Assembly (NCBI GenBank): GCA_034679225.1
Contig: JAXDBC010000076.1
Location: forward strand, 19,941-83,940
Length of the DNA: 64,000 bases
DNA from: Bacteroidales bacterium
GTDB taxonomy: Bacteria > Bacteroidota > Bacteroidia > Bacteroidales > VadinHA17
Direction of reading: 5' to 3'
Numbering within the stretch: the first letter of the stretch is position 1; every line of letters starts with the position of its first letter. Under the pieces are notes generated by a model. The model saw only the letters and a list, made by a program, of their open reading frames with translations, was not told where the DNA came from and did no database searches. This document shows positions 1 to 64,000 of this stretch, in pieces. The position numbers and the translations under genes were made by a program.

Positions 1-2
1 AG

Positions 3-509
3 GCTATCAGGAAGGACCTCGACAAGTATCCTGTCGAAAAGATCAGTGGAAGTTCCGATCAGGAAAGCATAGTCAGGATACTGAGTAAATACGGAGTCAG
101 GAAAAATGACCGGGGTAAGGTGGAAGTGGGTATATGGGGCACCGGAACACCGCTCAGGGAATTCATGAACTCCAAGGACATGGCGGAAGCCTGTGTTTTT
201 ATAATGGAAAACATCGATGTAAAAGATATAACTGCAATACACACTGCCGGTGTCAGCGATCCTGAATATCATCCCCCTCATTTCCTTAATATTGGAACAG
301 GAGAGGAAATAAGCATCAGGGACCTTGCATACAAGATAAAGGCTCTTACCGGCTTTAGCGGCGAAGTTGCCTTTGACAGCAGCAAGCCCGACGGCACCAT
401 GCGAAAGGCAACGGATACTACTGCACTGAAGGGACTGGGGTACAAGCATAAAATCAGTCTGGATCAGGGCATTAGGAAAACTTATGAGGAGTACTTGAAG
501 TACAGATGA
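3..509 (+). CDS. fcl: GDP-L-fucose synthase (epimerase/reductase), C-terminal part; 5' end lies outside the window
   Basis: The frame is open from the window edge. Translation ...VGIWGTGTPLREFMNSKDMAEACVFIM...FLNIGTGEEISIRDLA...PDGTMRKATD matches the conserved C-terminal half of Fcl/WcaG-type SDR enzymes. Confidence 0.85.
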   Translation, partial: AIRKDLDKYPVEKISGSSDQESIVRILSKYGVRKNDRGKVEVGIWGTGTPLREFMNSKDMAEACVFIMENIDVKDITAIHTAGVSDPEYHPPHFLNIGTGEEISIRDLAYKIKALTGFSGEVAFDSSKPDGTMRKATDTTALKGLGYKHKISLDQGIRKTYEEYLKYR

Positions 510-512
510 AAA

Positions 513-560
513 GTCTTGCGGTCTTGCGGTCTTGCGGTCTTGCGGTCTTGCGGTCTTGCA
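513..560. repeat. Tandem octamer array, 6 units of GTCTTGCR
   Basis: Read directly: GTCTTGCG x5 then GTCTTGCA. It starts 4 nt after the fcl stop codon. Confidence 0.95.
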
Positions 561-605
561 AGTTGTGCGCTCGTGGAAGTTGTGAGGTTGCAGTCCATCA
601 ACCAT

Positions 606-965
606 TTATTTGCGGGGTTTGAGGTATTTCATGAGAACGCTGATGCTATTGATCAGGTTTTGGCATTTTTCTCTTCGTAAAAGAGCTGTCTCAGAGATAA
701 CATAGGATTGGTCCTCTGCGATATAATACATGTTCTTGACTTCACCAGAAGATCCCTTGGAAATATTTAGAAAATTACGGAATTCAGCATCACTATTTCT
801 GCAAAAACCTTCAGAAATATTGTTCATTATAGAAATCCCAGCACTTATAACCTGATTCCTAAAAGCAAAATCTTCACAATTTCTAAAATCAGTATAAATC
901 AGATTAACCAACTCCCTGGACATCTTCCAGATATCCAAGTCTTCAAAATTTTTTATTGTTGCCAT
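606..965 (-). CDS. Four-helix-bundle protein, 23S rRNA intervening-sequence / Avd-like family
   Basis: MATIKNFEDLDIWKMSRELV...ISEGFCRNSDAEFRNFLNISKGSSGEVKN is the typical signature of this family. The ATG at 965 is preferred over the upstream ATG at 989. Confidence 0.85.
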   Translation of the reverse strand: MATIKNFEDLDIWKMSRELVNLIYTDFRNCEDFAFRNQVISAGISIMNNISEGFCRNSDAEFRNFLNISKGSSGEVKNMYYIAEDQSYVISETALLRREKCQNLINSISVLMKYLKPRK

Positions 966-1045
966 TTTGCAGCTTTTAATGTAAGACATATTTATCCACC
1001 ACTAAAATAGCAATTATTCACCACAATTCTTCAGGATTTTCTGTC

Positions 1046-1176
1046 CGCACGACCGCACGACCGCAGGACTGCAGGACTGCAAGACTGCAAGACTGCAGGA
1101 CCGCAGGACCGCAAGACCGCAGGACTGCAAGACAACGACCGAAGGGAGTAAGACCGCGACCGAAGGGAGCCAGACC
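1046..1176. repeat. Tandem octamer array, 11 units of YGCAVGAC, followed by 2 copies of a ~20-nt unit CGACCGAAGGGAGnnAGACC
   Basis: Read directly. The units run CGCACGAC x2, CGCAGGAC, TGCAGGAC, TGCAAGAC x2, TGCAGGAC, CGCAGGAC, CGCAAGAC, CGCAGGAC, TGCAAGAC. This is the reverse complement orientation of the 513-560 array. Confidence 0.95.
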
Positions 1177-1177
1177 A

Positions 1178-1726
1178 TTACAGCTTTCTGAGAAAGGTCA
1201 TCGGTATGTTGATTATAACGTTTTGATCAAGCCGGTCAATGCGGACTACCACCCTGCTGTGCTTGCCAATCTTGATCAGTTCGCCGGTAAGTCCGATGAG
1301 TGATCCCCGAACCACCTCCACGTTGTCGCCCGGATCGAATTTTTCTGAGCTGACCTCTATTTCAGCATCGCTGTCAATTAGAAGACGCAGGTTGTCAATC
1401 TGTTTTTCCGGGATCGGAGCCGGCTGACCTTCAAATGTAACGAAACGTACTACGCCCGGAGCCTGGTATACTTTCAGGAATTCCAGGGGGGTAACTTTTA
1501 CGAATATATAGGACGAAAGAAGAGGGACTTCAACCAATTTTTTCCTGTCGCTCCAGATCCGGTAAGTCTTCTGTAGGGGAAGGAATACATTCACTCCCAC
1601 CTCCAACAGTCTGTCGCGGACCTGTTTCTCGGCTCTCGGATTGGTATAAACAGCAAACCATTTAGGTTCATGTTGTTTGAGGAAATGGTTTTTCGTAACA
1701 GTATTTCCGTTCTTTTTAGAGTCCAT
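1178..1726 (-). CDS. UpxY-family NusG-like transcription antiterminator
   Basis: KWFAVYTNPRAEKQV... forms an NGN domain, with a C-terminal KOW-like GDNVEVVRGSLIGLTGELIKI. The ATG at 1726 is preferred; the longer ORF starts on GTG at 1798. Confidence 0.85.
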   Translation of the reverse strand: MDSKKNGNTVTKNHFLKQHEPKWFAVYTNPRAEKQVRDRLLEVGVNVFLPLQKTYRIWSDRKKLVEVPLLSSYIFVKVTPLEFLKVYQAPGVVRFVTFEGQPAPIPEKQIDNLRLLIDSDAEIEVSSEKFDPGDNVEVVRGSLIGLTGELIKIGKHSRVVVRIDRLDQNVIINIPMTFLRKL

Positions 1727-1817
1727 GTCTGTTGCAAAAAAACCGCCCTTGTTCAGGACGGCTATCAAGTTTTTGTATTTCTTGTTTCTTCCGTGCACCG
1801 CTTACCGCGCACGGTTC

Positions 1818-2195
1818 TTATTTCTGTTTCATCTTTGCTTCCATCGACAGGGTGGCATGAGGTACAGCCCTCAGTCTTTCCTTTGAGATAAGCTTGCCGG
1901 TTTCACGGCAGACACCGTAGGTCTTGTTCTCAATCCTGATCAGAGCAGCCTGCAGGTGCTGGATGAATTTCAGCTGACGCTGGGCAAGCCTGCCGGCTTC
2001 TTCCTTGCTGAGCGTGGTGGCTCCTTCCTCAAGCACCTTGAAAGTGGGGGAAGTATCCATGGTATCGTTGCTCTCTTCGTGTGTAATACTTGATTTAAGA
2101 ATATCGTAATCTTTCTTGGCTTTATCAAGCTTTGCCAGGATGATCTGCCTGAATTCATCAAGTTCCTCATCCGTATATCTCGTCTTCACAGCCAT
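1818..2195 (-). CDS. TraR/DksA-family C4 zinc-finger protein
   Basis: It has a coiled-coil N-terminus and C-terminal ...IENKTYGVCRETGKLISKERLRAVPHATLSMEAK. It sits in the position after ileS that is typical in Bacteroidota. Confidence 0.8.
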   Translation of the reverse strand: MAVKTRYTDEELDEFRQIILAKLDKAKKDYDILKSSITHEESNDTMDTSPTFKVLEEGATTLSKEEAGRLAQRQLKFIQHLQAALIRIENKTYGVCRETGKLISKERLRAVPHATLSMEAKMKQK

Positions 2196-2303
2196 GGCAG
2201 TAAGTGTTTTGTTTATGGCGCAAAGGTACTTTTTTTAACGGAATAAAAAAATCATATTAGTCGTTCATTTTGAAGAAGGTAATTTAAGATGAAGAAGAGA
2301 TGT

Positions 2304-5300
2304 TCAACCATTCTTGATCACGGAAATCCTTATATTCATATCGTCTATCTCCACCTCCCGTACATTGCCCCTGGAGAAGTCGCTTACAACAGCCACCTTA
2401 GTGGCGAGCGTTTGCGATCCGATATAGTCTGCATGACGGTTCACTGCTTTGCTGATAAGATCATGATTCTCTATAAGGACGGTAATCTTGTCGGTGACAT
2501 CAAAACCGCTTTCCTTGCGTATGTTCTGGATCCGGTTGACAAACTCGCGCGCAATGCCTTCGTAACGCAATTCATCGGTAACGGTGACGTCGAGAGCAAC
2601 GGTAAGTTTGCCTTCGTTTGCAACCTGCCAACCGGGGATATCCTCTGAAATGATCTCAACATCGTCCCTGGTGAGAATGACTTCTTTACCTCCGATCAGA
2701 AGCGTATGACTGCCGGTCGTCTCAAGCGATGCAATATCCTGGCGCGTCATTGAAGCGATGGCTTTGCTGATGTCCTTCATCATCTTGCCGTACCTCGGAC
2801 CGAGTGTCCTGAAATCGGGTTTCACCTTTTTCACCAGAATGGACGAGGTATCGTCGATATACTCAACATCTTTCACGTTGACCTCGGCAAGTATCAGATC
2901 CTTCACAGCCTCGAACTTCTCCCTGAAATCTTTCTCGGTAAGGGGAACAATTATTCTGGCCAGGGGTTGGCGAACCTTTATGCTTACCTTTCGCCTGAGA
3001 CCGAGTATCATTGATGAAATAGCCTGGGCTATCGACATTCTCTCCTCAAGATCGCTGTTTATAAGAGCTTCGTCATAAGCGGGGAAAGGAGCCAGGTGCA
3101 CCGAGTCCTCAACGGCTTTCCCGGTGGTTAAATTCAAATCGCGGAACAGTTGGTCCATGTAGAACGGAGCAATGGGTGCAGCAAGCCGGCTGACCGTTTC
3201 AAGACAGCTGTAGAGAGTCTGGTAGGCAGCTATCTTGTCGTTGTCATAGTCACCGCCCCAGAAACGCTTCCTGTTAAGGCGGACGTACCAGTTGCTCAGG
3301 TTCTCTGTGACAAAATCCTGAATTGCCCTTCCGGCACGGGTAAGATCATAATTCTCATAGCAATTCCCGACTTCTTTCACAAGTGAGTTCAGCAGGGATA
3401 TGATCCAGCGGTCGATCTCGGGCCTGGTTTCAATTGGTATCTCATCCTCGGCATGCCTGAAATTGTCGATATTGGCATAGAGCGCGAAGAAGGAATATGT
3501 GTTGTAAAGGGTTCCGAAGAACTTCCTTTTCACCTCATCGATCCCCGAAGCATCGAATTTCAGGTTGTCCCAGGGTTGGGCATTGGTGAGAAGATACCAT
3601 CTGAGGGGATCGGATCCGTATTCGTTGATAATTTCAAAAGGATCGGCGGCATTACCAAGACGTTTCGACATCTTGTTGCCGTTTTTGTCAAGAACCAGTC
3701 CGTTTGATATGATGTTTTTGAATGAAACCGAATCCGATATCATTGTGGCTATTGCATGGAGGGTGAAGAACCAGCCTCTTGTCTGGTCTACACCTTCTGC
3801 AATAAAATCGGCAGGGAACATCTCGCTGAAATTCTCCCTGTTCTCGAAGGGATAGTGAGCCTGGGCATAGGGCATCGCACCGGAGTCGAACCACACGTCG
3901 ATCAGGTCTGGCTCACGGAACATCTTCTTTCCCGTCGGGCTGACCAGAATGATCTCGTCGACGAAGGGCCTGTGAAGATCAAATTTCATGTAGTTCTCAG
4001 CTGAATTGTCGCCCTCGGTGAAAGCCCCGAGAGGGTTCTTGTCCATAAATCCGGCAGCAATTGATTTATCGATCTCAGCTTTCAGTTCGGCCGCGGAACC
4101 TATGCATATTTCTTCTGTTCTGTCCTCCGTGATCCATATAGGCAGCGGTGTGCCCCAGAACCTGGAGCGTGAAAGGTTCCAGTCGACCAGGTTCTCAAGC
4201 CATTTGCCAAAGCGGCCGCTGCCTGTCGACCGCGGATTCCAGTTAATGGTGTTGTTAAGCTCGATCAGTCTATCCCGGAAGCTGGTAGTCCGGATAAACC
4301 AGGCATTCAGCGGATAGTAAAGAACCGGTTTGTCGGTCCTCCAGCAATGCGGGTAGCTGTGGAGCTGCTTCTCTATTCTGAAAACCTTGCCCTGCTGTTT
4401 GAGGCTTACAGCAATGTCGATATCTAGAGTGTCGGCATCCTGATGAATGGTGTCGTCATACTCATTCTTGACAGGTCTTCCCTCAAATCCCGTGTAGGAA
4501 GCGGTGTTAACCCTTTCCCTCACAAACTGTATGTCGAGATCCCTGATGGGAACCATATAACCTTTCTTGTCGACCATCGGACCCATGGTGCCGTCTTTTC
4601 TCTTCAGGATCATCCCGGGGATGCCGTTTTCCTTGCCTGCCCGGTAGTCGTCGGCTCCAAAGGTGGGAGCTATGTGAACAATGCCCGTACCATCCTCGGT
4701 TGTTACGAAATCGCCGATTATCACCCTGAAGGCGCCCGCGTCGGGTTTCACCCAGTCGATAAGCTGTTCGTAGTCTGTTCCCTCAAGAGAACTTCCCGGA
4801 AATTCATCCAGCACCCTGAAAGGAATCTTTTTGTCACCCTGTTTGTATTCGGAAAAATCCAGGGCCTTGTTCTCCGCGGGGAACATCGAATTTAAAAGGT
4901 CTTTTGCAATGATGACCGTTATCGGGGTTCCCGAATAAGGATTGAAACTGCGTACCCTGACATAGATAATGTCCTTACCTACTGCCAGTGCAGTGTTTGA
5001 AGGAAGTGTCCACGGGGTGGTTGTCCAGGCCATAATATGGACATCGGCGGTGTCGGTGTTCGTGTAAAGGAATTCCGATTTTTCATTTCTTATTACCCTG
5101 AACTGGGCGATACAAGTGGTATCCCTTACATCCCTGTAACAGCCCGGGAGGTTAAGCTCATGGGAACTCAGTCCGGTGCCGGCTGCAGGTGAGTACGGCT
5201 GAATGGTGTATCCCTGGTAGAGAACCCCTTTGTCGTAAAGCTGCTTAAGGAGCCACCAGAGGGTTTCAATATAGCGGTTGTCGTAAGTTATGTACGGATC

Positions 5301-5741
5301 ATCCATGTTTACCCAGTAACCCATCTTGCGGGTCAGTTCTTCCCACGTGTCGGTGTATTTCATCACATCGATCTTGCAGGCCTTGTTAAAGTCCTCGATG
5401 GATATCTTCGCACCGATATCTTCCTTCGTGATGCCAAGAGCCTTTTCCACACCCAGTTCGACGGGAAGACCGTGTGTATCCCATCCTGCCTTGCGTTTCA
5501 CCTCGTAGCCGCACTGAGCCTTGAAGCGGCAGATCGCATCCTTTATTGAGCGTGAGAGAACATGATGGATCCCCGGCATGCCGTTAGCCGAAGGAGGGCC
5601 CTCGTAGAACACGAATTCGCCTTTACCGTTAAGCTGACGCACACTCCTGCGGAATGTGTCATTGTCATCCCATACCTTCAGAATGTCCCTGTTTACCTGC
5701 GAGAGGTCCAGATTCTTATATTCCGGAAACCGTTTCCCCAT
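2304..5741 (-). CDS. ileS: Isoleucine--tRNA ligase
   Basis: 1145 aa. Class I signatures are PSANGMPGIHHVLSR (HIGH-type) and NKMSKRLGN (KMSKS), with a long editing-domain insertion. Confidence 0.97.
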   Translation of the reverse strand: MGKRFPEYKNLDLSQVNRDILKVWDDNDTFRRSVRQLNGKGEFVFYEGPPSANGMPGIHHVLSRSIKDAICRFKAQCGYEVKRKAGWDTHGLPVELGVEKALGITKEDIGAKISIEDFNKACKIDVMKYTDTWEELTRKMGYWVNMDDPYITYDNRYIETLWWLLKQLYDKGVLYQGYTIQPYSPAAGTGLSSHELNLPGCYRDVRDTTCIAQFRVIRNEKSEFLYTNTDTADVHIMAWTTTPWTLPSNTALAVGKDIIYVRVRSFNPYSGTPITVIIAKDLLNSMFPAENKALDFSEYKQGDKKIPFRVLDEFPGSSLEGTDYEQLIDWVKPDAGAFRVIIGDFVTTEDGTGIVHIAPTFGADDYRAGKENGIPGMILKRKDGTMGPMVDKKGYMVPIRDLDIQFVRERVNTASYTGFEGRPVKNEYDDTIHQDADTLDIDIAVSLKQQGKVFRIEKQLHSYPHCWRTDKPVLYYPLNAWFIRTTSFRDRLIELNNTINWNPRSTGSGRFGKWLENLVDWNLSRSRFWGTPLPIWITEDRTEEICIGSAAELKAEIDKSIAAGFMDKNPLGAFTEGDNSAENYMKFDLHRPFVDEIILVSPTGKKMFREPDLIDVWFDSGAMPYAQAHYPFENRENFSEMFPADFIAEGVDQTRGWFFTLHAIATMISDSVSFKNIISNGLVLDKNGNKMSKRLGNAADPFEIINEYGSDPLRWYLLTNAQPWDNLKFDASGIDEVKRKFFGTLYNTYSFFALYANIDNFRHAEDEIPIETRPEIDRWIISLLNSLVKEVGNCYENYDLTRAGRAIQDFVTENLSNWYVRLNRKRFWGGDYDNDKIAAYQTLYSCLETVSRLAAPIAPFYMDQLFRDLNLTTGKAVEDSVHLAPFPAYDEALINSDLEERMSIAQAISSMILGLRRKVSIKVRQPLARIIVPLTEKDFREKFEAVKDLILAEVNVKDVEYIDDTSSILVKKVKPDFRTLGPRYGKMMKDISKAIASMTRQDIASLETTGSHTLLIGGKEVILTRDDVEIISEDIPGWQVANEGKLTVALDVTVTDELRYEGIAREFVNRIQNIRKESGFDVTDKITVLIENHDLISKAVNRHADYIGSQTLATKVAVVSDFSRGNVREVEIDDMNIRISVIKNG

Positions 5742-5786
5742 CGGATCAATAAGTTAATGTTCCAAAACCGTTTTGAAAAAATCGCA

Positions 5787-5794
5787 CAAAGATA
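5787..5794 (-). promoter_or_regulatory. Candidate Bacteroidota -7 promoter box (TATCTTTG) for ileS
   Basis: The minus strand reads TATCTTTG, matching TAnnTTTG. A CTTG lies 20 nt upstream, and the box is 46 nt upstream of the ileS ATG. Confidence 0.4.
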
Positions 5795-5832
5795 GGAAAA
5801 AGGTGGAAAGGATACAAGATGTGAAGAAGATG

Positions 5833-6014
5833 AATGGGAGAATGGGAGACGGAGAGACCGCAAGACTGCAAGACTGCAAGACTGCAAGACACACTGCAGG
5901 ACAAAACGAAGGTTGCATCGGATGAATCCCCTCCTCGGAGGGGTGGGGGTGGGTTCTTGCACAGAGCACAGGGCAAAAGAACGGCATGCGGCTCGCGGCG
6001 TGCGGTAAGCGGCG
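5833..6014. repeat. Mosaic intergenic repeat element between divergent ileS and the rhodanese gene
   Basis: In order: AATGGGAG x2, ACGGAGAG, octamers CGCAAGAC/TGCAAGAC x4 plus TGCAGGAC, the conserved module GTTGCATCGGATGAATCCCCTCCTCGGAGGGGTGGGGGTGGGTTCTTG, CACAGAG/CACAGGG, and GAACGGCATGCGGCTCGCGGCGTGCGGTAAGCGGCG (GCGGYnn 7-nt periodicity). Confidence 0.95.
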
Positions 6015-6097
6015 AATTAACAGGCATTTTTGCCTTGTGAGAAATGTAAATTATAATAAAAGAAGAAAATCCTTTTCTTTGTATAAAAACAGATAGA

Positions 6098-6511
6098 ATG
6101 AGGCTCTGGGTGCTTGTTATAGTTTTGTTTATAAACCTTTTCCCGGCCGCGGGACAAGTGACCGATTCACTGAAATACATTTCCCTCGATCCTTATTATT
6201 TTCATTTACAGTATCTTAAAGAAGATTCTGCAATTCTGATAGATGTTAGACTGCCCTTCGAATTCAGGGGCAGGATAATTAAAAATGCAGTCAATATTCC
6301 CTCCTCAAGGGAGATGAAGAGGCTGACCGATACAATCACAAAGGATCGTCCTCTTTTGCTTTACTGCACCACGGACGACAGAAGCCGCAAGGCCGCGGAA
6401 CAGTTGTACGACCAGGGCTTCCGTAAACTTTATAATCTTGAGGGTGGTATCGTGGCATGGAGGAAGGAGAATATGCCGGTGACGAGGTGGAAGAAGAGAC
6501 GGAGGGACTAA
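6098..6511 (+). CDS. Rhodanese-like domain protein with signal peptide
   Basis: The N-terminus is hydrophobic (MRLWVLVIVLFINLFPAAGQ). The rhodanese active-site loop context is LLLYCTTDDRSRKAAEQL. Confidence 0.75.
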   Translation: MRLWVLVIVLFINLFPAAGQVTDSLKYISLDPYYFHLQYLKEDSAILIDVRLPFEFRGRIIKNAVNIPSSREMKRLTDTITKDRPLLLYCTTDDRSRKAAEQLYDQGFRKLYNLEGGIVAWRKENMPVTRWKKRRRD

Positions 6512-6520
6512 GGGACGATG

Positions 6521-6575
6521 GGGGAATGGGAGAAGAGGGGAATGGGAGAAGAGGAGACTTAGAGACTAGGGACGG
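6521..6575. repeat. 16-nt tandem duplication GGGGAATGGGAGAAGA x2 plus GAGACT/GGGAC tail
   Basis: Read directly after the rhodanese stop codon. It shares the AATGGGAG unit seen at 5833-5848 and, inverted, at about 11533-11545. Confidence 0.9.
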
Positions 6576-6621
6576 CTTGAAATAATTGAATACCTTTGTA
6601 AATAAATATTCAGACATAGAT

Positions 6622-7251
6622 ATGTTTTCAGGAATAGTGGAAGAAGCTGCGCCGGTCGTCAGTCTCGAGAAGGAGAAAGACAATCTGCACATTACGATGC
6701 GCTGCTCATTTGCCGATGAGCTCCGGATAGACCAGAGCATTTCGCATAACGGTGTTTGCCTTACGGTGGTAAGGAAAGACAAGGACACCTACACAGTTAC
6801 TGCCATAAAGGAGACGCTTGAGAAATCAAATCTCGGGCTTTTGAAACCGGGCGACAAGGTGAACCTCGAGCGAAGCACCAGGCTTGATGGCCGTCTCGAC
6901 GGACATATGGTACAGGGACATGTCGACCAGACTGCTGTCTGCACCGATGTCTCCGAAAGCGGCGGAAGCTGGTACTACACCTTTGAATACGAGCCCGCCA
7001 GGGAGGATTACATCACCGTCGAGAAAGGATCGGTGTCAGTTAACGGAGTAAGCCTCACCGTAGTCAATTCACAAGCAAAATCCTTCCAGGTCGCGATCAT
7101 TCCCTTCACCTGGGAAGTGACCAATTTTCATCAGATAAAAAAGGGTACGGTGGTCAATCTGGAATTTGATATACTGGGGAAATATATTGCTAAAATTGTA
7201 CGACAGATATTTGAGGCGCAGGACACAGGGCGCAAGACGCAGGGTGAATGA
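6622..7251 (+). CDS. ribE: Riboflavin synthase
   Basis: MFSGIVEE... plus duplicated lumazine-binding repeats (GVCLTVV / GVSLTVV). The ATG at 6622 is preferred; the longer ORF starts on TTG at 6586. Confidence 0.92.
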   Translation: MFSGIVEEAAPVVSLEKEKDNLHITMRCSFADELRIDQSISHNGVCLTVVRKDKDTYTVTAIKETLEKSNLGLLKPGDKVNLERSTRLDGRLDGHMVQGHVDQTAVCTDVSESGGSWYYTFEYEPAREDYITVEKGSVSVNGVSLTVVNSQAKSFQVAIIPFTWEVTNFHQIKKGTVVNLEFDILGKYIAKIVRQIFEAQDTGRKTQGE

Positions 7252-7275
7252 CGCTTTTCCATCCTGCGCCTTGCG
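7217..7275. terminator. Repeat-derived hairpin between convergent ribE and the PNPOx-like gene
   Basis: CGCAAGACGCAGG (7231-7243) is complementary to CCTGCGCCTTGCG (7263-7275) with one mismatch and a 19-nt loop. It is built from CGCAGGAC/CGCAAGAC octamers. There is no clean U-run. Confidence 0.4.
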
Positions 7276-7701
7276 TCATTTACTATTCTCCCATATCAAT
7301 TTCCTCCCAAATCCCAGCCTGTTATCCGTCATTTTAATATAGCTCAGCTTAACTATCCACGGACGCGTATCCATAAGCATCGCGACCGGGAAACGACGGA
7401 GGTAGGCATTACGGGCTGAAGAGGCCAGTTCGCCTTCAGGTTCGGAAACGATTCCCTGGAACTGAATGCCTCTTATCTTGCCGATTACATTGGTTTCAAG
7501 GACTACCGATCCGGCGACCTGTTTATTGATAAGGAATTCCTTTCCGTGTCGTGTATCGGGATCGGTGGTGAAGACCAGGGCGTTTTCTTCCTCGATGTAT
7601 ACATAAAAACAATTTGCGCACCATGGTCCGGCATCAGTCGATGTAGCTATGGTCAGGACATGGTGCTTCCTGAAGAACTTTTTTATCCTTTCGTCAATCA
7701 T
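7276..7701 (-). CDS. Pyridoxamine 5'-phosphate oxidase-like FMN-binding split-barrel protein (YhbP-like)
   Basis: MIDERIKKFFRKHHVLTIATS...CANCFYVY...ALVFTTDPDTRHGKE is a typical PNPOx-like pattern. The ATG at 7701 overlaps the ubiX stop by 8 nt. Confidence 0.75.
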   Translation of the reverse strand: MIDERIKKFFRKHHVLTIATSTDAGPWCANCFYVYIEEENALVFTTDPDTRHGKEFLINKQVAGSVVLETNVIGKIRGIQFQGIVSEPEGELASSARNAYLRRFPVAMLMDTRPWIVKLSYIKMTDNRLGFGRKLIWENSK

Positions 7702-8269
7702 CTTCCATCCAGTGATAGCTGTCTTCCACGAATCCGGCAAGAGTCAGAACGCGATCAACCACTGTCATCACCAGATCGGCGATCGTTGCCGGCTTGCTGT
7801 AAAATGAAGGACTGGCAGGGCATATTATTGCCCCGGCCTGGGTGAGCATCTCCATATTCCTGATATGAATAAGGTTATAGGGAGTCTCCCTGGGTACTAT
7901 TATCAGTCTGCGGCGCTCCTTCAGCATAACATCAGCCGCCCTGCAGATGAGATTGTCGGATATGCCGCCTGCAATACGGCCCAGCGTGCCCATCGACGAG
8001 GGACAGATTATCATGGTATCGAAGGCAGACGAACCGGATGCGAATGGCGAAAAAAAATTGTTGTTTTCGTAACTCTTCGCGGGAGGATGGGGCTCAAAGG
8101 GACTTCCAATCTCGTGCTTCCAGATATCCATGGCAGTATCGGAAAAAACCACCGCAACTTCGGAAGGAGGCTGTTTCAGGCTACATAATCTGTCTATCAG
8201 CTTACGTGCATATACCGAACCGCTTGCCCCGGTAACAGCCACTATTATTTCGCGTTTTGAATCAGTCAT
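7694..8269 (-). CDS. ubiX: Flavin prenyltransferase UbiX
   Basis: IIVAVTGASGSVYARKLIDRL ... PSSMGTLGRIAGGISDNLICRAADVMLKERRRLIIVPRETP is a strong UbiX/Pad1 signature. Confidence 0.92.
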   Translation of the reverse strand: MTDSKREIIVAVTGASGSVYARKLIDRLCSLKQPPSEVAVVFSDTAMDIWKHEIGSPFEPHPPAKSYENNNFFSPFASGSSAFDTMIICPSSMGTLGRIAGGISDNLICRAADVMLKERRRLIIVPRETPYNLIHIRNMEMLTQAGAIICPASPSFYSKPATIADLVMTVVDRVLTLAGFVEDSYHWMEDD

Positions 8270-8361
8270 ATACAATTAACAGTCAGGAATCAAAATTAGT
8301 ATTATACCGGCATATATGGATGCCGTGTTTAAGCTTTTCCGGGAAAGGACGTTTTTTTTGC

Positions 8362-8369
8362 TAACTTTG
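8362..8369 (+). promoter_or_regulatory. Candidate -7 promoter box TAACTTTG
   Basis: Exact match to the Bacteroidota TAnnTTTG consensus. It ends 6 nt before the first base of the 8376-8475 structured region. Confidence 0.35.
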
Positions 8370-8375
8370 TGTACG

Positions 8376-8475
8376 TCCAGTCCGCATGTTTTGAGCATAA
8401 TGTAAAAATTTGTTTGCTCCAATATACGAATGTGTCACGAACATGCAGGAGCCACAAGCAACGGACTGGATTTTT
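8376..8475 (+). ncRNA. Candidate ~100-nt structured RNA (sRNA or 5' attenuator)
   Basis: The outer 9-bp stem is TCCAGTCCG (8376-8384) / CGGACTGGA (8462-8470). The inner stem is CATGTT (8385-8390) / AACATG (8440-8445), and a further stem is GAGCA/TGCTC. TTTTTA follows immediately. Confidence 0.3.
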
Positions 8476-8530
8476 ATTCGTTTGTGTGTCAATCGAAATT
8501 TCATGTACATTTAGGTCTTACAAAAACTTT

Positions 8531-8643
8531 GTTATGAAACCTGCATGTATCAAATGCACAAATACATATTTATATGATTCTCGGTTATTTGGCTTCCCCC
8601 GCTTGAGCGGGGCAGGTCTAATAGTATTAAAATCAAATAAATT
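8531..8643 (+). repeat. Gene-proximal conserved element, copy 1 of 3 (E1)
   Basis: It shares ATGAAACCYRCATGTAT...CACAAAYA...TTCCCCCGCTTGAGCGGGG with 27688-27794 and 44219-44326. The hairpin is CCCCGC (8597-8602) TTGA GCGGGG (8607-8612). An embedded ORF at 8534-8647 gives 37 aa. Confidence 0.9.
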
Positions 8644-9336
8644 ATGATGAAGAAACTTGTAATACTCACCGGAGCCGGTATGAGCGCCGAAAGTGGAATA
8701 AAAACCTTCCGTGATTCAGGTGGCCTGTGGGAAGAGCACAGGGTTGAGGATGTGGCTTCCCCAATGGGTTGGGCCCTCAACAGGAAGCTGGTCCTTAAGT
8801 TTTACAATGACAGGCGCAGGGAGCTGGCCCGATGTGAGCCCAATGCCGGACACCTTGGTCTGGCCGCGCTAGAAAAGCATTTCAACGTACACATCATAAC
8901 CCAGAATATCGATAATCTGCACGAAAAGGCAGGCAGCACCGATGTAGTCCACCTTCACGGGGAACTGACAAAGGCAAGAAGCACAAAGGATCCTGATCTG
9001 ATATACGACATAGGCTACAAGGATGTCAACGAGGGAGACAAATGCGAATTGGGAAGTCAGTTGCGTCCCCATATCGTGTGGTTCGGGGAGGCCGTGCCTA
9101 TGATTGAGGAGGCTGTTAAAATCACTTCCGAAGCTGATATTTTTGCAGTGATCGGAACTTCGCTGAATGTCTATCCGGCAGCCGGACTTATTGAATATGT
9201 TCCGGATAGAGCCTCTCTGTGGCTTATCGATCCCAACTATGTGTATGTTCCGGGCGACCGCAAGGTCACAGTGATTAAGGAGCCGGCAAGTAAAGGAGTA
9301 GAGGTTCTGACTGAAAGGCTTCTGGCGTTAAAATAA
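8644..9336 (+). CDS. cobB: NAD-dependent protein deacylase, Sir2/CobB family
   Basis: Motifs present: GAGMSAESGIKTFRD, TQNIDNLH, HLHGEL (catalytic His). Confidence 0.88.
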   Translation: MMKKLVILTGAGMSAESGIKTFRDSGGLWEEHRVEDVASPMGWALNRKLVLKFYNDRRRELARCEPNAGHLGLAALEKHFNVHIITQNIDNLHEKAGSTDVVHLHGELTKARSTKDPDLIYDIGYKDVNEGDKCELGSQLRPHIVWFGEAVPMIEEAVKITSEADIFAVIGTSLNVYPAAGLIEYVPDRASLWLIDPNYVYVPGDRKVTVIKEPASKGVEVLTERLLALK

Positions 9337-9403
9337 GAAAAGTCTGTACACTAATTGTCAGATCCCGGGGCTACCGCACCCGTAATACTGATATCTTTAC
9401 ATC

Positions 9404-11350
9404 ATGATCGACCGCCAGACCATAGACAGGATACTCGATGCTGCCGATATAGTGGAGGTAGTACAGGACTTTGTGCCGCTGAAGAAAAGAGGCCTTAATT
9501 ATCTTGGCCTGTGCCCGTTCCACAATGAGAAGACGCCTTCGTTCACGGTGTCGCCGTCGAAAGAGATATTCAAGTGCTTCGGCTGCGGCAAGGCGGGCAA
9601 TGCCGTGAACTTCATCATGGAACATGAGCACCTCAAGTATCCCGAAGCCCTTAAATACCTTGCAAAAAAATACCACATCGAGATTGTCGAGAAAGAAAGA
9701 ACACAGGAGGAAGTTGAAAAGGAAAACGAGAGGGAAAGCCTGTTGGTGATTACCGCCTACGCATCGCGACAGTTTTCCGAAAACCTGTATAATACCAATG
9801 AGGGCATCTCTGTCGGCCTGGGCTATTTCAGGGAAAGGGGCTTCAGACAGGATACCCTTAAGAAATTCGAGGTGGGTTACAGTTTCGAGCAGCGCGATGC
9901 CTTCTCGAAAAAAGCAATCGAGGATGGATATCGCACAGAACTGCTTGTAAAAGCCGGTCTGACCATCCAGAATGAAGAAAGGATATACGACAGGTTCAGC
10001 GGAAGGGTGATGTTCCCTATCCACTCGCTCTCCGGACAGGTTCTCGGATTCGGTGGAAGGATACTGAAATCGGATCAAAAGACAGCTAAATATCTCAATT
10101 CGCCCGAGTCGGAAATTTACCACAAGAGCCGCATCGTTTACGGGATCTATCAGGCCAGGAAGGCAATAAGCCGCCAAAACAAGTGCTACATGGTCGAAGG
10201 ATACACCGATGTGATGTCGATGCATGAGGCAGGCATCGAAAACGTGGTGGCTTCATCAGGTACATCGCTTACCCAGGAACAGGTAAGACTTATCAAACGG
10301 TTTACCCCAAACATCACCATATTATACGACGGCGACCCGGCAGGGATAAAAGCATCCCTGAGGGGAATCGACCTTGTGCTCGAGGAAGGAATGAACGTGA
10401 AAATCGTTCTCCTTCCCGACGGAGAAGATCCCGACTCATATTCCAAAAAAGTAAGCAACAAGGACTTTTCAAATTATATAAAGGAAAAGGAAACCGACTT
10501 TATCAGGTTCAAAACTCAGCTTCTACTTGCCGAGTCGAACAACGACCCTGTGCGGAAGGCAGAGCTGATAAAAGACATAGTGAAGTCGATAGCCGTCATA
10601 CCCGAGGCAATAACCCGCACCGTATACATAAAGGAGTGCAGCATGGTGATGGATGTGACGGAGCCGGTACTTTACCATGAGGTCAACAAGCTGCGTCAGC
10701 AGAAATCCTTTCAGGAAAGAAACAAATACCCAGGACCGGAAGTTCTTCCGGTACCTCCTGTTCAAACGGTTAAACCTTTAGTTCACAAGATTACCTCCTT
10801 CTTCTCCGAGAGGGAAATCATCCGCCTTCTTCTTAAATACGGGAGTATCGAGTTTGAACGCGATATAAGCGAGGAGGATGGAAAGGAGGAAATCAATACT
10901 GTCTCAGATTATATCGTCAGGGAAATCACTAACGACGATCTGTCATTCGACGACGGGATATGCGCCAGGATATTTGCCGACTTCAGGTTTTACACCTCAC
11001 AGGGACTGTTCCCGGGCGACAAGCATTTCGTGAAGCATGAGGATCCCGAAATATCGAAGTTTTCTGCCGACCTGCTAGCAGAGTCGCATGAGCTTAGCAG
11101 TATATGGAAAAACAGGCAGACCTTTGTCGAGACTGAGGACATGAAACTCCGTGATATTGTTCCGGATGCCGTTCTAAAGTTCAAGAGCGATAAAATAATT
11201 GCGGTCAGAAAGGAGGTAATGGCTCAGCTCGAGGAAGCTGTCAATGAAGGGGATCAGGAGAAAGTGCTTAAGCTTCAGCAAAGGTACAACAGCCTGAACT
11301 CTGCACTGGGAATAATCTCAAGGCAGCTTGGGAACAGGATACTACTTTAA
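9404..11350 (+). CDS. dnaG: DNA primase
   Basis: Zinc ribbon CPFHNEKTPSFTVSPSKEIFKCFGCGKAGN, RNA polymerase core, and TOPRIM motifs (MVEGYTDVM, YDGDPAG). Confidence 0.96.
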   Translation: MIDRQTIDRILDAADIVEVVQDFVPLKKRGLNYLGLCPFHNEKTPSFTVSPSKEIFKCFGCGKAGNAVNFIMEHEHLKYPEALKYLAKKYHIEIVEKERTQEEVEKENERESLLVITAYASRQFSENLYNTNEGISVGLGYFRERGFRQDTLKKFEVGYSFEQRDAFSKKAIEDGYRTELLVKAGLTIQNEERIYDRFSGRVMFPIHSLSGQVLGFGGRILKSDQKTAKYLNSPESEIYHKSRIVYGIYQARKAISRQNKCYMVEGYTDVMSMHEAGIENVVASSGTSLTQEQVRLIKRFTPNITILYDGDPAGIKASLRGIDLVLEEGMNVKIVLLPDGEDPDSYSKKVSNKDFSNYIKEKETDFIRFKTQLLLAESNNDPVRKAELIKDIVKSIAVIPEAITRTVYIKECSMVMDVTEPVLYHEVNKLRQQKSFQERNKYPGPEVLPVPPVQTVKPLVHKITSFFSEREIIRLLLKYGSIEFERDISEEDGKEEINTVSDYIVREITNDDLSFDDGICARIFADFRFYTSQGLFPGDKHFVKHEDPEISKFSADLLAESHELSSIWKNRQTFVETEDMKLRDIVPDAVLKFKSDKIIAVRKEVMAQLEEAVNEGDQEKVLKLQQRYNSLNSALGIISRQLGNRILL

Positions 11351-11353
11351 ATG

Positions 11354-11719
11354 GTCCTTCGGTCTTGCAGTCTTGCAGTCTTGCGGTCTTGCAGTCTTGC
11401 GGTCCTGCGGTCTTGCGGTCCTGCGGTCTCTTCCTATGTATTTAGCTATCAGAAATGAGACCCGGAATATGTTATAACAATGTTATAACAGATCGGTATG
11501 CGCTCTAAGTCAAAACCCACCCCCTAACCCCCCATTCCCTTGTCTCCCCGTCTCCCCGTCTCTTCGTCTTTCGCCGCGTGCTGCACGCCGCTAGCCGCAT
11601 GCCGTTCTTCCCCCTGTGCTTTACCCCCATCCCGTCCCGATAGCTATCGGGAGCTTTCGGGATGGGGAGTAAAACTTCTGGGAGTAAAACTTCTGGGAGT
11701 AAAACTTTGGGAGTAAAAC
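11354..11719. repeat. Large mosaic intergenic repeat element (inverted relative to the 63589-63989 copy)
   Basis: In order:
- 9 octamers GTCYTGCR (11354-11425)
- anchor GTCTCTTCCTATGTATTTAGCTATCAG (11426-11452)
- 2x the palindrome GTTATAAC (11471-78, 11482-89)
- AACCCACCCCC
- CCCGTCTC x2
- the inverted GAACGGCATGCGGC module
- a nested perfect hairpin (11625-11667)
- a 15-mer GGGAGTAAAACTTCT x3.7 (11665-11719). Confidence 0.95.
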
Positions 11720-11818
11720 AAAAAGGAGATAAACCATCTTTCGCGAGTTCTGAAAGTTTTCTGCCAAGGATTAAAATTTCGTAATTTTAGGCTTTGATTT
11801 AATCTCAATATACTCCTT

Positions 11819-14800
11819 ATGAAGTCACTTCGCTTTATTTTGCCGGTTCTGACAACAATGATAATCTTTTCATGCGGCAGAACCGAAAAAACAGCATTGA
11901 AGCTGTCGCTCAAAAGACCAAGGGATATTTCTGAAGTCGTGGTTCCTGTCGATAAGGGATTCAGTGATTACATTGCCGGGTACACCTCAGGGATCGTGTC
12001 GGTCAACGCGGCCGTGGAGATCCGTTTCACACCTGAATTCGCTGCCGGTATCAAAAGAAAGAATCCTACTGGGCTTTTCATATTTGAACCGGCAATCAAG
12101 GGAAATGCCGAATGGACTGATGAGCTCACTCTTGTCTTCAGGCCGGCTAAGCCGCTCGATCCGGGAACGCTGTATTCGGGAAAACTAAATCTCGATCGCC
12201 TTGGCCAGGTAAAAGAAAACCTTAAGACATTCCCGATCTGGATCCAGACTATAAGAAAAGATTTCATTGTCACCACCGGAATGCTTGAGAGCTCGCGGGA
12301 AGGCGACAGTTATACGCTTCACGGACAGATCACGGCTTCAGACTACATAACCTCACAGGAGGTGGAGTCCTATCTCCAGGCGAAGATCGGGAGAAAAAAG
12401 ATGCCGGTGGTATGGGATCACTCCGATATGCTGATCCACAGATTTACCGTTACCGGCCTGAACAGAACCGACAGTCCCCGGAAACTGGAACTCTCATGGG
12501 ACGGATCCGCGGCGAAGGTAAGGCAGAAGGGAAATGCCATTGTTCAGATTCCGGCACTGGACGATTTCTCGGTAAGGGATATAATAATAGCTCCGGGAGG
12601 AAACAGGAACATCGACATAGTGTTCTCTGATCCGCTTGATCAGTCGCAGGACACTGAAGGGATTATATGGCTCTCCCCGTCTTTGGAAATGTCGGTCAGC
12701 ATCAGTTCAAACATTGTCAGCCTCTTTCCCGTCTCAGCGCCTGAAGGTCCGTTTGAACTCAATGTGGAAACATCGCTGAAGAACAATAAGGGAGCTTCCC
12801 TGTCCTCGGCTTTCAGGAAGCAGATCGACCTTTCTCCCATCCCGCCATCGATAGAACTCACAGGCAATGGAGTCATTGTGCCCTCGTCTAAGGAACTGAT
12901 CTTCCCGTTCAAGGCGGCAAACCTGAAAGCTGTCGACCTTAAGATTATCAAGATATTTGATAACAACCTGCCCTGGTTTCTCCAGGAAAATGACATCAAT
13001 ACCGCTTACTCGGTGAAGAGGTTCGGCCGTCCGGTTTATTCAGGGAAGCTGGATCTGGTGAACCCTGCCGGAAGCGGTACATCGGGATGGAACCTTTACA
13101 CGGTAGATCTTTCTGAGTATATTGATATAGAGCCGGGTATCCTGTACAGGGTGGAACTGTCAATGCAGCCTTCATATTCACTTTATCCATGTTCCGATCC
13201 CCTGGAACTCGGGAAATATGAAGAGATGATAAGGATGACGGAAGAAATGAGCCGTTCGTCATGGGACGATCCCGACAATTTCTACTCCGAAAGTGATGAC
13301 TACATCTACTATTCATTCGGATTCAACTGGCGCGAAAGGGACAACCCATGCAAGGTTTCATATTTCAATCCCGACAGGAAGATAAGGCGTAACATTCTTG
13401 CATCCAATTTCGGGATCATGGCAAAAAAAGGAAGCGGCAATGACCTGAATGTCGTCGTAAGCGATCTGCTTACTGCTTTGCCTCTCAGCGAGGTGGATAT
13501 CACGGTTTATAACATGCAGATCCAGCAGATTGCCTCAGGCATGACGGGAAAGGACGGTTCGGTAAAGCTACGGTGCGACGGGAATCCTTTCCTTGTCATT
13601 GCCCGGAAGGACCGTGACCGCAATTATCTTAAGATTACCGACGGGTCGGCCCTTTCGATGAGCTCATTCGATGTATCGGGAGTGACTCCGGAAAATGGTA
13701 TCAAGGCATTTATCTTTGGAGAAAGGGATGTATGGCGGCCGGGCGATTCAATATTCCTCTCCGTTTTCATAAGGGATATGAATCAGAGCCTTCCTCCCGA
13801 TCATCCGGTACAGTTTGAACTCTCCAACCCGCTTTCCCAGAAAATCGATCACCAGGTACAGATCCCGGGTGGTAAGAAGCTTCTCACCTTCAGGACGACA
13901 ACTTCGCCCGATGCAGTGACCGGCGATTATACGGCAAGATTCAGCATAGGAGGAGCAAGATTTACAAAGAGGGTAAGAGTAGAGACCATCAAGCCCAACA
14001 GGCTGCATATCGATCTGAAATTTCCGGGAGAGATGCTTGGCGGAACGGGAGGTTCGGCAAAGGGTACTCTAAAGGTGAAATGGCTTAACGGGGCAACGGC
14101 TGGAAACCTGAAATCGTCGGTTGAATACATGCTCAAGCCGGCAGTTACAACTTTTAAGTCGTTCCCGAACTACAATTTTGACGATCCTTCAATACAGTTC
14201 TATTCCGAAACCACCGGCATGTTCGAAGGCTCGGTTGATGATGGCGGCAATGCATCGGTGATATTCAACCCGGGTAATGAGATCCGGGCCCCGGGCATGA
14301 TGAATGCCGTATTTACCTCGAGAGTTGCGGAGAAAGGCGGCGATGAAAGCATAACCCAGTCAGTGTACAAATATGCCCCGTACAGGATTTTTGCAGGGAT
14401 CGAACTTCCCGGCATGAAGGAAAATGACAGGATGCTATTCACCGACAGGGAAAACAAGGTCAACATAGCTACTGTCGATCCGCTTGGAAATCCTGTAAAC
14501 ACGGAAGCAGACATCAACGTATACCGTATTTCATACAGCTGGTGGTGGGAATCGGACAGGGAGGATCTTGCAGCCTACATTTCAAATAATATTTACAAGC
14601 CCGTTGTCAGTTCGAAGATAGTAACCAGCGGCGGCAAGGGTTCTTTCAGCTTCAGCATCCCGAGGAACGACTGGGGAAGGTACCTGATAAGAGTTTCCAT
14701 TCCCGGAGGACATTCGACCGGGAAAATCGTACTGATTGACTGGCCCTGGGAATATGGAATGAAGAGAAACGCCGAAGGTGCGACACTTCTTTCAGTAAGC

Positions 14801-17383
14801 ACCGACAAAGAAAAATACAATCCCGGTGATGAAGTGAAACTCAGCTTCCCTGCACCCGAGAACTCAAGGATAATAGTAACTCTTGAAAACTCAAGTTCGG
14901 TGCTTGAGGAGATCCGCGCAATAGGGCAGAAGGGCAACAACGTGGTGACTTTCAAAGCCAAACCCGAAATGGCTCCGAACGTCTACGCCAATGTTACCGT
15001 TATTCAGCCCCATGCCCAGACTTTTAACGACATGCCTATGAGGCTCTACGGGGTTGTTCCGGTGATGGTTGAGGATCCGGCAACCCGGCTTGAACCGGTG
15101 ATAACAATGCCAAACCAGCTCAGGTCCGGTCAGCAGTTTGAGCTTAAGGTACATGAAGCCGGAAAGAAACCCATGAGCTACACCCTGGCAATTGTCGACG
15201 AAGGACTTCTGAATATTACTGGATTCAGGACACCCGATCCATGGAAGTATTTTTATGCCCGTGAAGCACTGGGAGTGAGGACATGGGATCTTTACGACAT
15301 GGTGCTGGGAGCTTTCGGCGGGACCCTCGACAGGCTTCTTGCCACCGGAGGCGATGAAATGCTGATCGACAGGACAGCCAATAAAGCCCAGCGCTTCACA
15401 CCGGTAGTGAAGTTCCTCGGTCCATTTACCCTGGGACAGGGAAAAACGGAAACTCATCTTATTACCCTTCCGCAGTACACGGGATCGGTTAGGGCAATGG
15501 TGGTGGCAGGCAACGACAGGGCTTACGGATTCACTGAGACAAGCGTCCCTGTAAAGGATCCTCTTATGATACTTGCAACTGCACCGAGAGTTGTGAGCCC
15601 GGGAGAAAAGGTTGCACTGCCTGTCACTCTCTTCGTCCAGATAGAAAATATAAGAAACGTAAACCTGAGCGTTGAAAGCAACGAACTTGTAAGTTTCAGC
15701 GAGAGCTCCAAGAGCATTGCCGTCGCGGGAAGTGGTGAGAAGGATGTTGATTTCCTGTTCACTGCCGGCGAAAAGACAGGAACTGCTACAATTAAACTGA
15801 AAGCTTCCGGGGGAGGAGAGACGGCCGTTTACGATATCTCGCTCGATGTCAGAAGTCCCAATCCGCCCGAGACAAGAGCGGAGCTGAGGATACTGAAACC
15901 CGGGGAAAAATGGGAAACATCATTCACGCCTTTCGGAATGGCCGGCACTAATTCAGCCACACTCGAAACATCCCTTCTTCCATCGGTCAACCTCGGGAAA
16001 AGGCTTTCATACCTGATTGAATATCCCCACGGATGCACCGAACAGGTAATTTCCGCCGCCTTCCCGCAGATATGGCTGAACGAGCTTTCCGGGTCAGGCG
16101 ATGCTGATGCAGCCAGGGCACAGGATTACATCAATGAAGCCATCAACAAGATAGTTACCAGGCAGATGGGCAGCGGGGGACTTGCAGTGTGGCCGGGAAA
16201 TTACCAGCCCGACAACTGGGTGACATCCTATGCCGGGCACTTCATGGCCGAGGCAGAACGCAAAGGATATACTATACCCCAGGATTTCAGGAGAAAATGG
16301 ACAAGTTACCAGAAGAACGAGGCCCAGGGATGGAAATATGATCCCAAATTCAGGCACACTGCCAATGATCAGGCATACAGGCTGTTCTCCCTCGCGCTTG
16401 CCGGATCGCCCGAACGGGGCGCCATGAACAGGCTGAGGGAGTCGCGGGATATACCGCAGCTTGCACGATGGCTTCTTGCTGCAGCTTACGCCGTATCAGG
16501 CCGGCCGGAGGCCTCGGCGGAACTGCTCGACATGAGAAAGCTTGAGACTGAAACTGAATACTACGGCTGGTACTATGGAAGCCAGTTACGTGACAAGTCG
16601 ATAATACTTTATACACTGGCGACACTGAAGAAGGAAGAGGAAGCGCTTCCGCTGCTTAGACAGGTGTGCGATGAGCTGAACTCTGAATCGTGGTTCAGTA
16701 CCCAGTCGGTTGCCTGGGGACTGTTTGCCTATATGAAGTATGCTGAACTGGTATCGCCCGGCACAACCGGCGAGGCAGCATTCCGGGTCACTTACAACGC
16801 GCAGGGATATGATGAGAAAGCCTTGCCAGGTAAGCTGATCACGAGAAGCCTTAAGGCAGATGTTCCGGGGAAGCTTGTTGCCGAGAACCTGTCAGACAAG
16901 CCCCTTTATTTCAACCTTGTAAGAAAAGGCATACCTTTGATTTCCGATCAGTCAGCAGCTGAAAACGGATTGAGCCTCAGGGTAGATTACACAGATACAG
17001 GGCTGAAACCGGTTGATCACCGCAGCCTTGTTCAGGGCACCGACTTCATGATGGTGACAAAGGTTACAAACACTTCCTTCGACAGGCTTGATAACATCGC
17101 ACTGACACAAATGCTTCCTTCGGGCTGGGAGATACTGAACACCAGGATGTTCGAGACCAGTTACGGAATAGAGGAAAGCGCTTATGACTACCGCGACATC
17201 AGAGATGACAGGGTGAACACTTATTTTTCGCTGAACCGCGGCGAGTCGAAGACCTTTGTCATTATCCTCAACGCGGCATACAAGGGAGAATATAACCAGC
17301 CGGCAATAGTTTGCGAGGCGATGTACACCCCCGACTGCCGCTCGAGGATACCGGGAACAAAAGTTGTTGTCACCGGACAGTGA
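11819..17383 (+). CDS. Alpha-2-macroglobulin family lipoprotein (thioester-containing, ECAM/YfhM-like)
   Basis: 1854 aa. The lipobox is IIFSC. The thioester motif GCTEQ is encoded at 16031-16045 (CTEQ at 16034-16045). It has MG-domain-length architecture and is followed by pbpC, as in the E. coli yfhM-pbpC pair. Confidence 0.92.
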   Translation: MKSLRFILPVLTTMIIFSCGRTEKTALKLSLKRPRDISEVVVPVDKGFSDYIAGYTSGIVSVNAAVEIRFTPEFAAGIKRKNPTGLFIFEPAIKGNAEWTDELTLVFRPAKPLDPGTLYSGKLNLDRLGQVKENLKTFPIWIQTIRKDFIVTTGMLESSREGDSYTLHGQITASDYITSQEVESYLQAKIGRKKMPVVWDHSDMLIHRFTVTGLNRTDSPRKLELSWDGSAAKVRQKGNAIVQIPALDDFSVRDIIIAPGGNRNIDIVFSDPLDQSQDTEGIIWLSPSLEMSVSISSNIVSLFPVSAPEGPFELNVETSLKNNKGASLSSAFRKQIDLSPIPPSIELTGNGVIVPSSKELIFPFKAANLKAVDLKIIKIFDNNLPWFLQENDINTAYSVKRFGRPVYSGKLDLVNPAGSGTSGWNLYTVDLSEYIDIEPGILYRVELSMQPSYSLYPCSDPLELGKYEEMIRMTEEMSRSSWDDPDNFYSESDDYIYYSFGFNWRERDNPCKVSYFNPDRKIRRNILASNFGIMAKKGSGNDLNVVVSDLLTALPLSEVDITVYNMQIQQIASGMTGKDGSVKLRCDGNPFLVIARKDRDRNYLKITDGSALSMSSFDVSGVTPENGIKAFIFGERDVWRPGDSIFLSVFIRDMNQSLPPDHPVQFELSNPLSQKIDHQVQIPGGKKLLTFRTTTSPDAVTGDYTARFSIGGARFTKRVRVETIKPNRLHIDLKFPGEMLGGTGGSAKGTLKVKWLNGATAGNLKSSVEYMLKPAVTTFKSFPNYNFDDPSIQFYSETTGMFEGSVDDGGNASVIFNPGNEIRAPGMMNAVFTSRVAEKGGDESITQSVYKYAPYRIFAGIELPGMKENDRMLFTDRENKVNIATVDPLGNPVNTEADINVYRISYSWWWESDREDLAAYISNNIYKPVVSSKIVTSGGKGSFSFSIPRNDWGRYLIRVSIPGGHSTGKIVLIDWPWEYGMKRNAEGATLLSVSTDKEKYNPGDEVKLSFPAPENSRIIVTLENSSSVLEEIRAIGQKGNNVVTFKAKPEMAPNVYANVTVIQPHAQTFNDMPMRLYGVVPVMVEDPATRLEPVITMPNQLRSGQQFELKVHEAGKKPMSYTLAIVDEGLLNITGFRTPDPWKYFYAREALGVRTWDLYDMVLGAFGGTLDRLLATGGDEMLIDRTANKAQRFTPVVKFLGPFTLGQGKTETHLITLPQYTGSVRAMVVAGNDRAYGFTETSVPVKDPLMILATAPRVVSPGEKVALPVTLFVQIENIRNVNLSVESNELVSFSESSKSIAVAGSGEKDVDFLFTAGEKTGTATIKLKASGGGETAVYDISLDVRSPNPPETRAELRILKPGEKWETSFTPFGMAGTNSATLETSLLPSVNLGKRLSYLIEYPHGCTEQVISAAFPQIWLNELSGSGDADAARAQDYINEAINKIVTRQMGSGGLAVWPGNYQPDNWVTSYAGHFMAEAERKGYTIPQDFRRKWTSYQKNEAQGWKYDPKFRHTANDQAYRLFSLALAGSPERGAMNRLRESRDIPQLARWLLAAAYAVSGRPEASAELLDMRKLETETEYYGWYYGSQLRDKSIILYTLATLKKEEEALPLLRQVCDELNSESWFSTQSVAWGLFAYMKYAELVSPGTTGEAAFRVTYNAQGYDEKALPGKLITRSLKADVPGKLVAENLSDKPLYFNLVRKGIPLISDQSAAENGLSLRVDYTDTGLKPVDHRSLVQGTDFMMVTKVTNTSFDRLDNIALTQMLPSGWEILNTRMFETSYGIEESAYDYRDIRDDRVNTYFSLNRGESKTFVIILNAAYKGEYNQPAIVCEAMYTPDCRSRIPGTKVVVTGQ

Positions 17384-19727
17384 TTTGAAGAAAGCTGCTA
17401 AAATAGCGCTGGTCATTGCCGTTGCGGCCATGATGGCAGTGTTGGCTGCCCCCATGCCCAGGTTCAATGCAGCCCTGTCGACCGTGGTGGAGGCCCGCGA
17501 CGGAAGTCTTCTCGGGGCAAGGATAGCGGATGACGGGCAGTGGAGATTCCCTCCCGGTGACGAAGTGCCTGAAAAATTCAGGAAAGCCCTGCTTAGCTTT
17601 GAGGACAGGTATTTTTATTTTCATCCGGGAATAAACCCTGTTGCGATCTTCCGTGCACTGAAGGATAATATAAGGACGGGCGAGATAGTGAGCGGCGGCA
17701 GCACCATCACCATGCAGGTCGCCAGGCTGTCGGGTGGAAACAGCCGAAGGACATACGGGAAAAAGATATTAGAGATATTACAGGCCTTAAAGATGGAACT
17801 GTTCCGTTCGAAAAAGGCCATACTGAGAATCTACGCCGCCAATGCCCCCTTCGGAGGGAATATCGTGGGACTGGATGCTGCAACCTGGAGGTATGCCGGG
17901 AAATCGCCGGTTGACATCACCTGGGCTGAAGCCGCGGCGCTTGCAGTGCTTCCCAATTCACCTTCACTCGTGTATCCCGGCAAAAACCAGGAGATACTCG
18001 AAAGAAAAAGGAATGAACTGCTGAAAAAGCTTTATCAAAGGAAATACATTGATTCGCTTACCCTTATCCTTTCCATGGATGAGCCGCTTCCCGGTGAACC
18101 AAAGCCGCTGCCTTCAGCATCGCCACATCTAACAGATTTTTACTACTCATCCAGACGCGGAGAGAGAATCAGGACAACCATTGATCCGGCGATGCAGGAA
18201 AGGATGGCAGCAATAATCAATAATCACCAGAAGGAACTTTCAGGCAATATGATCTTCAATGCTGCAGCTCTTATTGTGGATGTCCCCACGGGCGAGGTTC
18301 TCGCTTATGCCGGGAACAGCACGAATGAAGGATTGGAGCTGCACGGAGGAAGCGTCGACATAATACGCTCTCTAAGAAGCACGGGGAGCATCCTTAAACC
18401 CCTGCTTTATGCCGGGATGCAGGAATCGGGAGAACTTCTTCCCACTTCACTGGTTCCCGATATCCCGACAAGGTTTCCCGGTTTTACTCCCAAAAATTTC
18501 GATGAAAGCTACAGCGGAGCCGTTCCTGCTGACGAAGCTCTTTCTCAATCACTGAATATCCCGGCTGTGAGCATGTTGAGAAAATATACTCCCGGTCGCT
18601 TCCTTGAACTTCTCAGACTGACCGGTTTTACCAGCTTCAGTCTGCCGGCTGATCACTACGGTCTTTCGCTGATACTCGGGGGCGGCGAAACCTCGCTGTG
18701 GGAGCTTGCCGGCGTTTATGCATCCCTGTCGAGGGTACTCGGAAGATATTCAAAGGAAAGGAAATATCTTGCCGGAGATTATCATCCTCCCATGCTGCTC
18801 CGTGAAGAAACGAAGCAGAAGTCTGTTGAGGAAGATGAAAATCCTCCGCTTTCTGCCGCATCCATATGGCTCACCTACGAGGCATTGAGAAAGGTTAACC
18901 GTCCGGAAACGGAAGCCGGATGGCAGTATTTCGCTTCAACACCCGGACTGGCGTGGAAAACGGGAACAAGCTTCGGCTTCAGGGATGCCTGGGCAGTAGG
19001 TGCAACGCCCTCCTATGTTATTGCAGTATGGGCAGGCAATGCCGATGGTGAAGGAAGACCCGGTCTGACAGGGGTGTCGGCAGCTGCTCCTATTATGTTC
19101 GATCTTGCCGGGATGATGAGGCAGGGCGAATGGTTCTCACCTCCCTGGGAATCACTCACCGCGATAGAAGTCTGCAGGAAAAGCGGCTTCAGGGCCGGAC
19201 CGGACTGCCCCGATAAACTTGAAGTCTTTGCTCATATTAATGGTCTGAGGGCGGAAACCTGTCCCTGGCATACTATGGTACATCTTGACAGCACCCGGAG
19301 CAGGCAGGTCAATGCCGGATGCTTCCCGGCTTCTGAAATAATAAGTGAACCGTGGTTCGTGCTGCCTCCCGCCATGGAATATTTCTACAGGCAGAAACAT
19401 CCCGCTTACAAGCCGCTTCCTCCCTTTGCCCCTGGATGCGCACCCGACAGAGCACGGCCCGAAATGGAGTTCATATATCCTACAAACGGGATAAGGATCT
19501 TTATCCCGCGCGACCATACAGGGGAAATGACAACTGTCATTGCAGAAGCGGTTCACAGGAATCCTTCCGGGAAGTTATTCTGGCATCTTGATGATAAATA
19601 CATCACATCCACAAAGTTCATTCATCAGACAGAGATACTTGCATCACCCGGCAATCACAGGCTGACCATTGTTGATGAAAGCGGTAATATGGCAGCCACT
19701 TCATTTACGATAATGTCCGGAAGATAA
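17364..19727 (+). CDS. pbpC: Penicillin-binding protein 1C (transglycosylase/transpeptidase)
   Basis: N-terminal TM segment, GT51 motifs (FEDRYFYFHPGINP, GGSTITMQVAR), a transpeptidase domain and a PBP1C C-terminal domain. The start is uncertain: no early ATG, with in-frame TTG candidates at 17364, 17367 and 17385. Confidence 0.9.
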   Translation: MLSPDSDLKKAAKIALVIAVAAMMAVLAAPMPRFNAALSTVVEARDGSLLGARIADDGQWRFPPGDEVPEKFRKALLSFEDRYFYFHPGINPVAIFRALKDNIRTGEIVSGGSTITMQVARLSGGNSRRTYGKKILEILQALKMELFRSKKAILRIYAANAPFGGNIVGLDAATWRYAGKSPVDITWAEAAALAVLPNSPSLVYPGKNQEILERKRNELLKKLYQRKYIDSLTLILSMDEPLPGEPKPLPSASPHLTDFYYSSRRGERIRTTIDPAMQERMAAIINNHQKELSGNMIFNAAALIVDVPTGEVLAYAGNSTNEGLELHGGSVDIIRSLRSTGSILKPLLYAGMQESGELLPTSLVPDIPTRFPGFTPKNFDESYSGAVPADEALSQSLNIPAVSMLRKYTPGRFLELLRLTGFTSFSLPADHYGLSLILGGGETSLWELAGVYASLSRVLGRYSKERKYLAGDYHPPMLLREETKQKSVEEDENPPLSAASIWLTYEALRKVNRPETEAGWQYFASTPGLAWKTGTSFGFRDAWAVGATPSYVIAVWAGNADGEGRPGLTGVSAAAPIMFDLAGMMRQGEWFSPPWESLTAIEVCRKSGFRAGPDCPDKLEVFAHINGLRAETCPWHTMVHLDSTRSRQVNAGCFPASEIISEPWFVLPPAMEYFYRQKHPAYKPLPPFAPGCAPDRARPEMEFIYPTNGIRIFIPRDHTGEMTTVIAEAVHRNPSGKLFWHLDDKYITSTKFIHQTEILASPGNHRLTIVDESGNMAATSFTIMSGR

Positions 19728-19753
19728 TTTGGTTGAATGTTAGAAGTTTCCTC

Positions 19754-19836
19754 CTGACAGCTAAATACATAGGAAGAGACCGCAGGACCGCAGGACCGCA
19801 AGACTGCAAGACCGCAGGACCGCAGGACCGCAAAGT
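19754..19836. repeat. Anchor module plus octamer array
   Basis: CTGACAGCTAAATACATAGGAAGAGAC (19754-19780) is followed by CGCAGGAC x2, CGCAAGAC, TGCAAGAC, CGCAGGAC x2, CGCAAAGT. Confidence 0.95.
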
Positions 19837-19936
19837 AGGTGCCCGGAGGGTAATTGTGAAATATCAGGATGAAATGCTATTAACATAAGGAGCATTTTAT
19901 TCGGGTTTAAATCATTTTTTCCTAATTTGCATCCAT

Positions 19937-21982
19937 ATGCTAACTTCAATGAAAAATTTCCTTCTTATTATCCTTCTGGCTTCATTCAGTCTTATTTCTG
20001 TTTCACAGTTTGCCGGGACTAATCAGGCCGGACTGAAAAAGAACTCCTATGATCTTTCGCTTCCGCCACGTCCGATCGATCCGCAGATCGTTCAGGATCA
20101 GGACGACATGACCTGGGATGATTACCGACCGATACCGGGGAAAAACTGGGCTGATCCCTCGCTCGAGCCTAAGCGTAAGTTCAGGATGGCTCTGGTTGCG
20201 GTTGATTTTCCCGATCAGCCCTTCGTGATCACCCTGCCCAGGAAATCAGACCTCTTCGGCAATCCTCAAATCGATCCTATTCCCAGGGAAGATGTTCCGA
20301 AGTTCTATTCCGATTTCTGGCTCAGACCATCAGAAGTGAATCATGGTCAAACCATCAACGGTTACTGGATGGAGCAGTCGCGAGGCAGGTTCGGTATCAC
20401 TGCTCTTGAGGCTTTCGGTCCTTACAGAATGCCGGCAAATCTCTGGGAGTACGGCCTCAACGAATGGGGGCAGCACGATTTTACTCCCGACGGCAGGCGT
20501 CCGTCAAAGAGGATGGAGCGGCATGTCGATTCGCTGTGGAGGGCCGATAAGGGAGATCTCAAATCGCAGTACGATGCAATACTCAGGATCTATGCAGGAT
20601 ATGATGAAACAGGGGTGTGGCAGGAATTCGGTGAAATGAAATTCCTTTCGAAGGAAGACATTCCTGCTGAATGGGGTAACCCCGATACGACAAAACCCCG
20701 CTGGGCAGCCACACGCTATGTTCCGTGGACATCGTGGAAGGCTGCTCAGATGCAGTGGGGACTGTCATCGATACGCCAGGGAGAAAATTCCGGCACCATT
20801 ACCCATGAGCTTGGGCATTATGCTTTTTCAATAGGCGACAATAACAATAACCCTTATGTGAAACCCTACAGGAGAGTAGGATCGGGAACCTGGGACATGA
20901 TGGATCGCGGCTGTTTCAACGGTCCGGGCGGACCCCATATGAGATGGGTGGTCCCTCCGTCGATGGGAGCCGCGATGCCTGCCGGACTGATGCTCAGGAA
21001 CAGAATGATAAACGGGTTTCTCGATAAGGAACAGGTACTTATTCTGAGCAGGGAGGATCTGGCAAAATCAGGCCCTGTCGTGGCAAGGGTGACTTCGAGG
21101 GCCGTGGAACCCCTGCCTGGAACTTTCGCCGGAATAGTTGTCAGACTCGACGGTGCTGAACCTCGTGACAGAACCCCTGCCGACGATCCCGCGATAAACC
21201 CACTGTCGCCCGGCATTCCGAATTTTGATAATTATTCGCTTGAGGTTGTCCAAAGGATAGGTTATGATTCATTTTGCCCCGACAACGGTGTTCTGCTGGC
21301 GAAAAACAAGGACAAAGAGAGCAGCAACGGTGGTCCTAACGGATTCAACTGCTTCAACTGGGTGATCGATGCCCATCCGGAGGATATCAATATGGTCGAT
21401 TATGTGAGGCCCGACGGACAGAAAGTTATGAGAACGATAGCCGATTACAGGCAACTCAATGATGCCTTGTTTCATGCAGGACTCGGTTCGGGCAGCTTCC
21501 CGGAATGGTCAGATGAACATAACAGGCTTCATTTCTATGTAATTGACATTGAAAATAAAGACGGGATACTGTCGTATGAACTGGGTGTCAGGTCGCTGGA
21601 CGGCTCAGGCCCTCAAAGGAGAGGAGTGATCATCTCCCTGCCGCGGGAAAGGAAAATCAAGGGCGGCTCAGCTTATGTGATCTTTAAGGTCAGGAACACG
21701 GGGGAACCCTCTGCTATCGATCCTGCGCTGCATGAACAGAACAGCTCACGGTGGTTGAACAGCGATATCTTCCGGCTCACAGCCACATGCAGGGGGGAAG
21801 AGTGTACGCTAAAACTGTTTAACGGATTCATATCATTGCTTCCAGGTGAAACAGGGGAAGTGCCGGTATATGTTTCATTCAAGGGAGAGGCATCACGGAA
21901 GGCCAGGATCAGCCTGACAATCACGTCCGAAAGCGATCCGGCAGCCAATATAACCGGAACAATTACAGTGAAAAGAAAATAA
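19937..21982 (+). CDS. Secreted zinc metalloprotease, M6 (immune inhibitor A)-like
   Basis: Signal peptide, and HELGH at 20804-20818 in the context GTITHELGHYAF. An alternative start is the ATG at 19949. Confidence 0.7.
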   Translation: MLTSMKNFLLIILLASFSLISVSQFAGTNQAGLKKNSYDLSLPPRPIDPQIVQDQDDMTWDDYRPIPGKNWADPSLEPKRKFRMALVAVDFPDQPFVITLPRKSDLFGNPQIDPIPREDVPKFYSDFWLRPSEVNHGQTINGYWMEQSRGRFGITALEAFGPYRMPANLWEYGLNEWGQHDFTPDGRRPSKRMERHVDSLWRADKGDLKSQYDAILRIYAGYDETGVWQEFGEMKFLSKEDIPAEWGNPDTTKPRWAATRYVPWTSWKAAQMQWGLSSIRQGENSGTITHELGHYAFSIGDNNNNPYVKPYRRVGSGTWDMMDRGCFNGPGGPHMRWVVPPSMGAAMPAGLMLRNRMINGFLDKEQVLILSREDLAKSGPVVARVTSRAVEPLPGTFAGIVVRLDGAEPRDRTPADDPAINPLSPGIPNFDNYSLEVVQRIGYDSFCPDNGVLLAKNKDKESSNGGPNGFNCFNWVIDAHPEDINMVDYVRPDGQKVMRTIADYRQLNDALFHAGLGSGSFPEWSDEHNRLHFYVIDIENKDGILSYELGVRSLDGSGPQRRGVIISLPRERKIKGGSAYVIFKVRNTGEPSAIDPALHEQNSSRWLNSDIFRLTATCRGEECTLKLFNGFISLLPGETGEVPVYVSFKGEASRKARISLTITSESDPAANITGTITVKRK

Positions 21983-21996
21983 AACAACATGGGAAC

Positions 21997-22257
21997 ATGA
22001 GTAAAACCGAAAAAATACTTATTCTGGAAAATGAAATAGAAGCCAGACTTATAGACGAACTTCTTAAGGAAAAAGGTATTCCGCATCTGGTAAGATCATT
22101 CCACGACTCAGCCTACGACGGGTTGTTTCAGTTCCATTCCGGCTGGGGCCGGCTTGATGCTCCCGAAGAATACAGGGATGAAATTCTTAAAATCTACGAG
22201 GAGATGTCGTTGTCTGAAGGGATGCACCATGATGAGGAAGCTCATCCGGAAGACTGA
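21997..22257 (+). CDS. Small acidic protein, DUF2007-like (putative signal-transducing fold)
   Basis: 86 aa; KILILENEIEARLIDELLKEKGIPHLV pattern. The family assignment is tentative. Confidence 0.5.
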   Translation: MSKTEKILILENEIEARLIDELLKEKGIPHLVRSFHDSAYDGLFQFHSGWGRLDAPEEYRDEILKIYEEMSLSEGMHHDEEAHPED

Positions 22258-23294
22258 TCCTCATCCGTTTTTTTCCTTTTTCCCGCGAAGACACCCTTTT
22301 CAAGTCCCCTGATAAGAAGAAGGTTTACAAACGCTATCATAACCATCCCAGCAATCAGCCAGGCATAGGCACTTTTCCAGTTGCCTTCGCCTCCGGTCAT
22401 CATTGTCCATTCCGACATTCCGCCTATGCTTGCAATAAGAGTCAGAGGCATGAAAACCGTGGTAATGAGAGTCAGCCTCTTGACGGTGGAATTGGTCTCG
22501 TTCGACATCTGCGTCATTTTATTGTTGAGCAGGGATGTATAGAGTTCCATAAGACTTGTCTCGATTTCACGGTAGGTCTCGGTAAGCTCGAAGAATTTTG
22601 AAAGGTGGTCGTAGATGTCCCTGAAAGGAACTACCGCATTTTCGGGGATGAAAGGACAGTCGAGCCGGCTTATCTTTACCAGGATCTCCCTTTCGTGGTA
22701 AAGACTTTTCCTCAGCGTCACCAGGTTCCGGCGCAGATGGATCAGTTCCATGGGCCTGAAACTTGTGACATCTTCCATTAGAAGGTCTTCCAACTCCTCC
22801 AGTTCATCCTCCATCGTGTCGAATGCACTGTACTTCTGGTCGACAAGAAAGTCGAGAACCTTGTGAAGCAGCATTGCCGGGCTTGTCCTGGCATTAAGGG
22901 TATCATGCTCCACCAGTTCGGCAATGTTCCTCAGAGGCTTCCTGTTTTCCGATTTATGTCCGCTGACGGTGATAAGAAAGTTTTTCCCTATGAAGAAGTT
23001 AACCTCATCGGTGAAAAGGGTTTTATCCTCGTAGCTGAAAGCATTGAAAAGGATAAAGGTATTATTGCGGAAGTGTTCGATCTTCGGGATCTGTTTGTCG
23101 TCGAAACAATCCTCAACCGACAGAGGATGAATTCCCAGGAGGTCGATCAGATTGTTCAGTTCATCTTTCTCAGGGCGAAAGTAGTTAAGCCATATGAAAC
23201 CTCCCTCCCTCATGGCAGTGACAGCTTCGGCGATTGATTCCACCCCGTAGAACAGGCCCGACTGTGAAAAATGATAAAATTTCGATTCTGACAT
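22242..23294 (-). CDS. corA: CorA-family divalent cation transporter with atypical GMS motif
   Basis: Cytoplasmic funnel domain plus two C-terminal TMs. The signature loop reads IGGMSEW (GMS at 22413-22421) rather than YGMNF. Confidence 0.8.
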   Translation of the reverse strand: MSESKFYHFSQSGLFYGVESIAEAVTAMREGGFIWLNYFRPEKDELNNLIDLLGIHPLSVEDCFDDKQIPKIEHFRNNTFILFNAFSYEDKTLFTDEVNFFIGKNFLITVSGHKSENRKPLRNIAELVEHDTLNARTSPAMLLHKVLDFLVDQKYSAFDTMEDELEELEDLLMEDVTSFRPMELIHLRRNLVTLRKSLYHEREILVKISRLDCPFIPENAVVPFRDIYDHLSKFFELTETYREIETSLMELYTSLLNNKMTQMSNETNSTVKRLTLITTVFMPLTLIASIGGMSEWTMMTGGEGNWKSAYAWLIAGMVMIAFVNLLLIRGLEKGVFAGKRKKTDEDQSSG

Positions 23295-23437
23295 TTATTA
23301 AGTTGTTAATTATTAAAACCTCTATCAGGCAGCTTCGTCCCAATCCGGAATCCAAATTACAACAAAATAGGATATAAGGGAATTTAAGGGGAACTTGTTT
23401 TTTTATTACATTTACCCTCTAATGACCTCTGAGCATC

Positions 23438-24334
23438 ATGCCTGACTCTGCATCCAGCAAAGCCCTTTTCATCCTGAACCCGAATGCAGGGATCCCTCCC
23501 ATAAAGTTTTTCGTAAGCGAAGAACTGAAAAGACGACGGGACGAACTGGCATATTACAAGTCGCTGAGCGTTGATGAATCGGGTGACCTGATCAATAACA
23601 ATTTCGACAAATACAAAATCTTCATAGCCGCCGGAGGCGACGGAACCGTTCACACCATTGCAGCCAGGCTGGTGGGAACTGACAAACTCCTGGGAGTGCT
23701 TCCCATCGGATCGGGCAATGGATTTGCCAGGGAAATGGGCTTCAGGACCAATGTCAGGACGCTTCTGAAGGATATTGAAAGAAATGAGAGCTTCGACATT
23801 GATATGCTCACAGTCAACGGCGAACCCTGCCTTAACGTTGCCGGAGTCGGTCTCGACAGTTTTGTCGCCCACTCCTTCGATAAGCTGGGTACACGCGGTT
23901 TCGGGTCGTACATATGGGTAACCATCGGAAATTTCATCCGGCTCCGCCCATTCAGCGCTGAAATCATTATTGAAGGTAAAGAGACACTAAGGGAAGACCT
24001 TTTCGTTCTTGTCGCGGCAAATACAAGGCAGTTTGGGAACTGTGCCTTCATTGCCCCCGCCGCGGTTCCAAACGACGGAATGCTTGACATTGTGATGCTG
24101 AAACCTTTCCCGAAATACCTTTTCCCGCTTATCATCTTCAGATTGTTTTCAAAAAAACTTGGAAGATCAAGGTATTACAAACATATCAAGACCGATCGCG
24201 AGGTAATAATAAGAACAGATGAGAATAGGTTTCATATCGACGGCGAGCCGGTTATTCTGGAGGAAGATGTGAGGATAAATATCAGGAAGAATGCACTTAA
24301 GGTGTTGAAGACAAGAAAGAATAAATTTGCCTGA
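23438..24334 (+). CDS. Diacylglycerol/lipid kinase family protein (YegS/BmrU-like)
   Basis: AAGGDGTVHT and PIGSGNGFA motifs of the DAGK catalytic domain. Confidence 0.85.
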   Translation: MPDSASSKALFILNPNAGIPPIKFFVSEELKRRRDELAYYKSLSVDESGDLINNNFDKYKIFIAAGGDGTVHTIAARLVGTDKLLGVLPIGSGNGFAREMGFRTNVRTLLKDIERNESFDIDMLTVNGEPCLNVAGVGLDSFVAHSFDKLGTRGFGSYIWVTIGNFIRLRPFSAEIIIEGKETLREDLFVLVAANTRQFGNCAFIAPAAVPNDGMLDIVMLKPFPKYLFPLIIFRLFSKKLGRSRYYKHIKTDREVIIRTDENRFHIDGEPVILEEDVRINIRKNALKVLKTRKNKFA

Positions 24335-24416
24335 AGACCCATGCGGACGGAATCTTGTTTCATGCGGCCGGATGGGAACTTGCCGGATAACTTTTAAACA
24401 ACGAAATAAGCTGATC

Positions 24417-26837
24417 ATGAAGAAAACTGTTTTGATAATGATGTTGGCCGGGATTGCAATCAGCATCTCTGCCCAGATTTCAGGTGACTTAAGCTCGCGC
24501 CGTGTCGCTCTTCCCAACGGATGGTACCTGACTCCTGCTGGAAAAGTCCTGCAACTCGGGGATCTTCCTCTTAACATTGCCTTGTCGCCCAACGGAAAAC
24601 TGGCTGCCGTTACAAACAACGGGCAGAGCACACAGATGATCCACCTGGTGGATGTCAGAAAAGAGACTGTTTCCGATTCGGTAGTAATTGGCAAATCGTG
24701 GCTGGGACTTGTTTTCTCTGATAACGGGAAAGAACTCTATGCTTCCGGAGGTAACGACAACTGGATAATAAAATACAAGGTCCGCCGTAAAAAACTCATC
24801 AACGCCGACACGATCAGAATAGGCAAACCCTGGCCTGAAAAAATATCCATAGCCGGCCTTGCCCTCGACGGCAGGAAGAAAGTCATCTATGCTGTTACCA
24901 AGGAGAATAATATGCTTTATTGTATCGACCTGGTGACAAAAAGCATACTATCACAGACGCCCCTTGGAGGCGAGGGCTATACCTGCATCCTGTCGCCCGA
25001 CAGAAAAACGCTGTATGCATCTTGCTGGGGCTGCGACAAGGTAGTGGTGTTTGACACCTATTCCCGGACAATAAGAGGCAGCATTGACGTCGGGGACAAT
25101 CCCAACGACATGTGCATTACCCGGGATGGTATCTGGCTATTTGTTGCAAATGCAAATGATAACAATGTCTCCGTTATCGACACCAGGGCCGGAAGAGTTA
25201 TCGAGACTCTCAATTCAGCCCTTTATCCCGATGCCCCGAGCGGGTCGACTACAAACGGGCTGGCCCTGAGCCGCGACCAGAAGACCCTTTATGTCGCCAA
25301 TGCCGATAACAACTGCCTTGCCGTGTTTGACGTAAGTTTACCCGGAAGAAGCAAGGGAAAAGGATTTATCCCCACAGGATGGTATCCTGCATGTGTAAGA
25401 GTGTCGGGTGAAAAGATCCTTGTTGCCAACGGCAAGGGGATGACATCACTGCCCAATCCCTATGGTCCCAATCCTACACGGAGCGGCGATGTTGTTATTC
25501 ACCACGAAGGAGGCCGCGATCAGGTAATACAGGTTCAGTATATCGGTGGAGGACTCTTCAGGGGAACCATGAGTATAATTGATGTTCCCGATGAAAAAAC
25601 TGCCGGCCTATATTCAAAAGCCGTTTATGACAATACTCCTTATTCAAAGGAAAATGAGCTTATTGCAGAAGGTGAGGAAGGTAATCCCATTCCCCGCAAG
25701 GTTGGGGACCCCTCACCGATCAAATATGTGTTTTATATAATCAAGGAAAACCGCACCTACGACCAGGTATTGGGCGATATGCCGGAAGGCAACGGTGATA
25801 CCGACCTGGTACTCTTCGGAGAGGAGGTCACTCCTAATCATCATGCCATAGCCAGGGAATTTGTTCTGCTTGATAATTTCTATGTTAACGGTGAAGTGAG
25901 CGCCGACGGCCACAACTGGACAATGGGAGCCTATGCCACAGATTATCTTGAGAAGAACTGGCCCACGAGTTATGGGGGAAGAGGCGGTTCCTATCCCGGT
26001 GAAGGAGCCCGTGAAGTTGCCAACAACAAGGTATTCTTCTGGGACTTGTGCAAACAGAACGGGGTGAGTTTCCGCACCTACGGAGAGTTTGTGAGCGGAG
26101 GTAAACCGACTCTTGAAGTACTGAAGGATAATTACTGCCCTTCCTTTACTGAATGGGATGAATCGGTAAGGGACACTGTACGTTTTTACCAATGGAAACG
26201 CGATTTCGACTCCCTGCTAACCATGAATGCAGTGCCGCGGTTCAACACGATCAGGTTTATCAACGATCACACACAGGGATTGAGTCTTGGCAAGCCCACT
26301 CCTTTTGCACATGTTGCCGACAACGATCTTGCTCTGGGCTTGTTTGTTGAGTATCTGAGCCACAGTCCCATCTGGAACGAGACCCTTATCATATCGGTTG
26401 AGGATGATGCCCAGAACGGACCCGATCATGTGGATGCCCACAGAAGCATCGCTCTTCTGGCGGGAGGATTTGTAAAGCAGGGATTTGTTGATCATACACC
26501 CTATACAACAACATCACTGCTGAGAACCATGGAACTGGTGCTGGGCTTGCCGCCCATGACTCAGTATGATGCAGCTGCCAATTCGCTGTGGAGATGTTTC
26601 AATACCACGGCGGGGCATCCTCCGTACAAATGCAGGCCTGCAAATATTGACCTGAATGAAAAGAACACAGCTAAAAACAAATGGCAGGCTTTGAGCGAAA
26701 CCTTTGATTTCAGCGTCGAGGACAGAGTGAACGATTTCGATTTCAATGAAGTGATATGGAGGGCTGTTAAAGGGCTTGATTCCCCTTGTCCCCCGTCGGT
26801 AAGAGCGGCTTTCCTGACAACAGAGGCGGAGGATTGA
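24417..26837 (+). CDS. Secreted fusion protein: YncE-like beta-propeller plus phosphoesterase (PLC/AcpA family) domain
   Basis: Signal peptide MKKTVLIMMLAGIAISISAQ. N-terminal YVTN-type propeller repeats (LYASGGN, LYVANADNN). The C-terminal half has YIIKENRTYDQVLGD and VEDDAQNGPDHVDAHRS, typical of the phosphoesterase family. Confidence 0.8.
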   Translation: MKKTVLIMMLAGIAISISAQISGDLSSRRVALPNGWYLTPAGKVLQLGDLPLNIALSPNGKLAAVTNNGQSTQMIHLVDVRKETVSDSVVIGKSWLGLVFSDNGKELYASGGNDNWIIKYKVRRKKLINADTIRIGKPWPEKISIAGLALDGRKKVIYAVTKENNMLYCIDLVTKSILSQTPLGGEGYTCILSPDRKTLYASCWGCDKVVVFDTYSRTIRGSIDVGDNPNDMCITRDGIWLFVANANDNNVSVIDTRAGRVIETLNSALYPDAPSGSTTNGLALSRDQKTLYVANADNNCLAVFDVSLPGRSKGKGFIPTGWYPACVRVSGEKILVANGKGMTSLPNPYGPNPTRSGDVVIHHEGGRDQVIQVQYIGGGLFRGTMSIIDVPDEKTAGLYSKAVYDNTPYSKENELIAEGEEGNPIPRKVGDPSPIKYVFYIIKENRTYDQVLGDMPEGNGDTDLVLFGEEVTPNHHAIAREFVLLDNFYVNGEVSADGHNWTMGAYATDYLEKNWPTSYGGRGGSYPGEGAREVANNKVFFWDLCKQNGVSFRTYGEFVSGGKPTLEVLKDNYCPSFTEWDESVRDTVRFYQWKRDFDSLLTMNAVPRFNTIRFINDHTQGLSLGKPTPFAHVADNDLALGLFVEYLSHSPIWNETLIISVEDDAQNGPDHVDAHRSIALLAGGFVKQGFVDHTPYTTTSLLRTMELVLGLPPMTQYDAAANSLWRCFNTTAGHPPYKCRPANIDLNEKNTAKNKWQALSETFDFSVEDRVNDFDFNEVIWRAVKGLDSPCPPSVRAAFLTTEAED

Positions 26838-26944
26838 TCCCCCGCCTCAACCAGGTATTGCGGAAACAGAAAGTAAACAATTGCACAACCTGCCGGTCAT
26901 GAATCTGAACTGAGCAGGTACAAGGCAATTGTTTCTGTTAGATT

Positions 26945-27343
26945 TTACTTCTTCTTTTTCTTTTTGGCAAGCTCTTTTTTTGTATCCTCGAGCAACTCCT
27001 CGAGTTCGCTTACCGACAAGTCTTGTTCCCTCGCGAAGAATGAAGCAAGAGCGGAAAAGGAATTATCGAAATAACCGGTAAGAAGCTTGTTAAGCTGACG
27101 TTTTGAATACTCTTCCTTTGATACCAGAGGATGGTAGAGATGTGTGTTTCCATAGGCTTTATGCCCCACGAAGCCCTTTTTTTCAAGCACACGTACTACG
27201 GTGGATACCGTGTTGCGGGCAGGCCGCGGTTCATCGAACCTCATGCGGATATCCTTTACAATCGCATTTTTCATGTCCCAGATTATCTGCATGATCTCTT
27301 CCTCTGCTCTTGTCAGGGATTGGTTTTTCGCTAATCTTCTCAT
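26945..27343 (-). CDS. BlaI/MecI/CopY-family transcriptional repressor
   Basis: LTRAEEEIMQIIWD...ARNTVSTVVRVLEKKGFV winged helix with a C-terminal dimerisation helix. Confidence 0.88.
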   Translation of the reverse strand: MRRLAKNQSLTRAEEEIMQIIWDMKNAIVKDIRMRFDEPRPARNTVSTVVRVLEKKGFVGHKAYGNTHLYHPLVSKEEYSKRQLNKLLTGYFDNSFSALASFFAREQDLSVSELEELLEDTKKELAKKKKKK

Positions 27344-27427
27344 AATCGGTTAGGTTTGGTTAAAATCATTTTCAAAAACAGGATTCCAAGCCGGGGAACT
27401 CTTAAAATTTCCTCTATATGCAAATAT

Positions 27428-27447
27428 ACAACTACCACAATAGTTGT
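27428..27447. promoter_or_regulatory. Candidate BlaI operator dyad ACAACTA-n6-TAGTTGT
   Basis: Perfect 7-bp inverted repeat with TACA/TGTG ends, about 85-105 nt upstream of the BlaI start codon. Confidence 0.4.
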
Positions 27448-27687
27448 GCAAGAATAAAGAAATAAAAATGACTAACAGATTAGGAAAAACGACAGAATTA
27501 ACAGTCCGGATCACCTCCTTCAGCGCTAAAACATATAATATAAATCATATCCGTATCCTGTTTGATTAATAGTATTTTAGCCCCTTTTTTACCGGAAGTG
27601 AAACTGACATCCTGCCCTATCGGCATAACAAAGGGGTGTTTTTGCCGTTCTTTAGGGGTCAGTATTATTGTGAAAACATAAAATATT

Positions 27688-27794
27688 TGGATGAAACCCA
27701 CATGTATTTCATACACAAACATTTATGTATATAATTATCAAACATGTGCGGTTCCCCCGCTTGAGCGGGGACCATTAAAATAAATTATATTCGG
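27688..27794 (+). repeat. Gene-proximal conserved element, copy 2 of 3 (E2)
   Basis: Hairpin CCCCGC (27755-60) TTGA GCGGGG (27765-70). Positions 27751-27795 are identical to 44281-44325 (45 nt). The embedded ORF at 27691-27783 gives 30 aa. The element abuts the ATG of the T9SS protein gene. Confidence 0.9.
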
Positions 27795-29867
27795 ATGAAA
27801 AGAATTATATTAGTTATATCTCTTACGCTTGTGCCATATTTGCTGCTGTCGCAGGTTTCGCTTGTCATTGAAGGCACGACCACAAACAACACCGTCACGG
27901 GTAACTGGGAGGGAGTGAACATCCCGAGAGACCTAAAGACCTCGCTTATATACAGGAATAACCAGGTAACTTCAGTGAATGCTTCGGGATATCTGCTGCA
28001 GTCGGGCGATGAAGTGCCCAGGACTACCAACAACAACCTCGATGGAGGCGTTATCACCGGCAACAAGCTGATTTGGAACGGCAGCGACGCTTCGTCTAAA
28101 ACTCACGGGATGTTTATGGGATACAACATCAATTTTAGTGTGAAATACAACTACCTCGACAAGACTCCCTATGGCATTCTTTTCAAATCGGGATCGGATG
28201 CAGGTACAAACATGACATACTCAACGGGTTACGGCGCTTCGTACAACATTGTCAAAAACTCGAAGATGTCGGTAAGGATGAAGGGCATAAATGGAGTCCA
28301 GGTGTATAACAATACATTTTATTCAAGCCTTCAGTCGGGGACGCTTATATACATAGATGCCAACAACGACAGGCCTGTCCCGGCCCCTTCAACAGGTGCA
28401 AAGATCAAGAACAATATTTTCTATACCGTTTATCAGATTCCCAATATAAGCATTGAAAGCAGGTGTCTTTCCGGTTTTGAAAGCGATTACAATGTTTTCT
28501 ATTGTGAATCGGGTACGCCTGTTTTTTCGGTCGATGGTTCAAGGAAAACCTTTGAACAATGGCAGGCTATGGGATACGACCGGCATTCGGTGGTAATAAA
28601 TCCTAAATTCAAGAATACGACAGACTTTGTACCATCAGCCAGGCTCGATTACGGCACCGACCTTGGACAGGCATGGTCGACCGGTTTATCGACCGGCGCG
28701 GTATGGAGTGCAGGGCAAACTCCAGCTACCACAAGCCAGAACGGCAAATGGCAGGTCGGGGCAATACTTTATGCAGCTGCTCCGGAACCCGCTCCAGCGC
28801 CTGCTCCTGCACCAACACCTGCGCCAACTCCAACACCAACTCCAACACCAACTCCAACACCAACACCAACTCCAACACCAACTCCAACACCGGCCCCGGT
28901 AAACCAGGCTCCGGTAATAGTGATAAATTACTCATCCGAAAATTTGTCGGGTTTCGTGGGTGAGATCGATGCAAGTGCAAGTTACGATGCCAACAAGGAT
29001 AAACTGAGTTTCTCGTGGCAAGTCCCTTCTTATATCTCAGTATCATCTTCTTCAGGCTCAAAGATCAGGTATCTCAGTCCGGTGGTTACCGAAGCTCAGA
29101 CAGTGGAATTCATACTGAAGGTAAGCGACGGCAAGATAAGCCAGTCGAAGGCCATTCCCGTGAAAATCTTTCCATACAAGCCCGAGTTGAAATCGGCAGA
29201 GGTAATCAAAATAGAAGCAAGCGGGTTTCAGGCTCCTAATTATCCATACAACATAATTGACGGCAATATAGGAACCATGTGGTCGGCTGTCGGTGAGGAG
29301 CAGTGGGTTGTGATGGAACTCAAAGAAGCATTCAGTATTCAGCATGTCAGGATCGCGTTTAAGCCCGGACAAAAAGCCGAGGCATATTTTGATGTGCTGG
29401 GATCGAATGACAAGGTGAACTGGGAGCCTGTTCTGACCAAAACAGCCTCATGCGGTTTCTCAGGCGATCTTCATGTTTTCGACTTTCCGGAAGCAAAATC
29501 GCAGGTCGGATACAAGTACATAAAACTTGTCGGCCATGCCAACTCCTCGGATAACTGGAATTATATTTCCGAATTCAGGGTTTTCGGGTACAGGTATATC
29601 AGTGACGCCAGTTTTGAGAAACAAGCTGTTAAACTTTATCCCAATCCTGCCAGGGAATTAATAAAGGTGCGTATCGATGACGAAACATTCAATCCCGAGT
29701 TTGTCAGGATTGTCAGTATGACAGGAAAAGTGGTATATGAAGAAAAAATGAATCCCGGCCTCAAGGATTTTCAGATCCCTGTCAGTTTCAAGGGAGGCAC
29801 TTATATTGTCCAGTTCGGATCAGGCGACATTACTCTCGGTTACCAGATGCTTGTTGTAAACAGCTGA
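27795..29867 (+). CDS. T9SS-sorted surface protein: beta-helix region, Pro/Thr linker, Ig-like and F5/8 type C (discoidin) domains
   Basis: Signal peptide, APEPAPAPAPAPTPAPTPTPTP... linker, discoidin-like block (IDGNIGTMWSA...), and a C-terminal KLYPNPARELIKVRI... Por/T9SS sorting domain. Confidence 0.8.
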   Translation: MKRIILVISLTLVPYLLLSQVSLVIEGTTTNNTVTGNWEGVNIPRDLKTSLIYRNNQVTSVNASGYLLQSGDEVPRTTNNNLDGGVITGNKLIWNGSDASSKTHGMFMGYNINFSVKYNYLDKTPYGILFKSGSDAGTNMTYSTGYGASYNIVKNSKMSVRMKGINGVQVYNNTFYSSLQSGTLIYIDANNDRPVPAPSTGAKIKNNIFYTVYQIPNISIESRCLSGFESDYNVFYCESGTPVFSVDGSRKTFEQWQAMGYDRHSVVINPKFKNTTDFVPSARLDYGTDLGQAWSTGLSTGAVWSAGQTPATTSQNGKWQVGAILYAAAPEPAPAPAPAPTPAPTPTPTPTPTPTPTPTPTPTPTPAPVNQAPVIVINYSSENLSGFVGEIDASASYDANKDKLSFSWQVPSYISVSSSSGSKIRYLSPVVTEAQTVEFILKVSDGKISQSKAIPVKIFPYKPELKSAEVIKIEASGFQAPNYPYNIIDGNIGTMWSAVGEEQWVVMELKEAFSIQHVRIAFKPGQKAEAYFDVLGSNDKVNWEPVLTKTASCGFSGDLHVFDFPEAKSQVGYKYIKLVGHANSSDNWNYISEFRVFGYRYISDASFEKQAVKLYPNPARELIKVRIDDETFNPEFVRIVSMTGKVVYEEKMNPGLKDFQIPVSFKGGTYIVQFGSGDITLGYQMLVVNS

Positions 29868-30059
29868 GGCCGCGATTCAGTATCAGGCATTATAAAATTA
29901 ACAACAAATTTTTATCGAATATCGATAATTTCTACTATGAATATCGACAAATTTTTTACCTGAAACGATATCATTTTCAAACATCTTAGGTAGATAATCA
30001 CGGAAGCCTGAAATGGTACATATTTTGTACTGGTTTTAACTGATTTAATTCTACTGGAA

Positions 30060-30623
30060 ATGAAAGCGATCAAATATATAACAGTCATTATTCTCCTTTC
30101 TGCCGGGCTCCTGCCGGCGCCGACAGATTCGCGTGCTCAGGACAGCAGGATTACCAGGCAGGAGATGAAGAAGATAAGAGAAGCAAGGCTTCAGGCAAAT
30201 TTCAAGATTATAGACACTCTTCTTAAGCAGAAGGACTTTGTGCTCAAGGCCCAGTATCTGCAGAACAGGTATGGAGACAGGATAAGCGTGACTCCCCTGC
30301 TGAACTTCATCAAGGTAGAAGGCGAGACAGGTGTATTGCAGACCGGAAGTACAATGGGTCTCGGCCTGAACGGGGTTGGAGGCGTAACCGCCGAGGGACG
30401 CGTAGGGAAATGGCAGTTGCGGCCTGATGAGAAAAGACTGATCCATACGTTGCAGTTCAGCCTGCTTACCAACATAGGACACTATGATGTGACTATTACG
30501 GTCAGACCTGACGGTAATTCAAGAGCAACCATTTCAGGTATAGGGAATGACAGGCTCACGTGGGAAGGACAAATTGAGGTAAGCGGAAACTCAAGGGTGT
30601 TCAAAGGCCACAACACGTTCTAA
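30060..30623 (+). CDS. DUF4251-like secreted protein
   Basis: Signal peptide plus the pattern ...IDTLLKQKDFVLKAQYLQNRYGDRISV...; family recognition from memory. Confidence 0.6.
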   Translation: MKAIKYITVIILLSAGLLPAPTDSRAQDSRITRQEMKKIREARLQANFKIIDTLLKQKDFVLKAQYLQNRYGDRISVTPLLNFIKVEGETGVLQTGSTMGLGLNGVGGVTAEGRVGKWQLRPDEKRLIHTLQFSLLTNIGHYDVTITVRPDGNSRATISGIGNDRLTWEGQIEVSGNSRVFKGHNTF

Positions 30624-30644
30624 CCGTTCTATACGGTATGCGGC

Positions 30645-30684
30645 CGCACGACTGCACGACTGCACGACCGCACGACCGCACGAC
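30645..30684. repeat. Tandem octamer array, 5 units YGCACGAC
   Basis: CGCACGAC, TGCACGAC x2, CGCACGAC x2, read directly 22 nt after the stop codon. Confidence 0.95.
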
Positions 30685-30928
30685 CAAAATAACACTACTG
30701 AAATTCCTTTTCTCAGTTAACAAAGAATTCGAATAACAGTGAGGCGTTTTTAATGATCTTTCCTGTCTCCAGTTCCCAGTAGGGATAAATGCATTTTACA
30801 CTTTCTTCGTCCATTTTTCCTGCTCTTTATAAGGCCAATTTATTATTAAGAGGGTGCGGTTCCAAATAAAATGGCCCGGATTTGATTACAGGATGAAAGC
30901 CTTGGATTAACCGTCGAAAATATGTGAC

Positions 30929-30952
30929 AAAAAAAAAGTGCGCACCGCGCAC
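30929..30952 (-). terminator. Rho-independent terminator of tRNA-Val
   Basis: The minus strand reads GTGCGC-GGT-GCGCAC followed by T9, 35 nt downstream of the tRNA 3' end. Confidence 0.75.
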
Positions 30953-30986
30953 CGCGTATCACCTACCGCTATAATGAATGATTTTG

Positions 30987-31061
30987 TGGGTTGTACTGGA
31001 TTCGAACCAGTGACCCCTACCCTGTCAAGGTAATGCTCTAAACCAACTGAGCTAACAACCC
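30987..31061 (-). tRNA. tRNA-Val (anticodon GAC)
   Basis: The minus strand reads GGGTTGTTAGCTCAGTTGGTTTAGAGCATTACCTTGACAGGGTAGGGGTCACTGGTTCGAATCCAGTACAACCCA. Manual cloverleaf: 7-bp acceptor stem, anticodon loop TTGACAG, T-loop TTCGAAT, CCA not encoded. Confidence 0.9.
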
Positions 31062-31125
31062 GTTTTCAACGCGAAAATAATATTTAATTTCTATTATCAG
31101 CTATCCCTCTGCCTTAGCTTGGAAA

Positions 31126-32253
31126 TTATGAAAAATCAAATCCCGAAATATAGGCAGGAGCATCGAAGAAAACTTCCTTCTCTTCATCGGTGAAATTCAG
31201 GAACCTGGTATATACCAGCCCCGGTTTTGCATTCAAGATTCTGTTAAGAGCTCCCATTTTAACAACGGTGCGCAGCTTTTCAAACAGCTCGCTGCGATCG
31301 TCGAGCCAGGTAAGTCCCGTATAGAATCCTTCGGCAGCACAGACCGCTTCAAAGAGACTGGCAATAAGTTCCTCCCTTCCCTTTTTACAGTAAATACCAT
31401 GGAATACAAGGTGCCTGAACTCTTCGGGATGGAACAATCTTTTAAAGAAAGGCGCCCTGGGAAGGACTTTCATGTAGATCCAGCCCCACACTCCCGGCAT
31501 ATCGTATACCTTGTACATTGAGGGAATGGCGTTGACCCCTGCTACTATCTCTCCGCCTTCCCTGAGAACATAGTATTTGTCGCCGTGAAAGACATGGTCG
31601 GTACTGAACAGGGAGTAATCGCGGTAATAGTCGAGGAGCAACTCCTTTACCTTCTCCTTTTCTTCCGCGCTGCTGATTTTAGAGACCCTGGCATCGGGTT
31701 TGGGATTGAACCTGCTGAAAGCAACCGTGAGAAACGACCTGATATATTCGTATCCAAGCTGGTGGATCAGGTTCTTCGACCTTTCGTTCATACTTTCAAC
31801 GAAAGCATACATAATGTGCTTCTCGTTCTCGCCTATCTCTTTAAAATTAAGCAGGTGAGGCTTGCTGAAGATGTCGAGTGTCTTTTTCTTGAAGGAATCG
31901 TCCTTTTCTGCTTTGATAATTACCTTCTTTTTTCTTTGGGAGATATCAGCCTGATAAACAGAATCAAAAGCGAGATATCTAAGGTAGGATGAAGGATAAC
32001 GCAGTTTTCCCTGGCCGGTTATCCTGTAGCATGAGCCAATTGTTCCCGTAACCTTGTTTTTCCTGTAGAGGGAAATGAATCTTATCTGGTCGCCGTACGC
32101 GGCAATGCGCGAAGGGATGTTCCTCAACTGAAATCTTAGTCCCCCTTCGGAACCCTGGACTGCCCTGCTAAGGATTTCAATCATCCCTTCATTTGCATGA
32201 TCAGTGACTTTGACCTCCAGATCTTTGTGCCTGATTATGGTTTTCTCAAACAT
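31126..32253 (-). CDS. Hypothetical protein (375 aa), possibly a GNAT-like acyltransferase fold
   Basis: Long clean ORF with an ATG start and no signal peptide. I do not recognise a family, and the fold suggestion rests only on general sequence character. Confidence 0.6.
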   Translation of the reverse strand: MFEKTIIRHKDLEVKVTDHANEGMIEILSRAVQGSEGGLRFQLRNIPSRIAAYGDQIRFISLYRKNKVTGTIGSCYRITGQGKLRYPSSYLRYLAFDSVYQADISQRKKKVIIKAEKDDSFKKKTLDIFSKPHLLNFKEIGENEKHIMYAFVESMNERSKNLIHQLGYEYIRSFLTVAFSRFNPKPDARVSKISSAEEKEKVKELLLDYYRDYSLFSTDHVFHGDKYYVLREGGEIVAGVNAIPSMYKVYDMPGVWGWIYMKVLPRAPFFKRLFHPEEFRHLVFHGIYCKKGREELIASLFEAVCAAEGFYTGLTWLDDRSELFEKLRTVVKMGALNRILNAKPGLVYTRFLNFTDEEKEVFFDAPAYISGFDFS

Positions 32254-32269
32254 ATACTGTACGCTTCAA

Positions 32270-33028
32270 TTATATCTTGTTAACATCGAGGGAGCCAAAT
32301 ACTCTCTGAAGCAAGGGAGTTACCCTTGCCGTCACTTCCTTTCTTATCTTCAGTTCTTCTTTTTCAACTTTAGAGAACATCCCGTCCAGGGCCTTCCGTG
32401 TAAGGTAATCATCGATGTCGATGTTCACCGCTTTGAATCCGGCCAGTTTTCCCGGGATTGTATTGGCAAAGGAATTCCATTTTCCTGTAAGGGCAAGCCA
32501 GGTATCCTTGGTGGAGACATTCGCGACAATCTTCTTTTCGGTCGAAGCAGTGATCTTCGGTTTATAGAGCGACACAAGGGCCTCTGACGTGGTGGCCTTA
32601 AGATAAGTGGTTGCGGCGTTGTCGGCTCCCCTTAGGATATTGAAGGCATCGGCTATGGTCATCGAACTGATGCTGCCGGCGAATATCGGCGCAACTTCCC
32701 TTGCCGCATCCTCTGCAGCCCTGTTGATCCTGAGGATGACATCCTCAACCAGCTGTTCCCCTCCGGGAATCTTGGAGATATTGTCAATAATTACTCCGGC
32801 CTCTTCCGGAAGAAGGATTTTGATGGCAGCATCGCCATAGTATCCGTTCTCTGCCGCAAGCCTCTCAGCCGAATTGCGAGCCCCAATGGTAAGGGCTTCC
32901 TTCAATCCCTTTACAACTTCTTCTTCTGTTAGGGGAACGCCGGCTGTGGACTGAAGCACATTGAGAAGCTCCGCGCAGGCGGCAGAGATCATAAGCAATA
33001 CTATAAGAACAATTGTTCTGATTCTCAT
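32270..33028 (-). CDS. DUF4197 family secreted protein
   Basis: Signal peptide plus LTEEEVVKGLKEALTIGARNSAERL..., typical of DUF4197. Confidence 0.7.
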   Translation of the reverse strand: MRIRTIVLIVLLMISAACAELLNVLQSTAGVPLTEEEVVKGLKEALTIGARNSAERLAAENGYYGDAAIKILLPEEAGVIIDNISKIPGGEQLVEDVILRINRAAEDAAREVAPIFAGSISSMTIADAFNILRGADNAATTYLKATTSEALVSLYKPKITASTEKKIVANVSTKDTWLALTGKWNSFANTIPGKLAGFKAVNIDIDDYLTRKALDGMFSKVEKEELKIRKEVTARVTPLLQRVFGSLDVNKI

Positions 33029-33073
33029 GACTGATTTTTTAAATTTCCCTAAAGATACAAATTACAGCTAAAG

Positions 33074-33745
33074 TCATGATACACCAGGAAGCAGGGTTTC
33101 TGCAATGATCAGATCTTCAGGGTTGGTTATTTTTATATTTTCCCTGTTACCCTCCACGACGCGGATCTCTTCCCCGGATTTTTCAAGCACCATGGCGTCG
33201 TCGGTGAATTCGGGACTGAAATCAGCCCTGTAGGCTTTTTTTATCATGCTCGAATTAAAAACCTGTGGTGTCTGGACAAGCCTCAGGCAATGCCTGTTGA
33301 CCGGCATGTTGCCGGCTCCCGTCACCATACGCACCGAATCGGTGGGGCTGACGGCGGGGATAGCGTTTCCGTAGAGGGCAGCAGTCTCAAAGCAGTTTCT
33401 TATTGTGTTTGTGCTGACGAGAGGTCTCACCCCGTCGTGAATGGCAACCAGGCTTTCATCGTCGACAAGCGCGAGCCCATTCCTTACCGATTCAAACCTT
33501 GTCTGCCCTCCTTCGGCAAGGGAATGAGGCAGCTTGAAGGAATGCTTCACTTTCAGCTCATTCCATAAACTTAAGCGTTCAGCCGGCAACACTATGATTA
33601 TTCTGATCAGGGGATCAAAGGAGTAAAAGCGTTCAGCGGTATGCATCAGGACAGGCTTTCCCGCAAGTTCAAGGAACTGTTTCGGGATGGCTGTACCCAT
33701 TCTTCTGCCGGCACCTCCGGCAACTATCAGAGCATAAAGGTCCAT
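33074..33745 (-). CDS. ispD: 2-C-methyl-D-erythritol 4-phosphate cytidylyltransferase
   Basis: ALIVAGGAGRRMG...PKQFL... and VAIHDGVRPL motifs. Confidence 0.92.
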   Translation of the reverse strand: MDLYALIVAGGAGRRMGTAIPKQFLELAGKPVLMHTAERFYSFDPLIRIIIVLPAERLSLWNELKVKHSFKLPHSLAEGGQTRFESVRNGLALVDDESLVAIHDGVRPLVSTNTIRNCFETAALYGNAIPAVSPTDSVRMVTGAGNMPVNRHCLRLVQTPQVFNSSMIKKAYRADFSPEFTDDAMVLEKSGEEIRVVEGNRENIKITNPEDLIIAETLLPGVS

Positions 33746-33813
33746 ACAGGTTGATTCAACGTTCAGCCCCGGCCTTCATCCCGGGGGCATAATGGAGGGC
33801 TTGCTGTTATAAA

Positions 33814-35466
33814 CTATTCCTTTGTATACAGAAATCTCCTGATGCTTCTCTTGGGTGTCTTTGCAAACTCCTCGCGGTTGATCTTGAATTTGCTGACAGC
33901 CATGAAATCGGGAAGCCGCTCGTTGACTGATTTCCTGGTAGCCTCAAAAATGTCCAGAAGCTGCTCCTCTGATAAATTTTCATTTTTAACTGCCTCAAGA
34001 TCGGGATATATCAGGACCACAAGCTTATTATCCTCAGAAATGACAAGCGATTCGGCTATATAATCCATGTTATTGTAGACAGCTTCGATCTCCTCGGGGA
34101 AGATATTCTTTCCGGAAGGACCCAGTAACATGCTCTTGCTTCTTCCCTTTATAAAGATATTCTTGTCCTTGTCCATTATTCCGAGGTCGCCGGTATGCAT
34201 CCAGCCGTTTTCATCGATGATCTCCGCGGTGGCCTTTTCATTCTTGTAATAACCCATCATCACGTTCTCGCCGCGGAGGATTATTTCCCCTATCTCCTTT
34301 TGCGGGTCGGAGGAATCGATGGTGACCTCCAGGGTGTCGACCGGTCTTCCCGATGCTCCCAGCTTCGTGGTATCCCAGGAGGCATAGCTGATAAGCGGTC
34401 CGCACTCGGTCATTCCATACCCGACTGTGAACTTAAAGCCGATTTTTTTGAAAAACCTTTCGGCTTCAGGGTTAAAGGCAGCGCCTCCTATCACTACTTC
34501 CTTGAAACGCCCGCCGAAAGTCTCGGTAAGTTTCTGATTGATCTTCCTGTGAAGGATCCCGTTTATTCCGGGAATGGCAAGGAGTATCTTCATATGAGGC
34601 TTTGATATGACAGGGAGGAGCTGTTTCTTGAAGATCTTTTCTATCACCAGCGGAACCGAGAGTATTAGCCTCGGGCGTATTTCTTTGAATGCCTGAACTA
34701 TAATTTGCGGTGAAGGGGTCTTCGACAGAATCGTAATATGGCAACCGTAGGTGAATGGAAAGAGGAATTCGAAAGCGCAACCGTAGGTATGGGCAAGCGG
34801 CAGAAATGAAACGAGAGGATCACCCGGGTCGAGGGGCATGTTTGCCTGGGCATATCTCACATTTGCCGCCAGGTTATTATGGGATAACATTACACCTTTC
34901 GAAAAGCCCGTGGTTCCCCCGGTGTAGCTTATCACCGCCAGTTTGTCGTTGCTTATATCCGAGAATTTAATGTCTTCCTTTTTAAGCTCCGGATATGCTT
35001 TCCGGTATTTCTCCTCCAGTGAGGCAAAAATCTCTTTGAAGATCTCGTCCTTTGCCGTTATCAGCGAGAAGTCGTCGACTGAAATGGCAGCCTGTATCTG
35101 AGGGATTTTAGCCTGATCAATAGTTTCGTAGATCTTGTCGTCGGCAAATAATATCCTGGCATCCGAATGATTAATCAGGTTTGCCAGATCGTCGGGTTTG
35201 AAATCAGGAAGTATGGGTACGATAACGGCCCCGTAGCTTACGGTTGCCAGATAGATGATGCACCAGTTCGCAGAATTTCTTCCTGCAAGGGCTATCTTGT
35301 CGCCTTCCCTGATGCCGGTCTCCCTGAAGAAGATATGCATCTTGAGTATCTTACCGGCGATCTCCTTGTATGATAAACCCTTTTCCCTGTAATTCGACAG
35401 GGCTTCTATTTCCCAGTTCTGGGTTATACTCTGTTCAATATAACCGATCAGTCGTTCTTTGATCAT
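33814..35466 (-). CDS. Long-chain fatty acid--CoA ligase (AMP-binding family)
   Basis: ISYTGGTTGFSKGVMLSHNN (AMP motif), GYGMTECG, WMHTGDLG. Confidence 0.88.
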   Translation of the reverse strand: MIKERLIGYIEQSITQNWEIEALSNYREKGLSYKEIAGKILKMHIFFRETGIREGDKIALAGRNSANWCIIYLATVSYGAVIVPILPDFKPDDLANLINHSDARILFADDKIYETIDQAKIPQIQAAISVDDFSLITAKDEIFKEIFASLEEKYRKAYPELKKEDIKFSDISNDKLAVISYTGGTTGFSKGVMLSHNNLAANVRYAQANMPLDPGDPLVSFLPLAHTYGCAFEFLFPFTYGCHITILSKTPSPQIIVQAFKEIRPRLILSVPLVIEKIFKKQLLPVISKPHMKILLAIPGINGILHRKINQKLTETFGGRFKEVVIGGAAFNPEAERFFKKIGFKFTVGYGMTECGPLISYASWDTTKLGASGRPVDTLEVTIDSSDPQKEIGEIILRGENVMMGYYKNEKATAEIIDENGWMHTGDLGIMDKDKNIFIKGRSKSMLLGPSGKNIFPEEIEAVYNNMDYIAESLVISEDNKLVVLIYPDLEAVKNENLSEEQLLDIFEATRKSVNERLPDFMAVSKFKINREEFAKTPKRSIRRFLYTKE

Positions 35467-35530
35467 AATTTCAGGTTATTGGTTGACAACAAAGTTACAA
35501 CTTATATACAATTCCGGATATGAAGAAATG

Positions 35531-35917
35531 CTACACGAGGTACATGATAACTAACAGTGTCGTTGACAACAGGTTAACTATAGTGAAAAAATAATTGTAC
35601 TGTTCCCTTTTCTTGCTGAAATACTCCAGTTTCCTGGCAAAGATCCCGATGTTTGGTGCAAAGAGTACTATCAGGAAGGCAAAGAACTCTATTCCGAAAA
35701 AGACTTTGTCGAGACCTCCCTTCACGAGGGCAGAAAGGTAGACAATAATACATAGCACGAGAAGATAGAAAAGGTAGCTGATTTTTAGAAGGAGCGTTGA
35801 TAAAAGTCTGCGCTTGTGAAGCCGGTGGGGTTTCAGACAGGCGTAAGCCCCGGTAAATATTATAATTATGAAGATTATACCGAGAACATGATTTAATATC
35901 TGATTGAAATTTGCCAT
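35531..35917 (-). CDS. Small integral membrane protein (4 predicted TM segments)
   Basis: 128 aa, strongly hydrophobic with periodic charged loops. Confidence 0.6.
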   Translation of the reverse strand: MANFNQILNHVLGIIFIIIIFTGAYACLKPHRLHKRRLLSTLLLKISYLFYLLVLCIIVYLSALVKGGLDKVFFGIEFFAFLIVLFAPNIGIFARKLEYFSKKREQYNYFFTIVNLLSTTLLVIMYLV

Positions 35918-35939
35918 ATCTGCGGTTATAAATACTTCT

Positions 35940-36911
35940 TCACGATTCCCTGAGTGACCATATCAGTGAGCTTGCACCCAGAACGGCTGCATTCTTCGTG
36001 CTGAGCTTCGAAGGAAGAAGTTTCACCTTGTTTTTGTAGATATGAAGGAGGTTCTCTTCCATCGATCTTCGTGCAGGTTCAAATATAAGCTCCTTTGCCT
36101 GGGCAAGTCCTCCGAAAAGGAATATTGCCTCGGGGTTGAGATGTGAAACAACATCGGCAAGCTTGAAACCAAGGATGATGCCGGTGCGTTCGAATGCTGC
36201 CAGGGCTATCGGATCACCTTTCTTTGCAGCTGTGTTTATCATTTCAGCATCAAGCCGGTCGAAGCTGATTTTTCTTAATTCGCTGGGAGCTACACTGTCG
36301 GCCATCACCTTGAGCAAGGTACGTTTCAAACCGGTTGCCGAGACATAGGTTTCGAGGCAGCCTTTCTTACCGCAGTCGCATTCACGGTTGCAGAGCCCTG
36401 GCCTGATGGTCGTATGGCCGAGTTCTCCTGCAAAACCCTGGTGTCCGTAGAGCAGTTTCCCGTTTACGACAAAACCGCTTCCCAGTCCGGTTCCCAGGGT
36501 GATGACTACAAAGTCCTTCATGTTCTTTGCGCCTCCGTAAACCATTTCACCCACGGCTGCCGCGTTGGCATCGTTTGTAACCACGACCGGCAGATCAGAA
36601 TGCCTGGCGAAAAGTTCAGCCAGGGGAGTGATCCCCTTCCAGGGAAGGTTGGCGGGATGTTCGATAGTACCCTTGTTTATATTGCCCATAGGAGCTCCGA
36701 TTCCGAAGCCGATGAGTTCCACATCATCCTCCGATTTTTTGTAGATATGCATTATCTTTCCATACAATGCGGCTACATACTCATCGGCCCTGGGATACTG
36801 GGAAGTCTTTATTTTGTCTTCGGCAATGATGTTTCCCTTGCGGTCGACTATCGCGAATGCCGTGTTCGTACCGCCTATATCAATGCCTGCTACTGCTTTC
36901 TTACGTGACAT
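35940..36911 (-). CDS. ROK-family sugar kinase (glucokinase-like), paralog 1
   Basis: GIDIGGTNT, DANAAAVGE, and zinc motif CDCGKKGCLE. Confidence 0.9.
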   Translation of the reverse strand: MSRKKAVAGIDIGGTNTAFAIVDRKGNIIAEDKIKTSQYPRADEYVAALYGKIMHIYKKSEDDVELIGFGIGAPMGNINKGTIEHPANLPWKGITPLAELFARHSDLPVVVTNDANAAAVGEMVYGGAKNMKDFVVITLGTGLGSGFVVNGKLLYGHQGFAGELGHTTIRPGLCNRECDCGKKGCLETYVSATGLKRTLLKVMADSVAPSELRKISFDRLDAEMINTAAKKGDPIALAAFERTGIILGFKLADVVSHLNPEAIFLFGGLAQAKELIFEPARRSMEENLLHIYKNKVKLLPSKLSTKNAAVLGASSLIWSLRES

Positions 36912-36940
36912 GTCTGAATGTTTTAACCCGATTTACCTGA

Positions 36941-37957
36941 CTATTCCGGAATATATTCATTTCCAACCTTTCTGGCCCTCTTGGGATGATCGAGGTCGAT
37001 ACCGAGAGCCACTCCGGTTTCAACAAGAATATTCCATCCGGCAGCCAACTGGAGGTATTCAGCATACTGACCTCCGTCGGGAATGACTATTGTCGGGAAG
37101 ATGGTCGGTTTTGTCGAGATCGCTATCACATGAACCCCAACTCCCCTGACAATGCATTCCATGAATTTATCCTGGTCGTCATCGAAGGGATCGACCCAGA
37201 TCAGTACCTCATCCTTGTTCATTATTTCCTCGATGCCATGCAGTGCAAAGGTTCCCTCATAGAAAGCCGATCTTTTCCTGGTGATCTCATTTGCCTTGAG
37301 AGCTATCTCCTGGGCTACTCCGTTATCGCGTCCTGCAAAATAAATGATGTCGGTTTTTATTAACAGTTCCGTAATCGATTTATCGATCGGGGATGTAAGA
37401 ACTTCTTCTGTCTGCCCGGCCAAAGTGCCGAGGCCTTCCATCTTTTCACCACGGATATTCCTTAAAAGGGAATCGTAGAATAGACCCTGTTCTACAACCG
37501 ATTTGGTGGCGGCTACTGCTTCTTCCTTGCCGCACGAGAGTACATGAGTGTCGTTGGCAAGCTCCTGGAGCTTTGTATTCCGGTTTGCAGTGAGACCGAA
37601 CACGGACTTGTGATTTTTTGCCTTGAGAAAGTTAGCAAGCCTGATAACCTCCTTGGTCTGTCCCGAGTTCGATGACAGGAAAACGGCAAAGTCGTCAAGC
37701 TTATATTCCATCGACTGGGTACATCCTTCAGTGATCACCGGAATCATGAAGTCTTTCTTCAGATTGGACCAGATGGCTCTTTTCGCGGGGAAAAGCCTGC
37801 TGCTTCCCTCGCCCGCCAGGAATATTCCCTTTTTGGCTGAGATGGGCTTAACAAAGCGTTCAGATATCTTCGGATCAAAAGCGCCGATTATACCGGGTGT
37901 TTCGAGCATTTCCCGGATAAGGGAAAAACTACTGTATTTTTCTTCTTTGAGGTTCAT
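36941..37957 (-). CDS. SIS-domain sugar-phosphate isomerase/deaminase (GlmS C-terminal / AgaS-like)
   Basis: Two SIS-type blocks (FLAGEGSSRLFPA..., FLSSNSGQTKEV...), with no glutaminase domain. Confidence 0.75.
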   Translation of the reverse strand: MNLKEEKYSSFSLIREMLETPGIIGAFDPKISERFVKPISAKKGIFLAGEGSSRLFPAKRAIWSNLKKDFMIPVITEGCTQSMEYKLDDFAVFLSSNSGQTKEVIRLANFLKAKNHKSVFGLTANRNTKLQELANDTHVLSCGKEEAVAATKSVVEQGLFYDSLLRNIRGEKMEGLGTLAGQTEEVLTSPIDKSITELLIKTDIIYFAGRDNGVAQEIALKANEITRKRSAFYEGTFALHGIEEIMNKDEVLIWVDPFDDDQDKFMECIVRGVGVHVIAISTKPTIFPTIVIPDGGQYAEYLQLAAGWNILVETGVALGIDLDHPKRARKVGNEYIPE

Positions 37958-38027
37958 GGAATTTCAGTTTTTGGTGAAAACAAATATTATTCACTGACCC
38001 GACCGGGAAAAGTTTTCCGGACCGGGA

Positions 38028-38687
38028 TCAGGCAAATTCAAGCAGTCCGAAATACTCAGGCCTGTGGAAATCGGGCTTTTCAGTGGCAACCGGATTCCAG
38101 CTGAGATAATGCGGTACGCTAAGTTTATCGCCGCATTTGTAAAAGTTGGCTTTGAGTACATTCCCTTTCCTGACATCTATAGAATGGAGGAACAGGGAAG
38201 AAAAGGGGATGGCCAGAGTCAGCTTCCATTCAAAATCACCTTCTCTTTCAGGCAGAGGAAGGCTGCCGGCTGAAGCAAGATACCTGATTCCGGCAATTAC
38301 CGACGGATCAGATCTCTTTCTGTCATGCCTGCCGGTACCTGATCCCATAAGGCCGGTGCCGATGGCATTGAACTCAAAATTGTAGTAAATCCCGTCATCT
38401 GAAGGAGCAACGAAAAACTCGACACATGAGTCTTCATATACTTCCTGGTTGGGCAGGGTCTTTTCAGCCTTGAACCATCTTTCCCTTACATGATATTTGA
38501 GAAGAAACTCATTGCGCGAACGGGCCGCTGCAAAATTCACTTCAGGCCTGTAATCAAAATCCTTCCAGTTCAGTTCTCCGATAGCATGAAGTTCGCAGCT
38601 GCTGTCGAGCAGGCGGGATATCTCCTCCATGGGAAGCTGATCATACTTATCATCTATACTTATGACACTCAGGGTTTTCACAGGCAT
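38028..38687 (-). CDS. Carbohydrate-binding family 9-like (DOMON-like) protein, no signal peptide
   Basis: ...VYEDSCVEFFVAP...YYNFEFNAIGT...ANFYKCGDKLSVPHYLSW pattern of CBM9-like proteins. The ATG at 38687 is preferred; the longer ORF starts on TTG at 38693. Confidence 0.65.
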   Translation of the reverse strand: MPVKTLSVISIDDKYDQLPMEEISRLLDSSCELHAIGELNWKDFDYRPEVNFAAARSRNEFLLKYHVRERWFKAEKTLPNQEVYEDSCVEFFVAPSDDGIYYNFEFNAIGTGLMGSGTGRHDRKRSDPSVIAGIRYLASAGSLPLPEREGDFEWKLTLAIPFSSLFLHSIDVRKGNVLKANFYKCGDKLSVPHYLSWNPVATEKPDFHRPEYFGLLEFA

Positions 38688-38764
38688 TGACAATAAATGA
38701 CCGGTATGTCCTGACCGGTATGGAAGGCTTTCCGACCGGTCAGAGTTTACCGTTGAATGTATTA

Positions 38765-39715
38765 CTATAGTTCGTTCAGTATAAGAGCTGCTGAGCCCAT
38801 AACTGCGCCGTTGGATTCAGGTATACCTGAAGGAAGTATCTTGACCGTATTCTTGAACAGTACGTAATTGTTCTTTTTGAGGTATTCCCTTACCGGTTTG
38901 AACAACAGTTCGCCGGCGTTGGCAAGTCCTCCGAAAAGGAATATGGCTTCGGGGCTGGTGTAAACTATTGAATTAATGATTCCCAGGCCAAGTTTCTCAG
39001 CGGTGTATTCCATAGCTTTCACAGCGATGGGGTCGCCCTTGGCTGCTGCATCGGCAATAGTCTTTGATGTCAGTTTCGAAGGCGGAATATCTCTCAACGG
39101 ACTGTCAGCCCTCATTTCGCTTATCATCAGCGATGCAGTTTTTACAAGGCCTGTTGCGGATGCATAGGTCTCGAGGCATCCCTTGCGACCACAACCGCAT
39201 TCCCTTCCTCCGGGAACCACGCAAAGATGGCCTACTTCACCTGCAAAGCCGGTGTGCCCGTAAACCAGTTTGCCGTCGACCACGATACCACTTCCAAGAC
39301 CGGTGCCCAGGGTGAGGATGATGAAATCCTTCATGCCCTTGGCTCCGCCAAACACCATTTCGCCCATTGCTGCCGCGTTCGCGTCGTTGGTGACTGCCAC
39401 TTTCACATTGAGTTCCTTTTTTACAAGGTCGCCAAGCGGAACGATTCCTTTCCATAACAGGTTGGGAGCGTGTTCAATAGTTCCCCTGTGATAGTTTGCA
39501 TCCGGAGCTCCGATTCCTATTCCCGCCAGCTCGAGATCCTTCTTTCCGGCCAGTAGTTTCTTCACGCCGGCCCCAAGAGCCTTTACAAAATCTTTAACAT
39601 CGGGGTAATCGGTTGTCTTGAAATGACCCTCAGCAAGAACCTTGCCTTCTGTGTCAACGATGCCGAAAACGGTATTGGTTCCGCCAATGTCAACACCTGC
39701 TACTACTTTCTTCAT
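38765..39715 (-). CDS. ROK-family sugar kinase (glucokinase-like), paralog 2
   Basis: GVDIGGTNT, DANAAAMGE, CGCGRKGCLE. By eye it is roughly half identical to the 35940-36911 product. Confidence 0.9.
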   Translation of the reverse strand: MKKVVAGVDIGGTNTVFGIVDTEGKVLAEGHFKTTDYPDVKDFVKALGAGVKKLLAGKKDLELAGIGIGAPDANYHRGTIEHAPNLLWKGIVPLGDLVKKELNVKVAVTNDANAAAMGEMVFGGAKGMKDFIILTLGTGLGSGIVVDGKLVYGHTGFAGEVGHLCVVPGGRECGCGRKGCLETYASATGLVKTASLMISEMRADSPLRDIPPSKLTSKTIADAAAKGDPIAVKAMEYTAEKLGLGIINSIVYTSPEAIFLFGGLANAGELLFKPVREYLKKNNYVLFKNTVKILPSGIPESNGAVMGSAALILNEL

Positions 39716-39818
39716 ATTTACAAGTATTTAATTATTAATATATTGTTTTAAAACCGACATGATTGGCATAGGCTTGTTTATTGTTTCTGAAATATATTGG
39801 TTTTAGTTTAAATTCCTA

Positions 39819-41666
39819 TCATCGGCGGGCAGCTGTTTTTCTTACCTGTAATTCATATTGCTTGAAATTTACCGGGGATAGCTCCCATGGATTGATCACC
39901 TCCCAGTTTTCCTTGATCTCTATCAAACCCGGATAATAGGAAACAGGCTCAGGCTGACGGTGCAAATCGAAGTCGCCTGTAGTCCATTCCCGGTTACCGT
40001 CAAGATCAAATACAGCCCGCAATTTATACTTGCCCTGGCTAAGAAGCGGAAATTCAATCCTGGTTGTGTCGCTAAGATAAGCCTGCCTTAGCACTTCCTC
40101 CTTTTCATTAAGAAGCTGAATGATTTTTCCCCCGTAATGTCCTTTAATGTCGAGTATCAGTTTCCCATACGATTCCGGACCCGGTACCGAGAGTTTGGTA
40201 CCTGTTGAATCGGAATATTCTCCGTAAATACTGCTGAAAGCAGCAGAATCGCTTACGAAAAGATAGTTTTTACCCGATTTCAGTTCAGCATTCATGAACC
40301 AGCGGCACAAGGTCATGCTGTCGGGGCTGAAAGTGACAGGGAGCCTTGTCCTCTGTTCCTTCGTGATTTCATAAAGATATATTGCCGAAGTATCGGGCGC
40401 CCGCATCGGAGAAGGAGCAGTGAAGGGTATCCTGGCCGCGGGCCTGATCTGACCCGACATTGAATGGGAAATTTTATAGGGGATTCTCTTCGGAGGCCGC
40501 CCCCTCACCGTCCGTTGAACAGGTGCCACGAACCTCATTTGCAGGGTGTCATACTTAAGGGTGGTGAGCCCTGCTGAGTCGGTGAATGGAAAACTGATGA
40601 CCGGCTCAAGGGTAGGCTTGTTATAAATAGCCGAATCGGTGAGCCACACCGTTATGGAATCCCGCTTGCGGCTTTGCTCCATGAACCACGCTTCGTTGCT
40701 TGTACCAGGTATTGAAAATCCGAAACCGAGCGAATCAGGCGGAAGGGAAAGGACGAAAGAAAGCTGGAAAGCCTGTTTTCGTGAAGATGACGCGAGATAG
40801 TGCAATTGTTTCTGTGCCTGGAAAAGAATAAGAGGGTATTCACCAGTAACCGGAGGCTTCTCGGGTACATTTCCGGAAGCCGGAGCCGCGGCAGGAAGAG
40901 AATCCTTCGCGACGGGCAGATAATTCTTTTCAGGTGTCACTCTTACCGGATCATCGTAGAATGCAAATACTTCCTCCCTCAGGTTGTAATTCTTGCTGTT
41001 GTCGGCATCGATCAGGCCATAAAGCCTGTAGCTTCCCGACCGTACATTGTCGATACGGAAAGAACCGTCCGGAGCGGTGCGGGTGATATAATCCGGGATG
41101 GTTTTATAAACAGCTGAGTCGTCAAGCCTGCTGTAAAGAAGCACCAGGGTATTCTCCGGCGGATCTAGGTTCAGCCCGGTGTACGCGTTTCCTGTAACTG
41201 ACAGCGAATCGATGGTGGGGCCGGTAGAGAAGACAAACTGGAAATTGTTTATCGCGTTCCCTTCGTTAAGGTCGCGAATCGCATCCTGAAAATAGAAAGT
41301 GTAGGTGGTGCTGTCACGGAGTTTGTCATCGTACCTTATCCTTATGCTTTTGCCGCGGATAGTTATTTCGGGTTTCTTCTGCATCGGCGGCGACACCATC
41401 AGTTTCTCATTTATCTGATTGAGCACAACATATTCATCGAAGCTTACGACAATCTCCCTGCCGGTGAAATTGGTTGAACCGTTTTCGGGTACGCTTTTGA
41501 GTATCACGGGTATTTCCCTGTCCCTGGGTCCGCCCGAAGGAGAACTCATTTTTGCACAACCGAAAGCCAGTAAACTGATCACGACAAGGAGGGAAAAGTA
41601 TCGGTACGCGTTATGGATCATAAAGAATTCGGCCTTTGCATCTGCAAACTTACATTTTTTAAGCAT
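39819..41666 (-). CDS. Ig-like domain lipoprotein (SbsA/Big_5-like N-terminal domain)
   Basis: Lipobox LLAFGC, then PPVILKSVPENGSTNF...-type Ig-like repeats. An alternative start is the ATG at 41621. Confidence 0.6.
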   Translation of the reverse strand: MLKKCKFADAKAEFFMIHNAYRYFSLLVVISLLAFGCAKMSSPSGGPRDREIPVILKSVPENGSTNFTGREIVVSFDEYVVLNQINEKLMVSPPMQKKPEITIRGKSIRIRYDDKLRDSTTYTFYFQDAIRDLNEGNAINNFQFVFSTGPTIDSLSVTGNAYTGLNLDPPENTLVLLYSRLDDSAVYKTIPDYITRTAPDGSFRIDNVRSGSYRLYGLIDADNSKNYNLREEVFAFYDDPVRVTPEKNYLPVAKDSLPAAAPASGNVPEKPPVTGEYPLILFQAQKQLHYLASSSRKQAFQLSFVLSLPPDSLGFGFSIPGTSNEAWFMEQSRKRDSITVWLTDSAIYNKPTLEPVISFPFTDSAGLTTLKYDTLQMRFVAPVQRTVRGRPPKRIPYKISHSMSGQIRPAARIPFTAPSPMRAPDTSAIYLYEITKEQRTRLPVTFSPDSMTLCRWFMNAELKSGKNYLFVSDSAAFSSIYGEYSDSTGTKLSVPGPESYGKLILDIKGHYGGKIIQLLNEKEEVLRQAYLSDTTRIEFPLLSQGKYKLRAVFDLDGNREWTTGDFDLHRQPEPVSYYPGLIEIKENWEVINPWELSPVNFKQYELQVRKTAARR

Positions 41667-41766
41667 ATTTTATACCACCGGGTGAGCCCGGGATAAATGA
41701 TAATGATAAAACTTAGGGCAATTTTGCCGATTATGACTAAATTTGCTGATTACTACTATTCCGCTT

Positions 41767-42576
41767 ATGCATTTAACAATTATCCCCTGGGATGTCAATC
41801 CCGAAATATTCCGGATAGGATCTTTTGCCATCCGGTGGTATGGCCTGCTGTTTGCCTCCTCCTTTCTTTTCGGTTACATTATCATGGATAAGATTTTCAA
41901 AAATGAGAATCTTTCACAGGATGCTCTCGACCGCCTGACAGTATATATGGCACTCGGAGTCATAATAGGGGCGCGCCTGGGGCATTGCTTTTTCTATGAA
42001 CCGAAGTATTACCTCAGCAATCCCGGAGAGATACTAAAGGTATGGCACGGGGGACTTGCAAGTCATGGCGCTGCAATAGGCATACTTATAGCCCTGTGGC
42101 TTTTCGTGAGAAAGGAAAAAAAGGACTATACCTGGATCATCGACCGTGTAGCAATTGTCGTTGCACTGTCAGGGTTTTTTATAAGGATGGGAAACCTTAT
42201 GAATTCAGAGATCTACGGAGTTGAAACTACCATGCCGTGGGGCTTTGTTTTCCTTAGAAACGGTGAGAATGCTCCCAAGCATCCTACCCAGATATATGAA
42301 GGACTGACTTACCTGTTCATTTTCATCCTGTTGATAAGGATTTACTGGAAGAACAAGGGGGAACACATTCAGGGCCTTCTTATCAGCCTCGCGATGATAC
42401 TGATATTCACGGCTAGATTCTTCATAGAATTCCTTAAGGAAGACCAGGTCGATTTCGAATCGGGAATGACATTGAATATGGGTCAGTGGCTAAGCATTCC
42501 CTTCGTTATTGCCGGTTTCGTGTGGCTGTATATAAGTCTGAAACAAAAGAAGAGACTGGTGATAAAAAGGAAGTAA
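41767..42576 (+). CDS. lgt: Prolipoprotein diacylglyceryl transferase
   Basis: FAIRWYGLLF, HGGLASHGAAIG, and the PTQIYE motif. The ATG at 41767 is preferred; the longer ORF starts on TTG at 41743. Confidence 0.9.
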   Translation: MHLTIIPWDVNPEIFRIGSFAIRWYGLLFASSFLFGYIIMDKIFKNENLSQDALDRLTVYMALGVIIGARLGHCFFYEPKYYLSNPGEILKVWHGGLASHGAAIGILIALWLFVRKEKKDYTWIIDRVAIVVALSGFFIRMGNLMNSEIYGVETTMPWGFVFLRNGENAPKHPTQIYEGLTYLFIFILLIRIYWKNKGEHIQGLLISLAMILIFTARFFIEFLKEDQVDFESGMTLNMGQWLSIPFVIAGFVWLYISLKQKKRLVIKRK

Positions 42577-42645
42577 TGAGGGGGAGGGGAGTAACGCCCT
42601 TCGTTAGCTGAGGCTTCCCCGGGATGACGGCAGACAAGCCGGAAA

Positions 42646-43227
42646 TCATTTCATAAGTATGCCGTTGAAAAGCACGTCCAGTATTCCGTTCAGCCTTTCC
42701 TCAAGGTTAATTTCACGCTTTTTCCAGAACAGCGGGACCTCCAGTCCCTTAAGGGTGGTCTGAACTGCCAGTGCAGTGTACTCGCTGTTCTTCACATTGA
42801 ATACCTTTTTCCTTGCACCGTCATACAGTATCAGCCTCAGAATAGCCAGTTCCTCACGGTCGTATTTTTCCCGTATCTGCTCTATGAAGTCAAAGTGATC
42901 CAGGTGCTTATCAAAGATAGCGCTATAGTAATTCGACAGTTTTTCGAATGAAGTCATTCTTACAAAAACATAGTTTCTCATCTTGCCGACGGGAGATTCA
43001 ACCGATTTAATTGCTTTAGTAAGTTCATTTCGAAGTATATTGGCTTCGTAAAGCACAACTGCCTTGAAGATCTCTTCCTTGCTTTTGAAATAGTAATATA
43101 CAGAGCTTTTCCCCATTTTAAGAGCCTTGGATATTTCCTCCATGGTGGTCTTGCGGAAACCGTAACGGCTGAAAATTTGTCCGGAAGTCTCTATTATCTT
43201 TTTTCTAAACTCTTCCTTATTAACCAT
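42646..43227 (-). CDS. TetR/AcrR-family transcriptional regulator
   Basis: N-terminal HTH IFSRYGFRKTTMEEISKALKMGKSSVYYYFKSKEEIF. Confidence 0.88.
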   Translation of the reverse strand: MVNKEEFRKKIIETSGQIFSRYGFRKTTMEEISKALKMGKSSVYYYFKSKEEIFKAVVLYEANILRNELTKAIKSVESPVGKMRNYVFVRMTSFEKLSNYYSAIFDKHLDHFDFIEQIREKYDREELAILRLILYDGARKKVFNVKNSEYTALAVQTTLKGLEVPLFWKKREINLEERLNGILDVLFNGILMK

Positions 43228-43314
43228 ATAGTAAGTGCTATTGTTAACTTCCCATCATTATTGCAAATTTAGGATATAATAAATTCTTAGCAAAATATTC
43301 GAGGTTTCCGGTCG

Positions 43315-43328
43315 ATAATTCGAATTAT
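43315..43328. promoter_or_regulatory. Perfect 14-bp palindrome ATAATTCGAATTAT (candidate TetR operator)
   Basis: Read directly, 88 nt upstream of the TetR start in the divergent intergenic region. A related half-site AATATTCGA lies about 20 nt away. Confidence 0.35.
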
Positions 43329-43570
43329 TAAAAAACAGAAGCAATTCTGCCGGAAAGGGAGCCATTATTATCAGCCGTATAACGAAAATATGGTCTCATG
43401 GCTGGCAATAAGACGTTAATTTTGTAAATTTGATACTAAAAACCAGTCCGCCGGGGATTTGATATCAGCCCGGCGCTGTTGATTATCATGCCGGTAATGA
43501 AAAAAGCCATCTGCAGACCTGAGGACGAAAGAATACCTGGTTTATTTTACGAAAAACAATAATAACAAAT

Positions 43571-44173
43571 ATGGAAGGCGTAGTAAAATTCAATTGCCAC
43601 TGGAATCAGTCGGGACCTGTAATCTCCGACGAAGCGTACGAAATAATAAATTACTGGAGGGAAGTACTTTATAATATGGATATTATCGGAGCCTACGAGA
43701 ACGGAGTGTGTTACGGTAATATCAGCATGAGGATAGGTAGAAGCAATCAGTTCATAATTACCGCTTCCGCCACAGGGGAGATTCCAGAACTTGAGCCGGG
43801 TCATTATGTAAAAGTCAATTCATTCAATATCGACGAAAATGCGGTTCAGTGCACCGGACCGCTGAAAGCTTCGTCGGAGTCGCTTACACATGCTGCCATC
43901 TATCTTGCCGATCAGGGAGCAAATGCCGTGGTCCATGTTCACAGCATTGACCTCTGGAATGAGCTTATTTACAAGGTACCCACCACGAATCCTTCGATGG
44001 AATACGGGACGACGGGTCTGGCCAGGGATATCTTCAGACTTTTCAGCGAATCGGATGTGATTGAAAAAAGGATAATTGTGATGGCCGGAGACAGGGAAGG
44101 AATCCTTACTTTCGGTCACGACATGGATGAGGCAGTAAATGTCCTGATGCAATATCTGAGGAAGGAAAACTGA
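43571..44173 (+). CDS. Class II aldolase/adducin-domain protein
   Basis: NISMRIG...FIITASATG...SSESLTHAAIY...AVVHVHS motif series. Confidence 0.8.
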   Translation: MEGVVKFNCHWNQSGPVISDEAYEIINYWREVLYNMDIIGAYENGVCYGNISMRIGRSNQFIITASATGEIPELEPGHYVKVNSFNIDENAVQCTGPLKASSESLTHAAIYLADQGANAVVHVHSIDLWNELIYKVPTTNPSMEYGTTGLARDIFRLFSESDVIEKRIIVMAGDREGILTFGHDMDEAVNVLMQYLRKEN

Positions 44174-44218
44174 CCAGGTCTGATATCCAGGTTGTTTCTA
44201 AGATGCTTGCAGCATTGA

Positions 44219-44326
44219 TTCATGAAACCCACATGTATCAAATACACAAACACGTGTGAATATAATTTTCAAATATGTGGGTTCCCCCGCTTGAGCGGGG
44301 ACCATTAAAATAAATTATATTCGGAG
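44219..44326 (+). repeat. Gene-proximal conserved element, copy 3 of 3 (E3)
   Basis: Hairpin CCCCGC (44285-90) TTGA GCGGGG (44295-300). A 9-bp long-range stem pairs AACCCACAT (44226-34) with ATGTGGGTT (44275-83). The embedded ORF at 44222-44308 gives 28 aa. Confidence 0.9.
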
Positions 44327-44364
44327 GAAAAAAGCTAAATTTGGCAAACTAAAATGATATCCTT

Positions 44365-44784
44365 ATGAAGACAAAAATCCTTATCCTTTCGATCGTACTT
44401 GGTTTTGCAGCTTTCTCATGCAAACAGAAAAATGCTCCTGTTGTGTCGGAATCACCACAGGCTGAGACTATTGCCCCTGCAACTGATTATCCGAAGATGA
44501 TTATTGCAAAGGCTTTTATAAAGCCAGGCAAGGAAGCTGATTTCATCAACGCCGCGAAATCGATAATTGAAAGTTCAAACAAGGAAGAAGGATGCCTCGG
44601 GTACATGCTGTACCAGGATCCCTATGAAAAGACAAATTTCATTTTCGTGGAGAAATACAAGAATCAGGCAGCCATTGACTTTCATTTTGCGGCTCCCTAC
44701 TTCGGCGAATTTGGGACTGTGACTGAAGACTTGTTCAGTAAACCACTCGAGATCAAGATTATAGATATAGCAGCAGAACAATAG
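44365..44784 (+). CDS. Antibiotic-biosynthesis-monooxygenase (ABM) domain lipoprotein
   Basis: Lipobox AAFSC. The ABM pattern is IIAKAFIKPGKEADF...EEGCLGYMLYQDP...FIFVEKYKNQAAIDFH. Confidence 0.8.
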   Translation: MKTKILILSIVLGFAAFSCKQKNAPVVSESPQAETIAPATDYPKMIIAKAFIKPGKEADFINAAKSIIESSNKEEGCLGYMLYQDPYEKTNFIFVEKYKNQAAIDFHFAAPYFGEFGTVTEDLFSKPLEIKIIDIAAEQ

Positions 44785-44877
44785 TCTGCCTTTCAGCGAA
44801 ACAAGCCTCGTAAAAACTGAAGCTGCTTCATATTGCAGATTCAGGGGATGAAAAGAAGAACACGGCCTTAGCGCGGA

Positions 44878-46371
44878 TTACCGGATGCCTTCAGGCAGCG
44901 GAGGAATCTCATCCGTGTACATCATCCTGTTCAGCGGAGATATGTCTGAAGTTGATTTGAAAGGCCTGAATGGTGAAAGCCTCACAGCCGCGGCCGATTT
45001 CACTCCACGGATATCGTCAAGACAGGCTTTCAGCAAATCTTCTTCAGGATCTCCAAAGGGCCGCATGTCGACAGCATATTCATTGGCTTCAATATCGGGT
45101 GTAAGGCCATTGGTAAAATCACTGAAACCCGCTGAGTTTGCAATCTTGAGAACTACTGGCTGCATTGCCCATTTATGTCTCGGATTAACAGTTCCTGCAT
45201 TATCGATATAATCCTTAACCGTGAAGGAACCCACATTCTTGCCATAGGTATTGGTACCGACCTGCTTTACTGTGATATAAGGCCTCAGGCCATTGATGAG
45301 CATTTCGGAAGCAGATGCCGTTTCGGAGGATGTAATGACATATATTTCACCAATTCCCAATGAGTTGATAGCTGTTTCAGGTGTATTCTCGGTAGCAGCA
45401 ATCTTATCCTGGAAATACTCGTTGAAATAATCCTGACCGTAGTTTGTAAGATAATAACTCGTCAGAAGATCATTGAACTGTGTTTTGGCAAAAACCAGGG
45501 ATGTATTCGTGGAATGGATCATGCTTGCCAGGTAAATTGCAGAATTTATATATCCGCCCGGATTGTACCTGAGGTCGAGGATAAGTTTGCTGATATTCTC
45601 ATTCTTGAACCTTCCCATTATATTGTTCAGCTCAATATCGTAGGTTGTGCCAATCCTCACATCGTAGGAGTTGATGAAACCGTTGTATACAAGATAGCCC
45701 ACTTTTATTCCATCGACATCCATAATGGTATCCAGAAGAATGGGGTTCTCCATGAGCTCAATCGGTGTAAGCGCCGCCGAGCGTCCGTTCAGCGTGAAGC
45801 TCGTCCCGTTGTAATCCGAGAATTCCATGGTGTAATTCACATTTGTAAAGAGAAGCGACTTGTAGTTGTCATCGGTAAGTTGCTGACCGTTGATATGGGT
45901 GAAAATATCCCCGCGTTTCAGTCCTGCATCGTCGGCGGGAGAATCCTCATAAACATATCTTATTATACCAACGAGCTTATTGCTTGTATTATCAATGTAG
46001 TAGAGCTGGAAGTTAATCCCAACCGTTTTGGAAACACCAGCCAGCCAATCGTCAAGTTCGGCATAATCGTCGACAATAAAGCTGAATTTGTCGACTTCCC
46101 CGTACTTATAAAGAAGTTTGTAGAACAGGGCTTCGGGGTCGGAGCTCTTGTTCAGAAAGGCATTAAGGCTGTCCTTGTTCGTTTCATAGAGGGATTTTGT
46201 CAGCGCGGGCACCTGTTTTTCCCAGAAATAGTAGGTGGAGAGACCGTTGTAGATGAATTTCTTTTCATCACTTGCTTCAGGGATAACAACAGGCTGCGGA
46301 TCCTTCTTGCATCCTCCGGGAACCATCAGAAGCAGAAGAAGGGCGAAATAAAAATATTGCAGACTTTTCAT
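44878..46371 (-). CDS. S41-family peptidase (C-terminal processing type) with PDZ domain, lipoprotein
   Basis: Lipobox PGGC, PDZ (SPADDAGLKRGDIFTHING), S41 core (LDLRYNPGG...; SETASASEMLINGL). Confidence 0.85.
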   Translation of the reverse strand: MKSLQYFYFALLLLLMVPGGCKKDPQPVVIPEASDEKKFIYNGLSTYYFWEKQVPALTKSLYETNKDSLNAFLNKSSDPEALFYKLLYKYGEVDKFSFIVDDYAELDDWLAGVSKTVGINFQLYYIDNTSNKLVGIIRYVYEDSPADDAGLKRGDIFTHINGQQLTDDNYKSLLFTNVNYTMEFSDYNGTSFTLNGRSAALTPIELMENPILLDTIMDVDGIKVGYLVYNGFINSYDVRIGTTYDIELNNIMGRFKNENISKLILDLRYNPGGYINSAIYLASMIHSTNTSLVFAKTQFNDLLTSYYLTNYGQDYFNEYFQDKIAATENTPETAINSLGIGEIYVITSSETASASEMLINGLRPYITVKQVGTNTYGKNVGSFTVKDYIDNAGTVNPRHKWAMQPVVLKIANSAGFSDFTNGLTPDIEANEYAVDMRPFGDPEEDLLKACLDDIRGVKSAAAVRLSPFRPFKSTSDISPLNRMMYTDEIPPLPEGIR

Positions 46372-46826
46372 TGTTTACAGATTTATAGACTAGTTACAAA
46401 ATTAAATAAAATTCCTGATTCTACATATCATTAATTCTCAGGGTAAAATTATCCCGATTACAGCCGCGGGATCAAATTTTATACCAAAATCCTTCTCTTT
46501 CAGAGAAGCTGCCGGTTGATGGATGTTCCTTCGGAGCATGTTATATCCGGGAAATTTTGTGATGGGAACATGATGCAGTAATCCTAATGGTTATGTCCCG
46601 CATAAAAGAAATTTGTTTTTATAGCGAATAATGGCAAAATATTTGCGGGCATATAAGTAATTGAGCAAGCTGTTGAGAAAGCTCAATATTTTAATGTTCG
46701 TCCATTTATTTCCAATACTTGTCAATTTGTTAAGTGAAAGTTTGGATTTTTTTATAATTTTATCATTTTATATTTAAAATGAAATGTAATAACCTGATAA
46801 TCTGTCAGCAAATAAACAAGAACGTA

Positions 46827-47786
46827 ATGAAAAAATTAACAGGATTTCTTCTGGCCGTTTTTATGGCCTTTTCCATTGCTTCCGGACAGGAAAGGAATGA
46901 TGTGATTAAAGTTTATAATGAAGGTGCAAAGCTGCTCCAGACCGACGTCCAGGGTGCCATTACCGCGTTTGAGAATGTGGTCACTCTGTCGGAACAGGTT
47001 GGCGAATCAGCCAACGATCTGAAATCCAAAGCTACGCAAGTGTTGCCGGGATTGTATGTGAGGCTGGCAAACAATGCCATGAAAGAGAACAAGTCGGCCG
47101 CTGAAATAATAAAGGCTGCTAAACTAGCATCAGATGTCTCGGAAAAATACGACAATGAGACAGGCAAGAACAATGCATCGATAATTCTGGTTCAGGGCTA
47201 TAATAAAATGGGTACCGAATTATTTACAGATAAGGACTATGATAATGCCCTTCTCGCGTTCGACAGTCTTCTGGTCATCAACCCCGATTACAGCAATGCC
47301 ATATTCAACAAGGCTTTGATCTACAGGGCACAGAACAATAATGCCGCTTTTGAGGAAAGCATCGATCTTTTCCTTGGAAAGCTTGAAGCAGGCAAGGATG
47401 ATCAGGCGATAAAGCAGGCATCTACTCTTGCTCTTGAGTATTTCCGTGCTGCCGGATCGCAGGCTAACCAGGCTGACAATACCGATGAGGCCCTGGAACT
47501 TCTTAACAAAGCTGCCAAATACGGTGAAGACAAGGATCTTTACTACTATTTTGCAGATGTTTACAATAAAAAGAAATCGTTTGACAGCGGTATCGAATAT
47601 GCCCAGAAAGGCCTGGCCCTGGAAACAGGAGAAGCAGAAGCCAAAGCCAAATTTTATTTCCAGCTTGGTCTCGGACAGGAAGGAAAAGGCCAGACGGCAG
47701 AAGCATGCACTTCATTTAAAAACGCGATGTTCGGACCATTTGCCGAACCCTCAAAGGCAAAAAGGACCAACCTGAAGTGCCAGTAA
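46827..47786 (+). CDS. Tetratricopeptide-repeat protein with signal peptide
   Basis: MKKLTGFLLAVFMAFSIASGQ followed by TPR-like helical repeats. The ATG at 46827 is preferred over the one at 46779. Confidence 0.7.
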   Translation: MKKLTGFLLAVFMAFSIASGQERNDVIKVYNEGAKLLQTDVQGAITAFENVVTLSEQVGESANDLKSKATQVLPGLYVRLANNAMKENKSAAEIIKAAKLASDVSEKYDNETGKNNASIILVQGYNKMGTELFTDKDYDNALLAFDSLLVINPDYSNAIFNKALIYRAQNNNAAFEESIDLFLGKLEAGKDDQAIKQASTLALEYFRAAGSQANQADNTDEALELLNKAAKYGEDKDLYYYFADVYNKKKSFDSGIEYAQKGLALETGEAEAKAKFYFQLGLGQEGKGQTAEACTSFKNAMFGPFAEPSKAKRTNLKCQ

Positions 47787-47837
47787 ACCGTATGTATCAG
47801 TTTTTTACGCCCTGATACCGGGCGAAATCAGATAAAA

Positions 47838-47876
47838 GAAGCAGGAATGACAAATCGTCATTCCTGCTTCTTTTTT
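47838..47876 (+). terminator. Rho-independent terminator after the TPR gene
   Basis: Perfect 14-bp stem GAAGCAGGAATGAC / GTCATTCCTGCTTC, a 5-nt loop, then T6. Confidence 0.85.
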
Positions 47877-48004
47877 ACAAATTGCAAGCCTGATCCCTGA
47901 CCATGGGGTCGAGAGGAGTTTTATGGATTATGTCAGACCATCCGGCCATTTTGAACAGGGGCAGGGAGGAATCGTATTTTCTACGTCGCAAGCCTTCGGT
48001 CATT

Positions 48005-48222
48005 GACAGGGCACAGGGCGCAGGGCACAGGGCACAGGGCACAGGGCACAGGGCACAGGGCGCAGGGCACAGGGCACAGGGCACAGAGCACAGGGACTAA
48101 GAGACAGTACGACTGCAAGACGCAGTACAGGACGACGCGAAGGTTGTTTCGAATGGATCCCCTCCACTGGAGGGGTGGGGGTGGGTTCTGGTAGAGCGAG
48201 AGTGAGGAAGAAAAGCACAGGG
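48005..48222. repeat. Heptamer array (13 x CRCAGGG) plus mosaic modules
   Basis: 48005-48095 holds 13 phased 7-mers. These are followed by degenerate octamers (GACTGCAAGACGCAGTACAGGAC), the module GGTTGTTTCGAATGGATCCCCTCCACTGGAGGGGTGGGGGTGGGTTCTGG, GTAGAGCGAGAGTGAGGAAG, and a terminal CACAGGG. Confidence 0.95.
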
Positions 48223-48362
48223 CGAAGTGATTGGTCATGTAAGTCTCTTACAATGAGGCTTTAGCTTTCTTAGACTTTTAGCCTTTAACATCGTGCCGCG
48301 TACCGTTCTTCTCATTCTTACAAGGACTAAAATCAAAAATTAATTGCATATTCAAAAAACCT

Positions 48363-48395
48363 GTTTAACTTTGACCATCCGGTTAAACCAGATGG
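48363..48395. promoter_or_regulatory. Candidate promoter/operator of the TetR-efflux operon
   Basis: The -7 box TAACTTTG (48366-48373) is embedded in nested inverted repeats GTTTAAC-n12-GTTAAAC and CCATC-n11-GATGG, about 20-50 nt upstream of the TetR ATG. Confidence 0.4.
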
Positions 48396-48415
48396 ATAAA
48401 CTAAAAGGTTAAAAT

Positions 48416-49069
48416 ATGACAGAAGTTGAAAAACAAACCGAAGACAGGATATTCGAATCAGCCACCGAGGTATTTATAGAGAAGGGCATGGACGGGGCAA
48501 GGATGCAGGATATTGCAAACCACGCGGGAATCAACAAGGCTTTGCTCCATTACTATTACCGTACCAAGGAGCAACTTTTCGAAGCGGTTTTTGATAAAAT
48601 GGCAAAATTAATTTTTAGCAGGTTTGCCCCCGTGTTCGACGAAAACGCGTCACTTGAGGAAAAGATCAGGTTCTTTTTCAGGGAACATATTTCCTTCCTT
48701 CAGAAAAATCCCCGTCTCCCCGCGTTCATTATTAATGAAATAAACAGGAATCCGGCAAGAATCAGGAAACTTCTCCGGAAGATTAATATCAATGAATTTT
48801 GGAATACCGTTGAAAGGCAGCATCATGATGAGCTCATCAGGTACAATATCACCAGGGAGTCATTGCCCCAGGTCATGACATCGATAGCGGCAATAAGCGT
48901 ATTTCCTTTCGCGGCGCGTGGTATAATGGAGGTGCTTCTCGAGAAATCAGGTCGGGGCTTCAATGATTACCTGGAAGACAGGAAGGAATTCGCGGCCGGT
49001 TTTGTCATAAGGGCTATTAAAGGCTGTGAAGCTGAAACAAAGGAACAAAGTAAAGGGACTAAAGAATAA
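48416..49069 (+). CDS. TetR/AcrR-family transcriptional regulator
   Basis: HTH FIEKGMDGARMQDIANHAGINKALLHYYYRTKEQLF. Confidence 0.88.
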   Translation: MTEVEKQTEDRIFESATEVFIEKGMDGARMQDIANHAGINKALLHYYYRTKEQLFEAVFDKMAKLIFSRFAPVFDENASLEEKIRFFFREHISFLQKNPRLPAFIINEINRNPARIRKLLRKININEFWNTVERQHHDELIRYNITRESLPQVMTSIAAISVFPFAARGIMEVLLEKSGRGFNDYLEDRKEFAAGFVIRAIKGCEAETKEQSKGTKE

Positions 49070-49081
49070 AAGGTACATCAT

Positions 49082-50380
49082 ATGAACAGGATAATATTAG
49101 CATTCATCTTTCTAGCGATCACCCGGATAATGTCAGGCCAGAACGGAACAATGCTTACTTTAGGGGAATGCTACCTGAAGGCGGAAGCCGCGAGCGCGCT
49201 GGCCGGGGAAAAAGATTCGTACCGTCAGATCTGGGAATTCAGAGACAGGAATATATCGAGTGGCTGGCTTCCGACTCTCGATGTTTCCGGCAGCTTTGTC
49301 TACAATTCAGAAGTGATCGACATAGGCAATTCACTTGGTTCATTGCCGGTACCGGGTATTGCAGATGCTGTCAAACCTATGCCTCATGAGCAATACAGGC
49401 TCAATGTCGACATAAACCAGGTGATTTACGACGGGGGAGCCATAAAGGGAGCCCGCGCCATCGAAAAGGCTGATCTGCTTATAAATGAAAAGCAGTCGGA
49501 AACTGATTTGTACAAACTGAGGAGCCAGATCAACACCTGTTATTTCAATCTGTTGCTTCTCGAAAGACAGGATGAACTTCTGAACAACTATCTCGATCTG
49601 ATTACAAAAAGGATAGCATCCATGTATTCGGGAGTGGAAAACGGTGTGATCCCGCGTTCCGATATCGATGTGATGACCACCGAAAAAATAAAACTTGAGC
49701 AGCAGTTGAGGGAAAGCAGGATACGCGGGGAGTCGTTTCTGAGGATACTGTCGGCGCTTACTGCAACTGATACGGATCCTGCCCCGGAACTGGTGATGCC
49801 CGTTTTCAATACCGATTCAACTGACGTGATTAGCAGGCCCGAGCTGGAGATCTTCGATCTGAGAAAGGATCAGCTTAATGCATACCTGCAGGTAATAAAC
49901 AGCCGCAGGTTGCCTAAAGCCTTTGGATTTGCCACACTTGGCTATGGAAATCCTCCCGGGAACAACTTTTTAAAGGACGAGTTCGCTCCTTATTATATAT
50001 TAGGTGCCGGATTAAAGTGGAATATCTTCGACTGGAACAAGGCAAAGACCGAAAAACAGATAGTAGGACTCCAGCATGTGATAATAGAAAACCGGCAGAA
50101 CGATCTGAACGACAACCTGAACAGGATGCTCGAGGCAAAGAGAGCCGAGATAGAAAGCCTGAAGGCTCTCCTCGAAACCGACCTTGAACTGATCAGTCTC
50201 CGCGAGAGGATAACCTCCTCCGCCGAATCGCAGTATGAAAACGGAACTATCACGGCAACCGATCTGCTGAACGAGATCAACCTGGAAAAACAGGCCCTTA
50301 TAAACCTTGAGATACACAGGATAAACCTGGCAATGGCGCAGGCCGACTACTATAATATAAGCGGAAAAGAAATAGAATGA
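49082..50380 (+). CDS. TolC-family outer membrane efflux protein
   Basis: Signal peptide and two OEP-type repeats; it sits in an efflux operon. Confidence 0.85.
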   Translation: MNRIILAFIFLAITRIMSGQNGTMLTLGECYLKAEAASALAGEKDSYRQIWEFRDRNISSGWLPTLDVSGSFVYNSEVIDIGNSLGSLPVPGIADAVKPMPHEQYRLNVDINQVIYDGGAIKGARAIEKADLLINEKQSETDLYKLRSQINTCYFNLLLLERQDELLNNYLDLITKRIASMYSGVENGVIPRSDIDVMTTEKIKLEQQLRESRIRGESFLRILSALTATDTDPAPELVMPVFNTDSTDVISRPELEIFDLRKDQLNAYLQVINSRRLPKAFGFATLGYGNPPGNNFLKDEFAPYYILGAGLKWNIFDWNKAKTEKQIVGLQHVIIENRQNDLNDNLNRMLEAKRAEIESLKALLETDLELISLRERITSSAESQYENGTITATDLLNEINLEKQALINLEIHRINLAMAQADYYNISGKEIE

Positions 50381-50500
50381 CCACTATACGACATACCCCC
50401 GGGGGAAGGAGTCCGCAACGGGAAAGCTTCATTTCCCCCTATATGGGGGAAAGATAAAAGGGGATCAAATATAAATATTAAACTATCTAATAATATAATC

Positions 50501-51379
50501 ATGAAGTATTTAATGCCGATCATCATCACCGCTGCTCTTTTTGCGGGCTGCAGGGACAAATCAGGCGAAGCTGATGCCTACGGTACTTTTGAAGCCACTG
50601 AGGTAACGGTTTCTTCCGAAACCGGCGGACGCATCCTGACATTCCCGGTAACAGAAGGCATGGAGATAGAGAAAGGAGCCGGAATAGCCCTTACGGACAC
50701 AACTATCTTCAGGCTTCAGCTTAATGAGATCAACGCCGGAATGAATGGCATCAGGACTAAGATCAGTTCAATAAATGCAAAGAATGATATCCTCAGGCAG
50801 CAGATGCAGAACCTGAATGTAAATATCGTGAGGATAGAAAACATGATGAAGGATGATGCCGCCACCAGGAAACAGTATGATGATCTGACCGGACAGATGG
50901 CTGTGATCGAAAAGCAGATAGCTGCAAACAACACCGAAAAGGCATCGGTTGCGGCGGAGTTGTCGGTGTTTGAATCAAAAAAGGCAATCCTGACCGAACA
51001 ACTCTCGAGAGCTTATGTGAGAAGTCCGCTCAAAGGTACAGTTATTGAAAAGTATGCCGAGGCCGGAGAGATAACAACAGCGGGCAGGCCGCTGGTAAAG
51101 ATTGCTGATCTCTCGGTGATGAAGCTGAAAGTGTATGTCAGCGGGGCTCAGCTTGGCGATCTGAAGGTTGGCAGCGAATGCACGGTCAGAGTCGATGACG
51201 GCGACAAGGATTACAAGACATTCCCGGGCCGGATAAGCCATATTTCGGAAAAAGCCGAATTCACTCCCAAAATCATCCAGACCAGGGAGGAAAGGGTGAT
51301 ACTTGTATATGCGGTCACCATCGAGGTGGTAAACGACGGTACAATGAAGTCGGGAATGCCCGGGGAAGCTATTTTCTGA
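50501..51379 (+). CDS. HlyD-family periplasmic adaptor (YbhG-like)
   Basis: Lipobox LFAGC, a coiled-coil hairpin flanked by beta-barrel/lipoyl segments, and C-terminal KSGMPGEAIF. Confidence 0.85.
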   Translation: MKYLMPIIITAALFAGCRDKSGEADAYGTFEATEVTVSSETGGRILTFPVTEGMEIEKGAGIALTDTTIFRLQLNEINAGMNGIRTKISSINAKNDILRQQMQNLNVNIVRIENMMKDDAATRKQYDDLTGQMAVIEKQIAANNTEKASVAAELSVFESKKAILTEQLSRAYVRSPLKGTVIEKYAEAGEITTAGRPLVKIADLSVMKLKVYVSGAQLGDLKVGSECTVRVDDGDKDYKTFPGRISHISEKAEFTPKIIQTREERVILVYAVTIEVVNDGTMKSGMPGEAIF

Positions 51380-51383
51380 GATC

Positions 51384-52310
51384 ATGTCAAAAGCAATTGA
51401 ATCATCAGGTATTTGCAAGACATTCGGGGACAGGCAGGCTCTGAAGAACATCACCTTTGACGTCAACGAAGGAGAGATATTCGGATTCATTGGTCCCGAC
51501 GGAGCCGGTAAAACAACTCTTTTCCGGATCATTAGCACACTTATGCTTCCCGACAGGGGTTCAATGACCATCCTCGGACTCGACAGCACAAAGGGATACA
51601 GAAAGTTAAGGGAAAACATCGGGTATATGCCGGGGCGCTTTAGTCTTTATCTTGATCTGACCGTTGAGGAAAACCTGAACTTTTATGCATCGGTATTCGG
51701 AACCACGGTGGAAGAGAACTATGAGCTTATCAGGGATATCTACTCTCATATCGAGCCTTTCAGGAAAAGACTGGCCGGCAGGCTGTCGGGCGGGATGAAG
51801 CAAAAGCTTGCCCTGTCGTGTGCCCTGATCCACAAACCACGATTGCTTGTACTCGACGAACCCACGACAGGAGTCGACACAGTGTCGCGCACTGAATTCT
51901 GGGAAATGCTGCGGAAGCTGAAACAGAACGGTATAACCATCGTGGTGTCGACTCCATACGTGGACGAGGCAATGAACTGCGACAGGGTTGCACTGATACA
52001 GGAAGGTCAGCTTATGTTGGTGGACAGACCTCAGAATATCAGAGACGGATTCTCACGCGGGCTTTTCAGCGCCAGGGCCGGCGACAAATACCGGTTGCTG
52101 CTTGCCCTGAGAAACTACCCCGCTACGCTTAGCGTCTATCCCTTCGGTGATTCCATACATGTGACTTTTTCTGAAGAAACACCCGGAAGGGAATTATCCG
52201 AACACCTTTTGAGGGCCGGCATTGCCGATGCCGTGATAAGCGAAACAAAAGCAGGTATCGAAGACCGCTTCCTGGAACTTATGGAAAAGAATGAAAAAAG
52301 GAATCAATGA
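51384..52310 (+). CDS. ABC transporter ATP-binding protein 1
   Basis: Walker A GPDGAGKTT, signature LSGGMKQKL, Walker B LLVLDEPT. Confidence 0.92.
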   Translation: MSKAIESSGICKTFGDRQALKNITFDVNEGEIFGFIGPDGAGKTTLFRIISTLMLPDRGSMTILGLDSTKGYRKLRENIGYMPGRFSLYLDLTVEENLNFYASVFGTTVEENYELIRDIYSHIEPFRKRLAGRLSGGMKQKLALSCALIHKPRLLVLDEPTTGVDTVSRTEFWEMLRKLKQNGITIVVSTPYVDEAMNCDRVALIQEGQLMLVDRPQNIRDGFSRGLFSARAGDKYRLLLALRNYPATLSVYPFGDSIHVTFSEETPGRELSEHLLRAGIADAVISETKAGIEDRFLELMEKNEKRNQ

Positions 52311-53080
52311 ATCGAAAAACAGTAATAAAGGTAAGGGAGCTGGTGAAGAAGTTCGGAAGTTTCGTGGCAAACGACAAGCTCAGCTTTGATGTGTATGAAG
52401 GTGAGATATTCGGTTTTCTCGGCGCCAACGGAGCGGGAAAGACAACAGCCATCAGGATACTGACCGGGCTCCTGGAACCGACTTCGGGAGAAGTGATGGT
52501 CGCCGGCTTCGACGCCTGCAGGCAGCCTGAGGAAATTAAAAAGAACATAGGTTACATGTGCCAGAAATTCTCCCTTTATGAGGATCTTACCATCAGGGAG
52601 AACATAATGCTTTACGGCGGCATTTACGGGCTCGACAGAAAGACGATAAAGGAACGGACGGAACGGCTTCTCGACAAACTCAGATTCAGGGAATACGGCG
52701 ACCGCCTGATATCTGCCCTGCCGCTCGGATTAAAGCAGAAACTTGCATTTTCAGTGGCAGTGTTCCATGAGCCAAGAATAGTCTTTCTGGATGAACCGAC
52801 AGGGGGAGTCGATCCGCTGACACGCAGGCAGTTCTGGGAAATGATATATGAAACTGCCTCAGCCGGAATAACGGTTTTTGTGACAACACACTACATGGAT
52901 GAAGCTGAATACTGCGACCGGATATCGATCATGAGCGATGGAAGAATAGTCGCACTTGATACACCTTCGGAGCTTAAGAGGAAATATGATGCCCGCTCGG
53001 TTGAGGATGTTTTCGTGAAGATCGCCCGGCCGGGTATGAAGCATTCCCAGGAAACTGTTGCTATAAATGGATTGGGATGA
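52307..53080 (+). CDS. ABC transporter ATP-binding protein 2
   Basis: Walker A GANGAGKTT, degenerate signature LPLGLKQKL, Walker B VFLDEPT. There is a 4-nt ATGA overlap with the neighbouring gene at each end. Confidence 0.92.
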   Translation: MNRKTVIKVRELVKKFGSFVANDKLSFDVYEGEIFGFLGANGAGKTTAIRILTGLLEPTSGEVMVAGFDACRQPEEIKKNIGYMCQKFSLYEDLTIRENIMLYGGIYGLDRKTIKERTERLLDKLRFREYGDRLISALPLGLKQKLAFSVAVFHEPRIVFLDEPTGGVDPLTRRQFWEMIYETASAGITVFVTTHYMDEAEYCDRISIMSDGRIVALDTPSELKRKYDARSVEDVFVKIARPGMKHSQETVAINGLG

Positions 53081-54186
53081 AGAGATTTTCAGGATTTGTC
53101 AGAAAGGAATTCATTCACATCTTCAGGGATGTCAGAACCCTTGTTATAATATTCGGGATTCCCGCTATAATGATAATCCTATTCGGATATGTGGTCAGCA
53201 CCGACCTGAAAGACGCCAGCCTGGCTTTTCTTGACCTCTCAAAGGACGACGTTACAAGCGAACTTATTGAAAGGACATGCTCATCGGATTTTTTCAGGAA
53301 AACAGCTGACCTTTCAGGCTATCACGATGTTGACAGGGTTCTCAGAAGCGGAAAGGCAAAGGTGGTCATTGTGTTCGGCGAGAATTTCGGAAGAAATCTG
53401 GAATCGGGCAAAAACGCCAGCCTAAGTATTATTGCCGATGGCTCCGAACCCAATACTGCAGCCCTGGTCTCCGCTTATGCCAATGCCATAATTTCCGGAT
53501 TCAGCCAGCTGTCGGTGCCGGCAGGGCAGGCATCCATCCCGGTGATCGTGCCGGAGGTAAGAATGTTCTATAATCCGTCGCTGAAAAGCCAGTTCATGTT
53601 CGTTCCCGGGGTGATAACCATGGTATTGACACTTATATGTGCCTTGATGACTTCCATTACCCTTACAAGGGAGAAAGAGTTCGGAACTATGGAAGTTCTG
53701 CTGGTTTCTCCACTGAAACCTGTTCAGATAATACTGGGGAAAGTCACTCCATATTTCTTCCTTTCGATTGTTAATGTTGTAACAATACTTGTACTGTCGA
53801 GACTGGTATTCGGCTTGCCTGTAAAGGGCAGCCTTATCCTGCTGCTCGCGGAGAGCATGCTATATATCTTCCTTTCACTTTCGATAGGAATTCTGATTTC
53901 GGCCGTGGCAAAGACGATGCAGCAGGCGATCTTTATTTCCCTGGTGGGAATGATGCTTCCTACAGTTCTCCTTTCGGGATTTATATTTCCCATTGAGAAC
54001 ATGCCGAAGATATACGACTGGGTAAGTTCGGTTCTTCCGCCCAGGTATTTCATTGTTATCATCAAGAATATTATGATCAAGGGAACCGGCTTTGCACATG
54101 TCTGTAAGGAAACCCTTATCCTGATCCTGATGACGGTAATCATGATGGGACTTGCAGTAAGGAAGTTCAGTATAAGGCTGCAGTAA
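53077..54186 (+). CDS. ABC-2 type transporter permease (YbhS/YbhR-like) 1
   Basis: N-terminal TM, a large periplasmic loop, then 5 C-terminal TMs of the ABC-2 type. Confidence 0.88.
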   Translation: MKRFSGFVRKEFIHIFRDVRTLVIIFGIPAIMIILFGYVVSTDLKDASLAFLDLSKDDVTSELIERTCSSDFFRKTADLSGYHDVDRVLRSGKAKVVIVFGENFGRNLESGKNASLSIIADGSEPNTAALVSAYANAIISGFSQLSVPAGQASIPVIVPEVRMFYNPSLKSQFMFVPGVITMVLTLICALMTSITLTREKEFGTMEVLLVSPLKPVQIILGKVTPYFFLSIVNVVTILVLSRLVFGLPVKGSLILLLAESMLYIFLSLSIGILISAVAKTMQQAIFISLVGMMLPTVLLSGFIFPIENMPKIYDWVSSVLPPRYFIVIIKNIMIKGTGFAHVCKETLILILMTVIMMGLAVRKFSIRLQ

Positions 54187-54262
54187 GTAACAGGATGAAT
54201 AATAAGCACAAGTCAAAAGACGAAACAGGCACATGATAAACGATAAAAGATAAAACCGGAAA

Positions 54263-55378
54263 ATGCGGACCATTATATTTCTGATAAAAAAAGAATTCCT
54301 TCAGATCTTCCGTGACAAGTTCATCGGCAAGGCCATCTTCGGCATTCCGATAGTCCAGATGCTTATCCTGGTGCCTGCCATCACCTTTGAGATAAAATCG
54401 GCCAGGCTGTGTATCATCGACAATGACATGACAACGGAATCGCGCGGACTGATAAGCAAGCTCGAAGGATCGCCGTTTTTCAGCATTGTTCAGGCCACAT
54501 CATCCGGGAAGGAAGCGAACGATCTTCTTTATGGAAACAAAACTGATCTTGTTCTTCATATTCCCCAGGAATTCGGAAGGGATCTCGGTCTTGGGAAATC
54601 CGCGAAAGTCATGGCTTCAGTAAACGCCATAAATGCCATGACGGCCCAGTTATCGTGGGCCTATCTGTCGGGAGTAATACGCGATTACAATATCGACATA
54701 ATCGTTTCGGCCAATCCCGCGGCGGCGGTCATGATGGCATCGCCATCAATTACATACAGGTACTGGTACAATGAGATGCTCAATTACAGGCACTATATGC
54801 TTCCCGGGATACTGGTGATCCTGGTGATGGCGATAGGATTTATTCTGGCCGGCCTTAACATGGTAAGGGAGAAGGAAATCGGCACAATAGAGCAGATCAA
54901 CGTGACACCCGTTAAGAAATACCAGTTCGTGACGGCAAAGATGATACCTTTCCTGGTGATCGGGCTTATAGATCTTGCCATTGGTCTTGGTATCGGGAAA
55001 CTGTTGTTCGACATCCCCTTCGAGGGCAGTTTGTTTTTGCTTTTCCTGTGCTCAGCCTTCTTCCTGGTGGCAGCCCTGGGGATGGCACTTTTTTTATCTA
55101 CAATATCGGGAACACAGCAGCAGTTCATGTTTATGGCTTTCTTCTTCATGATAATCTTCATACTGATGAGTGGGATTTTCACCCCGCTCGAAAGCATGCC
55201 GGTGTGGGCTCAGAAGATCGATCTGCTTAACCCGGTCGCGTATCTCATGAGGATATACCGTATGATAATGCTGAAGGGATCGACTTTTGTTGACATTGGC
55301 AGGGATATCTTCTCGCTTGCGGCAATAGCTGTTGTTTTTACCACACTTGCTATCAACAGGTACCGGAAAACAGCCTGA
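54263..55378 (+). CDS. ABC-2 type transporter permease (YbhS/YbhR-like) 2
   Basis: Same architecture as the preceding gene. Confidence 0.88.
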   Translation: MRTIIFLIKKEFLQIFRDKFIGKAIFGIPIVQMLILVPAITFEIKSARLCIIDNDMTTESRGLISKLEGSPFFSIVQATSSGKEANDLLYGNKTDLVLHIPQEFGRDLGLGKSAKVMASVNAINAMTAQLSWAYLSGVIRDYNIDIIVSANPAAAVMMASPSITYRYWYNEMLNYRHYMLPGILVILVMAIGFILAGLNMVREKEIGTIEQINVTPVKKYQFVTAKMIPFLVIGLIDLAIGLGIGKLLFDIPFEGSLFLLFLCSAFFLVAALGMALFLSTISGTQQQFMFMAFFFMIIFILMSGIFTPLESMPVWAQKIDLLNPVAYLMRIYRMIMLKGSTFVDIGRDIFSLAAIAVVFTTLAINRYRKTA

Positions 55379-55418
55379 ACATTGTTCCCCCCGGCTGATT
55401 TCCCATGTTTAAAACCCG

Positions 55419-56267
55419 CTATTCGCTGTATAGAGCAAAGGTCTGCATTACATTCTGCAGGTAGGTTTTTGAAAGAGGTATATCCATTACCTCGGGATGA
55501 TCGAGTTCCAGCCTTAGGTTGTCCTTATCCCTTCGTATTACCTTTACTTTTTCAAAATTGACCATGTAGGAACGATGGCAGCGTACTATCCCGGTTCCGG
55601 CGAATGTTTCCTCCATCCTCTTCATGGTCGCCCTCAGGAGATATTTCGACACCTTTCCCTTGTTGAGATAGCAAATCGTTATATAGTTTTCAGTTGCTTC
55701 GAGGTAAAGTAGGCTCTCCTTCTTTACTGAAAGCTTGAGAACAGATTTATCATCGTAAAACGGAATCATGTCGGGAGTGGGATCCGGCTGCTGTCCCTCG
55801 GCAAGGATCCTGATCTGCTCCTTCTTATCATGCCAGGAAAGGTACAGCCAGGCAAGCGAATACGGAAGAAGAAGAACCAGAGCGGTGTTCCGGGCCGACA
55901 TCTTTACAAGGTAAATGAAGTCCCTGTCATCGTACAGAACGAATTTCTCAAACAGAGAATAGAACAGAGCCATTGCAAGCACCTCGGCAGCTATCCAGAT
56001 AAGAAACTGACCGAGGTTGATAATCTTCTTCTTACACACCTTGTACATGATTATCCTGCTGATGACAACCACCAGAACACCTGTAAGAATTACCAGGCTT
56101 GAATAGGTAAAGAACTGGAACCTGGTAAGACTGAACCACCGGTCAGCGCCGAAAGGTGAGTAAATGTTGATGAACACAAGCGCGAAAAGCGCAGTAAAGA
56201 GAATGAGGTTAACAATATTCTTTTTTTCAATAAGGTAAGGCGCTATCGGTTTCTGGAAATCCGGCAT
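55419..56267 (-). CDS. Membrane-anchored LytTR-family DNA-binding protein (no receiver domain)
   Basis: About 4 N-terminal TM segments, then the LytTR pattern ...YLEATENYITICYLNKGKVSKYLLRATMKRMEETF...IVRCHRSYMVNFEKV. The ATG at 56267 is preferred; the longer ORF starts on TTG at 56288. Confidence 0.85.
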   Translation of the reverse strand: MPDFQKPIAPYLIEKKNIVNLILFTALFALVFINIYSPFGADRWFSLTRFQFFTYSSLVILTGVLVVVISRIIMYKVCKKKIINLGQFLIWIAAEVLAMALFYSLFEKFVLYDDRDFIYLVKMSARNTALVLLLPYSLAWLYLSWHDKKEQIRILAEGQQPDPTPDMIPFYDDKSVLKLSVKKESLLYLEATENYITICYLNKGKVSKYLLRATMKRMEETFAGTGIVRCHRSYMVNFEKVKVIRRDKDNLRLELDHPEVMDIPLSKTYLQNVMQTFALYSE

Positions 56268-56310
56268 GTGATGATTCTTGTTCAGCAAAAATAGGCTTTT
56301 TATTTTTTAT

Positions 56311-56396
56311 GACGAATTTCAGCCCCGAAGCTTCGGATACCATGCAGGATTTCGTCACTCATCCGCTGATTTCGTCCCATTCTTTTGATTTTCGTC
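56311..56396. promoter_or_regulatory. Phased direct repeats GATTTCGTC (x3) plus one inverted copy: candidate LytTR operator
   Basis: GATTTCGTC at 56348-56 and 56368-76, GATTTTCGTC at 56387-96 (spacing 20 and 19-20 nt), and an inverted GACGAAATT at 56311-19. They lie in the divergent region between the LytTR gene and the hydrolase gene. Confidence 0.45.
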
Positions 56397-56483
56397 ACAC
56401 ACCGGGGCAGGCCGGCACATAATTTTGCCGGCCTCATTTGCTATGAATTCCTTTGATGCACAAAACGGTAAAATTAACTGACC

Positions 56484-57611
56484 ATGGGATTCACAGCAAT
56501 TCAGACAAGCCTTGTTTCATCATTCGATCCGCATGCCGGCGAAATATCCCTGAACGCTTCGGGAATAAGTATTGTAAACACCGGTTTTGTATCGGACAGC
56601 CTTCCGGCTTACCATTTCAGCGGGGAGGATCAGTCAATAAAAGAGAATATTGAGTTCTCCTACCCGGTTTTTGTTCCGGCCTCAGAAAGCAACAAGCTTA
56701 TTCTGCTGCTTCACGGACTGAATGAAAGATCGTGGGACAAGTATCTTGCATGGGCTTATTACCTCGCTTCCGAAACCGGCAGTTATGTCATTCTGTTTCC
56801 CATATCATTTCATATAAGCAGGGCGCCTGTTTCGTGGAAGGATCCGCGAACCATGATCAGGCTGATCAGGGAAAGGATTCCGGTGATGGGCGAAATTAGG
56901 AATTCTTCATTTGCCAATCATGCCCTGAGCAGAAGGCTTGCCGAGGATCCGCGGAGATTTGTAATGTCGGGTTATCAGACTGCCGACGATATCATAAGGC
57001 TGGTAAGTCAGATCAGGGAGGGCAGTCATCCGGTGGTGCCGGCCACAGGCAGAATAAATATCTTTTCCTATTCCATAGGGGCTTTCCTTTCGGAGATATT
57101 GCTCATGTCCGACAGCCGGGGCTTCTTCGACGGAACCAGGCTGTTCATGTTTTGCGGGGGATCGGTTTTTGGAAGGATGAATGCTGAATCGAAGCATATA
57201 ATGGACAGTCTGGCTTACGAAAGTACCTGTAGCTATTACAGGAATGACTTCGAGGAAGAACTGGAAAGAAAGGATTCATTTATGGGACGCCTGGTTTCCG
57301 GACCCCTGGGAATGGCTTTCCGGTCGATGCTCGACCCGCTCCGTTTCAGGCAGCAGAGGGAAAAACTACTGGCAGCTATCCGCGACAGGATATTCGCGAT
57401 ACCACTGGTGGGCGATAAGGTGGTACCTCCGGCAGGAGTGATCGAGACTCTTGGGGCCGGGTCGCATGTTGACGTTATGGATTTTGCTTACAAATATTCC
57501 CACGAAAAGCCCTTCCCGGCAGACAATAATAAGATTGCAGAAAAGGTTGATGCAGCTTTTGAAAAGGTCTTTATTCCGGCCTGCAGGTTTCTGGAATCGA
57601 ACCATGATTAG
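56484..57611 (+). CDS. Uncharacterised alpha/beta-hydrolase-fold protein
   Basis: LILLLHGLNERSWDKY (oxyanion-region-like) and IFSYSIGAFL (nucleophile elbow variant S-x-S-x-G). The family name is not recognised with certainty. Confidence 0.65.
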   Translation: MGFTAIQTSLVSSFDPHAGEISLNASGISIVNTGFVSDSLPAYHFSGEDQSIKENIEFSYPVFVPASESNKLILLLHGLNERSWDKYLAWAYYLASETGSYVILFPISFHISRAPVSWKDPRTMIRLIRERIPVMGEIRNSSFANHALSRRLAEDPRRFVMSGYQTADDIIRLVSQIREGSHPVVPATGRINIFSYSIGAFLSEILLMSDSRGFFDGTRLFMFCGGSVFGRMNAESKHIMDSLAYESTCSYYRNDFEEELERKDSFMGRLVSGPLGMAFRSMLDPLRFRQQREKLLAAIRDRIFAIPLVGDKVVPPAGVIETLGAGSHVDVMDFAYKYSHEKPFPADNNKIAEKVDAAFEKVFIPACRFLESNHD

Positions 57612-57638
57612 GACCGCCTGGGGGAGCAGGGCTTTTAA

Positions 57639-57735
57639 GTCTTGCTCCCTTCGGTCGCTGTCTTGCGGTCTTGCAGTCTTGCGGTCCCTGACTGCGAACT
57701 TTGAACCGTTTGCCGCTTGCCGCGCGCCGTTTTAA
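57639..57735. repeat. Mosaic repeat: inverted CGACCGAAGGGAG module, GTCTTGCR octamers, GC-rich GCCGCTTGCCGCGCGCCG module
   Basis: GTCTTGCT-CCCTTCGGTCG-CT-GTCTTGCG-GTCTTGCA-GTCTTGCG-GTCCCTGA..., i.e. the reverse complement of the arrangement at 1118-1160. Confidence 0.95.
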
Positions 57736-57828
57736 CTTTTTAACCCGCATTCTGCAACATTATTCCCCATATACAATAATCCCTCACATTTTTTTGTTAT
57801 CTTAATAGCTTATTAAACAAAGATAAAA

Positions 57829-57996
57829 TTGGAAAAGCCGCTCAGATATATCAGAGTCAATGCCCGTACGGTGGTCGGGATAAGGAAGGATATATCCGAT
57901 GATCAGGTGAGGAAGAAATTCAATGACAACCTCAGGCTATCTCCATATTTCAATCCTAAAAAATTCTTCGTGATCTCGGAAAGCCGGTGGATCTGA
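57829..57996 (+). CDS. Possible small protein (55 aa, TTG start), below the ORF-track length cutoff
   Basis: Manual translation gives (M)EKPLRYIRVNARTVVGIRKDISDDQVRKKFNDNLRLSPYFNPKKFFVISESRWI*. The composition is protein-like, but there is no in-frame ATG and no recognised family. Confidence 0.25.
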   Translation: MEKPLRYIRVNARTVVGIRKDISDDQVRKKFNDNLRLSPYFNPKKFFVISESRWI

Positions 57997-58150
57997 AACC
58001 CGGTTATTGTTCCTGATATCCTGCATCATTGCTTAATAAGGTATTATTTAAAACTAAACGCTTGTTTTGTCACAATACAGACGGCTGTTTTATTTTTATC
58101 TATATTTGAAATCCACGGATATTCAATGGGACTAAAAAATACTGAGTAAA

Positions 58151-58699
58151 ATGGCAATAATAATAATCGCGATCGTGGCAATTTGCGGAGTGTTTTTACT
58201 CGTCGTGTACAACCGGCTTGTAAGACTGGTAAATTATGTAAGGGAGGCATGGAGCGGCATCGACGTGCAGCTTAAGAAACGTCATGACCTGATACCCCTA
58301 CTGGTGACAACTGTAAAGTCATATGCATCTCACGAGCGGAACCTGCTGGAAGCCATTACCAAACTCAGGACCAAGGGGATGTCAGCTACATCGCTCAGGG
58401 AAACCGAGACTGCTGAAATAGAACTGTCGAAGGCACTGGGTAAGCTCTTCGTGGTGGTGGAGAACTATCCCGATCTCAAGGCCAGTCAGAATTTTCTGGA
58501 ACTGCAGAAAGATATATCAAAGGTGGAAAATGACCTCCAAAAGGCCCGCCGTTACTACAATGGAACGGTACGTAACTACAACATACTGATCGAGCAGTTC
58601 CCGTCGAGTCTGGTGGCAAAACTGGCAGGCCACAGTCAAAAGGAATTCTTTGATATAGGAAATGAATCGGAGAGGGCAGTACCGGACGTCAACATGTAA
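58151..58699 (+). CDS. lemA: LemA-family membrane protein
   Basis: N-terminal TM plus YNRLVRL...W..IDVQLKRRHDLIP...ENYPDLKA...RRYYNGTVRNYN signature. Confidence 0.92.
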   Translation: MAIIIIAIVAICGVFLLVVYNRLVRLVNYVREAWSGIDVQLKKRHDLIPLLVTTVKSYASHERNLLEAITKLRTKGMSATSLRETETAEIELSKALGKLFVVVENYPDLKASQNFLELQKDISKVENDLQKARRYYNGTVRNYNILIEQFPSSLVAKLAGHSQKEFFDIGNESERAVPDVNM

Positions 58700-58710
58700 T
58701 ATTCTGAAAG

Positions 58711-60402
58711 ATGAAGAAATTAATTGCATCTCTGTTTCTGGTTTTTATTGGACTTTCGGCAAATTCGCAGGAAAAGATCCTTTCCTATGACATTATCGCG
58801 GCTATTGAAAAGGATGGCACTCTGCTGGTTCAGGAACAGATAAGGGTGGCTGCCGAAGGAAATGCAATAAAAAGAGGCATCTACAGGACTTTCCCCACCA
58901 GATACAAAGATAAACTGGGCAACCGCTACAAGGTCGGCTTCGAGGTGACGGAGGTTCTGAAAAACGGAGTTCCCGAGCCCTGGTTCACCAGGAAAGAATC
59001 GAACGGAGTTATTGTTTATATAGGTGACGAAAATGTTATACTTGAACCGGGAGTATACAATTACAGCCTTTCTTTCAGGACAAATCGCCAGCTGGGCTTT
59101 TTCGACGGCTATGACGAGCTTTACTACAATGCCATTGGCGGTGACTGGGCTTTCCCGATAGAAACAGCTACCGTTACTCTTATACTCCCTGAAGGAGCGA
59201 AGGTTTTAAATAAGGCTGCCTATTCAGGCTATGCCGGATCAACAGACTGCGACTGCCTGCTCACTGCAGAAAGGAATATGGTAAGCCTTGCCATGACCAG
59301 AACTCTGCAGCCCGGGGAACAGCTTACCATCGCGGTCGGATGGCCGGTAGGACATGTGATCAGACCTTCGGCTATCACTAAGATAGCCTGGTTTCTGAAA
59401 GATAACCTTCATATCCTTATTGCCCTGGCCGGAATTGCCGGAGTCATAGTGCTCTACTTAAGGCGATGGAAGTCGGTTGGAAGAGATCCTGCCAAAGGAA
59501 CCATTATACCCTTGTTTGATCCGCCCGAAGGATTCAGTCCGGCAGATACCGGTTACCTGGTCGCCATGGGGATGAAGGAAGAAGTGATGACAGCGGCGCT
59601 TGTTAACATGGCCGTGAAAGGCTGCCTGAAAATCGTAAATACAAAAAGGAAATATTCCCTTGAACTTGTTCCCGGTAATACTGCTGAACTCACTCCCGAG
59701 GAAAAGGTCCTTGCATCGGTTCTTTTTTCCTCATCTCAGGAGCTGGCCCTGGACAATGAAAACTATCAGTTGTTGCTGAGCGCGAGAATGAAGGCGGAAA
59801 AAATCCTTAAAGCGAAAATGATACCGGAATATTTCAATCTCAACGCCAGACATCTTATGCCGGGAGTTCTTCTTTCGATAGCCCTGGTTGTTCTTGGCTT
59901 TGCCATATCTCCCTCTCCGCTCGTCCCTGTGATACTGATCATTCTTCTTACCGGACTGGTGATTCTTTTCTCATGGCTTATCAAAGCTCCCACAGCCCGC
60001 GGAAGGGCTTTGATGGATGAAGCGGAAGGTTTCAAAATGTACCTTTCAGTTGCAGAAAAGGACAGGCTCAACCTTTTGCATGAACCGGAGCTTACAGTTG
60101 AACGCTTTGAAAGCCTTCTTCCTTATGCCATAGCTCTTGGAGTCGAGAATGAGTGGGGCAACAGGTTTGAGAATGCACTTAAGCGTTCGATGCAGGAAAC
60201 AAAAGACTATAATCCTGCATGGTATGTTGGAACAATACCGGGAACCACGGTATTTTCGCCTTCCCATTTTAGCTCAACGATGGGAAAAAGCTTTTCATCG
60301 GCCATATCGTCGGCATCCACCCCTCCCGGATCATCATCAGGCAGTGGCGGCGGAGGAATCGCGGGTGGCGGCGGTGGCGGTGGCGGCGGCGGTGGCTGGT
60401 AA
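58711..60402 (+). CDS. DUF2207 domain membrane protein with C-terminal poly-Gly tail
   Basis: Signal peptide, extracellular DUF2207 domain (YDIIAAIEKDGTL...), 3 or more TMs, ending GSSSGSGGGGIAGGGGGGGGGGGW. It follows lemA with an 11-nt gap. Confidence 0.85.
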   Translation: MKKLIASLFLVFIGLSANSQEKILSYDIIAAIEKDGTLLVQEQIRVAAEGNAIKRGIYRTFPTRYKDKLGNRYKVGFEVTEVLKNGVPEPWFTRKESNGVIVYIGDENVILEPGVYNYSLSFRTNRQLGFFDGYDELYYNAIGGDWAFPIETATVTLILPEGAKVLNKAAYSGYAGSTDCDCLLTAERNMVSLAMTRTLQPGEQLTIAVGWPVGHVIRPSAITKIAWFLKDNLHILIALAGIAGVIVLYLRRWKSVGRDPAKGTIIPLFDPPEGFSPADTGYLVAMGMKEEVMTAALVNMAVKGCLKIVNTKRKYSLELVPGNTAELTPEEKVLASVLFSSSQELALDNENYQLLLSARMKAEKILKAKMIPEYFNLNARHLMPGVLLSIALVVLGFAISPSPLVPVILIILLTGLVILFSWLIKAPTARGRALMDEAEGFKMYLSVAEKDRLNLLHEPELTVERFESLLPYAIALGVENEWGNRFENALKRSMQETKDYNPAWYVGTIPGTTVFSPSHFSSTMGKSFSSAISSASTPPGSSSGSGGGGIAGGGGGGGGGGGW

Positions 60403-60607
60403 GACATTGCAGAAGTTGATCTCATCCTTCGAAATCTAATGTTTCCGGAATGTACGAAGCCTGTCATTAAACTTTAGTTTCCGGCTTCAGATTGATAGTG
60501 GTGCAAGACAGTGCCTTTCTCCACTTTTGTTTTATTTCTCCTGAAAATTTGATTTATCGGAAGTCATAAAAAAAGCATAATATTGCAGCTTCATAAAACA
60601 GAACATC

Positions 60608-61162
60608 ATGACAGAACAAATAAGGATGATAGGGGCAAGGATACGGGAGCTCCGCGATATTTCCGGGATTACTACAGGAGACCTTGCACAGAAGCTCGGA
60701 CTTCCTGAGGATCTTTATGTCAAATATGAAAGCGGCGAATCTGACATTCCGGTTGGAGTGCTTTTCGAAATATCGGAGATGTTCAACGTAGAATTGTCGG
60801 TATTGCTCGGGGGTGATGGCCCTAAACTTCATATTTATGGAATAGTGAGGAATGGAAAAGGACTGAAGCTTGAACGCCGGCAGCAGTACAAATATGAGAG
60901 CCTGGCCTTTAACTTCATCAATAAAAAAGCTGAGGTTTTCATGGTAACCATCGATCCGAAGCCTGAAGATTCACTTCTTGATTTCAACTCCCATCCCGGA
61001 CAGGAATTCAACTATGTTATCAAAGGATCGATGATGACAGTTATTGACGGCTACGAAATCATACTGAACGAGGGTGACTCGATATATTTCGACTCGGGAT
61101 ACAATCACGCGATGAAAGCCCTCAACAATGAGCAGGTGAAATTCCTGGCAATTATTTTATAG
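60608..61162 (+). CDS. XRE-family HTH regulator with C-terminal cupin domain
   Basis: [25 protein letters not shown] forms the HTH. The cupin region is [17 protein letters not shown]...[14 protein letters not shown]. Confidence 0.88.
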
Positions 61163-61181
61163 GACAATACCGATATTGACA

Positions 61182-62837
61182 ATGCTTCTTGAAAAATACC
61201 TGAAACAGATTGATTTTAAATCATACGAAGAGTTTAAAACCGGATTTGAAATAAGAATCCCCGAGAGTTTCAATTTCGCATACGATGTTGTTGACGAAAT
61301 AGCCCGGAACACACCGGAAAAGACCGCGATGGTGTGGTGTGACGACAAAGGCAATGAAGCTGTTTTTACATTTGGACAGATGAAGTATTACAGCGACAAG
61401 GCTGCAAACTTCTTCAGGACGAAAGGAATCCGAAAGGGTGACCGTGTCATGTTGATTCTGAAAAGACACTATACATTCTGGTTCTGTACACTGGGACTTA
61501 ACAAGATAGGAGCTGTTATAATTCCCGCGACCCATCTCCTTACCGCCAAAGACATTGTTTACAGGAACAATGCCGCCGGCATCAGGATGATTGTCTGCGT
61601 GCAAGATCCGGAGGTAATACGGCATATTGAAGATTCCCAAAGTCAGTCCCCCACACTTGAGTTCATGGTATTGGCAGGCAGCGAACGGGAAGGATGGATC
61701 AATTTTTCAAAGGAAATGGACGAGAGTCCGGAGGTATTTACAAGACCGGGGCCGGATGAAGCGCCGGGGAATGATGACACCATGCTTCTTTATTTCACTT
61801 CGGGCACTACCGGAATGCCCAAGATGGTAACTCACGATTACACCTATCCACTCGGGCATATACTGACGGCGAAGTATTGGCAGTGCGTTCAGGATAACGG
61901 GCTGCATTTCACCATTGCCGATACGGGATGGGCCAAATCGGCCTGGGGCAAGATCTATGGTCAGTGGATATCAGGGAGCGCGGTAATGACATACGATTAT
62001 GACAGGTTTGTCCCGAAAGACATCCTTGGAGTGATTGAAAAATACAAGGTAACAACCTTATGCGCCCCTCCTACAATTTACAGGTTCCTGATAAAGGAAG
62101 ACCTTGAAACCTTTGATCTTGGCAGCCTGAAGAACTGCGTTGTTGCCGGTGAGCCGCTTAATCCTGAGGTATATAAATTCTTCCTTGAGAAAACCGGACT
62201 GAAGCTTATGGAAGGTTATGGCCAGACGGAATGCACCATTGCCCTGGCTACCTTTCCCTGGATGAAACCCAAACCCGGATCAATGGGAAAGCCGTCGCCG
62301 GGTTATGATATTGAAATTGTCGATGAATCGGGCTATCCCTGCGAGGTTGGTTATGAAGGAGAAATAGTTATTCATACTGACAGGAGAAAGCCGGTCGGTA
62401 TGTTCAAGGGCTATTACATGGATGAAGATATGACAAGAAATGTCTGGTCGGACGATGTTTACAGGACAGGCGACATGGCCTGGCGCGATGAGGATGGATA
62501 TTTCTGGTTTGTAGGCAGGGCAGATGATATCATCAAGAGTTCGGGTTACAGGATAGGTCCCTTTGAAGTCGAAAGCGCCCTTATAGAGCATCCGGCCGTT
62601 CTTGAATGTGCTGTGACTGCCGTTCCCGATCCCGACAGGGGACAGATTGTAAAAGCCACAATAGTTCTTTCAAGAAATTATAGCCCCGGAGATGAACTGG
62701 CCAGGCAACTGCAGGACCATGTCAAGAAAGTCACAGCTCCCTACAAGTACCCGAGAATTGTTGAGTTTGTTGACGAGCTGCCGAAAACAATAAGCGGAAA
62801 GATTAGAAGGGTCCAGATAAGGGAAAAGGATGGTTAA
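61182..62837 (+). CDS. AMP-forming acyl-CoA synthetase (medium-chain / ACSM-like)
   Basis: [50 protein letters not shown]. The ATG at 61182 is preferred; the longer ORF starts on TTG at 61176. Confidence 0.9.
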
Positions 62838-63007
62838 TCTGAAAATTTGAAAATCGCTCTAAAGTGACAATTTTCAATGATTAATATAATATTCCGCCTA
62901 AAAAATAACTGATAGGACAATTCCGTTTTATGAGTGAATTTGATACTTTTAAAAGTATCAAATCCCTTATGATATTCAATTATTATTAACCTCAAAACTC
63001 CAATACC

Positions 63008-63586
63008 ATGAGATCAAAAGCAGCGCTAATGATAAGCTTTTTCATGTTGTCAGCCATTGCCTTCTCGCAGACAGAAAAGGGGACTCTGATAGTTTCCGGT
63101 AACAACAGCCTTGAATTTACTCATACTGAGGGGAAACTTACAGATAAAGAGACTGGCTCATCTAGTCGTTCGAAAGTGAATACCTTAGAGTTCATGCCGG
63201 CTGTTGGTTATTTTGTCGCAGATAATTTTGCTGTTGCACTTTCAGTAGATTACATACGTTCCTCACAAAAAAATTACAAATCAAACCAGCTGTCATTTAT
63301 GCCGACCTTAATGTATTATTTTCCGGGTGAATCATCATTCAGGCCTAATGTCCAGGCTGGTTTCGGATATGCAGTATTAAAGGAAAAGTTCAACACGTAC
63401 AAAGAGTCGTTCTCCGGATATGCTTATGGCGCTGGTTTGGGCCTGGATTATTTCATTAGCGATAATATTGCGGTCGGTCTTGGAATACAATGGATAGGCA
63501 CAAAGATGACCTACTCGGAAGACAAGGATTTAAAAACTACTGCCAATGCTTTGGGATCGGTCATTGAATTCTCACTGTTCTTTTAA
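63008..63586 (+). CDS. Outer-membrane beta-barrel protein (small porin/OmpW-like)
   Basis: Signal peptide, alternating amphipathic beta-strands, and a C-terminal ...IEFSLFF aromatic terminus. Confidence 0.75.
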   Translation: MRSKAALMISFFMLSAIAFSQTEKGTLIVSGNNSLEFTHTEGKLTDKETGSSSRSKVNTLEFMPAVGYFVADNFAVALSVDYIRSSQKNYKSNQLSFMPTLMYYFPGESSFRPNVQAGFGYAVLKEKFNTYKESFSGYAYGAGLGLDYFISDNIAVGLGIQWIGTKMTYSEDKDLKTTANALGSVIEFSLFF

Positions 63587-63588
63587 AG

Positions 63589-63989
63589 CTCAGGGCATAA
63601 GGCACAGGGCACAGAGCACAGGGCACAGGGCTCAGGGCGCAGGGCACAGGGCGCAGTGACAGGTCGTGCAAGTCTTGCAGGTCATGCAAGTCTTGCAGGT
63701 CGTGCTAATTGTACAAGACCTGCAAGACAGCAAGACACACTGCAAGACAAAGCGAAAGTTGCATCGGATGGATCCCTTTCTCCGGAGTGGGGGTGGGTTC
63801 TTGTAGAGCGAGAGTGAGGGAGAGAAGCAAGCCTTTTAGATATTCGGAACCATGTTATAACATTGTTATAACGTGTTTCGGGCTTTATTTCTGACAGCTA
63901 AACACATAGGAAGAGACCGCAGGACAATGTATTATGTATTATGTATTATAGGCGATGTATTATAGGCGATGTATTATAGGCGATGTATA
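63589..63989. repeat. Large mosaic intergenic repeat element running to the window end
   Basis: In order:
- 11 heptamers CNCAGGG (63589-63658)
- an 18-mer CAGGTCRTGCAAGTCTTG x2.5
- a 12-bp perfect hairpin (63690-63701 / 63717-63728)
- CAAGAC units
- the GTTGCATCGGATGGATCC...GGGGGTGGGTTCTTG module
- GTAGAGCGAGAGTGAGGGAG
- 2x GTTATAAC (63854-61, 63865-72)
- the anchor CTGACAGCTAAACACATAGGAAGAGAC (63891-63917)
- one CGCAGGAC
- ATGTATT x3 and a 14-mer ATAGGCGATGTATT x3 (63927-63989). Confidence 0.95.
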
Positions 63990-64000
63990 AACAATTAGCA

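Follow-up and report, generated by a model that had tools for sequence, protein, structure and literature searches.

The intergenic loci described here, within a window of 64,000 nt (the whole stretch of DNA analysed), are copies of one composite repeat whose arms are arrays of the octamer YGCAVGAC and of the heptamer CRCAGGG; a full copy is about 0.6 kb long, with a largely fixed internal order. It is probably a dispersed, non-autonomous, non-coding repeat of one uncultured Bacteroidales species from anaerobic digesters, resized by slippage, reshaped by recombination between copies, and tolerated at gene 3' ends, where it may also have a use. Between near-identical strains the arrays grow or shrink by whole 7- or 8-nt units, and blocks lying between like repeats, genes included, are present or absent according to strain. 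Replication slippage would account for the first kind of change; for the second, homologous recombination joining arrays or modules, whether these belong to one copy or to several, would delete, insert, replace or rearrange the intervening DNA.

Anatomy of the composite element

All 11 loci of the first-pass annotation, and every module it listed, were recovered in place by TRF and a regular-expression scan (Table 1). TRF reports period-8 arrays at 513-559, 1045-1133, 5855-5890, 11360-11429, 19778-19832, 30644-30685 and 57660-57686, period-7 arrays at 48006-48095 and 63591-63656, and arrays of period 8/16 (6518-6565), 15 (11665-11719) and 14 (63941-63988). The scan places CTGAYAGCTAAAYACATAGGAAGAGAC at 19754(+), 63891(+) and 11426(-); the GTTATAAC doublet at 11471/11482 and 63854/63865; GGGGGTGGGTTCT at 5945, 48177 and 63789; GTAGAGCGAGAGTGAGG at 48191 and 63803; GAACGGCATGCGGCTnGCGGCGTGC at 5979(+) and 11583(-); and CGACCGAAGGGAG at 1136 and 1157 (+) and 57645 (-). 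Adjacent octamer pairs (GCAVGACYGCAVGAC) number 36 and adjacent heptamer pairs 11, against 0.00 expected for each in 100 dinucleotide-preserving shuffles; the original description of intergenic mosaics, in which 7- and 8-nt arrays combine with conserved modules, stands. Together the loci occupy 1,680 bp (2.6% of the window), all outside long ORFs except 7217-7275, which takes in the final 35 nt of the riboflavin-synthase gene.

Table 1. Copies of the repeat and associated features in the window, with intergenic lengths among strains.
Position	Strand	Feature	Method or label	Gene context	Length among strains
513..560	-	Octamer array, 6 units GTCTTGCG (O-)	TRF, 100% matches	Begins 3 nt past stop of epimerase-like gene; left arm of pair enclosing PF05635 gene	80, 96 or 104 bp
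606..989	-	PF05635 cargo gene	Pfam label	Between inverted octamer arrays	
1046..1176	+	11 octamers YGCAVGAC (O+), then 2x CGACCGAAGGGAG (E+)	TRF, regular-expression scan	Ends 1 nt before minus-strand stop codon of NusG-like gene	159, 180 or 188 bp
5833..6014	+	Composite copy: AATGGGAG x2, 4 octamers (O+), hairpin module B (GTTGCATCGGATGAATCC...GGGGGTGGGTTCT), 2 heptamers, GAACGGCATGCGGCTCGCGGCGTGC (D+)		Sole locus between divergent genes (ileS, rhodanese)	356, 386, 547 or 555 bp
6521..6575	+	G-rich octamer array, GGGAGAAT/GGGGAATG type (N+)	TRF; matches G-quadruplex motif	Begins 9 nt past rhodanese stop codon	102, 110 or 118 bp (region 6512-6621; 8-nt steps)
7217..7275	.	Hairpin of octamer-/heptamer-like words		Between convergent ribE and PNPOx-like genes	No variation (10 strain contigs)
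11354..11733	-	Reverse composite copy; + strand order O- x8, A-, GTTATAAC doublet (P), B2-, GTCTCCCC x2.6 (G-), D-, GGGAGTAAAACTTCT x3.7 (15-nt array)		Begins 3 nt past dnaG stop	368, 468, 596, 620 or 626 bp
19754..19836	+	Module A (CTGACAGCTAAATACATAGGAAGAGAC), then 6 octamers (O+)	TRF, regular-expression scan	26 nt past stop of penicillin-binding-protein gene	Outside strain comparison (no strain contigs recovered)
30645..30684	+	5 octamers YGCACGAC, isolated, without modules	TRF	21 nt past DUF4251 gene stop	Array of 4, 5 or 8 units
48005..48260	+	Composite copy: 13 heptamers CRCAGGG (H+), degenerate octamers, module B hairpin, GTAGAGCGAGAGTGAGG (C+), CTCTTACAATGAGGC (T+)		Canonical terminator upstream, 47834-47874	+62 bp, about 9 extra heptamers (contig L155)
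57625..57735	-	Terminus-type copy: hairpin, CTCCCTTCGGTCG (E-), 3 octamers (O-), GC-rich tail		3' of DUF6051 gene	539, 691, 697 or 2,689 bp
63589..64000	+	Most complete copy, extending beyond window end: H+ x9, J, 5x 9-nt GTCNTGCAR (O-), 4 O+ units, B, C, P, A, ATGTATT and ATGTATTATAGGCG arrays (Y+)		Begins 2 nt past OMP gene stop	About 150, 195, 555 or 580 bp (gap between gene calls)

The modules had been thought to be freely shuffled. Instead, most loci, whether in the window, in strain contigs or at other genomic sites, are sub-strings of one collinear order read in either orientation, which indicates that they are decayed or expanded copies of a single composite element. That order runs: heptamer array CRCAGGG, junction, reverse octamer array, T, hairpin module B, C, the GTTATAAC doublet, A, forward octamer array, ATGTATT(ATAGGCG) and CAATTAG arrays, forward octamer array, CGACCGAAGGGAG. 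Contig L005 extends the copy at the window's end with CAATTAG arrays, O+ and E+, reaching the stop codon of the convergent gene. Least typical is 7217-7275, which does have octamer- and heptamer-like words in common with the family; because it folds into a stable hairpin (-29.9 kcal/mol, z -3.06) without length variation, and shares just those words, it is at best a marginal member.

Length variation and block exchange among strains

The strain comparison drew on 36 contigs from near-identical strains; these are short-read metagenome assemblies, in which repeats can collapse, but independent samples show the same length variants again. Every comparable array-bearing intergenic region (9/9) differs in length among strains; the array-free regions, about 20 in number, vary by no more than 3 bp, except for two with separate small insertions. 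Changes take the form of whole 8-nt units or of blocks, genes included. At 30645 the array changes, and the rest of the intergenic region (~460 bp) is almost unchanged, with a few single-base differences. Array-length polymorphism had been predicted at first pass, and was seen at the loci for which strain contigs were recovered, the marginal 7217-7275 excepted.

The blocks that come and go include genes. The PF05635 gene, whose Pfam label is “23S rRNA intervening-sequence protein” (an Avd-like four-helix bundle), is absent from strain contigs L009 and L011, leaving short O- and O+ arrays; the O-/gene/O+ arrangement is also found in L047, where a synteny break coincides with arrays, and in L095 O+ arrays lie upstream of copies of the gene, nucleotide identity being 68-72%. 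Short alleles of the locus downstream of the OMP gene lack exactly the segment between two direct O+ arrays. The 2.1-kb insert 3' of the DUF6051 gene is flanked by direct repeats of the J/O-/T modules, and L001, the allele without the insert, is a chimaera of these two repeats. At the 48005 site the H-B-C-T block alternates with cysE-cysK, which together with a different repeat block replaces it in 7 other strain contigs (2,443 bp vs 629 bp).

Position, constraint and alternative explanations

Copies almost always adjoin gene 3' ends. Nine of the ten non-divergent loci in the window begin at most 27 nt from a stop codon; enrichment at 3' ends within the window alone is not significant (Fisher p = 0.41), and across 50 Bacteroidales loci the number of arrays per kb of intergenic DNA is 2.0 in convergent, 1.2 in aligned and 0.53 in divergent regions. 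Their persistence there may reflect tolerance of insertions at such positions, and hairpins (from inverted arrays) and G-quadruplex motifs (in G-rich arrays) may help to end or insulate transcripts.

A stronger form of this idea, which we entertain tentatively, is that these are selected cis-acting elements: the arrays would be a platform for a sequence-specific protein, or act in RNA, presenting GCA-N-GAC every 8-9 nt, and the elements would be retained at gene ends as transcript punctuation, which by analogy with REP/BIME in E. coli might comprise terminators, insulators or 3' exonuclease barriers. Octamer positions 2-4 and 6-8 are invariant in 43/43 units, positions 1 and 5 vary freely, and a 9-nt variant retains the GCANGAC core. 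Inverted array pairs, two in the window and the others from seven MAG species, read 5'-GTCNTGC...GCANGAC-3' in 9/9 cases, with none of opposite polarity. Under the reading of a dispersed repeat too, the six invariant positions and the fixed polarity point to a putative sequence-specific partner or mechanism; slippage and recombination alone do not explain the invariant positions. Position is conserved too: arrays with the same octamer unit occupy matching intergenic positions in species whose orthologous flanking genes are 67-78% identical in nucleotides. Elements abut stop codons, E- starts 9-34 nt past a same-strand stop codon at 5 of the 8 distinct sites examined, and arrays no more than 150 nt upstream of a start have GCANGAC toward the gene in 28 cases vs 10. 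The analogous heptamer repeats of Xanthomonas and Nostoc are transcribed, and lie ~28 nt from the upstream ORF (PMC4692102).

Structure can also be adduced for a cis-acting role. Inverted arrays fold strongly (z -6.7, -5.8 and -3.2): 63655-63750 reaches -46.7 kcal/mol (z -6.7), and 513-560 pairs with 1046-1133 in the whole-cassette fold (z -5.8). The 57625 copy, with its hairpin GGGGGAGCAGGGC UUUU AAGUCUUGCUCCC, has z -3.16. All four G-quadruplex motifs of the window fall inside these loci (0.46 expected), among them one at 11516-11557 on the minus strand. Against this, the hairpins lack a U-tract and terminator-like sites are not enriched, module B has no compensatory base changes, single-orientation arrays showed no structure on folding, and 19754..19836 is no more structured than chance (z +1.0). 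Past stop codons, arrays show no overall orientation bias (31 vs 36), near-identical strains differ in copy number and even in which whole elements they have, without visible compensation, and no candidate for a binding protein was found.

Another possibility, an unlikely one in our estimation, is an active or recent mobile system: a foldback-type non-autonomous transposon, or site-specific cassette exchange, with the octamer arrays as its ends, that is, terminal inverted repeats of sub-repeats between which cargo genes could lie. The fixed polarity of the pairs would suit such a system, as would the contents of inverted arms (the PF05635 gene and a ~400-bp module block), the short inverted pair retained at “empty” sites, a recurrent terminus, (YGCANGAC)n-CGACCGAAGGGAG-CCAGRCC, that points outward at several sites, and a 117-bp block of array type next to the stop codon of ileS that is a presence/absence variant in one strain; the invariant octamer positions could then be a transposase or recombinase binding site. 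However, neither a transposase nor a recombinase was found in the ~64-kb window and its flanks, filled-versus-empty sites show neither target-site duplications nor clean insertion junctions, and cargo-plus and cargo-minus alleles differ in their flanking gene ends as well. Many arrays have a single orientation, viral contigs carry no related elements and give no phage link, and all indels seen are explicable by homologous recombination between repeats.

Independent slippage-born arrays at each locus, whose shared words would be coincidence or mutational bias, seem very improbable. Whole-unit polymorphism, the occurrence of isolated arrays without modules such as that at 30645, and the over-representation of heptamers in many bacteria (PMC4692102) are in keeping with ordinary simple-sequence repeats, as is the dominance of periods 7 and 8 regardless of unit sequence: in related species, 31 of 36 other arrays have period 7, 8, 14 or 16, with diverse units, which fits the published idea of a slippage footprint favouring heptamers (PMC4692102, citing Mrazek 2007). 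Whole-unit changes and shared periods support the reading of a dispersed, slippage-resized repeat as well. But at many loci the arrays are accompanied by unique modules of 13-30 nt whose order is conserved, one octamer with identical invariant positions is found at 7 loci in 64 kb and in dozens of species, and inverted-pair polarity is fixed; the shared modules in particular disfavour a reading as simple repeats only. The chance of chimeric or mis-collapsed repeats is negligible: the sequence very probably comes from a metagenome assembly, and repeats do break assemblies (arrays lie at the very ends of a few contigs, among them L034, L106, L123 and L125), but the loci with their flanking genes recur in independent ENA, JGI, NCBI and Logan assemblies made with different assemblers, dozens in all together with NCBI MAGs, and the length variants recur across samples.

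Distribution and relation to known repeats

The first-pass annotation had considered that the modules might be confined to one region or be artefacts; in fact they also occur at other genomic sites, in other contigs, and octamer arrays are present across dozens of MAG species of uncultured Bacteroidales. The unique modules are limited to the source species and those closely related to it. In one related species (L050), inverted octamer arrays also lie upstream of the ileS promoter.

Rfam yielded no match to the repeats even at E<=1, leaving them without assignment to a known RNA family, and a full-text literature search found no description of such repeats for Bacteroidales, in line with the initial impression for Bacteroidota. 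The analogues proposed at first, cyanobacterial STRR and BIME/REP mosaics, can be refined: heptamer SSRs/STRR and BIME/NIME mosaics are the nearest kinds known, and heptamer repeats that form quadruplexes, described in Xanthomonas and Nostoc (PMC4692102), are nearer than STRR. Comparable arrays are already known from cyanobacteria and Xanthomonas; for the present Bacteroidales family, a hypervariable mosaic of 7- and 8-nt arrays, no description was found in the literature. As judged from the compared contigs, its mosaic repeats mark sites of gene gain, loss and rearrangement.

Anatomy of the repeat family

The octamers (YGCAVGAC, or GTCBTGCR on the complement; probe-form unit GCAAGACC) and heptamers (CRCAGGG) of the eleven intergenic loci, named here by their start positions, are organized as tandem arrays. 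Tandem Repeats Finder returns runs of period 7 and 8 (see table) as well as additional arrays of period 14-16, and the window holds 36 adjacent octamer pairs and 11 adjacent heptamer pairs, against an expectation of 0.00 for each from 100 dinucleotide-preserving shuffles. Together the loci amount to 1,680 bp, or 2.6% of the window and, on a simple ORF map, about one fifth of its 7.8 kb of intergenic DNA. All of the arrays lie outside ORFs, an anatomy on which coding potential was rejected. A regular-expression scan recovered each unique module exactly where the first-pass annotation had placed it, several of them in both orientations. The Rfam search proposed there left the modules unassigned: covariance models gave only tRNA at gathering score in the window, with no match to any module even at E<=1. 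Full-text search of the literature found no account of such repeats in Bacteroidales.

An ordinary chromosomal setting is indicated by the neighboring genes (ileS, dnaG, ribE, a class A PBP, CorA, ispD, an ABC transporter and a T9SS-tailed protein), and exact-protein look-ups match the window's proteins to NCBI MAGs and to many assemblies made independently, of which several bear the label anaerobic-digester metagenome. The repeat family is real, dense and lineage-specific. Its anatomy and dynamics can be stated with confidence, its spread and role with much less; genome-wide dispersal of the arrays is inferred from these 64 kb and other contigs.

The modules had first been described as shuffled between loci. 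This applies to a minority, in which the order is broken (N O+ B H D at 5833, H B C T at 48005). Elsewhere in the window, in strain contigs and at other genomic sites, the module strings are sub-strings of a single order, read in either orientation: examples are H J O- O+ C P A Y Q O+ E; H O- T B C P A O+ E; D G P A O+; and H J O- T (N and G being further labels, for a G-rich octamer array and a repeat in the 11354 locus). Most loci are therefore better described as decayed or expanded copies of one template. The fullest copy runs from 63589 onwards, and one strain contig (L005) shows that it extends as far as the stop codon of the convergent gene that comes next. Its two ends are unlike, with H at one side and O+E at the other. 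Inverted octamer arrays bound some copies, always in one polarity; many copies are single-armed.

Modules of the composite element and positions of the features discussed (window coordinates unless a contig is named)
Feature	Position	Sequence or description
Module H		CRCAGGG array
Module J		GGCAGTGACAGGTC
Modules O-/O+		octamer array, reverse/forward
Module T		CTCTTACAATGAGGC
Module B		hairpin module, end = GGGGGTGGGTT
Module C		GTAGAGCGAGAGTGAGG
Module P		GTTATAAC doublet
Module A		TTTCTGAYAGCTAAAYACATAGGAAGAGAC
Module Y		ATGTATT(ATAGGCG) arrays
Module Q		CAATTAG array
Module D		GAACGGCATGCGGC..GCGGCGTGC
Module E		CGACCGAAGGGAG
Period-8 arrays	at 513, 1045, 5855, 11360, 19778, 30644, 57660	
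Period-7 array	48006-48095	12.9 copies, head-to-tail, spacer-less
Period-7 array	63591-63656	9.4 copies, head-to-tail, spacer-less
Arms of PF05635 cassette	513-560; 1046-1133	O-; O+
PF05635 ORF	606-989	
Inverted arrays	63655-63750	fold -46.7 kcal/mol, z -6.7
Canonical intrinsic terminator	47834-47874	19-bp stem, T-runs on both sides
Insertion relative to L149 and L150	44228-44328	101 bp; inverted repeat ACCCACATGTAT...AAATATGTGGGT, then CCCCCGCTTGAGCGGGG hairpin
Repeat upstream of DUF4251 gene	29904-29964	22-nt unit (ACAAATTTTTACCTGAATATCG) x2.8
Coding CACCAA hexamer array	28810-28891, inside ORF 27795-29867	13.7 copies, higher-level period 30
cysE-cysK site	47787-48415; L149 7558-10000	
Block against ileS stop codon	2196-2303; L011 2137-2364	117 bp in L011, none in window
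Change downstream of dnaG	L009 and L010, ~15000-19500	
Arrays at contig ends	L034 2-96; L106 5-35; L123 5-91; L125	L125 is a 640-bp contig

Other repeats also occur in the window. The hexamer array is part of a gene for a T9SS-tailed protein, whose called product has 676, 686 or 690 residues depending on the strain contig. The 22-nt repeat upstream of the DUF4251 gene has 78-80% identity to loci of two other species (L062, L091) and keeps the same length across nine strain contigs; a conserved regulatory region is one possibility. Some copies (L002, L172, L179) have a small hairpin, CCCCGCTCAAGCGGGG, set within the loop of module B; it resembles that of the 101-bp insertion, and this hairpin type may represent a second, REP-like small element.

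Variation between near-identical strains

Array-length polymorphism, suggested with the original description as a check, proved general. In 36 contigs from near-identical strains, anchored in flanking genes and covering the loci other than 19754, all nine of the comparable array-bearing intergenic regions differ in length. The lengths seen include (in bp) 80/96/104; 159/180/188; 356/386/547/555; 102/110/118; 368/468/596/620/626; 494/501/502/526; 629/691/2443; and 539/691/697/2689. The gap downstream of the OMP gene, at the 63589 locus, measures approximately 150, 195, 555 or 580 bp, and its heptamer array also varies in copy number; at the 48005 locus, contig L155 exceeds the window by 62 bp. 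Some 20 array-free intergenic regions are constant to within 3 bp, with two exceptions that have separate small insertions.

The small differences come in whole units. The 30645 array has 4, 5 or 8 octamers by strain while the remaining ~460 bp of its region is nearly unchanged, and the 6512-6621 intergenic region changes length in steps of 8. Small changes in whole units look like the signature of replication slippage, by which the arrays would gain and lose units.

Other differences involve blocks and genes. In short OMP-flank alleles, everything that separates two direct O+ arrays is missing. Direct J/O-/T blocks flank a 2.1-kb insert, which contains a 184-residue ORF, and the insert-free allele is a chimaera of both blocks. 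An H-B-C-T block alternates with cysE-cysK plus an E-/O- block, and the PF05635 gene between inverted arrays is present in some strains and missing from two strain contigs. These large changes have like repeats at their borders, the pattern that recombination between dispersed repeats yields; such recombination would be the source of the larger block and gene differences.

Several individual sites may be mentioned. Where the window and L155 have a repeat block, cysE (hexapeptide transferase) and cysK (PALP) are found in seven strain contigs, a metabolic gene-content difference among near-identical strains. In L011, an array-type block (an E-like word plus GTCNTGCAR 9-mers) abuts the ileS stop codon; the C-terminus of ileS differs by one residue, and no target-site duplication is visible at the block. 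Downstream of dnaG, the window has the gene for a 1,854-residue alpha-2-macroglobulin-like protein after the 11354 locus; in L009 and L010 this gene seems to have been replaced or fragmented into small ORFs, possibly a further large rearrangement that begins at a repeat locus. Finally, some contigs start or end inside octamer arrays, a sign that these interrupt short-read assembly; MAGs probably under-represent the longer arrays.

Gene context, octamer constraint and distribution

Within the window, the elements occupy four of nine convergent, six of 23 aligned and one of eight divergent intergenic regions, a trend that is not significant (p = 0.41), and nine of the ten non-divergent loci start no more than 27 nt from a stop codon. 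Across 50 Bacteroidales loci, array density per kb of intergenic DNA is 2.0 in convergent, 1.2 in aligned and 0.53 in divergent regions; in the aligned ones, the median distance of an array is 51 nt to the upstream stop codon versus 104 nt to the next start. The E-/O- terminus begins 9-34 nt past a same-strand stop codon behind five different genes. A simple orientation rule after stop codons is ruled out (31 arrays in one orientation, 36 in the other). A bias does exist in inverted pairs and in arrays upstream of starts: up to 150 nt before a start codon, GCANGAC reads towards the gene in 28 and away from it in 10. The arrays may affect downstream promoters.

The units, 7-8 nt and non-palindromic, give hairpins only where arrays are inverted, as at 63655-63750; a hairpin directly after the DUF6051 stop codon has z -3.2, and arrays in a single orientation are unstructured (z about 0 to +1). 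None of the hairpins has a U-run after it, terminator-like sites are not enriched, and the sole strong canonical intrinsic terminator found lies outside the arrays, arguing against the arrays being canonical intrinsic terminators. That terminator is the only strong one found in scans of 1-20000 and 44001-64000, which suggests that most genes in these regions end without a classic hairpin-plus-U terminator. Module B was also rejected as a structured RNA: eleven variants form the hairpin, with no compensatory changes, and single-sequence z values are -0.8 to -1.9 and +0.2. G-quadruplex sequence motifs (at least four G3 tracts, loops of 1-7 nt) are concentrated in the loci, which contain all four of the window's matches versus 0.46 expected.

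The octamer itself is tightly constrained. In 43 units from seven arrays, positions 2-4 and 6-8 (GCA.GAC) are invariant (43/43), and only positions 1 (C or T) and 5 (A, G or C) vary; a 9-nt variant unit retains the GCA.GAC core. Inverted pairs, from seven MAG species and two in the window, all read 5'-GTCNTGC...GCANGAC-3' (9/9, none opposite; two are orthologous, leaving eight independent).

One such pair encloses a gene. The arms on either side of the PF05635 ORF are predicted to pair in a stem of ~45 bp (z -5.8), and the same O-/PF05635/O+ arrangement is found in another contig (L047), with a synteny break at the arrays. PF05635 proteins are Avd-like and annotated as "23S rRNA intervening-sequence protein". 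Intervening sequences of this kind are known from Leptospira and Coxiella. They can carry a PF05635 ORF (PMC10053308). The cassette resembles these ORF-bearing sequences in that a PF05635 gene is enclosed by inverted repeats potentially able to form a long stem, but it lies between protein-coding genes rather than within a 23S rRNA helix. A general partnership of the protein with the arrays was rejected: iterative searching across all of the loci fetched recovered it at the orthologous locus and just one more (L029).

Octamer arrays also occur well beyond the source species. One genome per species was scanned for runs of four consecutive GCAVGACN units, which gave at least 115 such stretches. 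Among the 80 matches listed, 49 are titled Bacteroidales, Bacteroidia, Bacteroidetes, Bacteroidota or Rikenella(ceae), all of them uncultured MAGs from digesters, peat, fen, soil and springs; the remaining matches listed are from GC-rich phyla, with units mostly having G at position 1. Tandem GGCA[AGC]GAC arrays in such phyla (Streptomyces, Gemmatimonadota, Acidobacteriota, Chloroflexota, Massilia) often come right after a stop codon (L018, L020, L027, L036, L040, L045, L056, L059 and others). As GCAVGAC is fixed by the scan pattern, conservation in other species is to be read from the non-seed units, in which GAC is the best-kept part. Four loci syntenic with window 500-9600, at 67-78% nucleotide identity, have arrays at matching intergenic positions; among them are L047, with the PF05635 arrangement described above, and L050, with inverted arrays upstream of the ileS promoter. 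The unique modules are limited to the source species and close relatives; the E-O junction was found in 17 stretches, representing about eight sites, in a metagenome scan. Other arrays beside the octamer arrays in Bacteroidales loci have diverse unit sequences and a period of 7, 8, 14 or 16 in 31 of 36 cases. The period is thus the lineage-wide invariant, consistent with the published idea of a slippage footprint (PMC4692102).

Relation to described repeats and possible role

Arrays of 7-8-nt units in intergenic DNA, and mosaic repeats, are already known. What is new is the constrained octamer, the fixed polarity of the arms, the collinear composite element and the coincidence with gene turnover. 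Cyanobacterial STRR heptamers, with the unit CCCCAGT and relatives, were reportedly described by Mazel and colleagues in 1990. With the quadruplex-forming heptamers GGGAATC of Xanthomonas and GGGGAYT of Nostoc (Rehm et al., 2015; PMC4692102), they are the closest described kind. Shared features are tandem 7-nt units with one G3 tract each, scattered over the genome; an almost exclusively non-coding location near upstream stop codons, scarce between divergent genes; occasional inverted pairs; and differences in length and sequence among related genomes. In all of them arrays stand beside housekeeping genes, here mostly 3' of them (dnaG, ribE, ileS, cysK, PBP), an anatomy that rules out classic phase variation. 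The present system differs in its heptamer (CRCAGGG), its Bacteroidales host, its commonest unit (an 8-nt octamer with six invariant positions and no G tract) and the embedding of arrays in a composite element with unique modules. The Xanthomonas and Nostoc repeats prefer four units, compared with 5-25 in the few examples here, and those of Xanthomonas are reported from regions of increased stability (PMC4692102). The present loci, in contrast, coincide with gene presence/absence differences.

The mosaic and recombination aspects parallel other systems, by analogy. REP/BIME mosaics of E. coli and REPIN doublets (reportedly described by Gilson and colleagues in 1991, and by Bertels and Rainey in 2011, respectively) are likewise intergenic, mostly after stop codons, and combine a few motifs in both orientations, with hairpins from inverted pairs and copy content that differs among strains. 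The REP unit, however, is an imperfect palindrome of ~35 nt rather than a 7-8-nt non-palindromic tandem repeat; the two share no sequence similarity, and no RAYT (Y1 transposase) gene was seen in the window or fetched flanks. A closer parallel is offered by the NIME arrays (dRS3 + RS) and minimal mobile elements of Neisseria (PMC1797815). In these, too, short constant-repeat arrays alternate with many module families, syntenic arrays vary in repeat number and length by strain and are proposed recombination substrates, and different genes occupy one site in different strains. Unlike the tandem octamer, dRS3 is a 20-bp inverted repeat (ATTCCCN8GGGAAT), a motif not seen here; the natural transformability of Neisseria and the targeting of dRS3 by a phage recombinase have no known counterpart in the present host; and NIMEs flank surface-antigen genes rather than housekeeping genes.

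Within the order Bacteroidales, BrickBuilt of Porphyromonas gingivalis is a MITE with a tandem-repeat body (PMC4596501). It shares with the present element a dispersed, non-coding, always intergenic character, a spacer-less tandem body with leader and tail modules and small inverted ends, and copy number differences between strains, but has a 23-nt unit of one type instead of many 7-8-nt ones, 19 copies per genome compared with about 11 loci in 64 kb, and no sequence similarity. Foldback transposons, exemplified by the eukaryotic FB elements of Drosophila, have long inverted arms of short tandem sub-repeats in variable number, are recombinogenic and in some copies hold cargo between the arms; the arms here are much shorter, with no signs of transposition. 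Of the families considered, only the generic description of long SSRs fits: the hallmarks that define REP/BIME, NIME, MITE (target-site duplication) and CRISPR were looked for and not found, so the present repeats are not members. CRISPR, with its 23-47-nt repeats and unique spacers of similar size, is excluded by 7-8-nt units without spacers and by a lack of cas genes in the window, and phage or viral origin by the presence of four-unit octamer arrays in just six viral contigs, and of the GTTATAAC doublet in 11, all in unrelated contexts.

Slippage and recombination do not explain the invariant positions, the arm polarity or the bias near starts, which together form the main unexplained result. 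One possibility, rather unlikely, is that the octamer arrays are the working ends of an undescribed Bacteroidales cassette-exchange or foldback-type mobile system: a sequence-specific protein would recognize GCA-N-GAC every 8-9 nt in arms reading 5'-GTCNTGC...GCANGAC-3', and the DNA between them (the PF05635/Avd-like gene, module blocks, perhaps cysE-cysK) would be inserted, excised or inverted. The six invariant positions, the uniform polarity, cargo between arms and an arrangement conserved across species are compatible with this. Comparison of filled and empty sites (the PF05635, ileS-flank and OMP-flank polymorphisms) found no target-site duplications, and the window and fetched flanks contain no transposase, recombinase or cas genes.

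Whatever its role, the family is a major unannotated genome feature, with about a fifth of the window's intergenic DNA in one family and octamer arrays shared among dozens of species of uncultured Bacteroidales that come from digesters, peat, fens and springs. Arrays that break short-read assemblies, mark strains by shifting in 8-nt steps and coincide with sites of gene gain or loss (cysE-cysK, the PF05635 gene, the 2.1-kb insert) have consequences for the quality of MAGs, for the tracking of strains and for pangenome analysis. Neither the invariant GCA-N-GAC core nor the fixed arm polarity is reported for the STRR, Xanthomonas or Nostoc repeats, and both provide a handle for finding a binding protein or mechanism. 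More broadly, these loci add a case well resolved at both strain and cross-species level to the question of why some bacterial lineages fill the 3' flanks of their genes with arrays of 7-8-nt units.

Follow-up and report, generated by a model that had tools for sequence, protein, structure and literature searches.

The window, that is, the whole 64-kb stretch of Bacteroidales DNA that was analysed, contains an fcl fragment on the plus strand (end at 509, stop codon at 507–509) and a UpxY gene (NF033644, 157 bits) on the minus strand, the end of which lies at 1178. The gap of 668 nt between the two stop codons is filled by a cassette in which a small gene of the PF05635/TIGR02436 family is placed between two tandem octamer arrays of opposite orientation, with the following features:

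513–560, strand not applicable: 3'-side array of six exact octamers, GTCTTGCR on the plus strand, equal to YGCAAGAC on the sense strand of the gene
561–605, minus strand: decayed extension of the 3' array, about five degenerate octamers reaching almost to the stop codon of the gene (TRF row 549–584)
606–965, minus strand: PF05635/TIGR02436 four-helix-bundle gene, 119 aa, assigned by profile matches
966–1045, minus strand: leader with a promoter-like element, separating the start codon from the 5' array
1046–1133, strand not applicable: 5'-side array of 11 octamers, YGCAVGAC on the plus strand, equal to GTCBTGCR on the sense strand
1134–1176, strand not applicable: outer end module of two 21-nt copies, ..GACCGAAGGGAG(T/C)(A/C)AGAC (TRF row 1127–1176)

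The array that adjoins the fcl stop codon consists of five copies of GTCTTGCG and one of GTCTTGCA, all of them exact octamers, and the degenerate octamers at 561–595 read GACTGCAA, CCTCACAA, CTTCCACG, AGCGCACA and ACTTGCAA on the sense strand; at most related loci, 0–12 nt separate the stop codon of the gene from the start of the array. On the other side, the end module separates the 5' array from the UpxY stop; other strains have it once or twice. The two arrays are mutual reverse complements, their arms at 513–560 and 1086–1133 being 48 nt long and 90% complementary, and the window has 36 occurrences of the 16-mer double unit YGCRVGACYGCRVGAC, where dinucleotide-preserving shuffles predict 0.01. 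Both arrays are kept in ten contigs of the same species, where the cassette has a single orientation and the copy number is variable (4, 6 or 7 units in the 3'-side array, 10–11 in the 5'-side array). The ORF at 606–965 is the sole PF05635-type ORF of the window. An alternative ATG upstream, at 989, gives a 127-aa product and is the start used by public gene calls; an exact-protein look-up with the 119-aa product returned no match.

An earlier note on this DNA had described six GTCTTGCR octamers to the left and eleven YGCAVGAC octamers to the right of a lone bundle gene, which together formed the inverted-repeat flanks of a cassette of about 660 nt filling the space between UpxY and fcl. All of these elements are found at the locus, with the arrays at 513–560 and 1046–1133 and no second such ORF elsewhere in the window.

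Protein family and predicted fold

The product of the cassette gene lies above the curated cut-offs of both PF05635 (E 1.2e-25, 90.2 bits, cut-off 33.8) and TIGR02436 (88.7 bits, cut-off 24), the family annotated as '23S rRNA intervening sequence protein' or S23p. Its predicted structure, a monomer model with a pLDDT of 92.6, has four helices; the most similar solved folds are 2gsc, 2rld and the Avd entries 4dwl and 8ub7. The TM scores are 0.85 to Xcc0516 (2gsc, also matched by profile at E 1e-14), 0.77–0.79 to BT_0352 (2rld), consistent with a four-helix-bundle fold, and 0.75–0.77 to the Bordetella phage Avd, with which sequence identity is 5–9%. The predicted model thus agrees with the Avd-like four-helix bundle that had been recognized from the sequence at the outset. 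The crystal entries of the solved homologues have five chains each, and these proteins were described as homopentamers (PMC4990558).

PF05635 is a very large family, with 7,046 clusters at 50% identity in a single-sequence search. The family is multi-copy in many phyla and was first met in rRNA intervening sequences in the 1990s; to our knowledge, no function has been assigned to it since. The protein is strongly conserved, with a mean column identity of 75%, which suggests a cellular function that the cassette model does not name. A role as a defence-system or phage gene was considered and rejected: PADLOC gave no match, the PHROG matches were weak and to families with no assigned function, and no relative was identified in IMG/VR contigs.

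Flanking arrays as a rule in Bacteroidales

For comparison, 80 loci from other Bacteroidales genomes were chosen for carrying the gene. Among the 84 full-length PF05635 ORFs, 71 have arrays at both flanks, 12 at a single flank and only one at neither; under strict criteria, both-side arrays remain in 62 of 79 loci. The period is identical on the two sides in 61 of these 62 loci, and the units of the two arms are reverse-complementary within one mismatch in 38 of them, compared with 18% for mismatched loci. Likewise, the duplex energy of the flanks beats that of mismatched loci (p 1.4e-5) and of same-sense controls (p 7e-11). The unit length varies by cassette (7, 8 or 9 nt) and differs in 13 of 17 pairs of cassettes from the same genome. 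The arms of one cassette are therefore alike in both unit length and unit sequence, and units differ between cassettes even within one genome. The most frequent array length is 4.4 units or five GTC cores, the lower end of this distribution being shaped by the TRF score threshold. That five cores coincide with a pentamer is numerology and not evidence.

The association also appears when the gene is not used as the starting point. In a blind scan, 58 inverted array pairs were found 300–800 nt apart, against 3.6 expected and a maximum of 9 in 300 permutations (16-fold), with a spacing peak at 400–500 nt, whereas direct pairs at the same spacing were not enriched (7 vs 4.0). Ten of the inverted pairs lay outside the query genes, and all ten enclose a PF05635 gene, intact or broken: eight PF05635 ORFs (seven divergent and one close second copy), one fragment, and one gene split by a GIY-YIG ORF. 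The proposal in the earlier note that PF05635 genes might be systematically flanked by inverted arrays is thereby answered positively, by 71 of 84 ORFs in Bacteroidales as well as by loci in other phyla.

Distribution in other phyla, presence or absence, and orientation

Complementary flanks of period 7 or 8 were detected for 8 of 12 plasmid-borne PF05635 genes, at 0 of 300 shuffles; the carriers are Nostoc, Trichormus, Aulosira, Picosynechococcus, Leptolyngbya and Azospirillum. Such flanks are absent in three of the twelve (Pseudanabaena, Calothrix and Gemmatirosa), and flank complementarity is marginal for the gene on a plasmid of Anabaena sp. 90 (p about 0.06). The cyanobacterial cassettes are flanked by heptamer arrays and the Azospirillum cassette has the unit GACRGAN; the flanked design recurs in three phyla. 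Cassettes with PF05635 genes also occur inside operons and CRISPR-cas loci (PMC3936711).

The plasmids of Nostoc offer a view of the cassette as a discrete unit. Operons occur there with and without a precise insert of about 419 bp that comprises the arrays and the ORF; the empty site has no arrays, and thus the arrays enter together with the gene as the terminal inverted repeats of the cassette itself. Aulosira, Trichormus and Scytonema have the insert alone in other operons, with 82–84% nucleotide identity. Comparison of the filled and empty junctions of this one insertion leaves an ambiguity of at most 2 nt (AT) and reveals no clear target-site duplication. A cassette insertion is precise between two ORFs that lie 3 nt apart.

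In Bacteroidales, the orthologous UpxY–fcl sites of four relatives, found through UpxY homologues, are empty. No empty site occurs among the 80 loci, which had been selected for gene presence. At least three contexts (UpxY/fcl, a pair of genes for 261-aa and 492-aa proteins, and neighbour clusters 10/11) show the cassette both ways round with the same genes on either side, flipped copies being found only between genomes, at 84–87% gene identity. Cassette genes with at least 90% nucleotide identity always have their context in common, and Bacteroidales cassettes are mostly vertically inherited. No transposase or recombinase was identified in the element or within 10 kb, and the 119-aa bundle is the sole ORF of the element. 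Presence or absence at orthologous sites and the two orientations show the cassette to be a discrete unit, and the recurrence of its design in distant bacteria marks it as an old, occasionally mobile one. The suggestion of a mobile or recombining cassette thus gains support from both kinds of evidence, and the filled-versus-empty polymorphism that was to be looked for exists both in Nostoc plasmids and at the UpxY–fcl sites of relatives.

Promoter-like box, leader and stem

Upstream of the gene, at 1002–1009 on the minus strand, lies TATTTTAG, a near-match to the box TAnnTTT[AG] that is one base off the strict pattern; its 5' end is 44 nt and its 3' end 37 nt before the ATG. The strict box is present in 47 of 78 related upstream spacers compared with 7 of 78 downstream controls, and 46 of 52 strict-box hits start 30–50 nt before the ATG. 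Relatives have the leader consensus TTTAAATCGTGCTAAAATG, to which the leader of the window, TTAAAAGCTGCAAAATG, has only a resemblance. The cassette carries its own internal promoter-like box. Because this box follows the 5' array and precedes the ORF, mRNA initiated at it would include the 3' array alone, and stem formation would require a read-through transcript or DNA.

In structure predictions for either strand, the arrays form the closing stem (z -8.2 and -5.5). In the window the plus strand, antisense to the gene, pairs better, a pattern that is not general across loci: in duplex energies sensitive to a G-U bias in the arm mismatches, the sense strand is better at 40 loci and the antisense strand at 34 (p 0.88). 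The arm-mismatch pattern therefore lends no support either way to selection on an RNA stem. An Rfam scan of the window identified only a tRNA, with no rRNA and no known RNA family at the cassette.

Gene-less arrays

Arrays that enclose no gene are found at six further places in the window:

5859–5890, strand not applicable: four units of the cassette octamer family, upstream of ileS and within a mosaic intergenic repeat
11362–11425, strand not applicable: eight units of the cassette octamer family, 12 nt past the dnaG stop
19781–19828, strand not applicable: six units of the cassette octamer family; the array together with its flank is 90% complementary to 11373–11452
30645–30684, strand not applicable: five units of the CGCACGAC variant, 22 nt past a stop codon
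57660–57683, strand not applicable: three units, preceded by the end module of the cassette
63660–63736, strand not applicable: inverted pair, (GTCNTGCAR)5, an 8-nt loop and about three units of YTGCAAGAC, a cassette-type hairpin without a gene

The 21-nt end module of the cassette recurs at 57639–57687, beside one of these arrays. Cassettes adjacent to ileS exist at three other loci (L019, L047 and L074), in contexts that are not orthologous to the array upstream of ileS at 5859–5890. In cassette-bearing Bacteroidales genomes, short tandem arrays outside cassettes amount to about 0.28 per kb and are of many unit types; the unit of a nearby cassette is matched by about 10% of gene-less arrays, as opposed to 3% for the cassettes of other genomes. 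One of the empty UpxY–fcl sites (L108) holds a gene-less array hairpin. The idea that the gene-less loci are solo relics is not established by these counts, only about 10% of arrays matching the unit of the nearby cassette. In view of the hairpin at this empty site, some gene-less arrays may be cassette relics. The window also has a heptamer family (ACAGGGC), for which inverted triple units 420–450 nt apart were scanned for in both arrangements; no cognate cassette was found in JGI metagenome contigs with this very strict exact pattern, the species being perhaps absent there.

Relation to known systems

The closest known counterpart of the cassette is the ORF-carrying 23S rRNA intervening sequence (IVS) rather than a diversity-generating retroelement (DGR). 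Intervening sequences in rRNA are regarded as selfish and possibly once-mobile elements, and those with an ORF are carried by Leptospira, Coxiella burnetii, Brucella and Xanthomonas. In the Coxiella IVS, the S23p ORF occupies the loop of a 28-bp inverted-repeat stem that is cut by RNase III, and two or three tandem heptamers (GACAGAT), the copy number of which varies among strains, precede the ATG (PMC4990558). The window cassette likewise has its S23p/PF05635 ORF in the loop of a stem of terminal inverted repeats (48-nt arms, 90% complementary); the sizes are similar (428–444 nt in Coxiella and about 419 bp for the Nostoc insert), and the Coxiella heptamer and the GACRGAN of the Azospirillum cassette are nearly the same unit. 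The differences are that the window cassette lies between the protein-coding fcl and UpxY genes and not in helix 9, 25 or 45 of 23S rRNA, there being no rRNA in the window, that its arms are 6 and 11 tandem octamers instead of a unique 28-bp repeat, and that a promoter-like box lies within it. RNase III excision has been demonstrated for the IVS and would apply to the cassette by analogy.

In REPIN-RAYT systems, a single-copy gene for an HUH/Y1 (IS200-like) transposase is situated between inverted short repeats that are also scattered intergenically as REP hairpin doublets; paralogues in one genome pair with distinct repeat families, and inheritance is largely vertical with conserved positions. 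The repeat of the cassette is also dispersed, with five more arrays and one gene-less inverted pair in the window. However, the cassette gene encodes a 119-aa helical bundle, with PF05635 as its only Pfam match and no HUH/Y1 transposase, and the cassette repeats are tandem 7–9-mers, the unit of which is found in just about 10% of nearby gene-less arrays. Eukaryotic foldback (FB) transposons have terminal inverted repeats of tandem short units with variable arms, and exist as copies with a coding loop or as bare hairpins. Cassettes and gene-less inverted array pairs resemble them in design only, since FB elements are eukaryotic, larger and have unrelated proteins. The cyanobacterial short tandemly repeated repetitive (STRR) heptamers and the G-rich heptamer arrays of Xanthomonas and Nostoc are, like the flanks of the cyanobacterial cassettes, intergenic tandem 7-mers of no assigned function; in this comparison, made by description, they differ in having been reported genome-wide without a link to PF05635. 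Convergent (inverted) pairs of heptamer arrays number 70–75 in Xanthomonas (PMC4692102). Avd, finally, is a pentameric member of the four-helix-bundle superfamily and part of a ribonucleoprotein, but the cassette is without a reverse transcriptase or template/variable repeats, and its protein falls below the bAvd model.

Proposed interpretation and alternatives

The locus is probably best explained as a self-contained PF05635 gene cassette, related to the ORF-carrying 23S rRNA intervening sequences but standing free, with the arrays as its terminal inverted repeats. Its order would be an inverted array, a promoter and leader, the 119-aa four-helix-bundle ORF and a second inverted array. The likeness of the arms may be maintained by their mutual pairing in a hairpin, in single-stranded DNA or RNA, together with slippage and gene conversion; selection for the stem would be an alternative cause. 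Recombination between the arms would flip the cassette. A transcript crossing the whole cassette would fold back on itself, with the ORF in the loop of a stem of about 48 bp. As was shown experimentally for rRNA intervening sequences, RNase III would be expected to cut this stem and free the cassette RNA from the host RNA, which would account for the tolerance of such an element in intergenic positions, in operons and in rRNA. More speculatively, the pentameric, mildly basic protein might recognize the repeat unit of its own cassette; as it has no catalytic domain, breakage and joining might fall to host functions.

One alternative account would be coincidence, in which slippage arrays fill intergenic DNA and a small gene merely favours repeat-rich spacers. 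It draws on the abundance and diversity of arrays outside cassettes (0.28 per kb), on the at least seven arrays of the cassette octamer family in the 64-kb window, and on the heptamer arrays and convergent pairs that occur genome-wide in Xanthomonas and Nostoc with no gene link (PMC4692102). It is nevertheless very improbable, being contradicted by the array-free empty site of Nostoc, where arrays arrive with the gene, and by the 16-fold enrichment of inverted but not direct pairs at 300–800 nt; moreover, ten of ten extra inverted pairs enclose a PF05635 gene, unit and period agree between arms but differ between cassettes, and the pattern was found again in three phyla. The long, nearly identical arms and the two orientations between the same neighbours in at least three contexts could also be read as an invertible switch, the arrays being recombination sites and a flip altering the expression of the gene or its neighbours by phase variation. 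Such a flip would not silence a gene whose promoter-like box lies inside the segment, there is no recombinase gene within 10 kb, ten of ten same-species contigs have one orientation, and flips are seen only between genomes about 84–87% identical in the cassette gene, which is the pace of occasional homologous recombination rather than that of a switch. Both orientations within one population and a recombinase nearby, the marks of a phase switch, were thus lacking in the ten contigs and the 10 kb examined, and we regard a switch as quite improbable. For a true Avd of a DGR, the arrays then belonging to the retroelement, one may cite the common fold superfamily (TM 0.75–0.77) and a divergent paralogue with weak hits to the Avd PHROG and to the bAvd Pfam model. 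The window protein itself matches PF05635 and not the bAvd model, PADLOC does not recognize it, and no relatives were identified in viral contigs; precomputed Pfam lists contain no RVT family within 10 kb on either side, and a repeat scan of the window near the gene yielded tandem arrays and mosaic intergenic repeats only, with no template/variable pair. The missing reverse transcriptase and template/variable repeats contradict a DGR accessory gene, the chances of which are close to negligible.

A stronger contender, which we still consider rather unlikely, holds that the bundle pentamer binds its own repeat unit, as DNA or RNA, so that the flanking arrays are operator or maintenance sites and gene-less arrays of the same unit are further targets, comparable to RAYT and REPIN. 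The earlier note's idea that the protein is a trans-acting partner of the arrays may likewise hold. This would fit the possession of an own unit by each cassette, with unit length differing in 13 of 17 same-genome pairs, the roughly threefold more frequent match of gene-less arrays to the local unit than to those of other genomes (10% vs 3%), and the end module common to the cassette and a gene-less array. The typical array of 4.4 units or five GTC cores alongside five-chain, homopentameric homologues (PMC4990558), the median pI of 8.9, and the presence of the relative Avd in a ribonucleoprotein with RNA and reverse transcriptase (PDB 8ub7) point in the same direction. On the other hand, in about 90% of gene-less arrays close to a cassette the unit is an unrelated one, binding leaves the inverted layout and the tight bracketing of the ORF unexplained, plain co-inheritance predicts co-variation of unit and protein equally, and, as a weak test, the heptamer family of the window has no cognate cassette in the census.

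Implications

In the literature that was accessible, most subscription journals being beyond reach, no report was found, the Coxiella IVS heptamers apart, in which PF05635 or a 'four helix bundle protein' is linked to tandem arrays at its flanks. The PF05635 family has a fixed genetic design outside rRNA too, its gene being the cargo of a discrete hairpin-ended cassette and not a loose ORF. For annotation, the presence of a PF05635 gene could be predicted in all cases examined from an inverted pair of 7–9-mer arrays with a spacing of 400–500 nt. A testable connection to one protein is now available for the unexplained 7-, 8- and 9-mer arrays in Bacteroidales, in cyanobacteria and possibly in Xanthomonas.

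A wider reading can be put forward only tentatively, namely that PF05635 proteins are dedicated partners of short tandem-repeat hairpins across bacteria, forming one element family that is recognized unit by unit and maintained or spread by the pentamer. Such a family might span the cassettes of a gene with its own 7–9-mer arrays, the hairpins and solo arrays that lack a gene in Bacteroidales, the heptamer arrays known from cyanobacteria and Xanthomonas, and the 23S rRNA intervening sequences. If true, it would represent a prokaryotic 'foldback' element with a RAYT/REPIN-like relationship between protein and repeat that involves no transposase.

Array-flanked PF05635 gene in the window

Octamer arrays lie to the left and right of the gene, as the earlier note described, and 606-965 is the only PF05635-type ORF in the window. 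The features of the locus are as follows, with the 5' and 3' arrays named by the sense strand of the gene.

ends at 509: GDP-fucose synthase (fcl) fragment, left of the cassette
513-560, plus strand: left (3') array, GTCTTGCG in five copies followed by GTCTTGCA in one
606-965, minus strand: PF05635 ORF, 119 aa, between the arrays
1002-1009: TATTTTAG, near-match to the promoter-like box TAnnTTT[AG]
1046-1133: right (5') array, 11 octamers of the YGCAVGAC type
1134-1176: 21-nt module in two copies, capping the right array
ends at 1178, minus strand: UpxY-family antiterminator, right of the cassette

The window has 36 occurrences of the double unit YGCRVGACYGCRVGAC versus 0.01 expected. The two arrays are mutually reverse-complementary, with arms at 513-560 and 1086-1133 (48 nt, 90% complementary). 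Decayed octamers continue from the left array towards the stop codon, coming within 13 nt of it, and the 21-nt end module is found again at 57639-57687, beside an array that encloses no PF05635 gene (a gene-less array). The 119-aa ORF matches PF05635 with an E value of 1.2e-25, being above the cut-offs of both PF05635 and TIGR02436, and encodes a strongly conserved and, judging by solved homologues, probably pentameric protein. Its predicted structure is the proposed Avd-like four-helix bundle (pLDDT 92.6), which superposes on the solved homologues Xcc0516 (TM 0.85) and BT_0352 (TM 0.77-0.79) and on Avd, the accessory protein of diversity-generating retroelements (TM 0.75-0.77).

Association of the gene with inverted arrays

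Relatives were collected in a scan with one genome per species, and the best 80 loci of the 205 found were used, all from uncultured Bacteroidales and with 62-85% protein identity. Tandem Repeats Finder detected an array 5' of the start and another directly 3' of the stop in nearly all 80 loci; under strict criteria, arrays were present on both sides in 62/79. The period (7, 8 or 9 nt) was equal on the two sides in 61 of these 62 loci, compared with ~47% among mismatched loci, and the 5' unit was the reverse complement of the 3' unit (at most one mismatch) in 38 of them, compared with 18%. Flank-to-flank duplex energies were better than both controls (p 1.4e-5 and 7e-11). The unit varies by locus (GTCTTGCG, GTCRTGCAR, AATCRTGC, GTCTGAAG, GTCTTCTG, ATTATGCG), each being accompanied by its own complement, and among same-genome cassette pairs the unit length differs in 13/17 and only 2/17 agree within one mismatch. 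In the converse test, a profile of diverse members was compared with all six-frame ORFs of the fetched loci, the count being limited to those PF05635 ORFs that were full-length and not close to a contig end (n=84). Arrays were found on both sides of 71, on one side of 12 and on neither side of one, so that the systematic flanking proposed for checking in the earlier note holds in the loci of relatives.

A blind test listed all array pairs with reverse-complementary units while ignoring genes. Pair spacing showed a sharp peak at 400-500 nt (46/69 pairs), and 58 inverted pairs were 300-800 nt apart versus 3.6 with units shuffled among arrays (300 permutations, maximum 9 pairs); direct pairs at 300-800 nt were not enriched (7 vs 4.0 expected). 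Ten pairs more than 300 nt apart lacked the query gene, and eight of them enclosed other PF05635 ORFs: seven divergent ones, with units including GTTGCTG, GGTGCAG, CAGGTTG, ATCGTTTA, TAGTGAT, GACTCAC and AAGATAA, and a close second copy with the unit TGCAAGTCG. A 50-aa PF05635 fragment was enclosed by one of the ten extra pairs, and a PF05635 gene interrupted by a GIY-YIG ORF was found in one. At L016, a locus from another genome (2670-3459), the PF05635 gene lies in a heptamer-array hairpin (GTTGCTG / CAGCAAC) and is broken by a 106-aa GIY-YIG nuclease ORF into halves corresponding to profile positions 2-53 and 53-121, which looks like one selfish gene nested within another.

Sixteen public contigs, including one in assembly GCA_964549755.1, encode the protein in a 127-aa form. 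Neighbours and orientation are identical in the ten contigs examined and both arrays are kept in 10/10, the 5' array having 10 or 11 units, the 3' array 4, 6 or 7, and the end module one or two copies. The arrays are thus genuine and stably retained, with slippage in their length.

Twelve PF05635 genes were inspected from a tblastn search of a plasmid collection, in which they occur chiefly on cyanobacterial plasmids. Nostoc, Trichormus and Aulosira have ~5 heptamers (G/A)TCAG(G/A)A before the ATG and complementary units starting straight at the stop codon; in Nostoc edaphicum the upstream array is (GTAGGGA)8 and the downstream one (TCCCTAC)5, Picosynechococcus and Leptolyngbya have GGAGATA-like units, and the Azospirillum unit GACRGAN is nearly the Coxiella unit. 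Flank complementarity was above all 300 shuffles in 8/12 genes and marginal in one (Anabaena sp. 90), and by the same test complementary flanks were absent in 3/12 (Pseudanabaena, Calothrix, Gemmatirosa). The association between gene and inverted arrays is systematic, cross-phylum and predictive of new cases.

Some plasmid cassettes are located in cas loci, namely a hairpin-flanked one between cas10 and cmr3 in Picosynechococcus (L092) and that of Anabaena sp. 90, with its marginal complementarity, between cas6 and cas4 (L095). Other operon sites are conjugation operons, and one gene is antisense between two ribonucleotide reductase genes. PF05635 genes within cas loci were already recorded in a survey, with repeats unmentioned (PMC3936711); the published 23S_rRNA_IVP-CRISPR-cas 'associations' may stem from insertions of this kind and not from a role related to cas.

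Insertion, loss and inversion

Filled and empty sites, both in Nostoc plasmids and at UpxY-fcl of relatives, support the suggestion of a mobile or recombining cassette. A Nostoc conjugative-plasmid operon exists in versions with and without the PF05635 gene. Its empty sites (...TTCTAG GTT ATGCAA...) have 3 nt between two host ORFs, whereas the filled site reads ...TTCTAG [ATCAGGA GTCAGGA GTCAGAA GTCAGGA GTCAGAA CAA ATG ... at the 5' end and ... CTCCTGA CTTCTGG ATTCTGA] TT ATGCAA... at the 3' end. The insert of ~419 bp consists exactly of the arrays and the ORF, with no clear target duplication at the filled/empty junctions, and unrelated operons in Aulosira, Trichormus and Scytonema carry just this segment, with 82-84% nucleotide identity.

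The window's own site was compared via UpxY homologues (75-82% identity). UpxY and fcl are convergent, 44-220 nt apart and without a PF05635 gene on four contigs; a fifth contig is filled, with the gene in opposite orientation. The empty spacer of locus L108 (2190-2296) carries a gene-less octamer-array hairpin, GTTGTACG GTTATCTG.. / ..ATTGCATAATTGCACAACTGCATAAC, with a loop of ~40 nt, interpretable as a cassette in decay or as a potential landing site. Among the 80 loci, cassette genes with at least 90% nucleotide identity always have the same neighbours, whereas pairs at ~85% can differ in context (beside ileS vs UpxY-fcl), indicating that the Bacteroidales cassette is mostly vertical. Either orientation occurs with the same neighbours at UpxY/fcl, a 261-aa/492-aa neighbour-protein pair and the cluster 10/11 pair; housekeeping genes, ileS and dnaG (Pfam families), are also among the neighbours. 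The cassette acts like a unit of insertion, and its moves, losses and flips in Bacteroidales are occasional.

According to its gene list, the contig of P0143 (JGI 3300075153) has two PF05635 genes within 2 kb, one between ileS and dksA and the other between UpxY and fcl, the latter in orientation opposite to the window's. At L043 (1646-4975), and similarly at L022, L029, L034, L035, L037, L060, L062 and L083, the cassette lies between two tandem paralogous genes (~1,000-1,100 aa) that, judged by eye, look like RND-type transporters; the upstream ORF runs into the 9-mer array, producing a repetitive tail (..AGRASRASRASRASHASRAG..).

Promoter-like box and stem

In Bacteroidales, 30-90 nt separate the 5' array from the ATG. 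TAnnTTT[AG] is present in this spacer in 47/78 loci (downstream control, 7/78), starting 30-50 nt before the ATG in 46/52 hits, and resembles the Bacteroides -7 promoter element, TAnnTTTG. Given this location, the cassette's own mRNA would begin inward of the 5' array and would therefore carry the 3' array only. The leader directly before the ATG is conserved in relatives (consensus TTTAAATCGTGCTAAAATG), and the window's leader merely resembles it. In cyanobacteria the 5' array, purine-rich and containing GGAG motifs, directly adjoins the ATG, and its pairing with the 3' array would thereby occlude the ribosome-binding region.

When 505-1180 is folded as RNA, the arrays make the closing stem on both strands, as an uninterrupted 48-bp helix on the plus strand (z -8.2) and a mismatched helix on the gene strand (z -5.5). 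Across loci, neither strand gave consistently better arm pairing, and the comparative data are thus neutral between RNA and DNA pairing.

Gene-less arrays and other repeats

Arrays outside cassettes occur at 0.28 per kb in these genomes, with many unit types, and ~10% of the gene-less arrays share the local cassette's unit versus 3% for units of other genomes. Many are close inverted pairs with loops of 6-120 nt and no gene, such as 63660-63736 in the window, where the octamer arrays are modules within larger mosaic intergenic repeats. Given the ~10% unit match and the mosaic modules, regarding all gene-less loci as relics is not justified; some may be cassette relics, as exemplified by L108 and the shared end module. 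Other repeats and a nearby tRNA gene are as follows.

48006-48095: heptamer array (ACAGGGC), ~13 copies
63591-63656: heptamer array (CAGGGCA), ~9 copies
30987-31061, minus strand: tRNA gene (Rfam RF00005, 66 bits), ~300 nt downstream of the CGCACGAC array

The heptamer family has no cognate gene in the window, and strict-pattern scans of metagenome contigs gave no inverted ACAGGGC pair 420-450 nt apart. Mosaic intergenic regions with shared modules (5824-6016, 11430-11735, 48105-48217, 63720-63990) are similar in layout to REP/BIME-type mosaic elements. They contain a ~74-nt unit, CTGCAAGAC..GAAGGTTGCATCGGATGAATCCCC..GGGGTGGGGGTGGGTTCTTG, in three copies, CTGACAGCTAAAYACATAGGAAGAGAC beside arrays in three copies, a palindrome containing GTTATAAC (11465-11495 and 63845-63875), and the small tandem repeats GAATGGGA, GTCTCCCC, GGGAGTAAAACTTCT and ATGTATTATAGGCG.

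An element of ~79-120 nt is present at 8534-8612, 27691-27769 and 44222-44300 (on to 27811 and 44341 in the last two), ends in the hairpin TTCCCCCGCTTGAGCGGGGA and precedes the plus-strand ORFs 8644, 27795 and 44365 by ~30-65 nt; it matches nothing in Rfam and may act as a common leader or as a regulatory RNA. The CACCAA / 30-nt repeats at 28770-28901 lie in the coding sequence of ORF 27795-29867, where they specify an Ala-Pro / Thr-Pro linker (..APAPAPAPTPAPTPTPTPTPTPTPTP..).

Relation to known systems

Among known elements, the ORF-carrying 23S rRNA intervening sequence comes closest. In Coxiella, this element is located in helix 45, measures 428 nt and carries its S23p ORF in the loop of a 28-bp inverted-repeat stem cut by RNase III; two or three tandem heptamers, in strain-dependent number, precede the ATG, and the authors discussed the element as selfish and possibly once-mobile (PMC4990558). 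The cassette is similar in protein family, ORF-in-hairpin design and size, but it does not reside in an rRNA gene, the defining feature of such sequences, and, unlike them, it has arms made of long tandem arrays and carries a promoter-like box of its own. It is also similar in logic to REPIN-RAYT systems and in design to eukaryotic foldback transposons, without the enzyme of either. Membership in a diversity-generating retroelement was rejected, as no reverse transcriptase lies within 10 kb, the repeat scan of the window gave no template/variable repeat pair, and the protein did not reach the bAvd model. Heptamer arrays and convergent pairs of Xanthomonas and Nostoc were previously catalogued with no tie to the PF05635 family (PMC4692102), and no such link was found in full-text literature searches.

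We lean towards an intervening-sequence-type cassette in which the tandem arrays serve as terminal inverted repeats. Pairing of the arms would keep them alike and would allow the cassette to flip, and in read-through RNA the arms would form an RNase III stem. With one query yielding 7,046 clusters at 50% identity, the very large size of the family gives the cassette rule a wide reach.
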